Assembly (NCBI GenBank): GCA_008632985.1
Contig: QPGO01000230.1
Span: 1-64,000 of the forward strand
Origin: Psammoneis japonica
Taxonomy: Eukaryota
Length of the DNA: 64,000 bases
Reading direction: 5' to 3'
This document shows, piece by piece, positions 1 through 64,000 of the stretch (its first letter is position 1; each line of letters starts with the position of its first letter). The position numbers were made by a program, and so were the translations under genes. The notes under the pieces were generated by a model that made no database searches, was not told where the DNA came from, and saw only the letters and a list, made by a program, of their open reading frames with translations.

Positions 1-3000
1 TTTTGAGGTGGTGATGACCCATTGAACTTTTAAAAGAGTTCATTTGTTTTCCATGAGGTGAGTGTGAAAATTGGTTTCAAGAATTTTGACAATCTGTTTC
101 TCTTTGCAGTCTGACTTTTGTTCCACCATTGCTTGGTTGTGCAAGAATGAATTTAAGAAGCTGGAGATGCAGCAAGTGGCACATCATTTTTGCAAGCTTG
201 TTGGCAAAAAATTGTTCAACGGCAACTTGAAAGGATGTCACCAGAAGTTTCCAAATTGGAAGAATGATGGAAAGGCATGCCAAAGGGAGAGAACGATTTT
301 GGGCGGGCGAGTCATCCATTTGTGCTTTGTTGAACATTGGAAATGGCAAAATTGGTTGTTTTCCAAGTTGCTCTTTTTGTTGTTTGCAATCAAAAGGATG
401 TCAACAAAGAAAGAAGAGTTTTGTGCTTTTTGCATGGCTTTGGGTCTCTTTCTAAATTTTCATTGGTTGCAACGACACATTCAAATTGTGATCTCTGAGT
501 CATTTGTTGGGGATTTGGAAAGCAAGGTGACAAAACTCAGAAAATGTTTGAAGTCTCACACAAAAGTGGCTCACACATGGCTGTTGCAAAACTTTTAAAT
601 TGCACTTTGGAGATTCACATCCCAAGGCAAAAGCGCTGCACCAAGCAACAAATGCTTGAAGATGAAAAGCAATGTACAAAGAAGGCTGGGGTGCAGGGCA
701 GCAATCAAGTTGGAGGAAGTGATTTCAAGGTGAGTCCAGTGCAAATTCAGTAAAATGCACCAGTTGTGATGCCTCAAGACACAGCAAAGAGAGCAGTTGT
801 GAATGCAGTTGTCAACCACAGTTGCAATTTGGTGACATTGGAAATCCTCCAGGCTGCAGCTTGAGTTGGTGACAAACCCATCAGTGATTGAAGTGGCAGA
901 GTCTGCCAAGCAGAAGTTGTGCATGCACAAGTGGATGCAAGTGCTTTCAGAGCACAAGCCCATTTGATTTAATTTGGAAATTGTGGGGTGCATGTTTGTT
1001 CATTGATGCTTTTTGTGTTGTGCTTTTTTTGTTTTTTAAATGTGGTTGCTGGTGGAGTTGGTCTGACAGAGAAAGATGACAACGAAAGTGGTCACAAGAA
1101 AAAAAGACACACAACTGAAACTGCCAAGTTAACTTCCAAAACTCACGCCAATGAGGAAGAGGTCAAAGAGGACAGCTCAAGCAACAGCGATGGCGAAATT
1201 TCCAGTGAAGAAAATGTGGAATCTGCAACTGGAGAGGAGCAAGAGAAAGTTGCAGAAGTGGACAGTCCAGTTGAAAAGGGCAAGGAAATGTTTCAGCCAC
1301 ATTTGGAAGACAAGAGCAGCAAGAGCAACAACAATTCAGTGTCAAGCAGCAATTCCACCACAATGTGATGGTTGCATTGGCAACAGCGTGCATGTTCAGT
1401 CATTGTGTTTGGTTTGCTTGAAGTTGCCAAAACATGGTGTGTTTGAGATGTTTTCATGCAGCAATTGAGTTTGATTGAAACACAACTGCTGCAATTCATG
1501 TGATGCAAGAATTGGCAAGCTTTGTGAGCAAGAAACATTGGCAACATCTCACTCTCAAATGATGAGATTGACAACACCATTTGCAACTTGTCATGCTTGT
1601 TTTTAAGTCAGTTGTCAAAGATCCTGTGTTGATGACAAACAAAGATGGTGTTGTCATGGGCTTTGTTGCCAACAAACTCAAATTGAAAATGAGAGAAAAG
1701 TGCAAACAGAACCTGGATTGGACAGAAGATGTGATGATGATTGTGAAGAAAAAGGTCATCCCGAGTGGTGTTGTTCAAGAACCACACTGGACATTCATGC
1801 TCAGGGAAGAAGAAATGTTTTCCTGTTTGGGTGAATGGTGGTGAGTTGGTTGAATGAAAGCAAAGAAAGCTCAGAAGACATCCAACTCCAAATCCACCAT
1901 CACACTTGCACAAAGTGCACAAGTTGATCATCCATTTGAATCCCAAGGAGAGTCAGATCACCACAAAAATCATTTTGTCAAGACACAGTGTTGGTGGGCA
2001 GTTTGGCAGGATTGAGATGACATCAGCAAATCAGAGAGGCTCGCGCCATTGACTTGACATGTTTGCAGCCATTGTGCCACAAATGTTGTGTCAAAATTCA
2101 AAGCAGTGCAAGCACAGCCAAAGAAAAAGTGTCAATGTCAAGCCCGAAAGACAACAAAAAACCCACCAACATGCTGACAATGATGCCAGAATTCATTCGA
2201 GTTTTGCACGTGCAACACACAAAAGTCAGTGCGCGACAACTGCTCTTTGCTTGCATGACTGCATCAACTGCACAATGCTCACTTTATCATCAGTGGGGAG
2301 TTTGGCAAGATCACATTGCAAGGACAAATGAGAAAGGATCAGAGCATGTTGAGTTGTCACATTGAAATGACAAATGACATGACATGTGTGCAGCAAATTG
2401 CTGAAGCTTGCCCAGATTTGTTTTGCAACATTGTGCCCAAGTCAGATTTTGAAGATGTCATTTTTAAAATTGTTTGTCTTTTGTGTCTCTGACTGCTGCA
2501 ACCAGGAGAAGAATCTGATGATTTTGCCATGAAATCCAAGAAGTTTCCAAAGTGAAAAAAATGCAAATCCAAGAAGCAAGGAAAAATTCAGAAAAGAACT
2601 CATGCGCGACATGTTTGCCACAACTTTGACAAGTCTGGCCAAGTCTGGCAGGGCTTCTGTCAAATGAAAGGTCTGGGCAGCAAAAAGATGGCTTCTGCAA
2701 CAGCTGGGGCACTTTGTTGCTCCAAAAAGCAAACCAAAGCTTGCCTTTAAACTGAGAAGCAGCACAATGACACCAGCTCAAGGTGTGATCTCCACCACCA
2801 AGTGAGTTTGTGTTGTCTGAGTTCACATTGTCTGCAGCTGGACTCAATTGAAGTGCAGCTGGACTCATTTAAAAGAAGAGTCCTTTGAGGACAAAAGACA
2901 ATCCATTGTGAGGGATCATCAAATTTTGTTTCAATGCGTGCAAGACATTCCCAAAGGACTCCATGATTTTGACATTCACAAATGACATTTCACACAGAAT

Positions 3001-6000
3001 TGACATTTTGTCCATTGGAGTTTTCAATTGAAGCACAAAGTTTGACAGCTCAAATTGAGTTGCACACAGGAACAGGTTGTGCTTGTCTCAAAATGATGTC
3101 CAAGGAGAAAATCTGCATTGCATTGCAAGCTGATTGAACCAAACTGGCAGTTGATTTTAAAAATTGCACATGAAACAGCCAAAAATTCAATTTGAAATTA
3201 AATTGTAGAATCGCAGTTGCTTTTCCATTGTTGCAAAACACAGTCACACCACAAGTCCAAACAACACACGTGCACGTGCATGTCAAGAGTTGTGCTGTCA
3301 TGTTTCCAGGTTTCTGCTCAATTTTTGAATCACAACATGCAATCATTTGTTCACAACCACTGCAATCACAAACAAAATTGTCGTTGCCATTTTCTTTGCT
3401 GTTTTCATTTGCAAAATCTGGGGCTGCTTGAGAAAACAACTGCGATGCTCACAAATCAAGAATGAGCAGGAAGGAATCAAAGTTGAACAAAAAAGGAGGA
3501 AGTTTGTCTTCTGAGAAATGGAGAGGTGCTCCTTCTCTGTCAATGTTTCTCTTGCTCAAGAAAAACAAAACTCAAGAGGCTGTCAAGGACACAAGAGATG
3601 CAGCTGGTTTGCATGTCATGGGGCTCATAGACAAAAAAGGTGAGCTGGCTGCTGAGTGTGGCAATGTTGTAATTGTGGTCATGGACAATGGGAGACATCC
3701 CAGAAACAATGGATTTTGGCCACGCACCGCTGGTCTTGCAAAAGATGGCGATGGTGTTTGCAATTGCAGCCCCAAGCATGGCAGTGCAAAACCCCAAAAA
3801 AATTGTGTGAATGACTTGGTTGAACTCAACATTGTGGACAGCAGTCATTGTTGAAAAGATCTGTTGAACAATGTCATGTTGTGCAACACAGAGACATGGA
3901 CAAGAAGAACAACAAGCATTGGGGATGCAAATGTCTGCTTGTCATTGCTGGTCAGGACATGGATGAAGGTCTTTGGTTGAAAGTTTTGGCAACTGTTTTG
4001 GAGGTGAGCATCACATTGTCTCAACATTCAATCACTGCAAATGCACCATGAAACAACAAAACATTTTTGCACTTCACCGCAGACTGCCATGACAACTTGA
4101 AATGCTGAGATGAGCAAAGGTTGCATGGGCAACAAATGTCACATCAACAAATTGAATTGGCATGCCCAGCCTGAGAAGAAATGCATTTCCTGAATCAGCT
4201 TGTTCTGGATGACAACATTGTCAAGATCATGACAACTCATGGAACAGGATTCACTGAGAATTGGGCAAAGGAAAACCCAGACCAAGCTGCCATGTTCTTC
4301 CATCCCAGCACTCACTTGCATCCTGTTGAGGTTCTTGGCTGTGGACACATGAGCCCGGCAATTAATTTGGGAGACAATCAAGATGAAGAAAAGACAGCTC
4401 CTTCCAACAATCCACCAAAAACTTTGAAAAACCTTGATGAGAGCAAGCCAAACAAGTGTCTTTGGTTCCTCCATGCACACGTGAATGAAGTCAATGAATG
4501 ACAAGAACCTGTGAAAACTGCTTGTCAAATGGTGTGAGTGTCAATGTCAAATGGTGTCATTTTTTAAATTTTCATCTCATGTGCTGTCATTTGGCATGAC
4601 AGCACTGGAAATGTGTTTTGCTTGTGATTAAATCAATTTTTAGAAGTGCAGTGTTTCTGCTCCATTTCCAACATGATGGCATCCAAGTGTGCCAGCTCTT
4701 CAGACTTGTTTCTTTTTCTCGGCACAACTCCATCCAAAGAAAACAGGAACTCCAATGGCAAATTACAGCCACTCTCTTGTCACCCAACTTCAACTCACAA
4801 TCAGCACTGGAAACCCCATGAGCAGGGTGCGCTTTGTCTTTTTTTCTGCCAAATTGATCGCTTTTCCCATTTTGTGGATCCTTCTTTAAAGACGCTGAGA
4901 TCAAGAACAGATGACAATCGAACTGAATGATGGGTTTGAATCAAGGATTCCTTCATTGTTGTGCCAATGATGGACTCAAAAGGAGCAGCTGACTTTTGTT
5001 TGATGCAAATGTCAGATTCGTCAATGTCGTGATCATTGCCAATCTTTGTGCCAACCATTGTCACACTGGCACCATTCAACAACATGAGAACAACAATTCA
5101 AGCAACAACAAAGAGGAAAGCTTGACACAAGAACAATGTTCACAACTGCTCTCAATCAACATTCTCAATGCAAGAAGACCACACAAATTTTTGGAGGCGA
5201 AAGAATTTAAAAGATGCAATTGTTTGGCTCTTGTGTCAAAATGAACACAGGATTCAAGATTTTGAGGAAGCAATGTCAAATGTGTGTGATTTGAGTTTTG
5301 TTCACTTTGATGTGTCACATGAATTTTTCAGCAAGACATCCTCTAAAACAGCATGCCAGTGACCACTCGCTCATTTGTTGTGCCAAAACAATGCAAAAAC
5401 AAGACATGTTGCCACACTGTGCAATTTTGGCGGTGCAATTCTTGACAAACAACTTGGTCACATTGTGACACTGCAAGAAACCAGACACATCATTGCATTT
5501 TCCAATTACAAGCACAATGGACAATGGCAAAGAATTGCACAAAGTGCCATGTTTTCAATGCATCGCACATTCAAAATTGCATGTCCGACACACAACATTG
5601 GAGCACTTGCAGCTTGTGGATGGAATGTGCAACCATGAAAACAAAATGTGATGTCAAGGAGATCACCCTGTCAAGCAAAATTAGAAACACAGAAGAAAAA
5701 AAAGACAGCACAACTCATGAAACAAGACCATGCATCACTCCACATCAAAGAACAAAAAGGACACAAAGTGTGCAAAGAAAACATCCTGTTGTGGACAGAG
5801 TCGATGGATGCAAAAGGAGTGCCACTCAAAAACGAAGGAAAGCTTCAAACATTGTCAACTGAGTTGATGTGGTTGTGGAGGACAAAGATGAGCGCAAATG
5901 AATTGTGCATTGCCAAAAATGCAAGTTCAGCTGCAAAAGGAGAAAATGAGACACATGATGTCCATTGTCCTTGCCAAGTGTTGTTTTCAACTAAACTGAT

Positions 6001-8100
6001 GCAACAGAAAGGAGAAACAAGTTTGTTTGCTCTGACCATTTCAGAGTTGACATTGGTGGCAGGAAATGAAGAGGTTGATGATCTTCAAATGTTCCTTGCA
6101 TCTTGTGACTTCATGATGCTGCAAGCTGCGCTAAAACCACTGCATGCATTTTCAAAACCAGACAAAGTTTGTGGTGATTGGAGACATGGCATGGGTTTTG
6201 CTGAGCCAGCAACCTGCAAGAACAGGTTTTGCTCAGATGTCACAAACTTGGAAAATGGAATGGTGCACCCAAGAACATCTCAAGTCCAGCTGGATGGAGG
6301 CATTAAAATGACAATTGTTGTGGATGGTTTGTTGAGACTTTCAAGTCTTTCTTTCTTGTCTGCACAGTGTTTGGGAACATTGCCCAAGATTGAGTCCAAG
6401 ATGTCACCATTGGCTCTCCCTGCTTTAATTTCAAATTCAAAAAGCCAACATCTTAGAAAATGAATGAATGTGAAGAAGCAATCCTGTGCATGTGAAGAGC
6501 ATCAATCCTCATGTTGGAAGGAAGGAATGCAAGTCAAGATGGCAATCATGTTTGCAACAATGTCTTTGTGAAAAGACCCTCCTGCAATCCCACACAAAAT
6601 TTTGGACCTCCCAAACCAGCATGCCCACACGTGGATGAGAACAACATCAGCACTCTTGAGTTGGCAGTTGTGGTGGTGTGCAAAATTCCAGAAGAAGCTT
6701 TTGTGGTCATTGATCTGGCAGAAAGAGTTGCAATGTGATGTGCTGCAACATTGGCCAATCCAACAACCTTGAGCTGCACATCTTTGGGTGCAACTGCTCA
6801 AAACAGCATCACAGCAATGTCTGTCTGCACAATGATTTTGAAAGACTGTGTCCTCCTGATTCTTGGATGACAAGAATGGCACCACATGCAACAAAAAATG
6901 TGGAGGAGTGGTCAACTTGTGTTGAACAACAACCACTGGAAAAACAAAAATCCATCTTGGACCAATCGCACAAATGTGAAAACCCACAAAAACAAATGAC
7001 ATTGGTTTGCAACAATCTTTAGAATCTGCACAGGTTGATCCATTTAAAATGACAAAAATGACTTGAATGACCCTGTCCCATTGAATCCAGAGCACACTGA
7101 TTGTCAACATCTAAACAATGATGTGCTCTAAAACTGCAGCTCAATCTTCCAGCTGCAGAATGTGCATCTCGTCATTGTCACAAATGAAGTCATGCTGACT
7201 TTCTCTGCATTGTCAAATGAAGTGTTCAGCACGAGCTTGGAGAATTCTCTTTTGTTGCCTTGCAAGCCTGTCCCCACATTGACAATGTGTTGTGGAAGCC
7301 ATGACAATGACAAACCAACAAAACCACAACAAGCTGTTGCAAAACAAAACAAAAATGCACTGTGCTTGCCAAAAACAAGATCAGTGCAGAAGTGCCCAAC
7401 AGCTTCTGCGCTGATGACCTTGAACATCACACAGAACCTGCCAAGCAAGAGCAGCCAGTCTTGTCAAGCAACAAAAATGACGTTCCTGCAAATGCCAACC
7501 AATTGCAACATCAACCATGAAAAAAGGAAATGCCTTGCTGAGATCAAGAAAACAAACAAAGAAAAGATGAAAATTTGAGGAAATCATTGTCTCGCCCATT
7601 GCCGAAGGACATGAAACACAAAAAGCCCATGGAATTTGGTGTTTGCACCATTGACACAAACAAATCAACATGTTGTTCCTGTCAATTGTCTGACATTGTG
7701 CAAAGCCCATTGGGATTTTTTTTGAAGCCTTGCACAGCCCGCATGAGACCAGGGAAGATCAGTGCCAAAATGACAAAAAAAAACATGACCCACATCATCT
7801 GACCAGATCGCCAGGTTTGGAAAACAAAAGCAAATCAATGCCAGTCATTGTGCCAGTCACAATGGCCAAATCCTCACAAAAGAGCAAATCTGTCATTTTG
7901 TGAACATGTTCTGCAATGAAAATTTTGTGTGTGGGTGCTCTTGCCAAGCCATTGCAAGTGGTCACACAAAGCAGAAATTTCCCATGTGGAATGAGTGCCA
8001 TGCTTGCCAATGTTGAAAGTCATTTGAAAACTGCCCCCCCCTTTGGAAACCCCAATTTGGGCAACAGCCAGAAGCTGTCAGATGTCAATGATGGTGCACT
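1..8100. other. Heavily degraded, unclassified repeat/TE-derived sequence (TpA- and CpG-depleted)
   Basis: Almost no TA or CG and a large TG/CA excess. Only fragmentary Cys/His-rich ORFs with no domain I can recognise. Confidence 0.45.
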
Positions 8101-8199
8101 CAATGGGAAACTTGTGCACTCCCAATTGTGGTCATGTTTGAATGTCATGGCAGTTAAAAGTTGGAAGCACTGGGAAGAGCATCACAGCACAATTGCAAC

Positions 8200-9448
8200 A
8201 ACACAAGCAGCAAACACAACACATTGCAGCTGGCAAAGGCAATGGCAAGGAAGAAGGCAAGGAAGGAGAGGGCGATGGCAGAAGACACACCAAACAGCCC
8301 AAGGCCAGCAGCAGTGTTGTTGTGGGTGGGAGCTGCTGGTGATCACCAATCTCTGAAGAGAGAGGTGGAACAGGTGGCACAGAAAGAGCTCTTCCCAAAA
8401 GCAAAATTCCTGGTCAAGGCAGACATGGCAAGTGGTGGCAAGGTGTCATGGCTGATGTGGAAAAACACAGCCAGTGGCAAGTTCAGCAAACAAGACTGAA
8501 CAGGATTGTGGGAAGACTGGGCAAAAAAGTGTGTCCAAAAAGGAACACCATGACCCAGACAACAATGAAGAGTGCAACAAGCAAGTGGCAAGTGCTGGGG
8601 GTTGCATTTCCAAGAGGGCACTGGGTGTGGTGCTGCCAACAAGGCTCTCATTTTGCTGCAGTCATGATGACAAAAGAACAAGCCAAGGAAATCTGCAGGA
8701 GGAAGAAACCAGCAAAGAGAGTGAAAAAAAAGGAAGAACAAAAAGGCCCAAGCAGACATTGAAGAACCATTCCTGGCAACTTGGGAGGATGAGACAGAGG
8801 ACAACATTGTGTGCAAGAAGTGGACAAACAAGGAGGCACACACCTGGTTCTACAACAACATTCTAAAGTTGACAAAGAGTGCTGCAATGTGGAGAAGGAT
8901 GGTGGAGTCTGGCAACACCAAGGCTGCAGAGCTGGCTGTGGCAAGCAACGAGGCACTGGCGCTGTTGACGTTGGAGAACTGCTGGAAGGTTTGGGAGCAC
9001 AAGGCCATTGAGGATAAATCCATGTGAGAAGGAAAGGACAAAGGGAGTGAAGAGGAGATGAGAAGGGAGCAAAACTGGCACCCTTGTGTGCAGACCCATC
9101 ATGACTGTGACTCTTGGAAGGATGAAGGAACAAAGCAATTCAATGCCCTGCTTGGGGAGGCAAAGGAGAACAGAGCAAGTGAGCCAGGTGTGCAGCTCAA
9201 CACATGGTGCACCAACGGAAAGAAAAGGGAGAGTGAGGAAAAAGGCAAAAAGGGCAGAACCACAAAAAAAAACAGCTCAGATGGAGACAAGAACACAAGC
9301 AATGACAGAGCTTTCCAGTGACGATGAGGACAACACAGACAAGATGATGGAAAAACCTGGCAACAGAAAGGACAAGGAAGAAGGGGAAGAGAGCAAAGAA
9401 AATTGTGACAATGACAAATGTGGAGCAACTGCAGTGCAGGCCTGTTGA
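8200..9448 (+). pseudogene. Degraded hypothetical protein, probably a DNA-transposon accessory ORF
   Basis: Protein-like frameshifted segments ELFPKAKFL, SNEALALLTLENCWKVW and SWKDEGTKQFNALL, followed by an acidic/basic low-complexity tail. Family not assigned. Confidence 0.35.
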
Positions 9449-9859
9449 AAATGAAAAACAGCCAACACCACAGCATCAGTTTGGTGTTCATTGACAAGCC
9501 ATGTGAAATGGCAAAAGCAACAGTTCATTGTTCATTGAGGAATGTGGCACAAAATTCATCGCACAATTCATGGCAAACATGAAAATTGGCGTGCAACGCA
9601 AAAAACAAATGAAGTTGATTGTCAGCTTCTGCAGCAAAAGAAGGCATGCACTCAGCAAATGATGATCTCTTTACAGCCAAGATGAAGGCCCCACAGCAAA
9701 AATCAGTTGTCTTTCACAGGTGACTTGTTGTTGCAGCTGCGCAACTGGCAAGGTTTGAAAGCATGAAAATGATGCCTGTGAAAGGAACAAAAATCACTGT
9801 GAGAAAGGTGTTGACCACTGCAATGTGTGCTCTGATGTGATCCTGTGCTTCTTCTTCTT

Positions 9860-11030
9860 CATGTCAGAGCAAGCAAAATGTTGGTGATTGCGTGTGAGTT
9901 GAACCAAGTTTTGCCAAATCCTGGCGCTGTGGCCTTGTGTGTCATGACTGGAGCTCCGCCATTGGTGTGCAACTGCATGACTTCATCTGATGGATGGATG
10001 TTGGTGATGAGCTTCTCATTGCAAAAGATCGTGGTTGTGGACTGGTTGTCCAACAAAATCCAGTCTCTCATGTTGCCAGATTGACCCTGGCAGAGAGATG
10101 CATTGATGTGCACACCAGCCCATCCTGAAACAGCAGATTTCATTCCAGCAGTGGATTCTTTTGCAGAGGAGTTGGCAATGCTGGCATTGTCACTTGCCTG
10201 AGCACTGCTTGCTTCTTGCTTGGCCTTGTTGGCAGCCCATTCTGTTTGAGGTTTTCCAGGCCTCTCCCAGCAGTTGGTGGAATGGTGCCCCCCCTTGCCA
10301 CAGCACAGCAACACTTGCCTTCTAACTGAGCAAAGGAAAGGATGAGTTCTTGGTTTTCCTCCTTTTCCGTGGATTCAGAATTGTTGCTCTGATTGCTCTT
10401 GTTTTGGTTGTTGTTGGTCTTGCTGACACAGTCAAACTTGTGGTTGCTCAACACAGAGTTGGCTTCTGCAACAGACTTGGGATGTTGGTCATTTCTGAGT
10501 GACTGCTGGGTTTTCAATCCTCTCAGAGTCGAATGGCATTTGTGCTGATTTGCACTCTCCAAGCAAATGCAGCCCATCAACTGGCTGAGTGCATGTTCTT
10601 GACACTTCTTGACAGCATTTGCATCATTTTCATCACACTCAGACATCCCTTCTGCCACTTTGGTGAGGATGATCGGTTCTCCAATGTGAGACTTCATGAT
10701 GTCTCTCGTGACCCTGAGTTGCTTGGTGCAATCTTGGAGACTCTCCTTCTGTGTGGCTCCAATCACGGCTCTTTTGCAGAATCCAAAATGATTGCCATGT
10801 TGCACCTGTGCTCTTGATGATTCAATGCATGCTTCTCAATGATCTTGGTCTCAAAGTCAGATCTTGCTTGGATCTTGTTCTTCATTGCCTTGGAGCACCT
10901 CTCCCAGAGCAAAGCACAAGCCTTGATCAGGTCACTCTCACACATCTGGAAGCACATGGCAAGCTCTTGGCTCAAAGCCAGTGGCATCTTCAACTTGCAG
11001 TCAAAAAGCCTGGATCAAAGGTTGCAGCAT
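9860..11030 (-). mobile_element. Ty1/copia (CoDi-like) gag-protease fragment
   Basis: gag-like NDQHPKSVAEANSVL, zinc-knuckle-like CCGKGGHHSTNC and protease motif WILLDNQSTTTIFCN...GFGKTWFN. Frameshifted, no LTRs seen. Confidence 0.75.
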
Positions 11031-11199
11031 GAGCACAAGTCAATCAACTGGCACCAAAAGGCAACTTCCTTTTCCTGCTTTCCATGGCAGAATTCATCAG
11101 ATTGGGATTTTGGTGAAGCAATGAGCAGATCAAGGTTGTGCCGGTTTCTTCTGCCTTTTCAAATGGCATGGAGTGCATCATGGATGCCTCTGATTTTAC

Positions 11200-11930
11200 A
11201 GCATTGACACTCAACCTTTCAAACAAATGTGGAAAGAGGCAAGAGTGAAAGTTGTCACATGGCAAGACATCCTGCTTTGTGCGAGTCTCCAACAAGAGAT
11301 GCATGCAAACCTTGGTGGCCTCCTTGAATGCAGAAGCAATCCAAAGGCATCTGCCCATCCTTGCTTGTTTTTTGGAACACAACCAAGTGCCATGCTCTAA
11401 CAGGAATTTAGCCACATTGCCGTTTCCTCTCAAACTCTCAACATGCAGTGCTGCAGTCCTTTCAGCAGTGCGCTGTTCTGGGTTGATGTCATTTTCCAGA
11501 AGCATGCAAGCAAGGCTGAGGTTTTCTTGTCTGGTGCATGCAAGCAGCAAAGGTGTCTACCCCCTGTTGTCTGAAGCATTCACATTGGCACCCCCAGTTC
11601 AACCAGCAAATGTGCGATGCCTTCCTGACTGCACTTGCAGGCACAAAGCAATGGCGCATGCATGCACTCATCTCTGGCTTCCAAATCAGCGCCATTGTGA
11701 GCAAGAGCCCCAACGACATCAGCATTGACAGCATCATCCCCACAGCAACATTCAAATTGCAAAGGAGTGAGACTGCTCCATTTTGTTGCATTGATGTCAG
11801 CTCCATGCTCAACTGACAAGCTTGTGAGTGCAGGGTGGCCCTTGCTGCATGCAACAAACAGTGGCGTTTCTGCAGAATTCAAGTTGTCAACAGCATCCAG
11901 CATCCACCCATGCACTGCATGACAGGAGCA
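11200..11930 (-). pseudogene. Ankyrin-repeat protein pseudogene
   Basis: ETPLFVACSKGH...VEHGADINA, LAHNGADLEARD, TAALHVESLRGNGNVAKFLLEHG. Broken across frames. Confidence 0.75.
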
Positions 11931-12969
11931 ACTGCATGACAGCTTCAGAGCTGTTGTGGCAAGAGAAATGAAGAGAGGGTGAGTTCACACCATTTCTTGG
12001 CTCTGCAATTTCACCGTGGCCCAAGAGCACCTAAACCATTTTGGTGCTTCCAGTGGCCACAGCATGAAAGAGTGGTGCCAGTGCATGGGCTTGGGGTTTT
12101 TAGGGGGGGATCAGGGGACCCCCAGTTTGTTTTGTCTGGAAAAATGGGTCACGAGCCACTTCCATCATGCAGCTGCCATCTGGCAGCACACACCACACAC
12201 ACAGAGCCAAATGAGCCCCGTTGACCCCCCCTTTTTTGATTTCCTTGTGGATTTCCCAATGTGAAAAAACTCCTTCCTGAAACCCTGAGCCTGGAGTGGG
12301 TGCACATCCAGAAAACACAGTGCAACATGGGCTCACAATTTCTTCCCCAGAATTGTTCAGCAAGTGTCAAACTTCCTCCAAAGTGCCATTCTCTGTTGTT
12401 CAACAGAGATCTTCCATTGCAGGCAACGGAGTTTGTGAGTCAGAAGAGAAGATGCACAAGGCACTCTTGGCAGAAGAAGTTCACAATGAAATGAATGAGG
12501 AGAGTTGAAGTCATTCCAGTCTGGCAGAGGGGGAGGAGTCCTCATCATGGCAAGTGTCGCTCACCAAGGGGGCTGAGTTTTTGAAAGAGAAGGAAGCGCG
12601 GGAGTTGTGCATGGAGACACCCAGGGTTTGAATGGGCGTGCAGAGAAAGACCCGAGCAAAAGACACATGACGACCATTTTCAAACACAAGTCCACCTGTC
12701 ATTGGCAAAGGACAAGATGAAGTGGAGCAATGGCAATCTTTCGCGCTGTAGAGTCATTTACGTAGAAATGTGCAGAACAGTGCCAAGACAATTGTTGAAC
12801 AGTCTGTCTGTCTGTCCTCAGTGAATTTTAAGTTTGCGAAAAATGGACTTGACTGTTTTCTGATCAGGTGCACTTTTCTTCAACACATTTGCAAAAATGT
12901 GCCTGACCCGACAACAGTCAAGTCTATTTTTGCACAAATCGTGTGAACATGTCAGTTTCAGTGCAAAAA

Positions 12970-15900
12970 CGTGCAGATTCTGTGGGCGTCCATTGTCACT
13001 TTGTGCTTTTTGCATCACGGGTCATTTTCGAAAGATTCCCATTGGCCCTTTTTGGAGCATGCTCAGATGGCAAGGAAGGTGCAGGGGGATCCAAAGCTTG
13101 GTCGAGTTGACAATGACAATGCAAATGCTGACAGCAGCATGTCCAATTGTGTTTTCTCAGGTGCGAATTGTTCTTGGACATGATTTTTCCCAGTTGCTCC
13201 CTTCATGCCTGCATTGTTTCTGTGTGTTGTGCAGAGCTTTCAGAAGGTGTCAGCCCATGCATCCCAAAATCCAACATGCCTGTTCTTTGATTGCCTCACA
13301 AGCATTTTCATCATTTCTGGGATGCAGGCAATGCTGATCAGCACTTCAAGGAGAGCTGTGATGCGGCGATCAATCTCAACACCAGCCATTGTGGAAAGCA
13401 TCATGGGCATGATGCCGAGTGGAACAGAGGGCGTGCTGTTGAAGAAGAGGCAGTGTGTTGGCTTCAGCTGTCTTTTGAGGTGTTGCCCCTGGCAGTTGTT
13501 GACATTCATGCCATGAGGGTCTTTCTCATTTGGCTCAAATGCACATTGGAAGATGGGCGGCTTGTTCCCTGTTGCAGGCAAATCAGTGGTGTCCTGAACA
13601 GACTTTTGAAGGGTCGCGGCATCAATGTCAAAGTCTGTTTGGAGACAGCAGCAATTGCAAAGACACATGATGATGGTGGCTCCACTGGTGCAAAGGCTCT
13701 TGCAGAGCAAATTTTGAATGTGACATTGCTTGACAAAAAGACTGGAAAAATTGATGATTGTGAGAGAGAGTCATCTTCCCGCTGACCCAGTGAAGGGATG
13801 CTTGGCTGTGCGGTGACTGGCGCCATTGTCCACAGGCTTCTCACAGTGCAATTGCTGAAACCAGTCTCTTCCAACCTCCAAGGCTTGATTCAGCCACCCG
13901 AGCTCAATGTCGCACAGGTTGGCAGCATGGCTGACGTTTTTGGTGGAGGACAAGTTGTTGCGAGAGATGCTGTGGTTAGAATTGGCAACTGCAGAGGCAT
14001 GGGAGTTCCCACAAAATGTGGTGGTGAGCTGGTGGGCCATGGAACAGCTCTGGTCCAAATTGATGATGTGTTCTTAGAATCATGGAAGCTGCAATTCAGA
14101 TTCTCAGACAACAAAGCAGACAAGCCAAACTGTGCAAAGGGAGTGCCAGTTGGAGAAGCTTGCAGAAGAGACTGCTCTGACACTGCTCTGCTCCAGACAA
14201 GCCACCTCTGAGTGCCACCTCCAGAAGAATGCGACTCGGATTGTCCATTCTCTTTGCTGAAAAAGATCTGAACTCAGAGGGAAGCACTGTTTCCCAGGTG
14301 CAAAACAAGGAAAAAGACTTGGCAGCACACACAGATTCCTTGGCTCCAGACAATGACACCACTGATTCAGTGCAGAACAACACATTGTCCAATGCAAGCA
14401 TGGAACCAAATGGAGCCAAAGCAAGTGCCAACATGATGGCGACTGCAACACCAGATAAAATCTTAGACATGCTTTTAGATGCATCAAAACTGGATGAAAG
14501 CACCAAGAACAAGCTTCAAAGCTGTGCCAAAAATGACACATTTCACACAATGAACACACTGCTGGTGCACTGTGATTGTCCCATTGGTCTGCACCTGTGT
14601 GAACTTGCCTGATGGGCAACCTTCATTTGCAATGAGACAAAGACTGCCAACCACTGTGTGCAGTGTTGAAATTGAAAGGTCTCTCTCTTGAAGAAATGGA
14701 AGAGTGTGAGCATCACAACAAAGAATGCTTTCAAGCATGGGCGAGGATGCTGTGTCCTGTTGGTGACATGCACACTTCTGATCATTGTCTTGCACACAAA
14801 TTGATTTGAAAGAGCAATGCTTTCAAAGAATGCCGCACCCCAGAACTTGATGCATGGTCCATCAGCACAGCAGCAAAGGCCAAGAAAGGTTGGTTTGAGC
14901 CTGTGCCAGATGTTCCAGTTCATCAAGAGAAGGGCATGGAATCAGATGGTCTCCAACTGTGGTGGCATGGCAGTGGAACTGACCAATTAGAAAATTTCCA
15001 CCAGAAGCTTTGGGCAGCACTTCTGGTTGGTCAAGCAACAAGCAGTGTTGAAACAGCCCGCCATCTGTTGGCACTTCAAACTTTCAGATGCAACGTCAAT
15101 GCTGGCACACTGAGCTGTGACAAGCCTGACCTTGGCCATCCATGTCTTCACACTCTTGATGAGTTGCAGAACATTGTTCAGAAGCTGTTCAATGTCATCA
15201 TGCTTCCCAGTCACAAGAATCTCTCAGATTTGAAGCCAACTCAAACTGATTGGGTCGGTGTCGGAAAGTCCACCCAAGATCCACAATTTGTTGCAATTTG
15301 TTCAATGCTTGGATGAGCCAGAAGAAGCATTGACACTGTCTTTGAAATTCTTGGCAAAGCAACTTGGGTTGCAACACCTGATGATTCCATGCAAAACAAG
15401 GGCAGACCATCTGGTTTGAAAGCAATGGTTGGGTGGCCTGAAAGGGAAACCAAAAGAAACAGACTTTGAGCAGCTTGTGATCATGCACAAAGAGCTCTCA
15501 AATGGCACAGGCATGTTTCCCAAAACAATGTCAATGGTCAAGTTGGAGTGGCAAAAGGACAAAGCAAGAGATGCACTGAAGCACACAAAGTCAGCAATGA
15601 AAGCTGAGCATGATGGCATCATTCGGAGTCTCCGTCCACAATGGGCTTCACCACCAGAAGTGTCAAAGCAACTGCATCAAAAACTGCCATTGCTGAAGAA
15701 GGCAAGAAGCCCTCTGTTTGTGTTCCACCCATCCAGGCCCCATGCCAATCCAGCAAGGTGCCCTCTGCACAGCAAAATGGAGCATGTGGTGCGTGCCGTG
15801 ACTTGGGTTGCAAACTCATGGCCAGGCAGTGCAACAGCTAGACTCATGCAGGTTGCAAGTGCTGCAGGGCAACTGCAAACCAACCATGAAAGTGAAGCTG

Positions 15901-16870
15901 AAAAAATGTCTGATCCATGCAGACAACATGCTTGGACGAGTTTGTGCATGGCCTGCCATGCCAGTGCATGCAGAGGATTCACAAAAAACTCTTGCAAGTT
16001 CTCTCAGGTGGAAATGGAATTTTTGCAATGCCTGCTGAGCATGACAGAAAAGCAGTTGAAACAAAAATGGAACAACAGGCAAAAAACTGTTGGGAAGCAA
16101 TGCAAAACGGTGCAAGTGGCGGCAAAGAAATCAGCCCCCAACCCAAAATGTCACTGACTTGCCAATGGAGACGTTCATTTTGAGATTGTGCTGGACAATG
16201 AGGCAACACAAGTGCTGGTGGATGAAACCAACTGTGCTCATGCAATTCTTGGTGAAACTGATTTGCTGAGGCTGCTGCATGGGGTCTCTGTCAATGCCCA
16301 GAACGTGCAGGGACTTGCTTCATTCTGGTGCACTCATTGACAATGATGTCATTCAAGGATGCCTCAGCTTGCTCTGACAGCAATTTTCCCAGCTTGGCAC
16401 TCAAGTCATCAATGCAACTTTTTGCAAACAGCTGAAGCAGTTCAAGTGGGCTGATGTTGACAGATGGTCAAAAGAACTTGATGGCGAGCCTGGAATGTGG
16501 GTGACTGCAAAAGTCATTCTTGCACCCATCTTCTTGGGATCAAGCACGGCTGGCCACTGGTTGAATTTTTTTGATGATTGCTGTTTTGAAGGAGATGCCG
16601 CCAGCACCAGAGAGCTTTTGGTGTGTGCAGACAGCCTCCAGCCAAACACCATCTTGCAACGGCTCCAGCAAAAGCTTGTTGGTGTGCCGCTGAGTCCAGA
16701 AAGGCCGGGTGGGGAGCACGCCACTCCTCCACATGCAGGGCAAGGGCCCAATGATTGTGCTGTTCATTTGCATGTGAAAAAGCATCAGAAAATGAGGCAC
16801 TGCACACTTGCTGCCACCACATTCAAAAGCAGACAGCAACATTCTCATTCTCTGAAGATTCAACCTTGAA
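12970..16870 (+). mobile_element. Degraded large DNA-transposon ORF: putative DDE transposase with an embedded DEDD 3'-5' exonuclease-like domain and a C-terminal Ulp1/C48 protease
   Basis: Exonuclease-like GHDAEW and KALAEQILNVTLLDK...MLGCAVTGA (about 13385-13830). DTFH (DxxH) at about 14535. GTDQLENFHQKL at about 14975. Ulp1-like IDNDVIQGCLSLL, VDRWSK, ILAPIF...GHW, DSL, Q..NDC (about 16310-16780). Confidence 0.6.
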
Positions 16871-18452
16871 CAACTGGGGGTGCTTGGGTCATCATCATGT
16901 CTTGCAGAGATCACACGAAGGCAAAATTGATCTTAACAACCTTGTTGTTGCTTGGACTTCAGCATCTGTTTGCCTCAGGGATTCAGAAATTCACAAAAAT
17001 GTCAGCACAGACCAAGCTGGTGAGAAAAGTGGAGTGAGCAAAATGCACATTGTGGTGATGTTTCATGTCATCAAAACAAATGTGTGCTTGCAGAGCAACA
17101 CACAAAAACAAGCACTTTGGCTCTTCCCTTGTTTTTGAAAGTCACAATCCACTGCCTGGCCTGTCGTTGGGACCATCTCGAGTGGCTGCCAAGAGGCCCA
17201 GTGCACGCCAAAAAAGGGGAGTGAGCATGATGCATGTCTTGGTGCCATTTAAGATCACAACAGACTCACAGCACAGCACAAAACAGAAAGCATGACAGTG
17301 CAGTTCTTTGTTGCCTCCCTGTTGCAATCCTGGAATCCAGCCTTTGAGTGCAGTGCTGCAGGGCTCTCTCAAGCTGCTGCCAAGGGACTGAGCATCATGG
17401 GGAGAAAGGCATCATGAGCAAAATGCACATTTTGGTGAGATGTGCCATTGCTGAACAATGCTCACAGGACCCCAACATGAACCATGCCACATTTGATTGT
17501 TGTGAAATTGTGTGGAAACTGCAAGGTGTTGTGCAACATTGTCAGAAGTGGCAAGCACAAGAAAGACACGATGCTGAGCAACAAGTGGAGTTGTGTGCAT
17601 GAGCCACCAATCAACACAAACTCAACAAACACACCACACAAAATGCAGCATCAGTTTTTGCACTGAGTCATGATTCACAATTTTGGTCAGCACAAAATCA
17701 AAACCATGCAGTGGGCTCTCGTGCAAGCGCAAATTCAATCTGGTGTCTCGAGTCAAGTAAAACAGCCCTTGCCCTTGTGGCAACATTTCTCATTCACTGT
17801 TTTTCTCATTTCACTGGGGTCCACAGCTTGCAGGCAATGTGACAGAAATTGTGCCAAAAATCAAATGCTCATTCCTGTGAATGTAAGACACAAAAGAGCC
17901 AAGCATGTGGATGTTTGAGAGAGCAAGAGAAACAGAGAGACATTTCATGAAATGCAAAAAATGGATTGCAGCGGCTTGCCTTCAATGCATCATGAGCCAA
18001 CCCCCCCCCACACTTGTTCTTAAAGCTCCCATTGCTGTCTCAACACAAACAAACAGCACAAACAAAATGCACAGTTTTTGGAAAGCAGAGATGCCATTTC
18101 AAAAACTCTTTTTCAAAAACTCTGCAACAAAGTGCTGCGGAGAGTCCCAAGGCTCTTGACCTCTTGTTTTTTGGAGTCTGCTCTCTCTCTTCACCTCAAG
18201 ATTCACGCACCGGTGGAACCTGCACAAAATTGTGGCAGGGCAAAGAGAGATTTTTCCCCATGTGAACGACACCTCCCCTCGTTCAGAGGTGCACAAATCG
18301 TCTGTTGTCGCCCGATGCGCGGAAACGCGCAGTCGACAAAACAATGAGGTGGATCACACGCGTGGATCTTCAACGCAAGATCTGTCACATGCTGCACCCG
18401 CAAGAAATTTTATGGAGCGAAATCAAAATTTCCACAATTTCCCTCCAACGCA

Positions 18453-19040
18453 ATGTTTCGGCACAACACACTTGGCATCCATGTTCTGTCACACCCAACA
18501 ACATCATCACTTGCACCGACATCAGACTGTCTCCAAAACATGCCAAGGTCACAGTTGCTTGCATGCAATCAATGCCAATGCAATTGGAGTGATTGCGAAT
18601 TGTTTTGTAAAGAGATTGGTCAGCACTGCATTGCCACCAATGCTGCGCATCCGTTGTTGGGTCATTGTCGAGTTCCAGAAGGGAAAAAGCCGGGCACTGT
18701 TGCTTTGAGAGCTTCATTCATTCGGTTGCTTGGACAGGGATTCAAGGGAAAAGGTGAAATGGTCATTGCGAGACACCATTTTTACCTCAAGTTGATGGAG
18801 AGGAGCAGAATAAAAAAATCCACACGACTTGCTGCCGAGGATGGAGTGCAGATTGAGTTGGATCCGTTGCCTGGTGCCGGGGGTGCATTTCGAAATGTCA
18901 CTGCTCCCATGGATTTGGATGCTGCCCGCAGTGTGGGCATTGTGCATGAATCCGAGCGTGTGTTGCTGGAGGAAATGATGGATGGCACCAACAAGCATGG
19001 ATGTGTCCAAGCGCCGCTTGCCTCCAGAGGGGATGTGCGG
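18453..19040 (+). pseudogene. N-terminal (THAP-like) part of the P transposase, interrupted by the copia element
   Basis: Cys pair (KTCQGHSC) and IARHHF near the left TIR. The reading frame VQAPLASRGDV continues as QAITNSFSSERAARAV after the far LTR. Confidence 0.5.
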
Positions 19041-19216
19041 TGAACAAATTACCCCGCAGTCGCTTGCTGGAGAGCAAAGTTGTAGAAAATCGTTGTGACA
19101 TCGTGCCACCATTTCTAAGATTGTGAGCAGATCTCGGATGGAGTCTTCCCGTTCCGAATCGCCAAATGTGCAGTTCCAAACACCATTTCCGACAAAACCA
19201 CATGGTAAATTCTTCA
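19041..19216 (-). repeat. 3' LTR (176 bp)
   Basis: TGAACAAATT...AATTCTTCA, homologous to 27354-27529 and 30901-31076. Confidence 0.92.
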
Positions 19217-19490
19217 GTCCCCTCAAGTCGTTGAAGTGGACACTGAATCGGCTTGATCCAAATTACACTCCGACAGTGTTTAGCCACAACCAAGTGACAA
19301 GGAAACCCCAATGACCTGCTGAAACCCAAATTGGGAAAGGGTGCCGGTCTAAAACCATGCCCTTCCAAGAAGCGCATGGAAGGAATGCGAGCCAACATGC
19401 CCGCCAGTGCAAGCTGACATGCTTGCTAGATGTGAGGAGAAACAGAAAAAGAATCAGTCGAAGAAGCGACTGTTCATTCTTCATTCATCC

Positions 19491-22400
19491 TCAATCATCA
19501 CATGTGTTGTGTGGTGTCACACCAACGAGGCCATCTTGCTTGATGCCACCGCACATGATCTTAGTCGCAAGATCAGCCGGATTGCATTCCGATCTAACAT
19601 GTCCTGCAAGGGAAACACCCACAGCCACCGACTCCCCAACGGCATGGTGGCACATGGAGTTAGACTTCTTCTTCAAAGTCGACTCTGGGCTTTGGGTGTT
19701 GTGGATGACTGACATGTTGTCCCCACAAATGTGTGATGGTCCGCTGAGCGGGACTCCCATCATCCTGAGTTTGTGCCTTGGGCCTCGCAAAGCTTCCATG
19801 CCCTGCTTCACAGCCACAAACTCAGCACCAAAGACTGAAGTCTCGATGGTGCTCTGGCACTTGGAGAACCAGGCAATCAATGCCATGTTCAAACAGACAA
19901 AATGACCAGCGCGAGAGCGTCTCGTCACTTTGTCATTCGCATGATCTGAATCTACAAATGGACGCAGATCAATGTCCTTGCCCAGAGCTTCTGGTGCATT
20001 CGGCAGAATTGCCTCCTTAATGTCCCCGTAGAATGCCTGCCAATCACATTCCTTAAAGTCAGACATGTCGACATCCGGGTGCGTCGGATCGAACGCTAAC
20101 GTGGCATCATGTCCATTCTTGAGGCATCCACACACATGTGGGACTGCGTCGAGATGACCTTCTCTGGGCATGGCAAGGAATGAGGCAAGCTCGGACACCT
20201 CTACCATGAGGTCGACTCATCCGAGTTCCACCATCCAGCGTGGGACTCCTGCCTGCGACTGGTGAAATCAAGCCCGCTCTGCATCAAGCTCTGGCGTGAT
20301 GTCGAGCTCCGGTCGACAGTCGCACGGAAATGGAGCCGTTGCCTTGCGTGGCAACGTCCATCCGGGAGTAGACTCATCTAGATGCCCCTCGACATTTCTG
20401 ATGGCCTGTTGGATGTGCTTGCCAGAGCTCATGCTCCACGCGCAGACACCGTTCGGCATTTGCACTTCACGGATCTTCGCCCCGAGGCACATCTCAGGGT
20501 CACCGATGGATCCGGGTTTCATCTTGAAGCATCGGTCCAATTCCTTGAGCGCCAACGCAGCGTCGTGGTGCACCATGAGCACGTCGTCGACATGCAACAG
20601 TGCACAGGCGTGGCAACGGAACCCATCATCTGGTCGAACTTGTGCCTTCATCCACACATTGGGATCAGCTGGACATGGTTCCCAACCAAGATGACGCATG
20701 CACGATGCCAAGTGGTTCCTGAAGGATGCACCTGCACTCTTCAATCCGTACAATGCGCGCTTAACTGTGGCACGCTTCCCAGCATTGGGTCCAAACTCAG
20801 GTCCCAGAGTTGCAGTGATCTTCTCGCTGTTAGGTGCGGTGACATGGGCATTCTCAATGTCTGCAGCCTTGACCTCTGAGTCATTTAGAGCCGCTGGAGC
20901 GAAGGCAATCCTTGCACTTTCACGGGAGACGACGCTTGCGTACGTCAGGGTCGCTGGAGGTTCAGTGGCATGTCCCCCTGCGACATGACGAGCCTTCCGC
21001 TTGAAGTCTTGTAGTTTGACATCAAAGACCAAGTGGCAGCGGACATGCTGGCAACCCACAAGTTCCTCGTCATCGTCAACAATCTCAAAGGCTTTCGCAA
21101 CGACTTCGATCTCCTCATCTACGGCGTCCTGCCACAAGCGGTCGCCGTCAGCCTTGTCGATCTCGACTGCCTCTTCACAGGTCTTGGGAATGCGCATCCC
21201 GTGCTTGTGAGTGCGCTTGTGACATCGCTTGTTCACAGCGGCTATGATTTGCTGACGTTTCTTGACGGTGAAGGGAACCCACCATGCGAATGCGGGTTCA
21301 TCCTCTGTGGATCTAGCCCCAGCACACTCTGCCATTTCTGCTGGGTTAGATTCCTTCAAGTCGGACAGTCGTTCCCAAGATGTGGATCTGTCTTTCCATT
21401 GCACGCAAAGATGCCAGCCTTTGGCAGTCTTGCGCATGGATTGACGTCCTCGACTGTCTTGGATGAAGGCGTCCTCCTTCTTGACAGCATGCCCGTCAGT
21501 CTTGTGATCAACAATTGCATCTGGCAACAAGTGCTGGTTGCCTTCATTGTCACACTGTGCGAACACATTCTCAGCGATGACATTCGCCGCAAATTCCACT
21601 TCCTGTCCATCAGGAAACTCGACCTCACACACACGAGTGTCAAGCATTGGGTTTGGGTTAGCCCGTCCGGCAGGTGTGCCGTCCGGATTGAGCTTGCGTC
21701 GCTTCACTGTCCCAGTCTGTTCCATGTCCCCGTGAGGTGGCAGTGCTTCTGCATTGACATGTTGATCATAGGCTTCGTCTGGTGTGTCATCCTCATCGGA
21801 GGCACTAGACGGAACATCCTGTTCCTTGTCATCCTCGTGTGGTTCGAAGGTGGGAGCAATTGCGTCAGGGTCGTCAAAGTCCCCGACGGTCATGCCAGGG
21901 CCTAGCTTGACCTCTGTCAACCTGTCAAACTTTTCACGCAACGCCATGTGCGTCTTGTGTCCCTGCTCCTTGGGAGTTGGTGCCCTGTAAGATGAGCGAT
22001 GGACAGCCTGTCCGTTCTCCTTGAGTGTCTTGGCCGTCATGGCTGGGCCCACATCCCTGCTCGGACCCAGACATCGCCCCAGGACTTCCTTGTCCTCGGG
22101 AAATGAGACTGCCGTGTCTCGAAACATGACCCAGTCGCACCAGCCTGGTTCGCATGTGTGCGAGATGTCAGCCGTCTGACCGGACACAACAGTTTCTGGG
22201 ACTTCACCGTCAAGCTCATAGATGCTTCGAGTGGTGTTGGACCTGACAAGGCCTTCCAGTTCCAGGCAATCATCCCACAGGCATTTTGGGGCCTGTGACT
22301 TGACCATCTTGCGCCCAACACCTTGCTTGAGTTCACGGATTGTGCCCTCTGCGGTGTTGGACCAAGGGGTGTGTGGTTCAGTTTGTCTCACATGGCAATC

Positions 22401-23618
22401 AGCCTCCCTGGCTTTCTTGCTAAACTGCCCCATTGTCTCTTCTCTCACCCCGTCCACTGGCACAGTGTGGGGCATGCCTTCTTGCGCGAAGAGCAATGAC
22501 AACGCCTCGTGCTCCAGACGTTTTGACTTCAATGGACAAGCGCGTGCCCATCCATTGGACATTGCGAACACTTGTGCACACACATTCCCTCGCCCAGACT
22601 TGACAGAGGAGAACATGGTGTCGGAGCACATCTCCTTTGAGATGCGCCTGCATCGCAGTTGTTGATCATTGGTGCAGAAACGTCGTGACAGCGCAGGATG
22701 TAGAACCATCCTAGCTCCACGCTGTGTCGTAACCTTGAGAGTGTTCTGAGCATCCTTGAGGCTGATGGACCAATTCTCGGCCAAATGTTCAGCATCAACC
22801 TTGAAGCTGCGCTTCGTCGTCTTGAGCGAAGACAGTTTCATGGATGCCAGTGGCAAACGGTCATCACACGCATTGGAAATGTCACGTGACGGCTGATTCC
22901 CCAGAGAGTCTGAGGTCTCTTGAGCTGCAGTGCGTGAGAGCTTCGTGCTCATGATGTGTGCATGAGGACGCGCATTGTCCCCGGTCTCATGCACTCTGCC
23001 AAGAGCATCGGTCATGGCATCTTCCCCAGCGTGGAAATCAGAGGAGGCGGGGTCCCATTCCGGGGACTCATGCATGAGTTCGCACACGCTCCCATCTTGG
23101 GCCGCATCCTCGCATTGAGACAAAGTCGGGACACTGGAGGGGAAGCAGCTCGAGACTCCCTCCAGGTCCAAAGGTGTGGCCAATGAAGTGCCATTTGCGT
23201 CCTTGGCGACAATCACATGTTCCTTTTCATTGGGCTTTGCCAGCAGAAACTTCGGTTTTAATGAAAGTTCCACGTCATTCAGCCACAACTGCATTGGACA
23301 CAGCAAGTTGTGCTCAAGGTGTGGTGTGTGGACTGCTTGGTGGACAACCAAGACATGTGGGTGGCCCGTCTGAGGATCGGTGTGAGTGACAGCTCCACTG
23401 ACGGTGCGCAGACGCTTGCTGGCACCCAATGTCGGGTCGCACCCTTCTGTGTCTGCTGGCCTGTCATGGTCAAGTAAAATTAAAGCGTGCTTGCCTGGTG
23501 CGCTCATGTCTGCATGACCATCGATGTCCGTGCGAGACTCTTCGTTTGATGGTCCCTTGGCCTTTGTCTGGGTTGAGCGCAAAGTCTGCAACGGACTGAG
23601 CTGCATGACAGCCACCAT
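19491..23618 (-). pseudogene. pol: copia pol (PR, integrase, RT, RNase H), inactivated
   Basis: DIDGHAD (PR). SDTMFS / VDG / AEGTIRELK (IN). ALYGLKSAG, LLHVDD (RT). FVDSDHA, STIETSVFGAEF, NPADLATK (RH). Stops around 20210-20270 and many Tyr->Cys/His changes. Confidence 0.92.
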
Positions 23619-23624
23619 TGGCGG

Positions 23625-25115
23625 TCACTCCTTGCGACATCCAGCCTTGGGGACATGCTTGCGAGCAGCCTTGCGAATCAACGCCTTGTTGTCGCGGTTT
23701 CGATCCTGCTTGGCAGCCAGAGGCTTCATTGGCTCTTCAGTTTCAGATTCACTGCTGCCTTCATCAGATGAATCGTCCATCTGAGCTGAAATGGCAGCGA
23801 CCGTCTTGGTCAGAGCCTTGATCTGTTTGGCGTTACCGGCCGCCGTGGCCTTGCCGGTTTTCGTGTCACCACGTGTGTTGCGCAGCGACTTGAGCTTCTT
23901 CCTGGCCTGGGGAGACAGCTCACTGCACTCTTTGGGAGGGTGGCACTTGTCCTCCACGTCATCGGCATGAATGACAGCCTCTCGTCTACGCTTCCCAGCC
24001 TTGAGAGCCGCAACACGAAGATGTTTTGCGTCATTGTCCGGCTTGGACTGCTTGATGAAGTCCTTGAACAGAATGACGCAAGCATCAAAGTCGTTGCGCA
24101 ACGTTGCGCCAGACACAATCTGCATCTTGACTGAGTCAAGCGACGAGTCCTTGACACTTGCAAGGAGATGGCGGACCTTGGATCGTGCATCGATCCCGGC
24201 ATAACCATGCTGGGTCAAGCCATCAAGAATCGCGTGTTGTTCGACATGAACTCGCACGCAGCGCTCAAAGTTCCAATTGCGCTTTTCCCCGTGGTGGGAC
24301 AAACTGGCAAGGCGCTTTTCAGCGGCGTTCGCCATGTCATCTACATTGTTGGGGCCCAAGAAATGGTTGCACAGGTTCAGGCAGGCCGTCCTGCCATCCT
24401 GACTCCTCTGGGCCGACTTGACACAGGCCCAACTCGTGTGTTCTCGCTTGATGCCTGCAACAATTTCCCACACTTTGATGTCATCGGCCGTGAACGTTTC
24501 GGCAGGTTGAGGGTCGTTCCCAGCAGCAAAATGCGGGGCCCTCGCGATCATCTCATCGACAGGATTGTTGCAGTTGGTGGCCGGATCATCGGCCTGGGGA
24601 GTTGCTTCCTGGTTGTCACGGATGACGCACGCTAGCGGCATTTTCATCTCGCCTCGGCATGCCCGCAGATGCTCCTGAATCGACTCGATCGTCTTTGGCC
24701 AGTCCTTCTCGATGATCGTTGGTGGTGTTTCGGGTGGCACGTGGGTCTCCTCTGTGGTGCGGAAGTGTCGGCAGCCTCGCACTCATGCAAGGTTGATGTC
24801 GACAGCTCGCAATGTCCGCGACATGCGCTCACAGTGGCGAGCCACATGCGCGGCGAGCTTGAGATTTGTCTCGGCTCGCAATGGGACTGACATCCCTGGG
24901 TTGGGTTGGGCGTTCCCTCCTGCCGGCGGATTCCCTGCCGCAGCCCCTCCTGGGCGACGAATGACCTTGCATGAGGTCTCGACCTCATGGTCATCGAGAT
25001 GACGCAGTTCATCGACTGAGTCGATTCCCTGCTCATCGGTTAAAGCCGCGGCTGCTTGCGCGGTAAACCCCAGTCGGGTGTGGGCAGCACGCATCGCTGC
25101 AGCGACTGCCGCCAT
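23625..25115 (-). pseudogene. gag: copia gag with an internal in-frame TGA
   Basis: MAAVAAAMRAA start. DWPKTIESIQEHL, GEKRNWNFE, SKVRHLL and LRNDFDA are typical of diatom copia gag. Premature TGA at 24783-24785. Confidence 0.85.
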
Positions 25116-27353
25116 GGTTGATGGTTACGAACGGTGTAATTTGATGTTCTCGCAAACTTTTGTGTGGTTGTGTACGGAAAGTGAGTGAGGTGCGCGAACT
25201 TCGTATCGCTTTTTCACCGTTGTATAAAAGTGATCGTCACAACTGCGATCAACGTGTCTACAGACAGCTGTTTGTATTTAATCCACGTGGATTAACATCT
25301 GCACGGGAATTCAGATACAACGGCTGCTGTTACAATCTACGTGATCGAACAATGCATGTGCCGATCATCAGCGACGTGCTCGTTCCCTGGTCTACATTGA
25401 CCAACAGTGAGGTTAAATGTGCACAATTCATCAAATGCATCGCGTCTACATGTTCAACTCCCCAACCCGCGCTAAGGGGTCATAAAATGTCCCCGACGGT
25501 GTTTTTGTCAAAAATCCAGAATCCGGATTCCGCCGCCTTCGGGGACATAAAATGCACCCTCAGAGGGTGAGCAATGAAACCATCGGCGGCACGCAAACAA
25601 GTGCCTCCATTGGCCTTGCAACGTCTCCGCAACACGTTGCAACCTTGCCACAATGCTGCATCACAACATGGCAAATTTTTTGATCCGGAAGCAGTTGAAT
25701 TCTCAGCAACAGATCATGAGCGTCACTGCAACAACGACATGAAACTAACAGTTGCCTCAACTGGCAAGTTGTTGGGCATGCTGTGTTGCACAAAGCATTG
25801 TTGGTGAAGTTGTTGATGGTCACACACAACACTGTTTGTGCTGTGCAGCAATGTGTTGCATTGTGTGGTAATGCGCTGTAAAGTGCAAAGTTGCAGCACA
25901 CATTGCATTGTCACCAAATGTTTTGTCACTTGGCAAAATGCAACAAGCAGAAGCAGCTGTGTGTGTCACTGTGCATTGTGTTTCAAAATCCACCGCAACA
26001 TCCACTTTTGGCATCAACAAGAGTGACCATGCTAGAGAGTAAAGTGCACATGTTCCCTTTGTTGCCAAACCAATTCCAGCGTCTTGTTGGCACTGTCAAC
26101 GTGTGCCGAAAACTCTTCCGATTCCTGAGTGAACAGTTCCGTCGATTGCGCATGCTGCCGCTGCCACTGCTGCCACTTGTCACACAATTACAGCAATTGG
26201 ACCTGTCGCCACTGCCACTGCCACCTCTCAATGCCATTCACCGTTCCAGGGATTCGGGCCACTCCTGCCAAGTTGGGTGGATTGTTGACTCCATCGGCAA
26301 CGCGACAAACAAGCCCGAAGTTCCAAGCCCGGCACTCACTTTGCACACTTGGTGACTGGAGCAACCTCGTAGAGTCAATTCTTTGAGACTTTCAGGAAAC
26401 AATGGGTTGTGCCCTTGTCAATCTGTTGAGAACAAACCGAAAATACAACGCAAGCGTGAGAAACAAGTGGTGAGAATCGAGCAGACAGTGCAGAACGCGG
26501 TTTTGTCCATTCTTCCACTTTTTCTCACCTCTCTTTTCGTGGGTGCATTTCTTACAGCGAATGGCAATGCATTCTTTGCTGATGTGATTGTCAGGAAGCA
26601 TGTGGGCGCCACAATCGAGCGCCGCCTGTCGATGTTGTCATGGTCGATTTGTTGTGATTGTGTTTGGTGTTTGGCGTCGCAGCACGGGAAAACGTCGTTT
26701 TTGCTGTTTTTGGATCGGCCAGCTGTGCACACAACATTGACAGTACAATGTGTGTGATGCAACAATTGTCGCGAAAAATGCGTTGCGTGAGGGTGCACAA
26801 TGTGTCCCCTGCTCAGTTTTGGTGATCAATTTGGACAAAAAAGCTTTAGCTTTAACAAGCTTGCAGGGCATCAAAATGCATTTGGCAACCACATTTTGCG
26901 ACAATGGCCTGTTTTAGAAGGAAAGCTTCTGTTTTATCATGTCCAGGCAAGTTTCGCATCAAATCGTTCTGACATCTTAATTCGTGACTGAAAAGTGAGG
27001 GTACATTTTATGACCCCTCAAGTCACGGGTTGGGGCGATTTCAAATCGCCATGCAGTTGCCTCCGAGATAACTTCGGCATGGAAATGGCGTCCCAGATCC
27101 AATTTTGCGCTCTGTGTCCGCGCACTTACGCTCATAAAACACATCAGGACAGTCGACACTTTTGTCATCCACAAGCATTGCGGCCGAACTAGCCCTGGGA
27201 GTTACACACTCGTCAAGCACGAACGTCGTCTCACGTTCGTCGATGTTTTCATGTCATCTCTGACAAGTTGGAACGAATGGTCGTATTGCGAATCGTTCGC
27301 AAGCGCAGCAATCATTGCCACTGTTGTTACACACGGCGATGGCTCTGACAAAG

Positions 27354-27529
27354 TGAGCAAATTGCCCCGCAGTCACTTGCTAGAGAGTGAAGTCACAGAA
27401 AATCGTTGCAACATCGTGCTGCTGTTTCTAAGATTGTGAGTAGATCTCGGATGGAGTCTTCCCGTTCCAAGTCGCCAAACACACACTTCCAAACACTATT
27501 TCCGATAAAACCACATGGCAAATTCTTCA
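27354..27529 (-). repeat. 5' LTR (176 bp)
   Basis: Homologous to 19041-19216, TG...CA ends. Confidence 0.92.
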
Positions 27530-30500
27530 ACAGGCCATCACAAACTCATTTTCTTCAGAACGAGCAGCTCGTGCCGTCATCAGGAAATCTGTTGAAGGCA
27601 ACAACATGGAAGAAGCAACCGAGGAGGAGGTTTCATCAGCAGCCGCCGGTTGGACTGGCCCATTGGTGCCTTCTGTTGCGCAGCTCACACACAAGCTGAG
27701 TGCCTTGTGCACAGAAACAATCAACAACAGCAGCGACTCCACGGACAACAACAGTGATGAGGAGTTCATGTGCCATCCAGATGTTGTGGCCATTGTGAAA
27801 CTACACTGCAAGTGCCATGACAAGAATGATTTGGTGCCACTTGGAAAAAACAAAAAGAACATTCAAGCATGCTTGCGCCCGTGTTCATCTCATTGTCTCA
27901 ATGAGCACACAACAAATTGCACAATGTTTTCCCTTGTCCAAAGGAGAAAAACAAAACAAGACCCAAAGTCCAGTTTTAAGGGCTGCTGCGCTTCCACCCT
28001 GCAACTCCGGCAACAAGCCAACCCACACTCCCAGCACACTGGGTGTGGCAGGAGCATGTGACAATTGGCCAAGATTGGCACCACCCTCTCGCGATCATCT
28101 CATCGACAGGATTGTTGCAGTTGGTGGCCGGATCATCGGCCTGGGGAGTTGCTTCCTGGTTGTCACGGATGACGCACGCTAGCGGCATTTTCATCTCGCC
28201 TCGGCATGCCCGCAGATGCTCCTGAATCGACTCGATTGTCTTTGGCCAGTCCTTCTCGATGATCGTTGGTGGCGTTTCGGGCGGCACGTGGGTCTCCTCT
28301 GTGGTGCGGAAGTGTCGGCAGCCTCGCACTCATGCAAGGTTGATGTCGACAGCTCGCAATGTCCGCGACATGCGCTCACAGTGGCGAGCCACATGCGTGG
28401 CGAGCTTGAGATTTGTCTCGGCTCGCAATGGGACTGACATCCCTGGGTTGGGTTGGGCATTCCCTCCTGCCGGCGGATTCCCTGACGCAGCCCCTCCTGG
28501 GCGACGAATGACCTTGCATGAGGTCTCGACCTCATGGTCGTCAAGATGACGCAGTTCATCGACTGAGTCGATTCCCTGCTCATCGGTTAAAGCCGCGGCT
28601 GCTTGCGCGGTAAACCCCAGTCGGGTGTGGGCAGCACGCATCGCTGCAGCGACTGCCGCCATGGTTGATGGTTACAAACGGTGTGATTTGATGTTCTCGC
28701 AAACTTTTGTGTGGTTGTGTACGGAAAGTGAGTGAGGTGCGCGAACTTCGCATCGCTTTTTCACCGTTGCATAAAAGTGATCGTTGTGACTGCGATCAAC
28801 GTGTCTGCAGACAGCTGTTCATGTTTAATCCACATGGATTGGCATCTGTGTGGGAATTCAGATACAACGGCTGCTGTTACAATCTGCGTGATTGAACAAT
28901 GCATGTGCCGATCATCGGCGACGTGCTCGTTCCCTGGTCTACATTGACCAACAGTGAGGTTAAACATGTGCAATTTGTCAATTTTGTCATGTCTACATGT
29001 TCAACTCCCCAACCCACGCCAAGGGGTCATAAAATGTCCCCGACGGTGTTTTTGTCAAAAATCCAGAATCCGGATTCCGCCGCCTTCGGGGACATAAAAT
29101 GTGCCCTCAGAGGGTGAGCAATGAAACCATCGGCAGCATGCAAACAAGTGCCTCTGTTGGCCTTGTGACGTCTCCGCAACACGTTGCAACCTTGCCACAA
29201 TGCTGCATCACAACATGGCAAATTTTTTGATCCGGAAGTAGTTGAATTCTCAGCAACAGATCATGAGCGTCACTGCAACGATGACATGAAACTAACAGTT
29301 GCCTCAGCTGGCAAGTTGTTGGGCATGCCATGTTGCACAAAGCATTGTTGGTGAAGTTGTTGATGGTCACACACAACACTGTTTGTGCTGTGCAGCAATG
29401 TGTTGTGTTGTGTGGCAATGCGCTGTAAAGTGCAAAGTTGCAGCACACATTGCATTGTCACCAAATGTTTTGTCACTTGGCAAAATGCAACAAGCAGAAG
29501 CAGCTGTGTGTGTCACTGTGCATTGTGTTTCAAAATCCACCGCAACATCCACTTTTGGCATCAACAAGAGTGACCATGCTAGAGAGTAAAGTGCACATGT
29601 TCCCTTTGTTGCCAAACCAATTCCAGCGTCTTGTTGGCACTGTCAACGTGTGCCAAAAACTCTTCCGATTCCTGAATGAACAGTTCCGTCGATTGCGCAT
29701 GCTGCTGCTGCCACTGCTGCCACTTGTCACACAATTGCAGCAATTGGACCTGTCGCCACTGCCACTGCTGCCTCTTAATGCTGTTCACCGTTCCAGGGAT
29801 TCGGACCACTCCTGCCAAGTTGGGTGGATTGTTGACTCCATCGGCAACGCGACAAACAAGCCCGAAGTTCCAAGCCCGGCACTCACTTTGCACACTTGGT
29901 GACTGGAGCAACCTCGTAGAGTCAATTCTTTGAGACTTTCAGGAAATGATGGGTTGTGCCCTTGTCAATCTGTTGAGAACAAACCGAAAATACAACGCAA
30001 GCGTGAGAAACAAGAGGTGAGAATCGAGCAGACAGTGCAGAACGCGGTTTTGTCCATTCTTCCACTTTTTCTCACCTCTCTTTTCGTGGATACATTTCTT
30101 ACAGCGAATGGTAATGCATTCTTTACTGATGTGATTGTCAGGAAGCGTGTGGGCGCCATAATCGAGCGCCGCCTGTCGATGTTGTCATGGTCGATTTATT
30201 GTGATTGTGTTTGGTGTTTGGCGTCGCAGCGCGGGAAAACGTCGTTTTTGCTGTTTTTGGATCGGCCAGCTATGTGTACAATGTTAATAGTATAATGTAT
30301 ATAATGCAATAATTATCGCGAAAAATGCGTTGCGTGAGGGTACACAATGTGTCCCCTGCTCAGTTTTGGCGATCAATTTGGACGAAAAAGCTTTAGCTTT
30401 AATGAGCTTACAGGGCATCGAAATGCATTTAGCAACCACATTTTGCGACAATGGCCTGTTTTAGAAGGAAAGCTTCTGTTTTATCATGTTTGGGCAAGTT

Positions 30501-30900
30501 TCGTATCAAATCGTTCTGACATCTTAATTCGTGACTGAAAAGTGAGGGCACATTTTATGACCCCTCAAGTCACGGGTTGGGGCGATTTCAAATCGCCACG
30601 CAGTTGCCTCCGAGATAACTTCGGCATGGAAATGGCGTCCCAGATCCAATTTTGCGCTCTGTGTCCGCGTGTTTACACTCATAAAACACATCAGGACAGT
30701 CGACACTTTTGTCATCCACAAGCATTGCGGCCGAACTAGCCCTGGGAGTTGCACACTCGTCAAGCACGAACGTCGTCTCACGTTCGTCGATGTTTTCATG
30801 TCATCTCTGACAAGTTGGAACGAATGGTCGCATTGCGAATCGTTCGCAAGCGCAGCAATCATTGCCACTGTCGTTGCGTGCAGCGACGGCTCTGACAAAG

Positions 30901-31076
30901 TGAACAAATTACCCCGCAGTCGCTTGCCAGAGAGTGAAGTTATAGAAAATCGTTGTGACATCGTGCTGCCATTTCTAAGATTGTGAGTAGATCTCGGATG
31001 GAGTCTTCCCGTTCCGAATCGCCAAACACACAGTTCCAAACACCATTTCCGACAAAACCACATGGCAAATTCTTCA
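30901..31076 (-). repeat. Duplicated 5' LTR (176 bp)
   Basis: Third LTR copy, part of the 3547-bp duplication. Confidence 0.92.
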
Positions 31077-31599
31077 ACAGGCCATCACAAACTCATTTTC
31101 TTCAGAACGAGCAGCTCGTGCCGTCATCAGGAAATCTGTTGAAGGCAACAACATGGAAGAAGCAACCGAGGAGGAGGTTTCATCAGCAGCTGCCGGTTGG
31201 ACTGGCCCATTGGTGCCTTCTGTTGTGCAGCTCACACACAAGCTGAGTGCCTTGTGCACAGAAACAATCAACAACAGCAGCGACTCCACGGACAACAACA
31301 GTGATGAGGAGTTCATGTGCCATCCAGATGTTGTGGCCATTGTGAAACTACACTGCAAGTGCCATGACAAGAATGATTTGGTGCCACTTGGAAAAAAACA
31401 AAAAGAACATTCAAGCATGCTTGCGCCCGTGTTCATCTCATTGTCTCAATGAGCACACAACAAATTGCACAATGTTTTCCCTTGTCCAAAGGAGAAAAAC
31501 AAAACAAGACCCAAAGTCCAGTTTTAAGGGCTGCTGCGCTTCCACCCTGCAACTCCGGCAACAAGCTAACCCACACTCCCAGCACACTGGGTGCGGCAG

Positions 31600-34500
31600 G
31601 AGCATGTGACAATTGGCCAAGATTGGCATCACCCTCTGGTGATGCCGCGCCGAAGTGGCTTGAGATGGTGCGCATGCCTCTAACAGCTGTGCGCCGGGCC
31701 TCTCGAATGCTCGACTTGAACATTGGTTTTACCATGGCGAGCCAGTTTCGGAGTCTGTGGGTAGAATGGGTGAGATGTTCATCTGCCAAATCAAACAACT
31801 CTGCTTGATCCCAGGCCAAGCACTCATCTGCCCCAGAGTAAATCTCTTTAACCTCCGCCTCTGCGTCCCGTCGTTGCGAAGACTTTCTCATCTCTGAATC
31901 GTGTCCGTGTGCTGCATCATTGCAGGAATCCCACAATTCCCGCCATTGTGACCACACACAATTGCCAACTGTTGCCGCCCAGTCTAATCTTTTGTCTTTG
32001 TCGGACAAGGAGCAACACAAGCCGGAAGACTCCAAGTGTGACATTTGTGCCTCATTCCACAGAGAAGAGAAACGCCCGCTGAAAAATGTGGTGCCAACCA
32101 ATGTCGTCTTGAGATTGAAACAGCTCTGTGACACTGTGATGTGCACGGGTAGAATGGAGCAATTCCTCATTGAACCAACCTTCCAAGGCACACAACAACA
32201 GGTCTCGTGTGGACGGGGAAGTGTGCATGTCATCACATTTCTTCTGCAATCCTTGGAGAAATGTGCGCCGCCACGATGCATTGTGGGCACAACGCAGAAT
32301 GTGATCCCTGTCCTCAAGGGGATGTTGGCAGTGTGTGCAGCAGTTGGGGCGTGCAGGATTGTGTCTGTGGACAATCTTGTTCATCGGCAGCAGATCCTGA
32401 ACCAATTTCACGGTGCTCACCTTTCGTCGGATGTTTTGAGACATCAGTTTGGAATGAACTTTCCAATCGACAGATTCGCACACTGAGTCAGACCATCCAT
32501 GCTTCTCCTGCATGTGTTGGATCAGAGCTGGGCTGGAAGCTTTGCAGCGGAGAACTGATTTAAACTTCGAGTTCACCGATGCTGACTGGACATTTGGCAG
32601 TGCATGGCAATGGGGCATTCGGGGAGCCATTGGGGCATCTCCAGTGCATTGACCCTGAAACAAACCTGCCAACCCGTCGGCTCTAACATTCAATTTTGCT
32701 GGAAACGGGAGGGACTCGAACGGAGTGTTGTCATCCTGATGACTTTTAATCCACTGCATGTTGACGACGTTGCTTTCAGGGTGTCCATTGTGTTGGGCCT
32801 CCAAACTTGTCAGTGAAGCGAAGATTTTGTGGATGACGTCCCAGTCCGGTGCCAACGTGTTGGCGATGTGATTCCGAAAATCTTGTTGTCGTTGTGAATC
32901 ATCTGCATCCAATGGAAGCGGTGGGGGAGATTTAAAGTTGGCAACGTTGCGCACCAGAGAGGAGTTGTCACAACAGGCAGCCACACCGTGAGAGAAATGA
33001 CAGTTGCAAAATTCCAGCACTTGAATGAGAAAGCACAGAACTGACAAAAATCTGCGTGCTTCTGCACAATGCAAGGACGGTCGGAATCCGAAGACCGGTC
33101 CTGCACAATCCACCAGAATCACTCCGTTGACCGCTGGCGTCCAGCCAAAGGTGCCATTGAAATGCAACACAGAGCCATCACTTCCTGCTTCTGCACGGAA
33201 GCACCCAAGGGACTCCACCATTTCGAATGCCGACACGTGCATGGTGAGGTCACTGAACAGGGTAGACTCCCATGACGACAAGGACCGCAACCATTCGCAA
33301 AAGTCCCCAAGGACGGGAATTGTTGGTGGTGTCTGCACTGGGGACACAGTGGATTTTACTCGCCATCTGCCATCTAGAGTCGTGTCTGCCATGACAGGTG
33401 ATGCCAATGGAGACAGATCTGGAACCGTTTCCAACTGCTGCAGTGTTTCAGCGCACTCATCCTTGACTGGAAACACTTGATGACCCGCATCAGAATGGAC
33501 ACACAAAAACTCTTTGGAGGGCTCGTAATGGGCAGGATGAAGCACACACATCTGAGAGGCAGGGATGGTCCATTGACCTAAAGGGGTTCGGAGGATGGAG
33601 GCACCTTCGTTGCACAACAGAGCCATTGCTCGGTGCCATTGTTTCCAGGCGCGAAGAGACGGGCGTGCCTGTTCAACTGGATTGAGTGATGACGCGCTGC
33701 TTGTGAGGGAAGTTTGCCCTTTCAACTTGAGTTCATCTAAATGTTGACCATCGGGAAGAGCAACGTCTGAAACAGCAAGTGCCCGCAGGAACAGCCTGCA
33801 ATGATTCACCCACCCAATCTCCTTTTCAGAGAAAAGATTGGAGTCCAGTGCAACGTCCATGATGCATTGATCATTCTCTTGTTGTGTGGGAAGGACGCCA
33901 GTGAAGTCCAGTTCGAAGTGAGCATCCATGCAGGCGAGAAAGGATCTCATTGACATGAACCATTTGGACTCGGAATGTGGGAGTTTTGTGTTTACATCGT
34001 GCAGAAAGCTGGACCCTGTTCCAAGCTGGAACTGTGTCCACGCTGCTGCAATGCGGGACAAAGCATGAGGTTGCCCAGTGCCACGCCAGTGTCGAAGGAA
34101 CTGCAAACATTGAGCGATGCCCTGCTCCACGTCAAGAGAACGGAATCCTCCACCTCCCCAAGGTGTGTGGTCCATGTGAAACATCCCGCTTGGCATTGCG
34201 GTTGCAACCACACTTGGCAAACACAGTTCGCACAGCCTTTCGTTGAATCTCAAGCAGTTCTTTCAGTTGAAAATGTGCACTCGGAAGGATGTGCGTGGGT
34301 GGAGGCCAGGTGGCACGCAAAGTGGTGAGTCCATGCCTCATGACGGTCCAATGGACACGACCGGAGAAACAGAGAAATGTCATCACTTTTCGTTTTCAGT
34401 GCTTTGCACTGAGTCTTCTGAGTGCCTGCAGGAGATTTGCAATGGCCCAGTGTCTTGTGGGAGGAGCAAGCTGAATGTTGTGTGCTGGATCTTTTGGTGG

Positions 34501-37460
34501 ATCTGTCAGCGGAGTGCATTTCAACATCAATCTCGTCATTGTACGCCCAAAGGTGTGGCTCACCATCAGCAGCAAAATGCCATTCAACAGCATGAAACGA
34601 GCACTTTGGAAGCTCCAGCTCATGTCCTGCTGCATCCAGGAGGTCGCACCACAACTGATTGTCTTGCTGCACTCGAGGGACAAGGTCCAGCGCATCTGGT
34701 TGGGGATCAGCACAAAAGGCATCCACTTGGTTTGAGGTGTCGTCAACACACCCTCTGGTGTGCACCCGCATTGAGACTGTCCCATCGGGAGTTTCAAAGT
34801 GTGCCCCATGAGCTTGACTGTCAAACAGCCAAAATGAGCTGTTGCAAATTTGATTCCAACAAAAGGGTGAATTCCTGCTGCCCTGACCAGTCAAGAACTG
34901 TCTTCAACCAGTGTCTTGCGTCATGTAAAGTGGCGTTTGCCGTCTGAGTTGTTGATTTGGGCATGCCGTTGCTGCGGCTTTCGAGCGCTGTTAAAGCAGG
35001 AATGTTGCGATCATGGCATGAGGTGCAATCTCCATCACTGTGAATCGCAGTTTTCTGGGAGACTCCACCAATCTCAAGCATGAGTTCCTCAAGGCACACC
35101 GGTGTGTGAGCATTCAAAAAGGGACGCGTTCCGCAGATGCCTGGATTGCACAAACAACGGTGTTCCATGTTCTGCGCCAAGGCTCTCCATTTCACACTGG
35201 ATGTGAGTTGGAAATCTGCCTCACAGATGTGGACAACTCGGAGACGATGCATCTTGTTGTCACCCGGCTCTTTGAAAATCATGACGTTGACAACATCCTT
35301 CCACCTGTTGAACGAGCATCCCCAGCGCAGGGCACAGTTTAACAAATTCAAGCAAGTCCGAATCAGCCGTTGTTGAACTTCATTCAAATGCTGGCACTCA
35401 GGCGTGGGATCACCTTCGTGAGCAGCAGATCCTGAATGAGAATGAGATGCACACATTGCTTTCCAGTGTCCCAAATGAAGGCCCGAAAATGTAGAAGCAG
35501 ATGCAGTTTCCTTCCACACCTTGAGTTTCCCTTTAAGATCACACTCCGTGAGGAAGTTGGACACCGACACAGGTGAACGTCTTCGGAGATGTTGGACGAA
35601 GAGAGCAGCAGCGCTGTCAAGAGAGGATGCATCGCACTCTCCGTCTAAGATCAGGTCAGCCACAATCGTGTCACCTTCGCATCCGAGATCCACAGACAGG
35701 GGAGGAACTGCAGGAGGTGTGTCATGTGCCTGTCCAAAGTGTCGCTGATTCTGAGAACACAATGCCGCTGAAACGTTGTCTGGGGCATTGATCGTGATCC
35801 AATCCATGCACTCTTTTGGACCAGCAGCCGGGTTGCGAGGGACCTGCACGCTGTTGACTCCTGTGTCATGTTTTGCCTTACACGCATTGATCTTGCGAAA
35901 CAGTCGGGCGGTTTCTTCTGACTTCCGCATGTTCCAAATGATTTTTGCCGATTTGCGGGTGGCCGCTGCACCTTCTAGGTCCAATTTGGCGATCTTCCCT
36001 GCTGGTTCCCGTTCATGTTGCTCGATGCTCTCCTTTGCGACTGCCTTGCATTCAGCCTGTGCCTTGCGCAAGGCAACTTGACATTCATGAAATGTCTTTG
36101 GGATCGAGAATGAGCCTGTCAGCTTTGAACGCACCTGCTGGATCTGAGCAACATGATCAAGATGGCTCCTCATCATGGAGAGAATGCAAGCAAAGACACA
36201 TGCTCTGTGGCGGAGATCTGCCAACTTGACCGACCAGTCGGTTTCATGGTGGGATCGACACTTTTTCGCGGACGCCGGGGAGAACTGGAGAAGATCTCGG
36301 TCCAAGCGTTCTGCCAATTCGTGATTCGGAGCATCAGACTCAAGGAGCTGGGTGGATCTTTCCAATGCAGACCGGCCATCAAGCATGGGTCTGATGGAAG
36401 TTAAGTGCGAGGTGACCTGAGGTTTGGAAGAAGCCTGAATGTCGCGAAAGGAAGCTTTGGGTAGATCGACGGTGGGGTTCCCGAACAGTTCCATCGTGTT
36501 GAAGTCTACAAAACATGCCCAATGATCTGACGTGACACGGTGTCCAAATGCCTCACATCCACCCAGGCGAGCCGCAGACAAAGCTCCTGGAGATGCTAGA
36601 ACACAGTCCAGTCGTTTTGAGCCTCTTGTGCATGTGGAAAATTTGGAAACACCAAGGATTTGGAACAGGACGTCCAACAAATTGAATCGTTGGGCAAGTG
36701 AAGCCAGGGAGTCTGCATCCAGAGAGAAGTCCGCATTGAAGTCACCGAACAAGATCACTTCTTGGTTGTTCTCCGCTCGAAACTCTTGAAGCACACGCGA
36801 CAGGTCCGCACAGAAGGCTTTGCGGGGGTTGATGGAATTGCGGCCTTGTTGGCACAGTAAATGCAATTGTTGAGCGCAGGCTGTTGTCTTCACTGGTTGT
36901 TTTTGGTTTTTAGCACAAACTCTGTAGCATGAGACAAACATGACTTGTCGCCCATTGCGACCGTCAAAAACCTGAATGGACCACCGGCCTAACGGATCGC
37001 ACTCCTGGGAGCGGAATCGGGCCGAGATGGAATTGCACGACACAATTGCGGTGCCACCCGGTTTGCATTGGGCAGAAAAGGGCACAGAACTACAAGAAAA
37101 TGTGCCTCTCCCATGGAGAAGGGATTTCGAAATCGCAGACCTGCACACCAAGAGCACATCGAATTGGGTGGTGTCCAAACACATTTCTGACACTCCGACC
37201 ACGTCAGCTTGAATTTCGTTGGCGATCTGACAACAACCGTTGAGATCCCCGCCGCACTTGTCGAACTTGCATCCATTGGCGTTGAAGGCACAGAGTCTAG
37301 TGTGATGTGGTGGTTTGGACTGCAGTTCATGCCCGATTGATTCATTTGTCTTGAGACGGGAAAAATCGATCCTGCAATCTGCCGAAGGAGGACAGTGTCC
37401 ACCATCTGGCACGTGTTGCCATGCAATCAAAGGTGCAGCTGAAGAAGACTCGCCATTCAT
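31600..37460 (-). pseudogene. LINE ORF2 (AP endonuclease, RT, RNase H, CCHC finger), frameshifted
   Basis: AFNANG, GVSE, GDFNAD, RLDCVL, SDH (APE). RGCVDD (from GYVDD, RT). SDGS, CCDNSSLV, WIKSHQDD, NVRADGLA (RNase H). CTHC...DHILRC. Confidence 0.9.
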
Positions 37461-37662
37461 GGTTGGGCCTTGCTCCTCCAAGGAGAAGACTGGGGCTCAC
37501 AGCAATGCAAAGGATCTGAGGCAGTTTGAAAGGAGAACTTGCGACACCGAGAGGTGCATCGAAATGCGTGTGCCAAAGTGTGAGACTCTCGAAGTCTTGG
37601 GGCAATGTCTGGAGGATGCCCAATCGTTTGAGGGGGTGGAGGCGGCGAAGTCCAACCCCACG

Positions 37663-39423
37663 CTAAAAATCCTTCTCCTTGTCGCGATGGTCGCCAGACC
37701 TCTCTGGTGTTTCATTGTTGTTGGGACGTTTCCGTGCAATGCTCTGTGTGGGTTGGCTTGCCTGCAACAGTTGGACGATCTGATTCATCTGTGACTGCAT
37801 GCCGGACAGTTGTTGTGAGCAGTGGTCCTGTGTGGCCATCATGTCATTCGTGTGCTGAGCAGTGAAAGCATTGTTCAATGCCTCCATGTCCCGAGAATGT
37901 TGTGCACTTGTCTCAGCGAGGGCTTTGTCATGTTTCTCTTGCATTTGGTTCACAGTCTGTTGAACTTCTGCCAACTGTGCTGCAGTGATTGACAAGCTGG
38001 CGGTTGACTGTGTTGCCTCTGCATGCGAGTGCGGGGAAGATGTTGAGCTGCGACATCCTGGAAGGCCACAGGAAGGTGGGGAGAACTGGGGGCAATGAGT
38101 GAAAATGTGAGGAGGCACCGCCAAGCCTTGAGTGGTCCCTCGTCCAGGGTGACCTCTTCCTTCATGCCCACATCCGGCGAGTGGTTTCGAAGCAGGTTGT
38201 GTCAAACTGGGAGCCTGGTTGTCAGTCAACGGAGACACGTTCAAAAATGTGAGAGATTCGAGACTGCGAATGCCAGCCGACACAACAGATTTGCTGGTGT
38301 CGGACAGTTCTTTGAGGACACCTGACACTTGAGGAGGTTCCGAAAACAGGGGAGATGGACAAGATTCTTTCGAAATGGAAGGGATCAAATTCACAACGCA
38401 CGTTGAAATGGCTGCTCAGATGGTTTCGAAATTTTGACGGTCCACGAGAATGGTGTGTCGTCCATCAACAATCGTTGATTTGAACATGTCCTTCATGCCG
38501 GTCAGCGCCTTAAGGTGATTTTCGAAATAAAACATCATGTCCGGGGTGGTGTTCAACAGCGGCACCACGAAGGTGTCTTCGTTGTGACGAGCTTGCGTCT
38601 TGACGGCGTTGTAAAATGCAAGAGGGGAGACATGACAAGTTTTCGCCATCACGACATGAGTCGGGAGTTTGTTTGACGCGCAGAGTGACGCCTTGCCCGC
38701 AGTGCAACATTCTTCACGCAATGCTTTGATGGCAAAGGTTGCTGTCTGAAGCGGGGTGGCAAGTCCATCATTGTCAGCACGGATCAAAGCAGGCACCAAA
38801 CGAAATTGCGGCATTTCAGTGCGGAAGCTGCTGAGGTCACTGATGAACAGTTTGGCAGCTTCGTCGACCGGAGCATGTTCAGTGGATGCAGCAACATGAT
38901 GTGCCGGAGTGGCCGTGTCGATGTCGGACTCGTTCCAGAAATGACGTTTCACACCCATGTTGTTTGAGTCCAAAATGCTCTGGACATGTGGATGGGAACG
39001 GATTTCGTGCAGTGGAGTCTTGGTGAGAATGCGGTGACACAGGCAATGAGTTGCCGGGCGTTTTTCGCCGCTGCAATTTGTCGTGACAACAAAATGTTGT
39101 TCGTGTTGGAGGGAAGCAATCCATTCTGCCACGTTGACATTCGTGACATGGTTGTTGTGGTTGTCAAGAATCTGAACATCCTTGTGGCACGTGAACAAAA
39201 TTTGCTGTAAGACTTGCAAATGGGCGGCAGCAAGAGTCATGGGCTTGCACGACGATTCTTTACCACGAATTTCAAAACGGAGGGTGATCTCTTCTAACTG
39301 ATGCTCTGTCGGCTTGGAAGAAAGCTCAATGGAAGACTGGTCGACAGTGACATCGTCTGCCACAATGGCATCTTTGTTGTGAGTGGGGGTGCGGCTGCCG
39401 TCAGTGACAGAAGAAGACGCCAT
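37663..39423 (-). pseudogene. LINE ORF1
   Basis: ATG in ACCACCATGG context 37 nt inside the 5' end. Two long frames (38416-39423, 37663-38394) with a coiled-coil-like C-terminal part. Confidence 0.7.
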
Positions 39424-39460
39424 GGTGGTTGGCTGTTCCACGGGGAACCTGGCATTAAAA

Positions 39461-42400
39461 TTGTCCAAAGGAGAAAAACAGACACCGGTGACTGTGGGTC
39501 CTGTGGTGCATGCAACAAATCCGCAAAGCATTGTAAGATGGATTCCAAGTCTGTGGGAGAGATTCACCCATCAACCCGACACGGCCACCATTCTCGTGAG
39601 CAACTGGAGAACAAGATGTCAAGCTTGGCAAGCAATTTGAGGAAAGTTAGAAGTGGATTAAAGTCTTTGTGAAAACTCATGCACTCTGACAAGAGCCGGC
39701 TCTACATTGGCTCAAATGATGACCATCTGCGTGATTTGCTGTTTGACTCTGCAAAATGCTGTGAAGACAACAAGAATGATGTCCACAAAAAGATCCTAGA
39801 GTGTGTGGTCAAGCACATTGCAGAAATGGAGGGTGCACTTTTGCCGTCAAAGCAGGTGGAAGCCAAGGCATCACAGATGGTGGATGAGCTGCTGGGCGCC
39901 ATTTGCAACTTTGCCAAGAGAGCCGCAGGAAAACCAAAACAATGCAGCTTCTCTCCCCGACTCATGCGGATGGCCTTGGCTTTGCATGCTGAATCTCCAA
40001 AAGGCTGCAAACACTGGAGTGAGTCTGGAATCATGCCAATGCCTTCTGTGCCACATTTGAAGCGAGTCAAGAAAGCCATGGCACCCAAGGAGGGGACGTT
40101 CCCAAGCATCTGCGGATGGGCTGCAGATGCCTTCACCGGTGGCTGTTGCAAGAAGGTGGTTAGCCAAATTCTTTGTGATCAACTCAAGCTGAGATTTGAC
40201 TTCTACTTCAACCCAATGACCTCTGTCTGCACTGGCGTTGTTGTTGCTCATGACCAAGACAGGATCCAGCTGGCTGATGAGGTTCTGGCGTTGGTGAAGA
40301 AAACTGACAAGGAGGTTGCCAATGTTGAGCCAGAAGACAACCTGGTTGAGCAAGACAGTGCCAAGGACAGCGGCAAGGAGGAGAGCACAAAAGAGGCCAG
40401 CTTCAGCATCTCTCTCTATGCCAACCAGTTTTTTTTTCAGGTGCTCTGAGACAAACAAAACCCACCCACTTGAGTTCTTCTTCAGCAATGGGCAATGATG
40501 GGAGATGAGCTCATGCGCCAGACCAAGCAGACCATCCTTGGGTGTGAGCTTGCTGGGCTTGTTGTGGCTGGCTTTGGGCTTGATGCAGGGGGAAGCAACC
40601 CCAGGTGTGTCAAAATGTTCTGTCTTGGCAAGGTCCCCAAGGACACAGACACTTGGCTTGATGACAGCATGTGCTCATTTGTCAACCCTGCTGACCCAAC
40701 TCAAAGAGTGGGCATCTTCTTTTGCACGGTCCACAATGCAAAAGGATCAAGGAATGCTCTCTTGAGCTCAAGCGAGGTGCCCAACAACTCATCTTTGCCA
40801 AGAAGTTTCAAGCAACATGGCACTCACTTTGGCTGGCCAACGATCAATCGGATTTACAAAAGAGAACAAAAGAAAAGCATCCAAGACACTCCCCTCACTC
40901 GCGAGTCAGAGCAGCCTGACAGGTGGAACAAAATGAATGTGAACTTGGTAAAGCAAGTCCTTCACTCTGACACAATCAATGAGCTCACAAACCACCTGTC
41001 TGAGGAGCTTCAAATTTTCCACCCAGAAGCTCAGTTTGCCAGCAGTGCAGACAAGACCATGGTGCAGACTGTGACCGATTTGAAGGGCCAGTTTGTGAAG
41101 ATTGATGCATCCACTGTGGCCAGCTCTCAGCTGCCTCAATTTGAGACAGCAATGTCAGACGTGATGACTCTTGAGTTTCTCACGCACATGACAAACATCT
41201 ACACAGAAATGTTCATGAACAGGTTTGCACGAATCACCCCCAAGAACATTCAGAAGTGGAAGGACAAGGTGGCAGTGACACTTGAGTGCCTTCGTGATTG
41301 GTGCGCAGAGCAACTGAAGGGCAAAGAGGAGCTAAAGTTGAAAGACTCTAAGTCTAAAGAGTGGCAAAAGTGGTTTCCATCAAGTCAAACTTGTCACGCA
41401 CTGCGTGTGAGTGTTTGCGGTTTCATGGTTCATGCAGAAACTGTGTGGAAGGTGGCGGGAGACAGGGTTTTCATCCCATTCTTGCACTCCAACACCAGCA
41501 TTCTGGAAGCACTGTTTTCCCTTGTCTGGCAACACAAAGGTGACACGCCACTGAGCCACCCAAGCACAACAGGAATTGTGGACTCGCAAAAGGCATTTGC
41601 AGCCTTGGATGGAAATCCCATGTGCGACAGCGAAGACATCACCAGAGCCGAGTCGACGGGCGACGACCTCACCAATCACACAGACAAACAAAGACACGCC
41701 ACGGTGAACCAATGGCTGCAGGATCGGAATGCCAGGAACTCAACTCACACCCTGGATTTGTCCACTGGACAACAAATCGAAACAAACAAATCAAAAGGCA
41801 GTCAAGGCGCAAAGTTGGTGCTGGACAGAATGAACATGGAAAGCAGGGTGTGGTGCGACGACATGATGTTGAGCGACATTGACTTCATGGAGTGTGCCAA
41901 GTTGGCAGTTGGCACTGAAGAAGAACGTTGCTTTCAAGCACTGTGTTGACTGAACAAAGCTGAACAAAAAGCCTTCCATGAAGCCTGTCAGTGCCTTTGG
42001 GGAGAGATGGAAAAAGGATGCGAGAAGTTTGGAAGGCGTGGAGTTGAGCGGTCCTTCATGGTTCAAGTGTGCAAATTACAAACAGACATGGAAAGGATGG
42101 GCACTTGCCATTCCAGGCTCCCAAACACTCTGAAGGCAGAAACGGCAGAAGATGGCAAGCCCAAAAAGCTGTTGGTGTTCCACATCCTGATTGTTGACTT
42201 CGTCACCTCTTGGTTTGCAGAAGAATTTGTGCGAACTCTGGATGATGCCATGGAGGATGGAATCTTCCAAGAACCCAGAAGCATTGATGAAGCAGTCAAG
42301 AAAGCCATGGCAAAAGACAACAAGAAATGGGGAGCAATTGCCTCATCTGCAAATGCCATTTCTCAGGAGGACGCAAAAAAGGAGGTGACATGGTTCCCAG

Positions 42401-43000
42401 GCTGGGCAATGGCGAACGCACGCAATCATTTTGAAGCAGACTCTGAGAGTGGAAAGAAAGCAGCAGCAATGCTTGATGAGATGGTGATGGACAAAATGGA
42501 GTTGAGAAATGCAGCGCCATCCATTCGAGAAATGGTGTGTCCCAAGACACTCAAGCTCAAAGATGAGTCTCGCGGCCGCGCCGGAAAAGAGGATTGCACA
42601 TTGGTGTCCCCCAAGTTTTTTGCATTCGGGTTGCGATTGCTTGCTGCAATTCGCGGTTGCTTCAATGAAGCCACAACAAAGAAGCTGGGGGAGGATGGTG
42701 CAACTGCAGCATGCGACAAACTTGCAGACGAGGCCATGGAATTGCTGTGGAACGACTTCGCAGAGTCGATTCCTGATGCAGTGTATGATGCTGCAAGCGA
42801 TGATGAAGCTGTGCAGCAACTGTTCATTTGCATTGTCCAAAAAACATTTGTGGCTCAAGCATCACGAGTGGTTGACTCATTTCGGGAGGAACACACAAGC
42901 AGACATGCATCGAAAGTGGTGGATGCTGCATTGCGGGAGGGATTGAAAGTCGTGGCAAAAAGGGGAAACAAAAAAGACGATGTCAGCAAAGAAGAACAAA
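39461..43000 (+). pseudogene. P-element/THAP9-like transposase core and C-terminus
   Basis: FSPRLMRMALALHAESP...MPS, LCDQLKL, GLDAGGSN, CTVHNAKGSRN, KMNVNLVKQV, NTSILEALFS. Frameshift at about 40440 and stops at about 39670 and 41947. Confidence 0.85.
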
Positions 43001-43194
43001 TGATGACAACAATGCACAGTTCAATCTTACCTTGCCATTCATTGTTGCACATTAAGAAGCAACAAACGGCTGTCCAAACCATGCCACAGCTCATCCGCAA
43101 GAACAGCACAATGCCACGGATGCCTGCTCACGACCACAAATGCACAAGACAGCCCACTCCGCTTCAAATGGGTGCCTTGATGTTTCCTTTGGCA

Positions 43195-43575
43195 ATTGCA
43201 CAAGCAGCAGACAGCAGAGTCTGTGAGAACATTTCCTTGGCATGCAGCTGTGCTGTCCAAGCAACAAATCATGAACAGCACAGAAGACGAGCTCGCTCGT
43301 GGGAAAAACGCACCATTTTGTTTTGCCAAAACGCGATGGATGCGACCAAGCCAGTTCGTGTTCAATCAACCAGCAGTTGTGTCCTGTGGCAATGATGCAA
43401 GAAATGGACAACAGAGTCCATGAGAGCATTTCATTGACACGCAGCTCCAATCCACAAACCACAGAAAGCAGAGAAGACGAGCTCGCTGACAAAACATGCG
43501 CGCCATTTTGCTTTGCCGAAATGATGGATGTGACCAAGTCAATTCGCACTCAAGCAACTGACAGTTGTGAGAATG
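43195..43575. repeat. Diverged tandem repeat of about 195 bp inside the P element
   Basis: Shared blocks CAGAGTC..TGAGA.CATTTC and GAAGACGAGCTCGCT...CCATTTTG...GATGGATG.GACCAAG occur twice. Confidence 0.6.
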
Positions 43576-43838
43576 CAGGACCCCTTTGACACGTTGTCAC
43601 TTGGGACATGTTTGACACTGGGAAGGCACAATTGCCGGGGAACGTTCATCCTGAGAGACGCTGTTGCTGAAATGCATGACGGCAAACACAAAGAAAAAAA
43701 GATGAAGGTGTGAGTGTAAACAGTGAATTTTCTCCATTGCCCAGAGTGCTGCTGATCTTTGCTCACCATCACAAATGAGGCAGATGCAATGGATTGGATG
43801 CGAAGCATTGGGTTGAGGTGCCACTGCTCTTCCATGGA

Positions 43839-44810
43839 CACAGAGCTGTCTGCAGTCCTCTCGATGAGTCGTGCTGTTGTGTGAGATTTTGGCGATGGAA
43901 CCGCTTTCCGCTCCACAAAAATTCTTAGAGGCACAGCACGTCGTGACAGGCGGAAGCACCAGCGTGATCCACCTCATCGTTTTGTCGTTCGTTCGTGCAT
44001 GCGCTGAGTGTGCGAATGCGTGTGTGCGAACGACAACAGACTGTTCATGCACCTCTGCCCTCGTTGTTGTTTCGAAGTTTGCATTCGTGACATCATTCGT
44101 GATTCTGTGTCATTGGTTGGGGAAACTGCCTGCTGGCCAGCAGTGCGTGCGCGTGAGAAGTTTACGTGATTCGTGCGTCGTACGTCATGTGCACGCACGC
44201 ACGCAAGATGCAAGCCACACAGCAAAACGAAGCCTTGATGTCATCATTTGTCTTGTCTTTAAATCATTTTTTCGATCTTTTTGACCGAGCTTTTCTCGCT
44301 CTCTCTCGCTCTGCCCAGCTCCAGCACAGAGCTGTCTGCAGTCCTCTCGATGAGTCGTGCTGTTGTGTGAGATTTTGGCGATGGAACCGCTTTCCGCTCC
44401 ACAAAAATTCTTAGAGGCACAGCACGTCGTGACAGGCGGAAGCACCAGCATGATCCACCTCATCGTTTTGTCGTTCGTTCGTGCGCGCGCTGAGTGCGCG
44501 AATGCGCGTGTGCGAACGACAACAGACGATTTATGCACCTCTGCCCTCGTTGTTGTTTCGAAGTTTGCATTCGTGACATCATTCGTGATTCTGTGTCATT
44601 GGTTAGGGAAACTACCTGCTAGCTAGCAGTGCGCGCGCGTGAGAAGTTCACGTGATTCGTGCGTCATACGTTATGCGCACGCACGCACGCAAGACGCAAG
44701 CCACATAGTAAAACGAAGCCTTGACGTCATTATTTGTCTTGTCTTTAAATCATTTTTTCGATCTTTTTGACCGAACTTTTCTCGCTCTCTCTCGCTCTAC
44801 CTAGCTCTAG
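43839..44810. repeat. 486-bp tandem duplication covering the right P-element end, TSD and flank
   Basis: Copies 43839-44324 and 44325-44810, differing mainly at TA and CG sites. Confidence 0.95.
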
Positions 44811-45465
44811 TAGGGCCCTAATATGGTATCTCGTGAAACCGAAAAACCACCGAGAGCAGAGAGTAGTAGTGCAACCCCGACAGGCCATAGCGGTATAGGT
44901 TGGCATTGTCTTTGATTCCCACAGCGAACAACAGAAGTCAATGTCTATTCAATAATCTAAAGTGTCGTTAAAACTATGACAAATCGATGGAACGATGTGA
45001 GAATCATTTCAACAAGTCACTCTCGTTCTGGAAGAGCCATGCAAAAACCACAAGGAACGACTCCATGCTTCATGCTTCATTTGCATTACCTGCAATGGTG
45101 TTCCAGCGCATGATGAACAATCCGGCCTTATTGCGTAGCAATGAGAATGCTTTCTTTCTCTCCAACAACATCCGTGTTGCGGTCGCATGCGCTCCGTCCC
45201 CACCGACGAACGAACAAATGTCACGTAGAAACTTTACTGAGTTTAACGCGACCCGAAGCCGAGTGTCAGGGTTACTTGTCTCGAAGCAGCGGTTCGCATC
45301 ACACACAAAACGAAACGACAAACTCACTGTGATGCATGAACAGCAAAAGAAGGCAAGTACCAGGAGCAGTCATTGCTATTACGAGGTATCAATGTCTCGG
45401 ATTTGACTTTGGCTAACAGTGTTTGTGCTCTGATCTTTTTTCTGTTTAGGAATTGAGCAGAAAGA

Positions 45466-47991
45466 ATGTTCAACAACAAAAAGAACGACTCAGACCACTC
45501 CACTGGTTCTTGGGTAGAGTTTTCCAGTAGCATCAAATGGCACACTACTGGTACTACCAACAACCGAGAAGAATGTGCAGCATCTGTACCAGACCCTCCC
45601 ACTTCTTCCATGGAACAACCTCGTACCACCGAAGAAAAGAAGTGGAAGAAGAACATTAAGAAGGCGTTTCCCTCGATCAAGAGGAAGGCTGCTACAAGGA
45701 CGTCTCCTCCACGTGATGAGGAACAGGAAGCTACCACTGCTAATGTTGCTGAGCGTGATGGTGAACAGTATGCTCATCCTGAAGCCTTTCGCGTGCCTGG
45801 AGTAGACCAAGATGTGGAATCCCCGGACGATGGTGCTGATCACTCACCCGGAGCGCACGCCGTTCCTGGAACTCATGGTGATGCCATAAGCCATGGATTT
45901 TCTTCAGAGGAAGTATCCATGATGCCAGGAGCTGTCGGGGGCGTTCATCAAGGGCAGGACTTTTCGATCAATCTCGTATCGGCCCATTTGGTGGATACAG
46001 AAGAAGAGGCGCGCCGAATACAGCAGCTCGAAGAGCAGAACCGCATCTTACAAGAGCGCGAAGAGAATGTTGCAATTGCTAAAGTTGTTGGCAAGGGCGT
46101 AATCCTCAAGAAGTTCTTCAACCTACGCGATCCCGAGTTTCGACGCCAACGACTTTTCTGTATTGGCCTTCTTGCGCTTGTGGCGGCTGCCATTGCTCTC
46201 TCTGTCGTTCTCACCCGGGACGACAACCCTACTGGACCCGTGCCAGTTTCTACGCCACCTCCGACTCCAGAGCCCACCACAGTACCCCACAAAGAGTTGA
46301 GTGAGTTTCTCTCGCGGATCTCTTTCGACAATGGGACTTCGCTCTTCAATCAATCAACGCCTCAATACCAGGCTGTCAAGTGGCTCGCAAACAGCAGCAA
46401 CTTTGAGGACTACGAGCAGATACAGATTGTCCAGCGTTATGCTTTGGCTACACTTTACTTCAGTACCAACGGACATAACTGGACAAAAAGCGATCTGTGG
46501 TTAGACGACGGTCCTGAATGTGGGCGGTGGTGGCAAGCCAAGGGAACAATGAATCTTCTGTGTACAGAAGAAGGTGCAGTTTCATCCATCGAACTCAATG
46601 ACAATGGTTTGAAAGGGACGATTCCTCCGGAGCTTGCGTTTCTTTCGAATTCGATTGAACGAATCAGCTTTTCGGGGAACGCCATGACAGGCGCAATTCC
46701 TACAGAGCTTGCGCTGCTGAGTCTGGTGTCGAATCTAGATTTCGATAACAACAGATTGAGTGGCACCATCCCTTCGGAGCTTGGACTCCTGACAAATTTG
46801 TACTTTCTTGGAATGGTGCGGAATGAATTTACAGGCTCTATTCCAACAGAATTATTTCTCTTGACGAATCTATGTAAGCGTGATTGCTACGTGTATGATC
46901 TTCTTTTGTGCCAATTGTCCTGCTGATGCCTGGTTGACGTACGTTTGAGCAGCGACACTAAGGCTCGGAAGCGGTCTACAAGGCACAATCTCGGCTGATA
47001 TAAGCGCCCTTTCCAGATTGAGTAAGTTTCAACAGAGGTTATATTGGAGTCGTGAAGGTTACTGTTGAGGTGTTGTTCTATTTCTAACTCTACACGACGA
47101 CTTATCTTCGTTTCTGATCCGACCAGCCAAATTGGACATATACGAGAATAAACTCTCTGGAACAATCCCGTCCACCATCGGTCTCTTGGCGCGCTTGACT
47201 GACCTTTCGTTTTGGGAAAATCAACTGTCTGGAACGATCCCATCAACCTTGGGTCTTTTGACCTCTTTAGGTAATAGCAGGTTTTTTGAATCCAATCTCG
47301 AGTTACTGCCTGCAAGAACCAGCGACTTAATCATTCGCTTGTTTCTCTTCGTCGGACACAGTTCTTCTATACCTTGAAGGCAATCGTCTTGTTGGGAAAA
47401 TTCCAAGTGAGATTCAGAATTTGACAAACTTGAAAAAGTTGTGGTTCCGTCATAACTATCTTTCTGGGACAATCCCCTCTACCATCGGCCTCCAATCGAA
47501 CTTGGGTGAGTTTCACTGTCAGTTTTCCGTGGTTTGTCACTGTTGAAGATGCATTTCATAGCTGCATTTTTTTTGTTTCATCTTGTACAGAGGAGCTCCT
47601 TCTCAATGGAAATAACTTTACAAGCTCCATTCCGAGTGAGCTTGGTGAGCTGTCTAACGTCAAGCTTTTTCTCCTCGGAGCAAACCTTCTCAATCGAACA
47701 ATCCCTTCGGAACTTGGTCTCCTGACTAACGCTCAAATGTTTTTCTTGAATCGAAACTCACTCACTGGCCCTATCCCCAACGAAATTGGAGGGCTGTCAA
47801 ATTTAATACATCTTTCTCTCCTCAAGAATGAGTTGACTGGTACCATTCCTTCTGGTATTCATAACATGACTAACCTTGAAACTCTGTGGCTCTATGACAA
47901 CAACCTCACCGGTCCATTCACCTGCCCCGAGGACGTTGAGAGCTGCAAAATCTCTTGTGAATCCGTTGACGAAGCTTGCCGTGTTCTCTAG
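45466..47991 (+). CDS. Type II membrane leucine-rich-repeat protein (no kinase domain), 5 coding exons
   Basis: Exons 45466-46873, 46953-47021, 47127-47270, 47362-47505 and 47591-47991 with GT-AG phase-1 introns that join in frame. PGA-motif N-terminus, TM helix CIGLLALVAAAIALSVVL, Pro/Thr linker, QRYALATLYFSTNG cap and LxGxIPxEL repeats. Confidence 0.9.
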
Positions 47992-48145
47992 CTCGGAAGG
48001 ATATGAAGAATTGCATATATTACGCGTGGTAACGAGTCCATTGGGTGTACCTGAGCTGTGCGGTGCGACAAGTTCTGCTCTACCGGAGGTGCGAAACCTC
48101 CTCTTTCGCGCGGCAAGAAGGGCACTACTAGGGCCCTACTACTAG

Positions 48146-48806
48146 CTACTAGATTCTTTTCTTACTAAATAGAACACATACCTTTCTTCGAATGAATTCA
48201 TCGTTACTCCACCTCAAGAAGGGCATGAGATTGTGTCCTTACCCAGGATGAGTTTTGCGCGAATACAAAAGATTTCTCGATGATTGGATTCTCAACTAGC
48301 TAGATTCTTTTCTTTTACAGGATTGGTCTTACATGGAACACATATCTTTATTCTAATAAATTCATCGTCACTCCGTCTCAAGAAGGGCATGAGATTCTTT
48401 ACTTACACAGGATAAGTTTTGCACGGAGTACAAAAGATTTCTCGATGATTGGATTCTCAACTACTGTACTGGAATGGGAAGCTGAAAAACGTGTTGCCGT
48501 TTCTATTTTTCTTTAAAATCAACAAGTACGCGCGAATACAAAAGATTTCTCGATGATTGGATTCTCAACTAGTAGCTAGATTCTTTTCTTACAGGATTGG
48601 TCTTACATGGAACACATATCTTTATTCTAATAAATTCATCGTCACTCCGTCTCAAGAAGGGCATGAGATCATTTACTTACACAGTATAAGTTTTGCACGG
48701 AGTACAAAAGATTTCTCGATGATTGGATTCTCAACTACTGTACTGGAATGGGAAGCTGAAAAACGTGTTGTTATTTCTATTTTTCTTTTTAAAATCAACA
48801 AGTACG
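48146..48806. repeat. Nested tandem duplications between the convergent gene 3' ends (older unit of about 150-170 bp, younger unit of about 273 bp)
   Basis: TACAAAAGATTTCTCGATGATTGGATTCTCAACTA occurs four times. 48257-48529 is nearly identical to 48530-48806. Confidence 0.85.
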
Positions 48807-48854
48807 GTGACTCTGACCCGCTAGTTTCAATCTGAACTCGTTGTCTTGGACTAA

Positions 48855-49889
48855 CTAGGCTCCACATCCCACTAGTTTGGCGATAACTTCTGCGGTTTCT
48901 TCGTCGTTTTGGAGCTTCCTAATCAATTGAGGCATAGGGGAAGGAGGGCTCGTTTCAGAGCGAGTCGGGTTCGGAGTCGGTGCAGGGGCAGTGGTCGGTG
49001 CAGGCCGTGGAGGGAGAGTATCGGTACAATCGGAAAAATTAAGGAAGAGAGAGGCTTGTTCAACCATGGCAGAAATTGGTTCACGATTGTCTGGGTCACA
49101 ACTAATTGCCCAAACCACTTCTTTTTCGACGTTTAAGTCGATATACGCCGGGAGTGGAAAATCCTCGGGCACTACCACGCAGCCCCCAAAGTCCACAATG
49201 AAGTCTCTTTCTCCGCGTTCGATTTGAAAAAATTCGAACACGAACTCATACTCGATTCCATCCAGCGTGAACCGGAAAATCATTTCTTCATCATTCCCAG
49301 GGTAATCGTTGTATCTGAGGAAAAGGTTATCGAAGTCTTCTCTAGTCGCACTTTCTCCTACCTTTGTGATAATAAGTTCGAGATCTTCTGATGTGTCCCA
49401 CGTGACTCGACCCGATTTTACTTCTTCTCCTCCATCAACGCCATTCCATGTCACATTATCAGGATCAATATTGGCATCCAATTTGAGTTCGATGTCATCA
49501 CACGTCTGCTCAATCCTCTCCCGGCACGTGACTGTGTCACCACCATTGGAGATCGTGACATTATCATCCACTCGTTTGGTCTCCCACTTGCTATCCTTGT
49601 CGATCTTGTACCTGAACGTGCACGCGTCTTCAGGTTCATCATACATGGCTTCAACAGCATAAAAGTCAAAGGGAGCACATGACTGTGGAGGATTCACGGT
49701 ACTCATCTGTAGAATTCTATCCCAATACTGCTCGTCCTCGGCAATGCCAAACTCCTCGCTCAGATTTGCTCCGATGACCGAAGCTTTACCATCATTGCGC
49801 AGGCGTCGCAAGAGGTTGCCGCAGACAGGCACAAAGCTGTGGCTTGTTAGAGCAAGCAACACAAGCTTAGTCAGCAACGATGCTCCCAT
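48855..49889 (-). CDS. Hypothetical secreted acidic protein (344 aa) with RxL motifs
   Basis: Uninterrupted ORF with normal Tyr content. Signal peptide (MGASLLTKLVLLAL...), NLLRRL, WDRILQMS, Pro/Thr-rich stretch and IRKLQ. Confidence 0.8.
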   Translation of the reverse strand: MGASLLTKLVLLALTSHSFVPVCGNLLRRLRNDGKASVIGANLSEEFGIAEDEQYWDRILQMSTVNPPQSCAPFDFYAVEAMYDEPEDACTFRYKIDKDSKWETKRVDDNVTISNGGDTVTCRERIEQTCDDIELKLDANIDPDNVTWNGVDGGEEVKSGRVTWDTSEDLELIITKVGESATREDFDNLFLRYNDYPGNDEEMIFRFTLDGIEYEFVFEFFQIERGERDFIVDFGGCVVVPEDFPLPAYIDLNVEKEVVWAISCDPDNREPISAMVEQASLFLNFSDCTDTLPPRPAPTTAPAPTPNPTRSETSPPSPMPQLIRKLQNDEETAEVIAKLVGCGA

Positions 49890-50225
49890 TTTCGAGTTCT
49901 AATATACGTTCAAATGCGTATGAGAGAAATTGTAGACAACAGCGACAAAGGCTTGCTTGATGCTGTGAAAAAACCCAAATTGTGAGCGAGATGAACGCCG
50001 CCAAAAAAATGCATGCATCGCTCTCGGGCGGCTGTGAGCGACAGAGAAACATCGCCTAAAAATAACGGGCTTCTTGTGACTCTTATGTAAGAGGGCGGTC
50101 CAGAGATCGCCTGGTACACTTTTTACGTAGAAACTACACGAGAGCCAAGCACGTACATTCCTACATAGACGCAGTACAAAAACACAAAGCGGCACTCCAT
50201 CACGACTCCTCTCGACACACCACCT

Positions 50226-51299
50226 GGGACACACGGCATTTTGTCGCATTTGGCGACATTTTCTTAAAAAATGAATTGATGATTTGTCGCGAAAAGACGC
50301 GAATTGCGACAAAATGTCCGGGTTGGCGATAAACGGGACAGAAACATTGTTTAATTAAGTTATAAAATGATTAATGTCATTATTTATAAATAACCTGAAC
50401 GTTTGGCGATGTCGTTTCAATAAGTGGGGTAATTAACAGAATTTGGCGATCGATGTCATCGACGAAAATTCATCCGACAAAATTTGTCGTATACGACAAA
50501 ATTTGTCGTATCCGACAAATTTTGTCGTCCGACAAATTTTGTCGGCATACGACACGACACGACACGACACGACAAGACACGACAAGACACGACACGACAC
50601 GTCACGTCACGACACGACGACTCACGAACGAAACACCCACGCCCCCCGCACACGCTAACCGACCGCTAACGTCTCCGTTGACACTACCGGTATGTCTCTT
50701 TTTGCACGATGATGCAAAGCGACGAACATGCCGCTCTCGGCGGTCTCCATACTCTCGTCAATACCGGGACAACATCGTACGCTTCTACATAGTGCAACGG
50801 AATGTACCGGTATGTATTGCTGTACTGTACCTTTTATCAGTACGACTGGGCACTTCTGAATGTTGGGGAGCGTTGCGTTATCGGTATGTCGCAAACGTCC
50901 GTCTGTCGGCGTTTGTCGGCTCTTGTCGGCGTTTGTCGTACGTTGTCGGGGTTTGTCGGGGCTTGTCGGGGTTTGTCGGGGTTTGTCGGGGTTTGTCGGA
51001 TACGACAAAATTTGTCGTACGTCCGACAAAATGTCCTATCCGACAAAATTTGTCGTACGTACGACAAAATCGCCAAAACATTAATTAATAAGTACAGTCT
51101 TCGCCGAAAGTTAAATTCATCATATGGCACTGTAGTTGATATAACGTCTGTGTTTAGGACATGCCATCGCCAATTAAATGATGATTTTGTCTTATTTATC
51201 GCCAACGGTTGAAATTTGTCTCAAAGGGCGTTTTTCACGACAAATCGTCCAATTCATTTATGGGAATGTCGCAATTAGCGACAAAATGCCGTGTGTCCC
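50226..51299. mobile_element. Non-autonomous TIR element (MITE-like) with palindromic subterminal arrays
   Basis: Perfect 22-bp TIR GGGACACACGGCATTTTGTCGC (50226-50247 / 51278-51299), extending imperfectly for about 130 bp. Internal CGACAAAATTTGTCG hairpins, (CACGA)n and (GGGTTTGTCG)n. No TSD found. Confidence 0.8.
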
Positions 51300-52299
51300 T
51301 GACGACAATCCATCAAAATGGCGTCGTCCGCATCTTTCTGTAGCTCCTCTTTCACTTGCCCCATTTCTCCAAAAGGGCCAGGGACAGCTCACACATTTCT
51401 GTCATGACAGAACAATGTAAATGCAAGTTGTTTTTTCGTTCCAAACTCTCAGAATGCAGTGCAACATGTTGTCAAGGCGAGCTCGCACGTTGGCGGTGAC
51501 AACACCAGTGAATGTCCACTCCATGAAAACAACAGAGACATGATGCCCCAGAAAAACAAGCTCCACACTCCCATGACAAGTTGCAAAGCCAATTCTTCTT
51601 TTGGGCTTGCACTCTTGTGCTGTTTTTGGAGACTTGGCATTGTGCATGATTTGCCCCGACTTTGACATCTAAATGTGTTGCACAGGCTTGGTAGATGAGG
51701 CAAACAAGTCACATGTTTCCACATTGTAAGCTGCCTTGTGTCTGCAAGACTCAATGCAAGCCATCACAATCGCCATGGCTCATTTCTCTGTCGAACAAAA
51801 CTGCGCATCACCTTCTGGAGGCACGCCAAATGCGCGTCAAAATTGCTCGACGACAAATCTGAGCTGCCAAGAGCTTGAACATCTTCAGACACCACAGACC
51901 CAAGCTTCCACATTTATCATGAAGTCATCCGGATGCTGCATCTGTGACTTGGACTTGTCGTCAGACTGCCGTGGCCGTTGCAAGGCAGAAGCGACATTCA
52001 AAGCAAGCACTTCTCTCTCAGGGATGGCCCATGGCAAGGGAGACCCCACAGAACAAAACAACAATGAGGAAAGACAACACATGTGCAAGTTGAAAGAATG
52101 TGAGTGTGTGAGCACTCAACAAAATGCACAGCATGAATGGTGATGCATGAGTTGCGTGTTGATGCAACAAAATCGGCGGTGTCAACACCAATCTTCAGTT
52201 CAAAATTTCACCATGATCAGCCCATGTGAACCTGTGCACTCTCGAGCTTGTCACATGCCTCATGCTGTGACGTGTGATGTTCCGTTGAGAGCACACTAC

Positions 52300-53170
52300 A
52301 AAGTACCTCAGAAACAACCGCATTTTTGAAATCGGCGAAACGCCATTGTCCGTGTTGTTTTGCGCATCATTTTGCGTCGCGAGCCAGAAAACACGCCCAA
52401 AAACTGTTCTGCAGGGCGAAATGTGCTGAATCTACACAGATTTGGGTTGCACCAGGCCACGTAGAAAATGAACGGGCCGAGAACTGTGGTGCGCCCACTC
52501 AAATTGGGGGACGTCTTCGGAAGTGAGACTGTCGAAGAAAGTTGCGTAGAATTTGCACTGAAACAGTCTGTCAATCAGTGCGATTGGGCATTTGGGACCT
52601 CTGGACAGATCCTACGTGTTTTTTTTTGCGTGCAAATTGCACTGGGAAAACCCCAAACGCACTGGCGATCAGACCGCCTTCGACGATCTCACTTCCAAAG
52701 ACGCCCCCCAAAATGAATGAGGTGCAGCATGGGTGCAGCACAAGGCTGTGATGCGGCAAAAATGGATCAGATTCTACCTGCGGAGAGCTTGGCATGTTTT
52801 CTACACAAATCGCCGAAGTCAGCTCGCAAACTTCAGCAGACCCTCTCCAGGACAATGAAAACCTGGACAGTTCACATGGCACAAAGTTCGGAATGAATGT
52901 TTGAACTCCCCTTGACTTGTTTGTGGAGAGGAACTGCATGTTTTCATGTGTTTTTGATGACACACATGTGCAAAATTGAATCAGAAAGGTGCCAAAATTG
53001 TGGCACTCGAGTTTTGTGGAGCTGTCGAGCGACGACTGAGGCACTGCATGAAATCATGCACTGTGGCTTCTTTCCCCACAAACAAGTGGAAGAGAGCATC
53101 AACAAACAGTCCAAACACTTTGTCATGTGAGGTGTCCAAGGTTCCATCATCTGGAATGGGTTTGAGATGT
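52300..53170. repeat. Modular non-coding repeat family with an internal inverted copy
   Basis: About 52750-52955 matches about 61797-62000 directly. About 53075-53160 is an inverted copy of about 52840-52927. Confidence 0.65.
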
Positions 53171-55964
53171 GTTCCAGCCCTGGGCGGGACTCCGGGTGGG
53201 ACGTTAGGCCCGCAGGATTCTGCGTGCGAGCTTCCCAATGAAGCCATCAAGCAATGAACACATGAGTGATTGCCAACAGAAAAACAGACAATTTTGTGAA
53301 TGCATCTCCTCCTTCACACTTGAAGTGCATCATTGACAGTTTGCCTGGGCACACTCTTCAAACATTGATTGCTGAAGAATGCGCCCAGCCCTTTTTCATT
53401 CTCACAAATGCAGAAAATGGAAAGGTTTCAGCTTTGCAAAATGGGGAATGTGAAACAATTTCACAGAAGTTCACACATGGAAATGTGCACAAGCAACATG
53501 CAGTGCAATCCAAAAAACTCCTGATTTCACAGTTCAGCAGCACAAGATCCCGCCTGGAGCTGGAACGCACCTTGATCGTGAGTTCTGCATGCACAGAGTC
53601 TGGCCCAAATTTGCACCTGTGCTGCCTTGAAAAATCCCAGGTTTGGTCATGAATGCATCAGCGTGGCTCAAGATGGTTGAATGAGATGATTTGAGATGCA
53701 CAGCAGTCCTGGGTGGTGGGCAACAATCACACATCATGCCACCCACCAAGTCGCAGCCCCACCCCAACTGACCCTTTCATGCTCAAACACAGGAACATGC
53801 ACTGCAATGATTTGAAATCAAAAACTGCAATTTTTGTCAGGATGCCAACTTGCTTGCATCATCAAGCATCCTTGGTTGAGCCTGATTTCTGCATCATTCT
53901 TGCTTCAGCATCAGCACTCATGCTTTCACCATGGCCCGCCCCCTTTTGCTTTGACTCAGACTCGGACGATGACTCTGTTGGCTCAAATGAATTTTTGCAT
54001 TGTCCTCCCAGCAATGAGGGCATCTCTGATGTGCCATCACTTGCTCTGTTTGAGCCCAATTCTGACAAATCAGATGATGAAGATGTCCACAATGATGAGC
54101 CCGCACTCACTGCCACCGCCAATGCACACTGGGTTGCCATTGCTGCTGCTTTGCACCAGCACAAAGCTGACAAAGAAAGCCATCATCATTGCACAGGAGA
54201 CAGCTGACATCAAGAGGAAAAGAAGGGTGACAATGACCCCCGCTGTGCAGCTGCAACACCCTGTGCAACACGCTTGGTGTTGTTGACACTGCATTTTCTG
54301 GGTTGGAGTCAGAGTGGAAAAGCCCTGTCGTCATGCCCCCCATTTGTGTTTCAGTTGCCAAGGGAGCCCTGTCATCTTGTTCTCAGGAGGACAACATCAC
54401 CAAGCATTTGGGTGGCAGCTTGAAAGTCAATCTTTGCAAAGGTGCTCTCGTCCATTTGCTGCAAAATGCCCCCCATCCAGCAGCACCACCAACCAAGGGC
54501 TGCAGCAATGCCAGCATGATGCACAACACATTGTGCACAGACATTTGTTTGCTTGCACACTCTGCAGGATTCAAAACAACTCCAAATGGCTCTGATTGCA
54601 TCTCCTTTGCCAGCAATCCCATCTCAAGTGCACTTGGGATGATGACACTTTGCAGACTTCTTGCCCAAGCAGCTCCACCAATGAGCACTGGAAGTCATCT
54701 CTCTCCACAATGACTGACATCACAACAATTGGAAGCAAGGCCACAAGAAAAAGCCTTGTCACACCCAAACCATGAAATCCATCAATGACAACCACCACAG
54801 CTTTGACCATCCAATCCATGGAACAAGCCCAGCAAGCTGTTGAACCCACCTTGCCACCATTCAACATGGGGGTGCTGAGGAATTTTCACAAATGTTGAAC
54901 ATCAAAACATGCAGGACAGCAATGATGGCAACACAGACCTTGGGTTTGGTTTCTTGGATGATGCTTGCCAATCCAGTTGTGCAGTGTGGTCACAAGACAA
55001 CAGCAAACAACAAGCCACACATTGCAGCCAAAGTGCTGGCAACAGGATCAGCCCTCTTTGTGGTCTCTTTGAGTCTCAAGACATGTTTCCAGCATCAATG
55101 TGTCTGACGTCCAACCTTTGACAAAGACAATGGGCAAGATGATCATTGTGGAGACATGGTGAAAGCTGTGCTCTCTCCATGTGTCATCCAATCACAGCAT
55201 GGGACCATCAGATGACCATGATGACACTGCACCATGACGGGTGTCCAATTGAAGCAAGTGTGACATGAAGCATCAATGCACCCACATGTGTTGCAATGGT
55301 CTTGGCAAATGGCAACTCATGCAGTGGTGCATCTCAGTTGTCATGTGTTGTGCAAACTGCAACACACAGCTCAACCAATTTCAACACCAGATGTGGTGAT
55401 CAAGTCAGACACCGGCGGCATTGTGCGAAGTGCTTTTTGTGACAGATCAATGCCATCGCAACCAAGCAGATCCAACAGATTGGGAGTCATGAGTTCTCTT
55501 GGGAACTCAAAACAACTGCAAAGTTTTGACACAGGGAAAGGAGCACGCACTCTCATGTCAACTCTCATGTTGATGCAGTGAGCTGTTTCATCCCATTCTG
55601 GCAACTGCCCACCACAAGGGAGTCTGTTGTGGGACCTTGTGCTGCTGAACTGTGACATCGACAGGTTTTTGAATCGCATCACATGTTGCGCACGCAGAAT
55701 TCTACGTGATTTTTGCGACATTTTGTGTCATCTTACGGCGCACTTGTTGAGCAATCCATCCAACAACTTTTGACACATTTTGTTACAGCACGATTCTGCA
55801 ATGTCTTAAGAATCGCGCAGGGCAGGCACATTTGCAAAAATGTCAAGTTTTGCAAGAGGCACAATTGCACCACAAACTTGGGCCGCTTGTTTGATGTTGA
55901 AGACAAATGTGTCCATCAATTAAATTCTCGCACTGCGGAGCTTGCGCGTGGAATTCTACGGGCC

Positions 55965-58900
55965 CAATGTCACATGGAGTCCCACCTGCAGCTGGAACGC
56001 GTCAGAGACTGAGCTGCACCACCATTGCAATGCTGTTGCCGGGGTCCCCCCAGCCCATCTCATCAGGGAGCACAAGCAAGTCACCACCGGAGATGTTGGA
56101 CGCCATCATGCTGGCATTGATGAGGACCTCATTGCTGCCACCCAGTTGGATGGGGCTCAGTGTTTGCAAGATTGTGAGCACCTGCACAACATGCTCAAGA
56201 AGCCAGTCACAGAAGGTCCCGGATGGGCTTTTGTTGAGCCGTCGAACTGCATTCGTGATGGTTGCAGCACATTCTTTGCCTTGAAGAGGCAGGCAGAAGG
56301 GTCGGCTGCTGCCACTGCCCACAAGAACCACACACACGCACAGATTGCTGCTGCAAAGTGCACTGGGCAAGGTTGTTTTACTGTGGATCAGTGCATCCAG
56401 TGCCGCCAGAGGGCTCATGATGACTTGCTTGAGTTGGGAGAGTCAGTGGCTGAAACCAAGAAGGTCTCTGATTTCTTGAAGGGTGTCTCTGACCCCAAAC
56501 TGGAAATCAGCAGGAGTGTGGTGGATGGCGGTCCAACCAAGATTGCAGATTTCAAGGCATGCCAGCAGCACATCAAAACTCTGGTAAAAAATGCCAAGAA
56601 TTGTGCTGCAGACACTTGCATCATTGCCTGTCTTGCTCAGTGCAAGAACAACCATCGCAACAACAAGTCGGGCAGCGGCAAGTCCAATGAGGACAAGCCC
56701 AGGATCAGGGTTGGTCGTTGTCCACCGGAAGAATGGAAAGCCTCAGGTGAAAAAGGCCAGGCTGAGGTCAATGAGCTGCGTGAAGCTCGCAAAGCTGAGC
56801 ACAATGGAATTTCCAGCTCTGCATCTTTGGAAGAGGAGGAGGAAGAGGCCCGCTCTGTCAAGAAGGTTGCAGTTGCTGAACCTGTGAAGGACATGCCAAA
56901 AGATGATGCACTGAAAGACTCTGATGAGTCGGATGAGAAACCAGCTGCTGACACTGGCAACTGAATTGGTGCTCATCAGAAGTCTTCTAAAAATGAATGA
57001 AAGGTTGCGCCAGCATGCAATGGCACAGAAAAGGTCACTTCTGCACCTGCTGGCACAACACAATCATCCAGGCAATTCCCAAAGATGTCCACTGTTCTCT
57101 GTCTTCAGCTCACAAGTCCAATGGCGAGGCGACCAATGACTTGGACTCACACGCAGATGCTTGTGCTGTAGAATCCAATTCTGTTGTGTTCTCCAATGCC
57201 AGTTGCACCATTGTTGTTCATCCACACTCCAAAGCATGTGAACCAATGCAAAATGTGCCCATTTGCATGGCCGCTGCCATGTGGGTTGACCCGGAAGATG
57301 GCCAACCGCACTCACTGCCAGTCCACAAGGCTGTGTTTTTTGGGGACCACATGTCCAATGTGTTGCCATGCCCCAACCAAATGCAGATGAGTGGACTGAC
57401 TGTCCATGACACTCCCAAACAATTTGATGAGAGCAGTGCCCACTCTATCTCTTTTGCTGACTTGAAAGTTGGAACACCATTGCACCTTGATGGTGTCTCA
57501 TTTTGGTCTTTGACTTGCACTGACCCACTGACAAAGATTTGGAAGATCTTCCACGTCTGGAATTGATGTCCCAAATGAAATGGGGGCCTGCTTCTGATGC
57601 TTCATTGCAAAGGGAGGAGTTGCCATGTGCTGGTGTGTGACAAAGATCAGTTGACTCCTGCAACAAGCTGGCAGCAATGACGAATGCAAGCAGGTGCATT
57701 GCTTTGATTCACTCTTGCCAAACCTTGCATCATGATGAGAATGTCATCATGGAATCTGGTGATGATCATGCACTTTGTCATTGATTGGTGACTCAGTTTG
57801 ATGTCTCTCATTGTGACATCAGGAGGTGTCCGCACCATGCAGCCCCTGGCAGAACCTGGCTGAGGCATCCATTCGTGAGTTGAAGAAGAGAGTCCAAGCA
57901 ACTCTATGCCATGCTGGTGCACCACGATGACTGTGGTCTCACTGTGCCCAATGGGTGTGCAACACACAACGCTTCACAGCATCAAATGCATCTCACATGG
58001 GAGGACGTGTCCCAGAGGAGGAGATCTCAGGCTTTGCTCCTGATGTCTCAGCTCTCTCACTTTTTGATTGGTGTCAACCAGTGTGCATTGCATGCCTGTG
58101 GCTGATTTCCCGCATGAAAAGAAGCGCATTGGTTGCTGGCTTGGAGCAGCTGGCAATTGCACGGACGAGATGGCATTCATCATCTTGCCCGAGTCAGGTG
58201 GACCAATCATTCAGAAGGATGCATGGGCAACACCGGAGGATGACTTGAGGCTGACTTCCCAGAAGCCCCAGATGACTTGATGGAAAACAGCTGAGACAAT
58301 GCACTGGAGCCGGCGGAACTGGATGCTGCTCACAATGAAGCTGACGATTGCACCCCAGAGGGGTTGGATGAGTGCCTTGCTGCTCAAGTCATGCTGCCAC
58401 GTGGTGGGGAATTGACCCATGCCAGGGTTGTTGCTCGCAAACACGATGGTGACGGCATTCCCACAGGCAGGAGGAATGACAACCCCATCCCAGACTCTGG
58501 GATCTATGGTGTGGAATTCCCGGATGGATCCACAGATTCTTGTGCTGCTGATGTAATTGCAGAGAATCTCTTTGCTCAGATTGATTCTGAAGGCAATGCC
58601 CACCAGATCATGAGTGGGACAGCTGATCACAGAACTGATGCTCGTGCCACAAAGGCTGATGATGGGCACATTGTGACTGAATCTGGACAACATGCACCCA
58701 GAATGACGACCGCAGGTTGGGGTCTGCAGGTCGAATGGAAGGATGGAATGACTTCCTGGGTTCCTCTCAAGAATTTGAAGGAATCAAACCCAGTTGAGGT
58801 TGCTGAGCATGCTGTGGCAAACAAAGCAGCTGGCAAGCCAGCTTTCAACTGGTGGGTCCAAGACATGCTGCATTGCAGGACCAGGATCTTGAAGAAAGTC

Positions 58901-60615
58901 AAGTTGCATTGCTGGAAACACATGCACAGGTTTGGAGTTGAACTCCCCAAGTCAGAAGCGGAAGCTGTGGACATTGGTCAAAGAATGGGGACCGACTTTT
59001 GGTTCAAAGCCATTGAAAAGGAAATGCACAACGTCAAGCCTGCGTTTGAATTCCGTGACGACAACATTGTGCCTGTCAGATGCAAACATGTTGATTGTCA
59101 TGTGATCTTTGATGTCAAGAGCACCCTCCAACGTAAAGCAAGGTTTGTGCTGGCCAGAGGCCATCAGACAGATCCACCAAAGGAATCCACTCATTCTAGC
59201 ATGGTGTCTTGCAACAGCGCAAGGATTGCCTTTGCTGTTGCAGCTCTGAATGACCTGGAGGTCTTGAGTGCAGATGTTCAAAATGCCCATTTGAATGCAC
59301 ACACCAAGGAGAAGTGCTGTGCTGCTGCCGGACTGGAGTTCAGCAAGCACAACCAAGGGAGGCCGGTCATCATCATCAGAGCCTTGCATGGACTCAAGTC
59401 ATCAGGTGCATGATTTAGAGAACATGTGGCTGCCACCTTGCGTGATGCTGGATTTGAATCATGCAAGGCTGATCCAGATGTCTGGATGTGCGCAGCAGTT
59501 GAGCCTGATGGCTTCAAGCACTGGGAATGTGTGCTTGTCCATGCAGACAATTTGTTGTGCATCTCTCATGACCCTCAGAAAGTCATGGACTGTGTGAGCT
59601 CCAGGCACACATTGAAGAGTGCTTGGGCACACAAATCAGAAAGTGTCAAATGTCTGAGCCGGATGGCAAGACGTGCTGTGCCATGTCTTCTGACTTGCGT
59701 GTCAAGAGGGCCCTTGCTGATGTTGAGACCAAGCTTGAGAAAACAGACAGGTGCCTTCTGATGAAGGTGTCAATGCCTTTGAGCTCAGGGCACAGGACTG
59801 AACTGGACAGTTCACCGGAGCTGAATGCCAGAGCGGCAAACTGCTTCCAAGGCCTTGTTGGGGTGCTCTGTTGGGCAGTTGAGCCAGGACAAGTGGACAT
59901 TTTTGTTGCCATCTCACTCATGTCTTCCCACCTTGCAGCACCATGAGCAGGACACCTGGACAAGGTGCTCCACATCTTTGCCTGCTTGAAAGCTCACTCA
60001 AGGTCTGCTCTTGTGTTTGATGACACTGAGCCTGTCTTTGATGAGAGCCATTTCACCAAGTGTGATTGGGAAGAACACTGCCCTGGTGCGGCTGAACCAT
60101 TGCCACCGAATGTGCCAGAAGCATGCAGGAACAGTGTGACTGCCACTTGCTTTGTCAGTGCTGACCACGCCGGATGCCATGTGACACGCAGGTCCCATGC
60201 TGGGATCCTGACATTCATCCAGTGAGCGCCCATCTTGCATTGCTCTAAATGGCAGAACACCACAGAGCCATCTGCTTTTGGGTTGGAGTTTGTTGTGATG
60301 AAGACTGCCGTGGATCAGATGGAAGCTTTGTGCTGTGAGCTTTGCATGCCAGGCATCCCCATGGATGGGGCCACTGTGTCTTTTGCGACAATGAAGCTGT
60401 CTTTAAGAACTCAACTGGACTGGAGTCTACATTGAAGAAGAAGCACAATGCGATTGCGCATCACAAGACCTGTGAAGCACAGGCCACAGGAATTGCGCGC
60501 ATTGCTTGGGAAGATGGACACACAAATCCAGTGGACATGCTGACCAAGTTGTCACCCGGGCCAAAGCTCTGTGAAATTACAAGCCACATCTTGTGGTGAG
60601 TCCCAAAAGGGGACA
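55965..60615 (+). mobile_element. Older, 5'-truncated and internally deleted Ty1/copia (CoDi-type) element
   Basis: gag (ETKKVSDFLKGVSDPKL), PR DLDSHADAC, WKDGMTSWVPLKNLKESNPVEVAEHA, RT ALHGLKSSGA / VLVHADN, RH ADHAGCHVTRRS. Purine-rich tract AAAAGGGGAC at 60605. Confidence 0.88.
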
Positions 60616-61023
60616 AACTGAACGGGTTTTCTGCCCTGAGGCAGCTTTTCCCTCCCCCAACAGACGTGTTCCAGTCCCAAGTGACGCACAAAACGACAAT
60701 CAATTTTGAACACAACTTGCGCATCTTTCAGTGCACGCAGCATTTTCGTGTGAAATGCTTGGACGGATTGACTTTCATGGGCTTCTAGAGCATGAACATT
60801 TAAACAGTTTTTTTAGGGGCATTCAAGCCCTCATGAGACATGTGTCACAAACTTCCTCAGCAGACTCAACACTGATTGTGCGTCAGCAGATTTGTGCTGG
60901 GATTTCTTTGTGGGTGGAAAACATGCCAAGCAGCATCGTAGAAAGATGTGTTTGGGTGACATCCAAATGACGGCAACATTTTCACTGAAAATCATCCATT
61001 GTGTTGCAAATCTTTTAATGCTG

Positions 61024-61782
61024 TGAAAAACGCAGACGGCAAAACAACAATGACATTGCAACACTCACACAAGTCTTGCCAGTGTTGCAAAACATTTGTG
61101 TTTGTGCGAATCTACACTTTTGGTGGTGAAAGTTCGATCGCAAGTCAGGGGCCATGCAAAAATTGCGCAAATGTCATTTTTGTGCACAATTTGGTTCATG
61201 TGCGGCTGGAACACGTCAACATTTAAAATCATGTCCTGGACAGGGCGGCATCAGGTTGCACACTTGTCTGTTGATCTGACTTGAGCGGAGCCAGTGTCAG
61301 TTCAAGGGGACTGAACAAATGCTGACATGCTGTCACACATGTTGACTGTCATCTGCTGTTGGTGATTGCACCACTGTCGCCAACATGGTGGTCCAGCGGC
61401 ACACCTGACACTCAATTTAGAACCTGTTGATGCTGCTCAACACCTTGTCTGCTTTGTTGCCCAGTTCTCAGCTGTCATGACAGCATTCATTCACCGACAA
61501 GAAGAGCCAAATTGCTGGCAGCCAGTGACATGCTGGCGGAGATTGCTGTTGAAGGCATCTTAATTTTTTGTTGCATTGTCACACACGACGTGTTCCAGCC
61601 GCACGCGAACCAAATCGTGCACAAAAATGACATTTGCGCGATTTTTGCGTGGTCCCCAAGCTTGCGATCGATCTGTTCACCACCAAAAGTGTAGATTTGC
61701 ACAAATGCAAATGTTTTGCAACACCAACAAGACTCATGTGAGTGTTGCAATGTCATTGTCATTGTGCCATCTGTGTTTTTCA
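61024..61782. repeat. Long inverted repeat (arms of about 195 bp, spacer of about 370 bp)
   Basis: 61024-61217 is the diverged reverse complement of 61587-61782 (for example AATCTACACTTTTGGTGGTGAA / TTCACCACCAAAAGTGTAGATT). Confidence 0.85.
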
Positions 61783-63009
61783 TTGCGCCAAGGTGGTGCG
61801 GGCACAAAAGTGGGCCAGATTCTACGTGCACAGAGCTCAGCATGTTTTCTGCACAAATCGCCAAAGTCGGCTTGCCAACTTGAACCCTCTCCCGGACGAT
61901 GGAAACTTGGACATTTCACATGACAAAGTTTTTAAACCACTTTTGATTGCACTCCCCTTGACTTGTTCATGAAGAGAAGTTACAAGTTTCCATGGGTTTC
62001 TCGTTTTGTGTGGCTCTTTAAAACTCGAACGTCGCGGTTTTGGCACCTCTCTGATTAGATTCGTCACACGTCCTCAGAAACCTACAAAAACTTGTAACTT
62101 CTCTTCACAAACAAGTCGAGGGGAGTGCAATTAAGGCAATCGCAGAATGAAGGGGCAAAGGCACGACAATTTGATTTTTCAGGATTTTCGGCAATCGTCC
62201 AGCTGTGCAGGCAGCTCTTTACAAACTGTGCAGGAAATGTGCCAGGGTTTGTGCAGAATTTGACGACGACACAATTCCATTTTGACAGCGACAAGTAGAA
62301 ACCCACATGGTTTTCCAGCGCAAATTTGACAGTGACGCCACAGACGGAATCACTGTCAATGTGCCAATCACCGCATTGTTGTGGGTTTTCGATCACAGGG
62401 AATTCCTCATTTGGCGCTGAATTTCCTAGACAAGGAAATGTGAGAAAATGAGAAAAGGAAAAAACAATTAGTGATTCAATGCGTGGTTGCAACCGTCATG
62501 AACCATTCATCTAGAAGTTGATTTGCACAGAGCCTTTGGCTGCCAAAACACCTCTTTTTGTGCAATGCACTCAATGAGTGAGGCAGACACCATTGGGAGG
62601 CACTTTCTCAAGGACAAAAAGATGTGCTTCCATGGTCTCTTCAAGTGCAATCTGCTCTGAGCAAGCCCACAAAAGCTCAAATTGGTGTGGCAAATCTGGC
62701 GCACATCGTGCAACAAAACAAAAGAGGAAAGCCTCTTTGTTTTCTTCATTTAACAAGCCAATGAGGGGGAAATCAAGATGTGAGCATGAGCGGGGTTTTG
62801 GGTCATGGGGGGCTCCTCTCTCAGCAGCCCCCAAATTTCCTCAGATGAAAGGAAAATTTCCTGCACTTGTTTGGTGCCAGTTGTGACCAACACAGTCCTT
62901 TCATCTTGCAGCCAATGTTGTGGTCCACTCATCTCTGTTGGATGGCCAGCACAGAGCACAGCTGCTGCAGCACTTCAAGCAGCCCGCCACCATGGAGAGC
63001 TTGGCGGCG

Positions 63010-63860
63010 GCTGCTTGTCTCTTGTGCCGCAGATGGCTCCTTTCCTTTTGCAATCATTTTTTCATGCAGAGCTGGCAGAAATGCCATTTGACTGCAGTGG
63101 CACAGCTGCATGATGTGGCCCAATGCCAACATCATGAGAGGAGGCCAGCACCCACTGTGCTGGCGGTGGCTGGCTGGCTGGGCTGTGCCTTGCAGCCGGT
63201 CTTGCCAGCACAGCACCACAAACAAGCACATTTCCTTTGACACCAAACCACAGGAAAATGCACTCTTGATTGCTTGTCTCTTGTGTTGCAGCAGGCAGAT
63301 CCTTTCCTTTTGCAACCATTTTTCACAGAGAGCTGGCTGCTGGATTGCCAAACAACCTTGTCGCTGCTGCTCACAGGCACAGTGTGACAGCAGAACCTGA
63401 CACCTGATTGCTGAAAGTCAGCCTTCAATCTGTCAAGTGCAAACTTAAATTGAAGTGCACAAGCTGTGAGAGCTGAGAGCCTGAGTCTTGTGGCAAAACC
63501 TCACAAAGGGCCTTTGCATTTGCCCTTCTTGCTTGGGTTTTTTCCTGCTGTGCCTCTCTTTTTGCTGGCACACTTGCCAAAGAGAAACAGCACAGCATGC
63601 TGATCATCAGCACTTTTGGCAGGAAAGGTTTGGCAGCAAAAACAGAACATTGGTTGTTGCTGTGCAAGTTGTGAAAATGTGCAGTCTGGGCAGCGGGGCA
63701 CAGCTGCAGGAAGGAGCTTTTGTTGCTCATTTTTGGGTTTTCTCTCATGTCTCTTGCAATTGACACACTTGTCACAGCAAAATGTGGATGTCATGCATTG
63801 ACATTTTTGGCAGGAAAAGGTTTGGTGGCAAGATCAAACATCGGTCATTGCCGCATCATG
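63010..63860. repeat. Short diverged direct repeats
   Basis: About 63012-63078 resembles about 63271-63340. About 63611-63662 resembles about 63802-63853. Confidence 0.5.
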
Positions 63861-64000
63861 GTTGGTTTGTTTTTGTCGCAGCAGCATGAATGTCGTAAAA
63901 CGTCTGTCCATCGTACGTGCGAGTTGAACGTACGTATGGCGTTTTCTCCTCCCCTCCTCCTTTTCCTCTCTTTTTTTTTCATAAACTCGGAGCTGCCTAC

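Follow-up and report, generated by a model that had tools for sequence, protein, structure and literature searches.

Region-specific loss of TpA to TpG and CpA in transposon-filled domains of a diatom-like genome

The window, by which we mean the whole 64-kb stretch of DNA that was analyzed, consists of two domains poor in the dinucleotide TA and an island of ordinary composition between them. Composition is given as the ratio of observed to expected counts (O/E), and the main features are:

1–44530, no strand: left TA-depleted domain, TA O/E 0.049 and CpG 0.17 over 1–18 kb, TA 0.07–0.33 and CpG 0.34–0.96 over 18–44.5 kb
11047–11984, minus strand: ankyrin-repeat ORFs, a gene fragment or pseudogene in the depleted domain, TA O/E 0.064
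19494–25082, minus strand: Copia-type LTR retrotransposon 1 (gag-pol), Pfam RVT_2, TA O/E 0.149, conserved Tyr now Cys or His
31600–37394, minus strand: LINE-type element, Pfam Exo_endo_phos, TA O/E 0.108, homologues of about 1900–2000 aa
44531–51420, no strand: ordinary-composition island, TA O/E about 0.6 and CpG about 1.1, with a leucine-rich-repeat (LRR) gene, a minus-strand ORF pair and an inverted-repeat element
44870–48146, plus strand: LRR gene, ordinary TA
48855–50354, minus strand: ORF pair of the island
50226–51299, no strand: inverted-repeat element of 1,074 bp, 22-bp perfect terminal inverted repeats, multi-copy
51421–64000, no strand: right TA-depleted domain, TA O/E 0.04–0.13, continuing to the window end
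57096–60596, plus strand: Copia-type element 2, frameshifted, recognized by homology, TA O/E 0.056

A Pfam scan of the 221 ORFs of at least 100 aa returned convincing domains only for RVT_2, Exo_endo_phos, ankyrin and LRR, and caught two of the three homology-confirmed elements, each by one weak domain match. For the LINE ORF, a word-indexed protein search gave no match and a full HMMER search gave 4058 relatives, while the long ORFs at 40474–41946, 41950–43392 and 38419–39570 had no Pfam or PDB match and a putative LTR pair of Copia element 2 (52.7 kb and 61.8 kb) gave no clean alignment. Edited transposons lose tyrosines and most TAA and TAG stops and are therefore missed by profile searches; TpA erasure can likewise distort repeat annotation and gene prediction in diatom genomes, as well as the ages assigned to elements. 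At the LRR gene, contigs of run X2 omit three GT..AG intervals, the pattern expected of spliced RNA; these contigs do not cover the transposon zone and say nothing on expression there. Among the 120 + 120 matches listed for the LRR gene and Copia, all named homologues are diatoms (Seminavis, Thalassiosira, Cylindrotheca, Fragilaria and Nitzschia). Some other copies of its flanking sequence lack the inverted-repeat element.

Across the whole window, O/E is 0.16 for TA, 0.55 for CG, 1.64 for TG and 1.60 for CA, with TA counts of 66 (1–18000), 245 (18001–44790), 290 (44791–51400) and 66 (51401–64000). As originally predicted, TA is nearly absent and TG and CA are in excess: positions 1–44500 hold 300 TA, whereas 200 mononucleotide shuffles average 2935 and never fall below 2843, and of 253 1-kb windows 217 have a TA O/E under 0.3. 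The TG/CA O/E in the depleted domains is 1.38–2.24 and exceeds 1.52 in most, not all, 2-kb bins. TG and CA counts are about equal in each 1-kb bin and their order along the DNA is random (runs z = −0.08, 0.38 and −0.64), the runs test finding no strand-coordinated TG or CA runs in this window. The gene stretch has the ordinary TA that had been claimed for it, with an O/E of 0.605 at 44600–51400. Its edges are sharp, TA being dense from about 44,530–44,600 and sparse again beyond about 51,420; of the two limits first given for the domains, 51,400 was correct and 44,790 lay about 200–300 bp too far right.

Within the domains, unannotated DNA is as TA-poor as the annotated elements, and TA is scarcer where CpG decay has gone further and the elements are older. 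CpG O/E falls as low as 0.12 and is 0.12–0.3 in the oldest parts: CpG decay of the 5-methylcytosine kind goes on alongside as a second process. Stop-codon spacing is 33.5 codons in depleted DNA versus 26.0, a modest lengthening, because TGA rises while TAA and TAG fall. LTR and LINE elements had been said to be hit in both orientations, and Copia element 1 (minus), Copia element 2 (plus) and the LINE (minus) are indeed all TA-poor, as is an ankyrin-repeat ORF. The extension of the claim to DNA elements found no confirmation: there is no transposase Pfam match in the 221 ORFs of at least 100 aa, and the lone clear element with terminal inverted repeats is CpG-rich and not TA-depleted (TA O/E 0.665 at 49800–51400). 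Because this multi-copy element in the island is unmutated, repetitiveness alone is not the trigger, and the confinement to repeat chromatin put forward originally is a supposition. In this one window, then, mobile DNA (two Copia elements and a LINE, presumed silent) is targeted and the gene is spared, with TA O/E 0.6 in the LRR island.

The direction of change was read from the element proteins. Copia element 1 covers 21 columns in which 70% or more of 120 homologues carry Tyr; the residue in the window is Tyr in 2 of them, Cys in 11, His in 7 and Trp in 1, so that conserved Tyr has become Cys or His in 18 of 21. Control columns are unchanged (Cys 6/6, His 10/10, Pro 33/33) or nearly so (Trp 15/16). 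Copia element 2, at the 37 Tyr positions of homologue P0125, has Tyr at 1, Cys at 12 and His at 10, and the LINE, at the 56 Tyr positions of homologue P0243, has Tyr at 2, Cys at 15 and His at 13. All three elements confirm that the direction is TA loss, as had been proposed. The accompanying claim that both strands are hit agrees with the similar numbers of TG and CA and with Cys:His ratios of 11:7 in Copia element 1 and 12:10 in Copia element 2 (at the P0125 Tyr positions). The motifs quoted for Tyr replacement all exist:

20583–20594, minus strand: HVDD
20844, minus strand: ENAH
21198, minus strand: KRCHKRTHKHG
21615, minus strand: VCEVEF
22062, minus strand: GRCLGP
34739, minus strand: GCVDD, the LINE motif
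59384, plus strand: LHGLK

At five of these sites Tyr is the consensus residue of the homologues (LLYVDDIL, NAYLTAP, KRYHKRTHKFG, GRYLGP and ALYGLKSAG). VCEVEF is not backed in this way, since no residue reaches a majority where it has Cys (consensus TRTYxVEF), and GCVDD falls outside the Copia alignment. Since catalytic and structural tyrosines have been destroyed, for example in LLYVDDIL to LLHVDDVL, the depleted copies are dead rather than adapted.

Specificity and timing could be judged from two tandem duplications:

24541–31643, no strand: two tandem 3.55-kb units (24541–28095 and 28088–31643), 95.9% identical
43839–44810, no strand: tandem pair of 486-bp units on the edge of the left domain, with unequal TA loss

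In the 3.55-kb pair, 121 of 144 mismatches are transitions within TA, TG, CA and CG (YpR) steps. A/G differences per site are 42/114 (36.8%) after T, 5/532 (0.9%) after A and 3/418 (0.7%) after G, and the enrichment at TA over other A/T contexts that the original prediction singled out for checking is therefore present. CpG differs at 38 of 376 sites (CG/TG 18, CG/CA 20), and TA decays about 3–4 times faster per site than CpG. TA/CG pairs number 0, each site bearing a single clean product, TG or CA, and the flanks matter as well, ATA/TAT being hot and TTAA refractory. At the domain edge, loss depends on position: losses in the inner 486-bp copy amount to 12 TA and 8 CpG, those in the outer one to 1 TA and 2 CpG. 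Tandem copies have thus diverged in place and the edge crosses a tandem pair, which sustains the earlier claim that the action is on chromosomal DNA and not on RNA before reverse transcription. In a small three-way alignment of a 177-bp repeat, two sites polarize as TA loss, and simple parsimony puts two others in the direction CA→TA, a result that parallel loss of TA can produce.

The absence of TA was also checked in reads. Short contigs assembled from the public run X1 match 36969–37293, 52785–53318 and 53320–54000 with 0 differences (325, 534 and 681 bases) at a depth of 28–36, which is single-copy-gene depth, and so reproduce TA-free stretches exactly; these contigs are 31-mer-based, and the sample is probably that of the assembly, hence not fully independent of it. 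Other family copies in X1 show mostly transition differences, including adjacent CA↔TG swaps, with different products at one site. Outside this genome, 80 related metagenome Copia loci have TA O/E of 0.47–0.98, all at least 0.47, and 0 of their 1304 1-kb windows fall below 0.3; this sample favors intact copies and one search pattern held a Tyr, which makes it a weak guide to other diatoms. The Tyr→Cys/His signature occurs in 0 of 120 Copia protein homologues, again a sample that favors intact copies. Because it is absent from these homologues and from the 80 loci, the signature has no replicate outside this genome. One of the related loci (L007) has a CpG O/E of 0.01 yet a TA O/E of 0.47, and CpG decay alone therefore cannot explain the TA loss.

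A signature of this type has been reported in the chlorarachniophyte Bigelowiella natans (Rhizaria), where TpA→TpG/CpA changes arose de novo in mutation-accumulation lines, in giant-virus and virophage DNA integrated into the genome; the rate per site and generation was about 1e-7 to 1e-6, and some lines only were affected (Mettrop et al., bioRxiv 10.64898/2026.01.13.699255). The description of the process as undescribed is thereby superseded. According to that preprint, the giant-virus region has a TpA ratio of 0.45, TpA-poor and CpA+TpG-rich clusters of a few kb are enriched in reverse-transcriptase and DDE domains, and an ADAT2-like adenine deaminase is proposed, unproven; its discussion cites the 5′-U preference of ADAR. 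Clusters were defined there by a TpA ratio of at most 0.43 and a CpA+TpG ratio of at least 1.52, and our depleted domains pass as such clusters, with TA O/E of 0.03–0.33 in 1–44.5 and 51.5–64 kb. As in B. natans, A:T→G:C change is confined to TpA, yields TpG and CpA and is limited to particular regions, foreign or (here presumably) silent, and the signature here matches the known one in a distant, diatom-like lineage.

There are also differences. The named homologues here are all diatoms, with the name of B. natans absent among the 120 + 120 matches listed for the LRR gene and Copia. The targets are Copia, LINE and unannotated DNA rather than mainly viral inserts, and depletion comes close to saturation (0.05) across two stretches of at least 44 and at least 12 kb, in contrast to a ratio of 0.45 and few-kb clusters. 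Relative to B. natans, the parallel CpG decay, the flank preference, the sharp gene-side edge and the reciprocal CA/TG sites in a tandem pair are new. In B. natans the mutations were seen arising, whereas here they are deduced from the sequence of one 64-kb window. Our literature search, which extended to sources other than subscription journals and bioRxiv supplements, found the TpA signature only in the B. natans preprint and in no diatom report. Diatoms are not mentioned in that preprint; the passages of PMC9998398 consulted discuss diatom DNMT4/RID relatives and no mutation signature, and bioRxiv 10.64898/2026.07.24.739820 contains none of the signature terms searched for.

The best explanation overall, to which we give a probability of about 0.8, is region-specific TpA hypermutation of transposon-filled domains. 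TpA would be converted to TpG or CpA, that is, A:T→G:C at 5′-TA-3′ on either strand; the process would act, to near saturation, on presumably silent chromosomal domains full of transposons in a diatom-like nuclear genome. Slower CpG decay of the 5-methylcytosine type would run in parallel within the same domains, and the neighboring gene island, whose edges span a few hundred bp, would be spared. The sequence itself demonstrates the depletion, its direction and TpA specificity, action on both strands, change in place after duplication and dependence on position. We hold the phenomenon, as described, to be highly probable, and infer that its agent is enzymatic and steered by chromatin state or silencing, not by repeat number. 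The chemical step may be that of an adenine deaminase of the TadA/ADAT2 kind, whose product, hypoxanthine, would be read as G; as the enzyme we tentatively favor a DNA adenine deaminase, at somewhat under even odds. In the natural tRNA substrate of the TadA/ADAT2 family, A34 is preceded by U33, which would fit the 5′-T preference.

The change could instead begin at the thymine, if a modified base at TpA (e.g. 5-hydroxymethyluracil made by a TET/JBP-type dioxygenase) were mispaired or misrepaired to C. TpA being self-complementary, T→C and A→G are indistinguishable from sequence; the TG and CA outcomes are symmetric, and dinoflagellate 5-hydroxymethyluracil is enriched at TpA. However, no sequence feature favors this route and we know of no demonstrated case of T→C hypermutation via modified thymine, and we consider it unlikely. 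The B. natans authors prefer adenine deamination, likewise without proof (bioRxiv 10.64898/2026.01.13.699255). Editing of transposon transcripts from A to I by an ADAR-like or TAD2/3-like enzyme, fixed by reverse transcription and re-insertion, would account for a 5′-U preference and for the fact that all three annotated elements are retroelements. It is very improbable given that DNA-duplicated tandem copies diverged at TA in place, that one 486-bp copy was mutated and its neighbor not, by position, that unannotated DNA and the ankyrin ORF are equally depleted, and that the strands are hit equally in each element in any orientation. RNA hyperediting is also not known to come anywhere near the roughly 95% saturation seen here.

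A comparably small chance attaches to a sequencing or assembly artefact, in which a modified TpA base in silent chromatin is systematically misread as G/C or wrongly polished. Base modifications do produce systematic long-read errors, and the platform of the supporting run X1 is not on record, but the exact X1 matches at single-copy depth require accurate reads, each site has one clean product and never CG, family copies bear different products at the same site, and depletion is graded with CpG decay and element age. Error-prone repair synthesis of the Pol eta type (WA→WG) in silent chromatin, one of the candidates put forward originally, shares the A→G direction and, in the 5′-T context, half of the WA motif; ApA is not raised, however (5/532 versus 42/114 at TpA), which makes this candidate hardly credible. 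Least plausible is that the elements were always TA-poor or that selection disfavors TA, for example because it invites nuclease cleavage or insertion: TA is mildly scarce in most genomes and the related Copia loci reach down to 0.47, but catalytic and structural tyrosines have been destroyed and young duplicates still differ at TA.

Hypermutation at TpA resembles ascomycete RIP in making dinucleotide-specific transitions in chromosomal DNA, killing transposons and leaving compositional domains. RIP, however, changes CpA to TpA (C:G→T:A) and enriches TA, whereas here TA is lost. It also needs duplication and hits both copies; here one 486-bp tandem copy is largely spared and the multi-copy inverted-repeat element is untouched, but the 20:4 reciprocal CA/TG sites of the 3.55-kb pair could point to a pairing-dependent episode. 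As with APOBEC3 (C→U in DNA) and ADAR (A→I in RNA) in animals, deaminase-type editing would be turned against mobile elements, ADAR sharing the 5′-U preference (as cited in bioRxiv 10.64898/2026.01.13.699255). Unlike those systems, which act during reverse transcription or on RNA with changes inherited at insertion, the change here occurs in place and on both strands, and in DNA without a recognizable retroelement as well. Deamination of 5-methylcytosine gives the same TG and CA products and occurs in the same domains, but cannot remove TA. The process is thus distinct from RIP and CpG decay, as had been maintained. If the reading is correct, a second, distant algal lineage has a TpA-specific A:T→G:C DNA mutator against mobile DNA, and what one preprint describes in one species would belong to a wider class of genome defence that mirrors fungal RIP. 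Behind it would stand a natural A:T-pair DNA editor bound by a strict dinucleotide rule, of relevance to base-editing tools and to the recruitment of mutators by silencing marks.

A wider proposal is that diatoms own a silencing-directed enzymatic TpA-erasing editor, acting by A:T→G:C change in transposon domains, a counterpart of the process in B. natans and possibly of shared descent with it, and with some paired-copy episodes. We regard this as speculative, with the odds leaning against it; if true, base-editing genome defence would be old and widespread across the stramenopile-alveolate-rhizarian group. The paired-copy element of the proposal goes back to the 3.55-kb tandem pair, in which reciprocal CA/TG sites number 24 versus about 7 expected, with an orientation of 20:4. 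Simple independent decay does not explain this excess. The orientation could reflect a pairing-dependent episode, and on the wider proposal such sites would record some strand-specific, RIP-like episodes on paired copies.

The window as a whole is depleted in TA, with observed/expected (O/E) ratios of 0.16 for TA, 0.55 for CG, 1.64 for TG and 1.60 for CA. In 2-kb bins, TA O/E is 0.03–0.06 in 1–18 kb (the first 18,000 bases hold 66 TA steps), 0.05–0.33 in 18–44 kb, 0.47–0.66 in 44–52 kb and 0.04–0.13 in 52–64 kb. Positions 1–44,500 contain 300 TA steps against a shuffle mean of 2935 and minimum of 2843 (n = 200 shuffles), bearing out the original prediction of a near-absence of TA with TG/CA excess over tens of kilobases, and TG and CA counts are about equal in each 1-kb bin. 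The predicted depletion domains stand, with the left edge moved ∼200–300 bp leftwards; both edges are sharp, dense TA starting at ∼44,530–44,600 and becoming sparse beyond ∼51,420, and between them lies a gene-bearing island. CpG is low too in the TA-poorest parts (O/E 0.12–0.31 in 1–18 kb) and mildly reduced (mostly 0.6–0.96) where TA is at 0.1–0.3. Stop codons in depleted DNA (1–18000, both strands) are 962 TGA versus 81 TAA and 30 TAG, their spacing is 33.5 codons versus 26.0 in the island (44600–51400), and many long ORFs there are without homologues.

Features were located with Pfam and by tblastn with intact homologues; the remaining ORFs of at least 100 aa among 221 scanned had no convincing match.

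Elements, genes and tandem repeats of the window
11047–11984, minus strand: ankyrin-repeat ORFs (Pfam)
19494–25082, minus strand: Copia1, a Copia-type LTR retrotransposon (tblastn)
20268–23624, minus strand: Copia-type reverse transcriptase (Pfam)
24541–28095 and 28088–31643: two tandem 3.55-kb units (copies 1 and 2), 95.9% identical
∼31600–37394, minus strand: LINE (tblastn)
34821–37496, minus strand: LINE endonuclease (Pfam)
43839–44324 and 44325–44810: 486-bp tandem pair across the left edge (inner and outer copies)
45457–47991, plus strand: leucine-rich repeats (LRR) in the island (Pfam)
57096–60596, plus strand: Copia2, a second, frameshifted Copia-type element (tblastn)

We treated the window as diatom nuclear DNA because, among the 120 matches listed for the LRR gene (Seminavis robusta, Thalassiosira sp., Cylindrotheca) and the 120 for the Copia protein (Fragilaria crotonensis, Nitzschia sp.), every named relative is a diatom and no Bigelowiella name occurs. 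In the LRR gene (44870–48146, plus strand), contigs from public sequencing run X2 skip the GT..AG intervals 46873–46953, 47021–47127 and 47268–47360, which gives the gene three or more short introns and means that X2, listed as ‘DNA?’, behaves like RNA. The ankyrin-repeat ORFs (TA O/E 0.064) lie in the domain with the strongest depletion and may be a piece of a host gene trapped there.

The direction of change can be read from tyrosine codons. When Copia1 was aligned with 120 homologues (45–57% identity), of the 21 columns with Tyr in at least 70% of homologues and a residue present in the window, 2 held Tyr in the window, 11 Cys, 7 His and 1 Trp, while control columns were kept (Cys 6/6, His 10/10, Pro 33/33, Trp 15/16). 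Tyr makes up 0.45% of the Copia1 protein versus a homologue average of 3.7%, and none of the 120 listed homologues shows the Tyr to Cys/His pattern. Against a single Copia homologue, Copia1 has Tyr at 3, His at 19 and Cys at 18 of 49 Tyr positions, and Copia2, on the opposite strand, has Tyr at 1, Cys at 12 and His at 10 of 37; against a single LINE homologue, the LINE has Tyr at 2, Cys at 15 and His at 13 of 56, with Trp kept at 34/39. An A:T to G:C change at TpA turns TAY into TGY or CAY depending on the strand, and both outcomes occur in every element in either orientation. The change is therefore TA loss, as predicted, which is opposite in direction to fungal RIP, as the prediction had also held. 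All the motifs it quoted are present, and at five of their changed positions Tyr is the Copia family consensus, which does not resolve VCEVEF or cover the LINE motif GCVDD.

The tandem pairs place this change on chromosomal DNA, as predicted, rather than on retro-transcribed RNA. The 3.55-kb copies differ at 144 positions, 121 of them transitions inside TA/TG/CA/CG steps (TA faces TG/CA at 41 sites and CG faces TG/CA at 38, and there are 21 adjacent CA/TG pairs), with only 8 transitions elsewhere and 5 single transversions. Per-site A/G differences reach 36.8% following T (42/114) but only 0.9% following A (5/532) and 0.7% following G (3/418); with CpG at 38/376 (10.1%), TpA is ∼40–50 times as mutable as other A contexts and 3–4 times as mutable as CpG. 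Across the left edge, the 486-bp pair has TA in one copy or both at 16 sites: both keep it at 3, the inner copy has TG/CA and the outer TA at 12, and the reverse holds at only 1; CpG losses number 8 (inner) and 2 (outer). Adjacent copies of one sequence thus differ by side of the domain edge, a pattern that RNA editing before reverse transcription cannot produce and that speaks against repetitiveness alone as the trigger. An element of 1,074 bp inside the island (50226–51299), with perfect 22-bp terminal inverted repeats, points the same way: it is multi-copy and, unlike adjoining repeats, has ordinary TA and high CpG, though it may be unmutated simply through youth. It carries internal TTTGTCG-type repeats and is multi-copy in public run X1, where element-free contigs join 50222 to 51298.

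Contigs assembled from X1 with 31-letter words match the TA-free stretches 36969–37293, 52785–53318 and 53320–54000 with 0 differences, at a depth of 28–36, that of single-copy genic pieces. This is good support against an artefact from a partly independent run (X1 is probably the assembly's own sample; its platform is unrecorded). Between the window and other family copies in X1 the differences are almost exclusively transitions (A>G 146, G>A 146, C>T 132, T>C 141), each transversion numbering only 11–25, and adjacent CA/TG swaps are frequent, indicating different products at one ancestral site. One-kb windows with TA O/E below 0.3 number 217/253 in the window and 0/1304 in 80 related metagenome Copia loci (TA O/E 0.47–0.98), a sample that favours intact copies. 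One such locus (4250 bases, another organism) has CpG O/E 0.01 and TA O/E 0.47, so CpG decay alone does not remove TA, which upholds the predicted insufficiency of 5mC decay.

These data show a TpA-specific, both-strand, position-dependent A:T to G:C process on chromosomal DNA, near saturation, with slower CpG decay beside it. Unlike APOBEC/ADAR hypermutation, its changes were made in place on both strands. The agent would be enzymatic and recruited by silencing. Pol eta, a predicted candidate (WA to WG), is not supported, since the 3.55-kb pair lacks such an ApA effect. Adenine deamination, in which A becomes hypoxanthine and is read as G, and thymine modification leave the same sequence trace because TpA is its own complement. 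Between them we tentatively prefer adenine deamination by a TadA/ADAT2-like enzyme (probability roughly 0.4), because the adenosine on which such enzymes naturally act, A34, follows U33. The choice also draws on Bigelowiella natans, whose authors found such a candidate and propose an ADAT2-like deaminase (bioRxiv 10.64898/2026.01.13.699255).

According to that preprint, two viral inserts carry 231/302 de novo mutations, 230/231 being A to G or T to C on TpA and confined to some mutation-accumulation lines, and 124 TpA-poor clusters are enriched in reverse-transcriptase and DDE domains; diatoms go unmentioned (bioRxiv 10.64898/2026.01.13.699255). The same signature having been reported there, the mutator is not undescribed: of the predicted interpretation, direction, DNA-level action and TpA specificity hold, while Pol eta is unsupported and undescribed status no longer stands. 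We regard the window as a further case of just-described TpA hypermutation, its novelty lessened by the 2026 preprint, outside which our literature search, not covering subscription journals or preprint supplements, found the signature unreported in diatoms or elsewhere. The organisms belong to different supergroup branches, viral inserts are mutated in B. natans but retrotransposons and whole domains here, and the present case is much nearer saturation, with TA at 0.45 there versus 0.05 here. The window also shows CpG decay alongside, a preference for certain flanking bases and, next to a gene, an abrupt domain boundary.

Surviving TA in 1–18 kb is mostly TTAA (24), CTAA (21) and GTAA (9), with ATAN at 5/66 versus 121/290 in the island; the 3.55-kb pair keeps 9 ATAN sites and has 20 mutated, versus 27 kept and 22 mutated in other TA contexts. 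ATA/TAT would accordingly be hot and TTA cold, a suggestion of moderate strength. Along saturated domains TG and CA follow each other in random order (runs-test z = −0.08, 0.38, −0.64), with no long strand-coordinated TG or CA tracts surviving there by this test. Loss is also patchy, one 3.55-kb copy being mutated and the other spared within a few hundred bp, as at the TA-dense patch 30271–30314 of copy 2, inside a TA-rich stretch (30091–30560), whose copy 1 counterpart has turned into a mixture of TG and CA. Alternative products in the two copies occur at 24 sites versus ∼7 expected under independent decay, 20 with CA in copy 1 and TG in copy 2 versus 4 (p = 0.0015), which may reflect an episode that acted reciprocally and strand-specifically on the copies when paired; single losses, unlike these sites, are symmetric between the copies.
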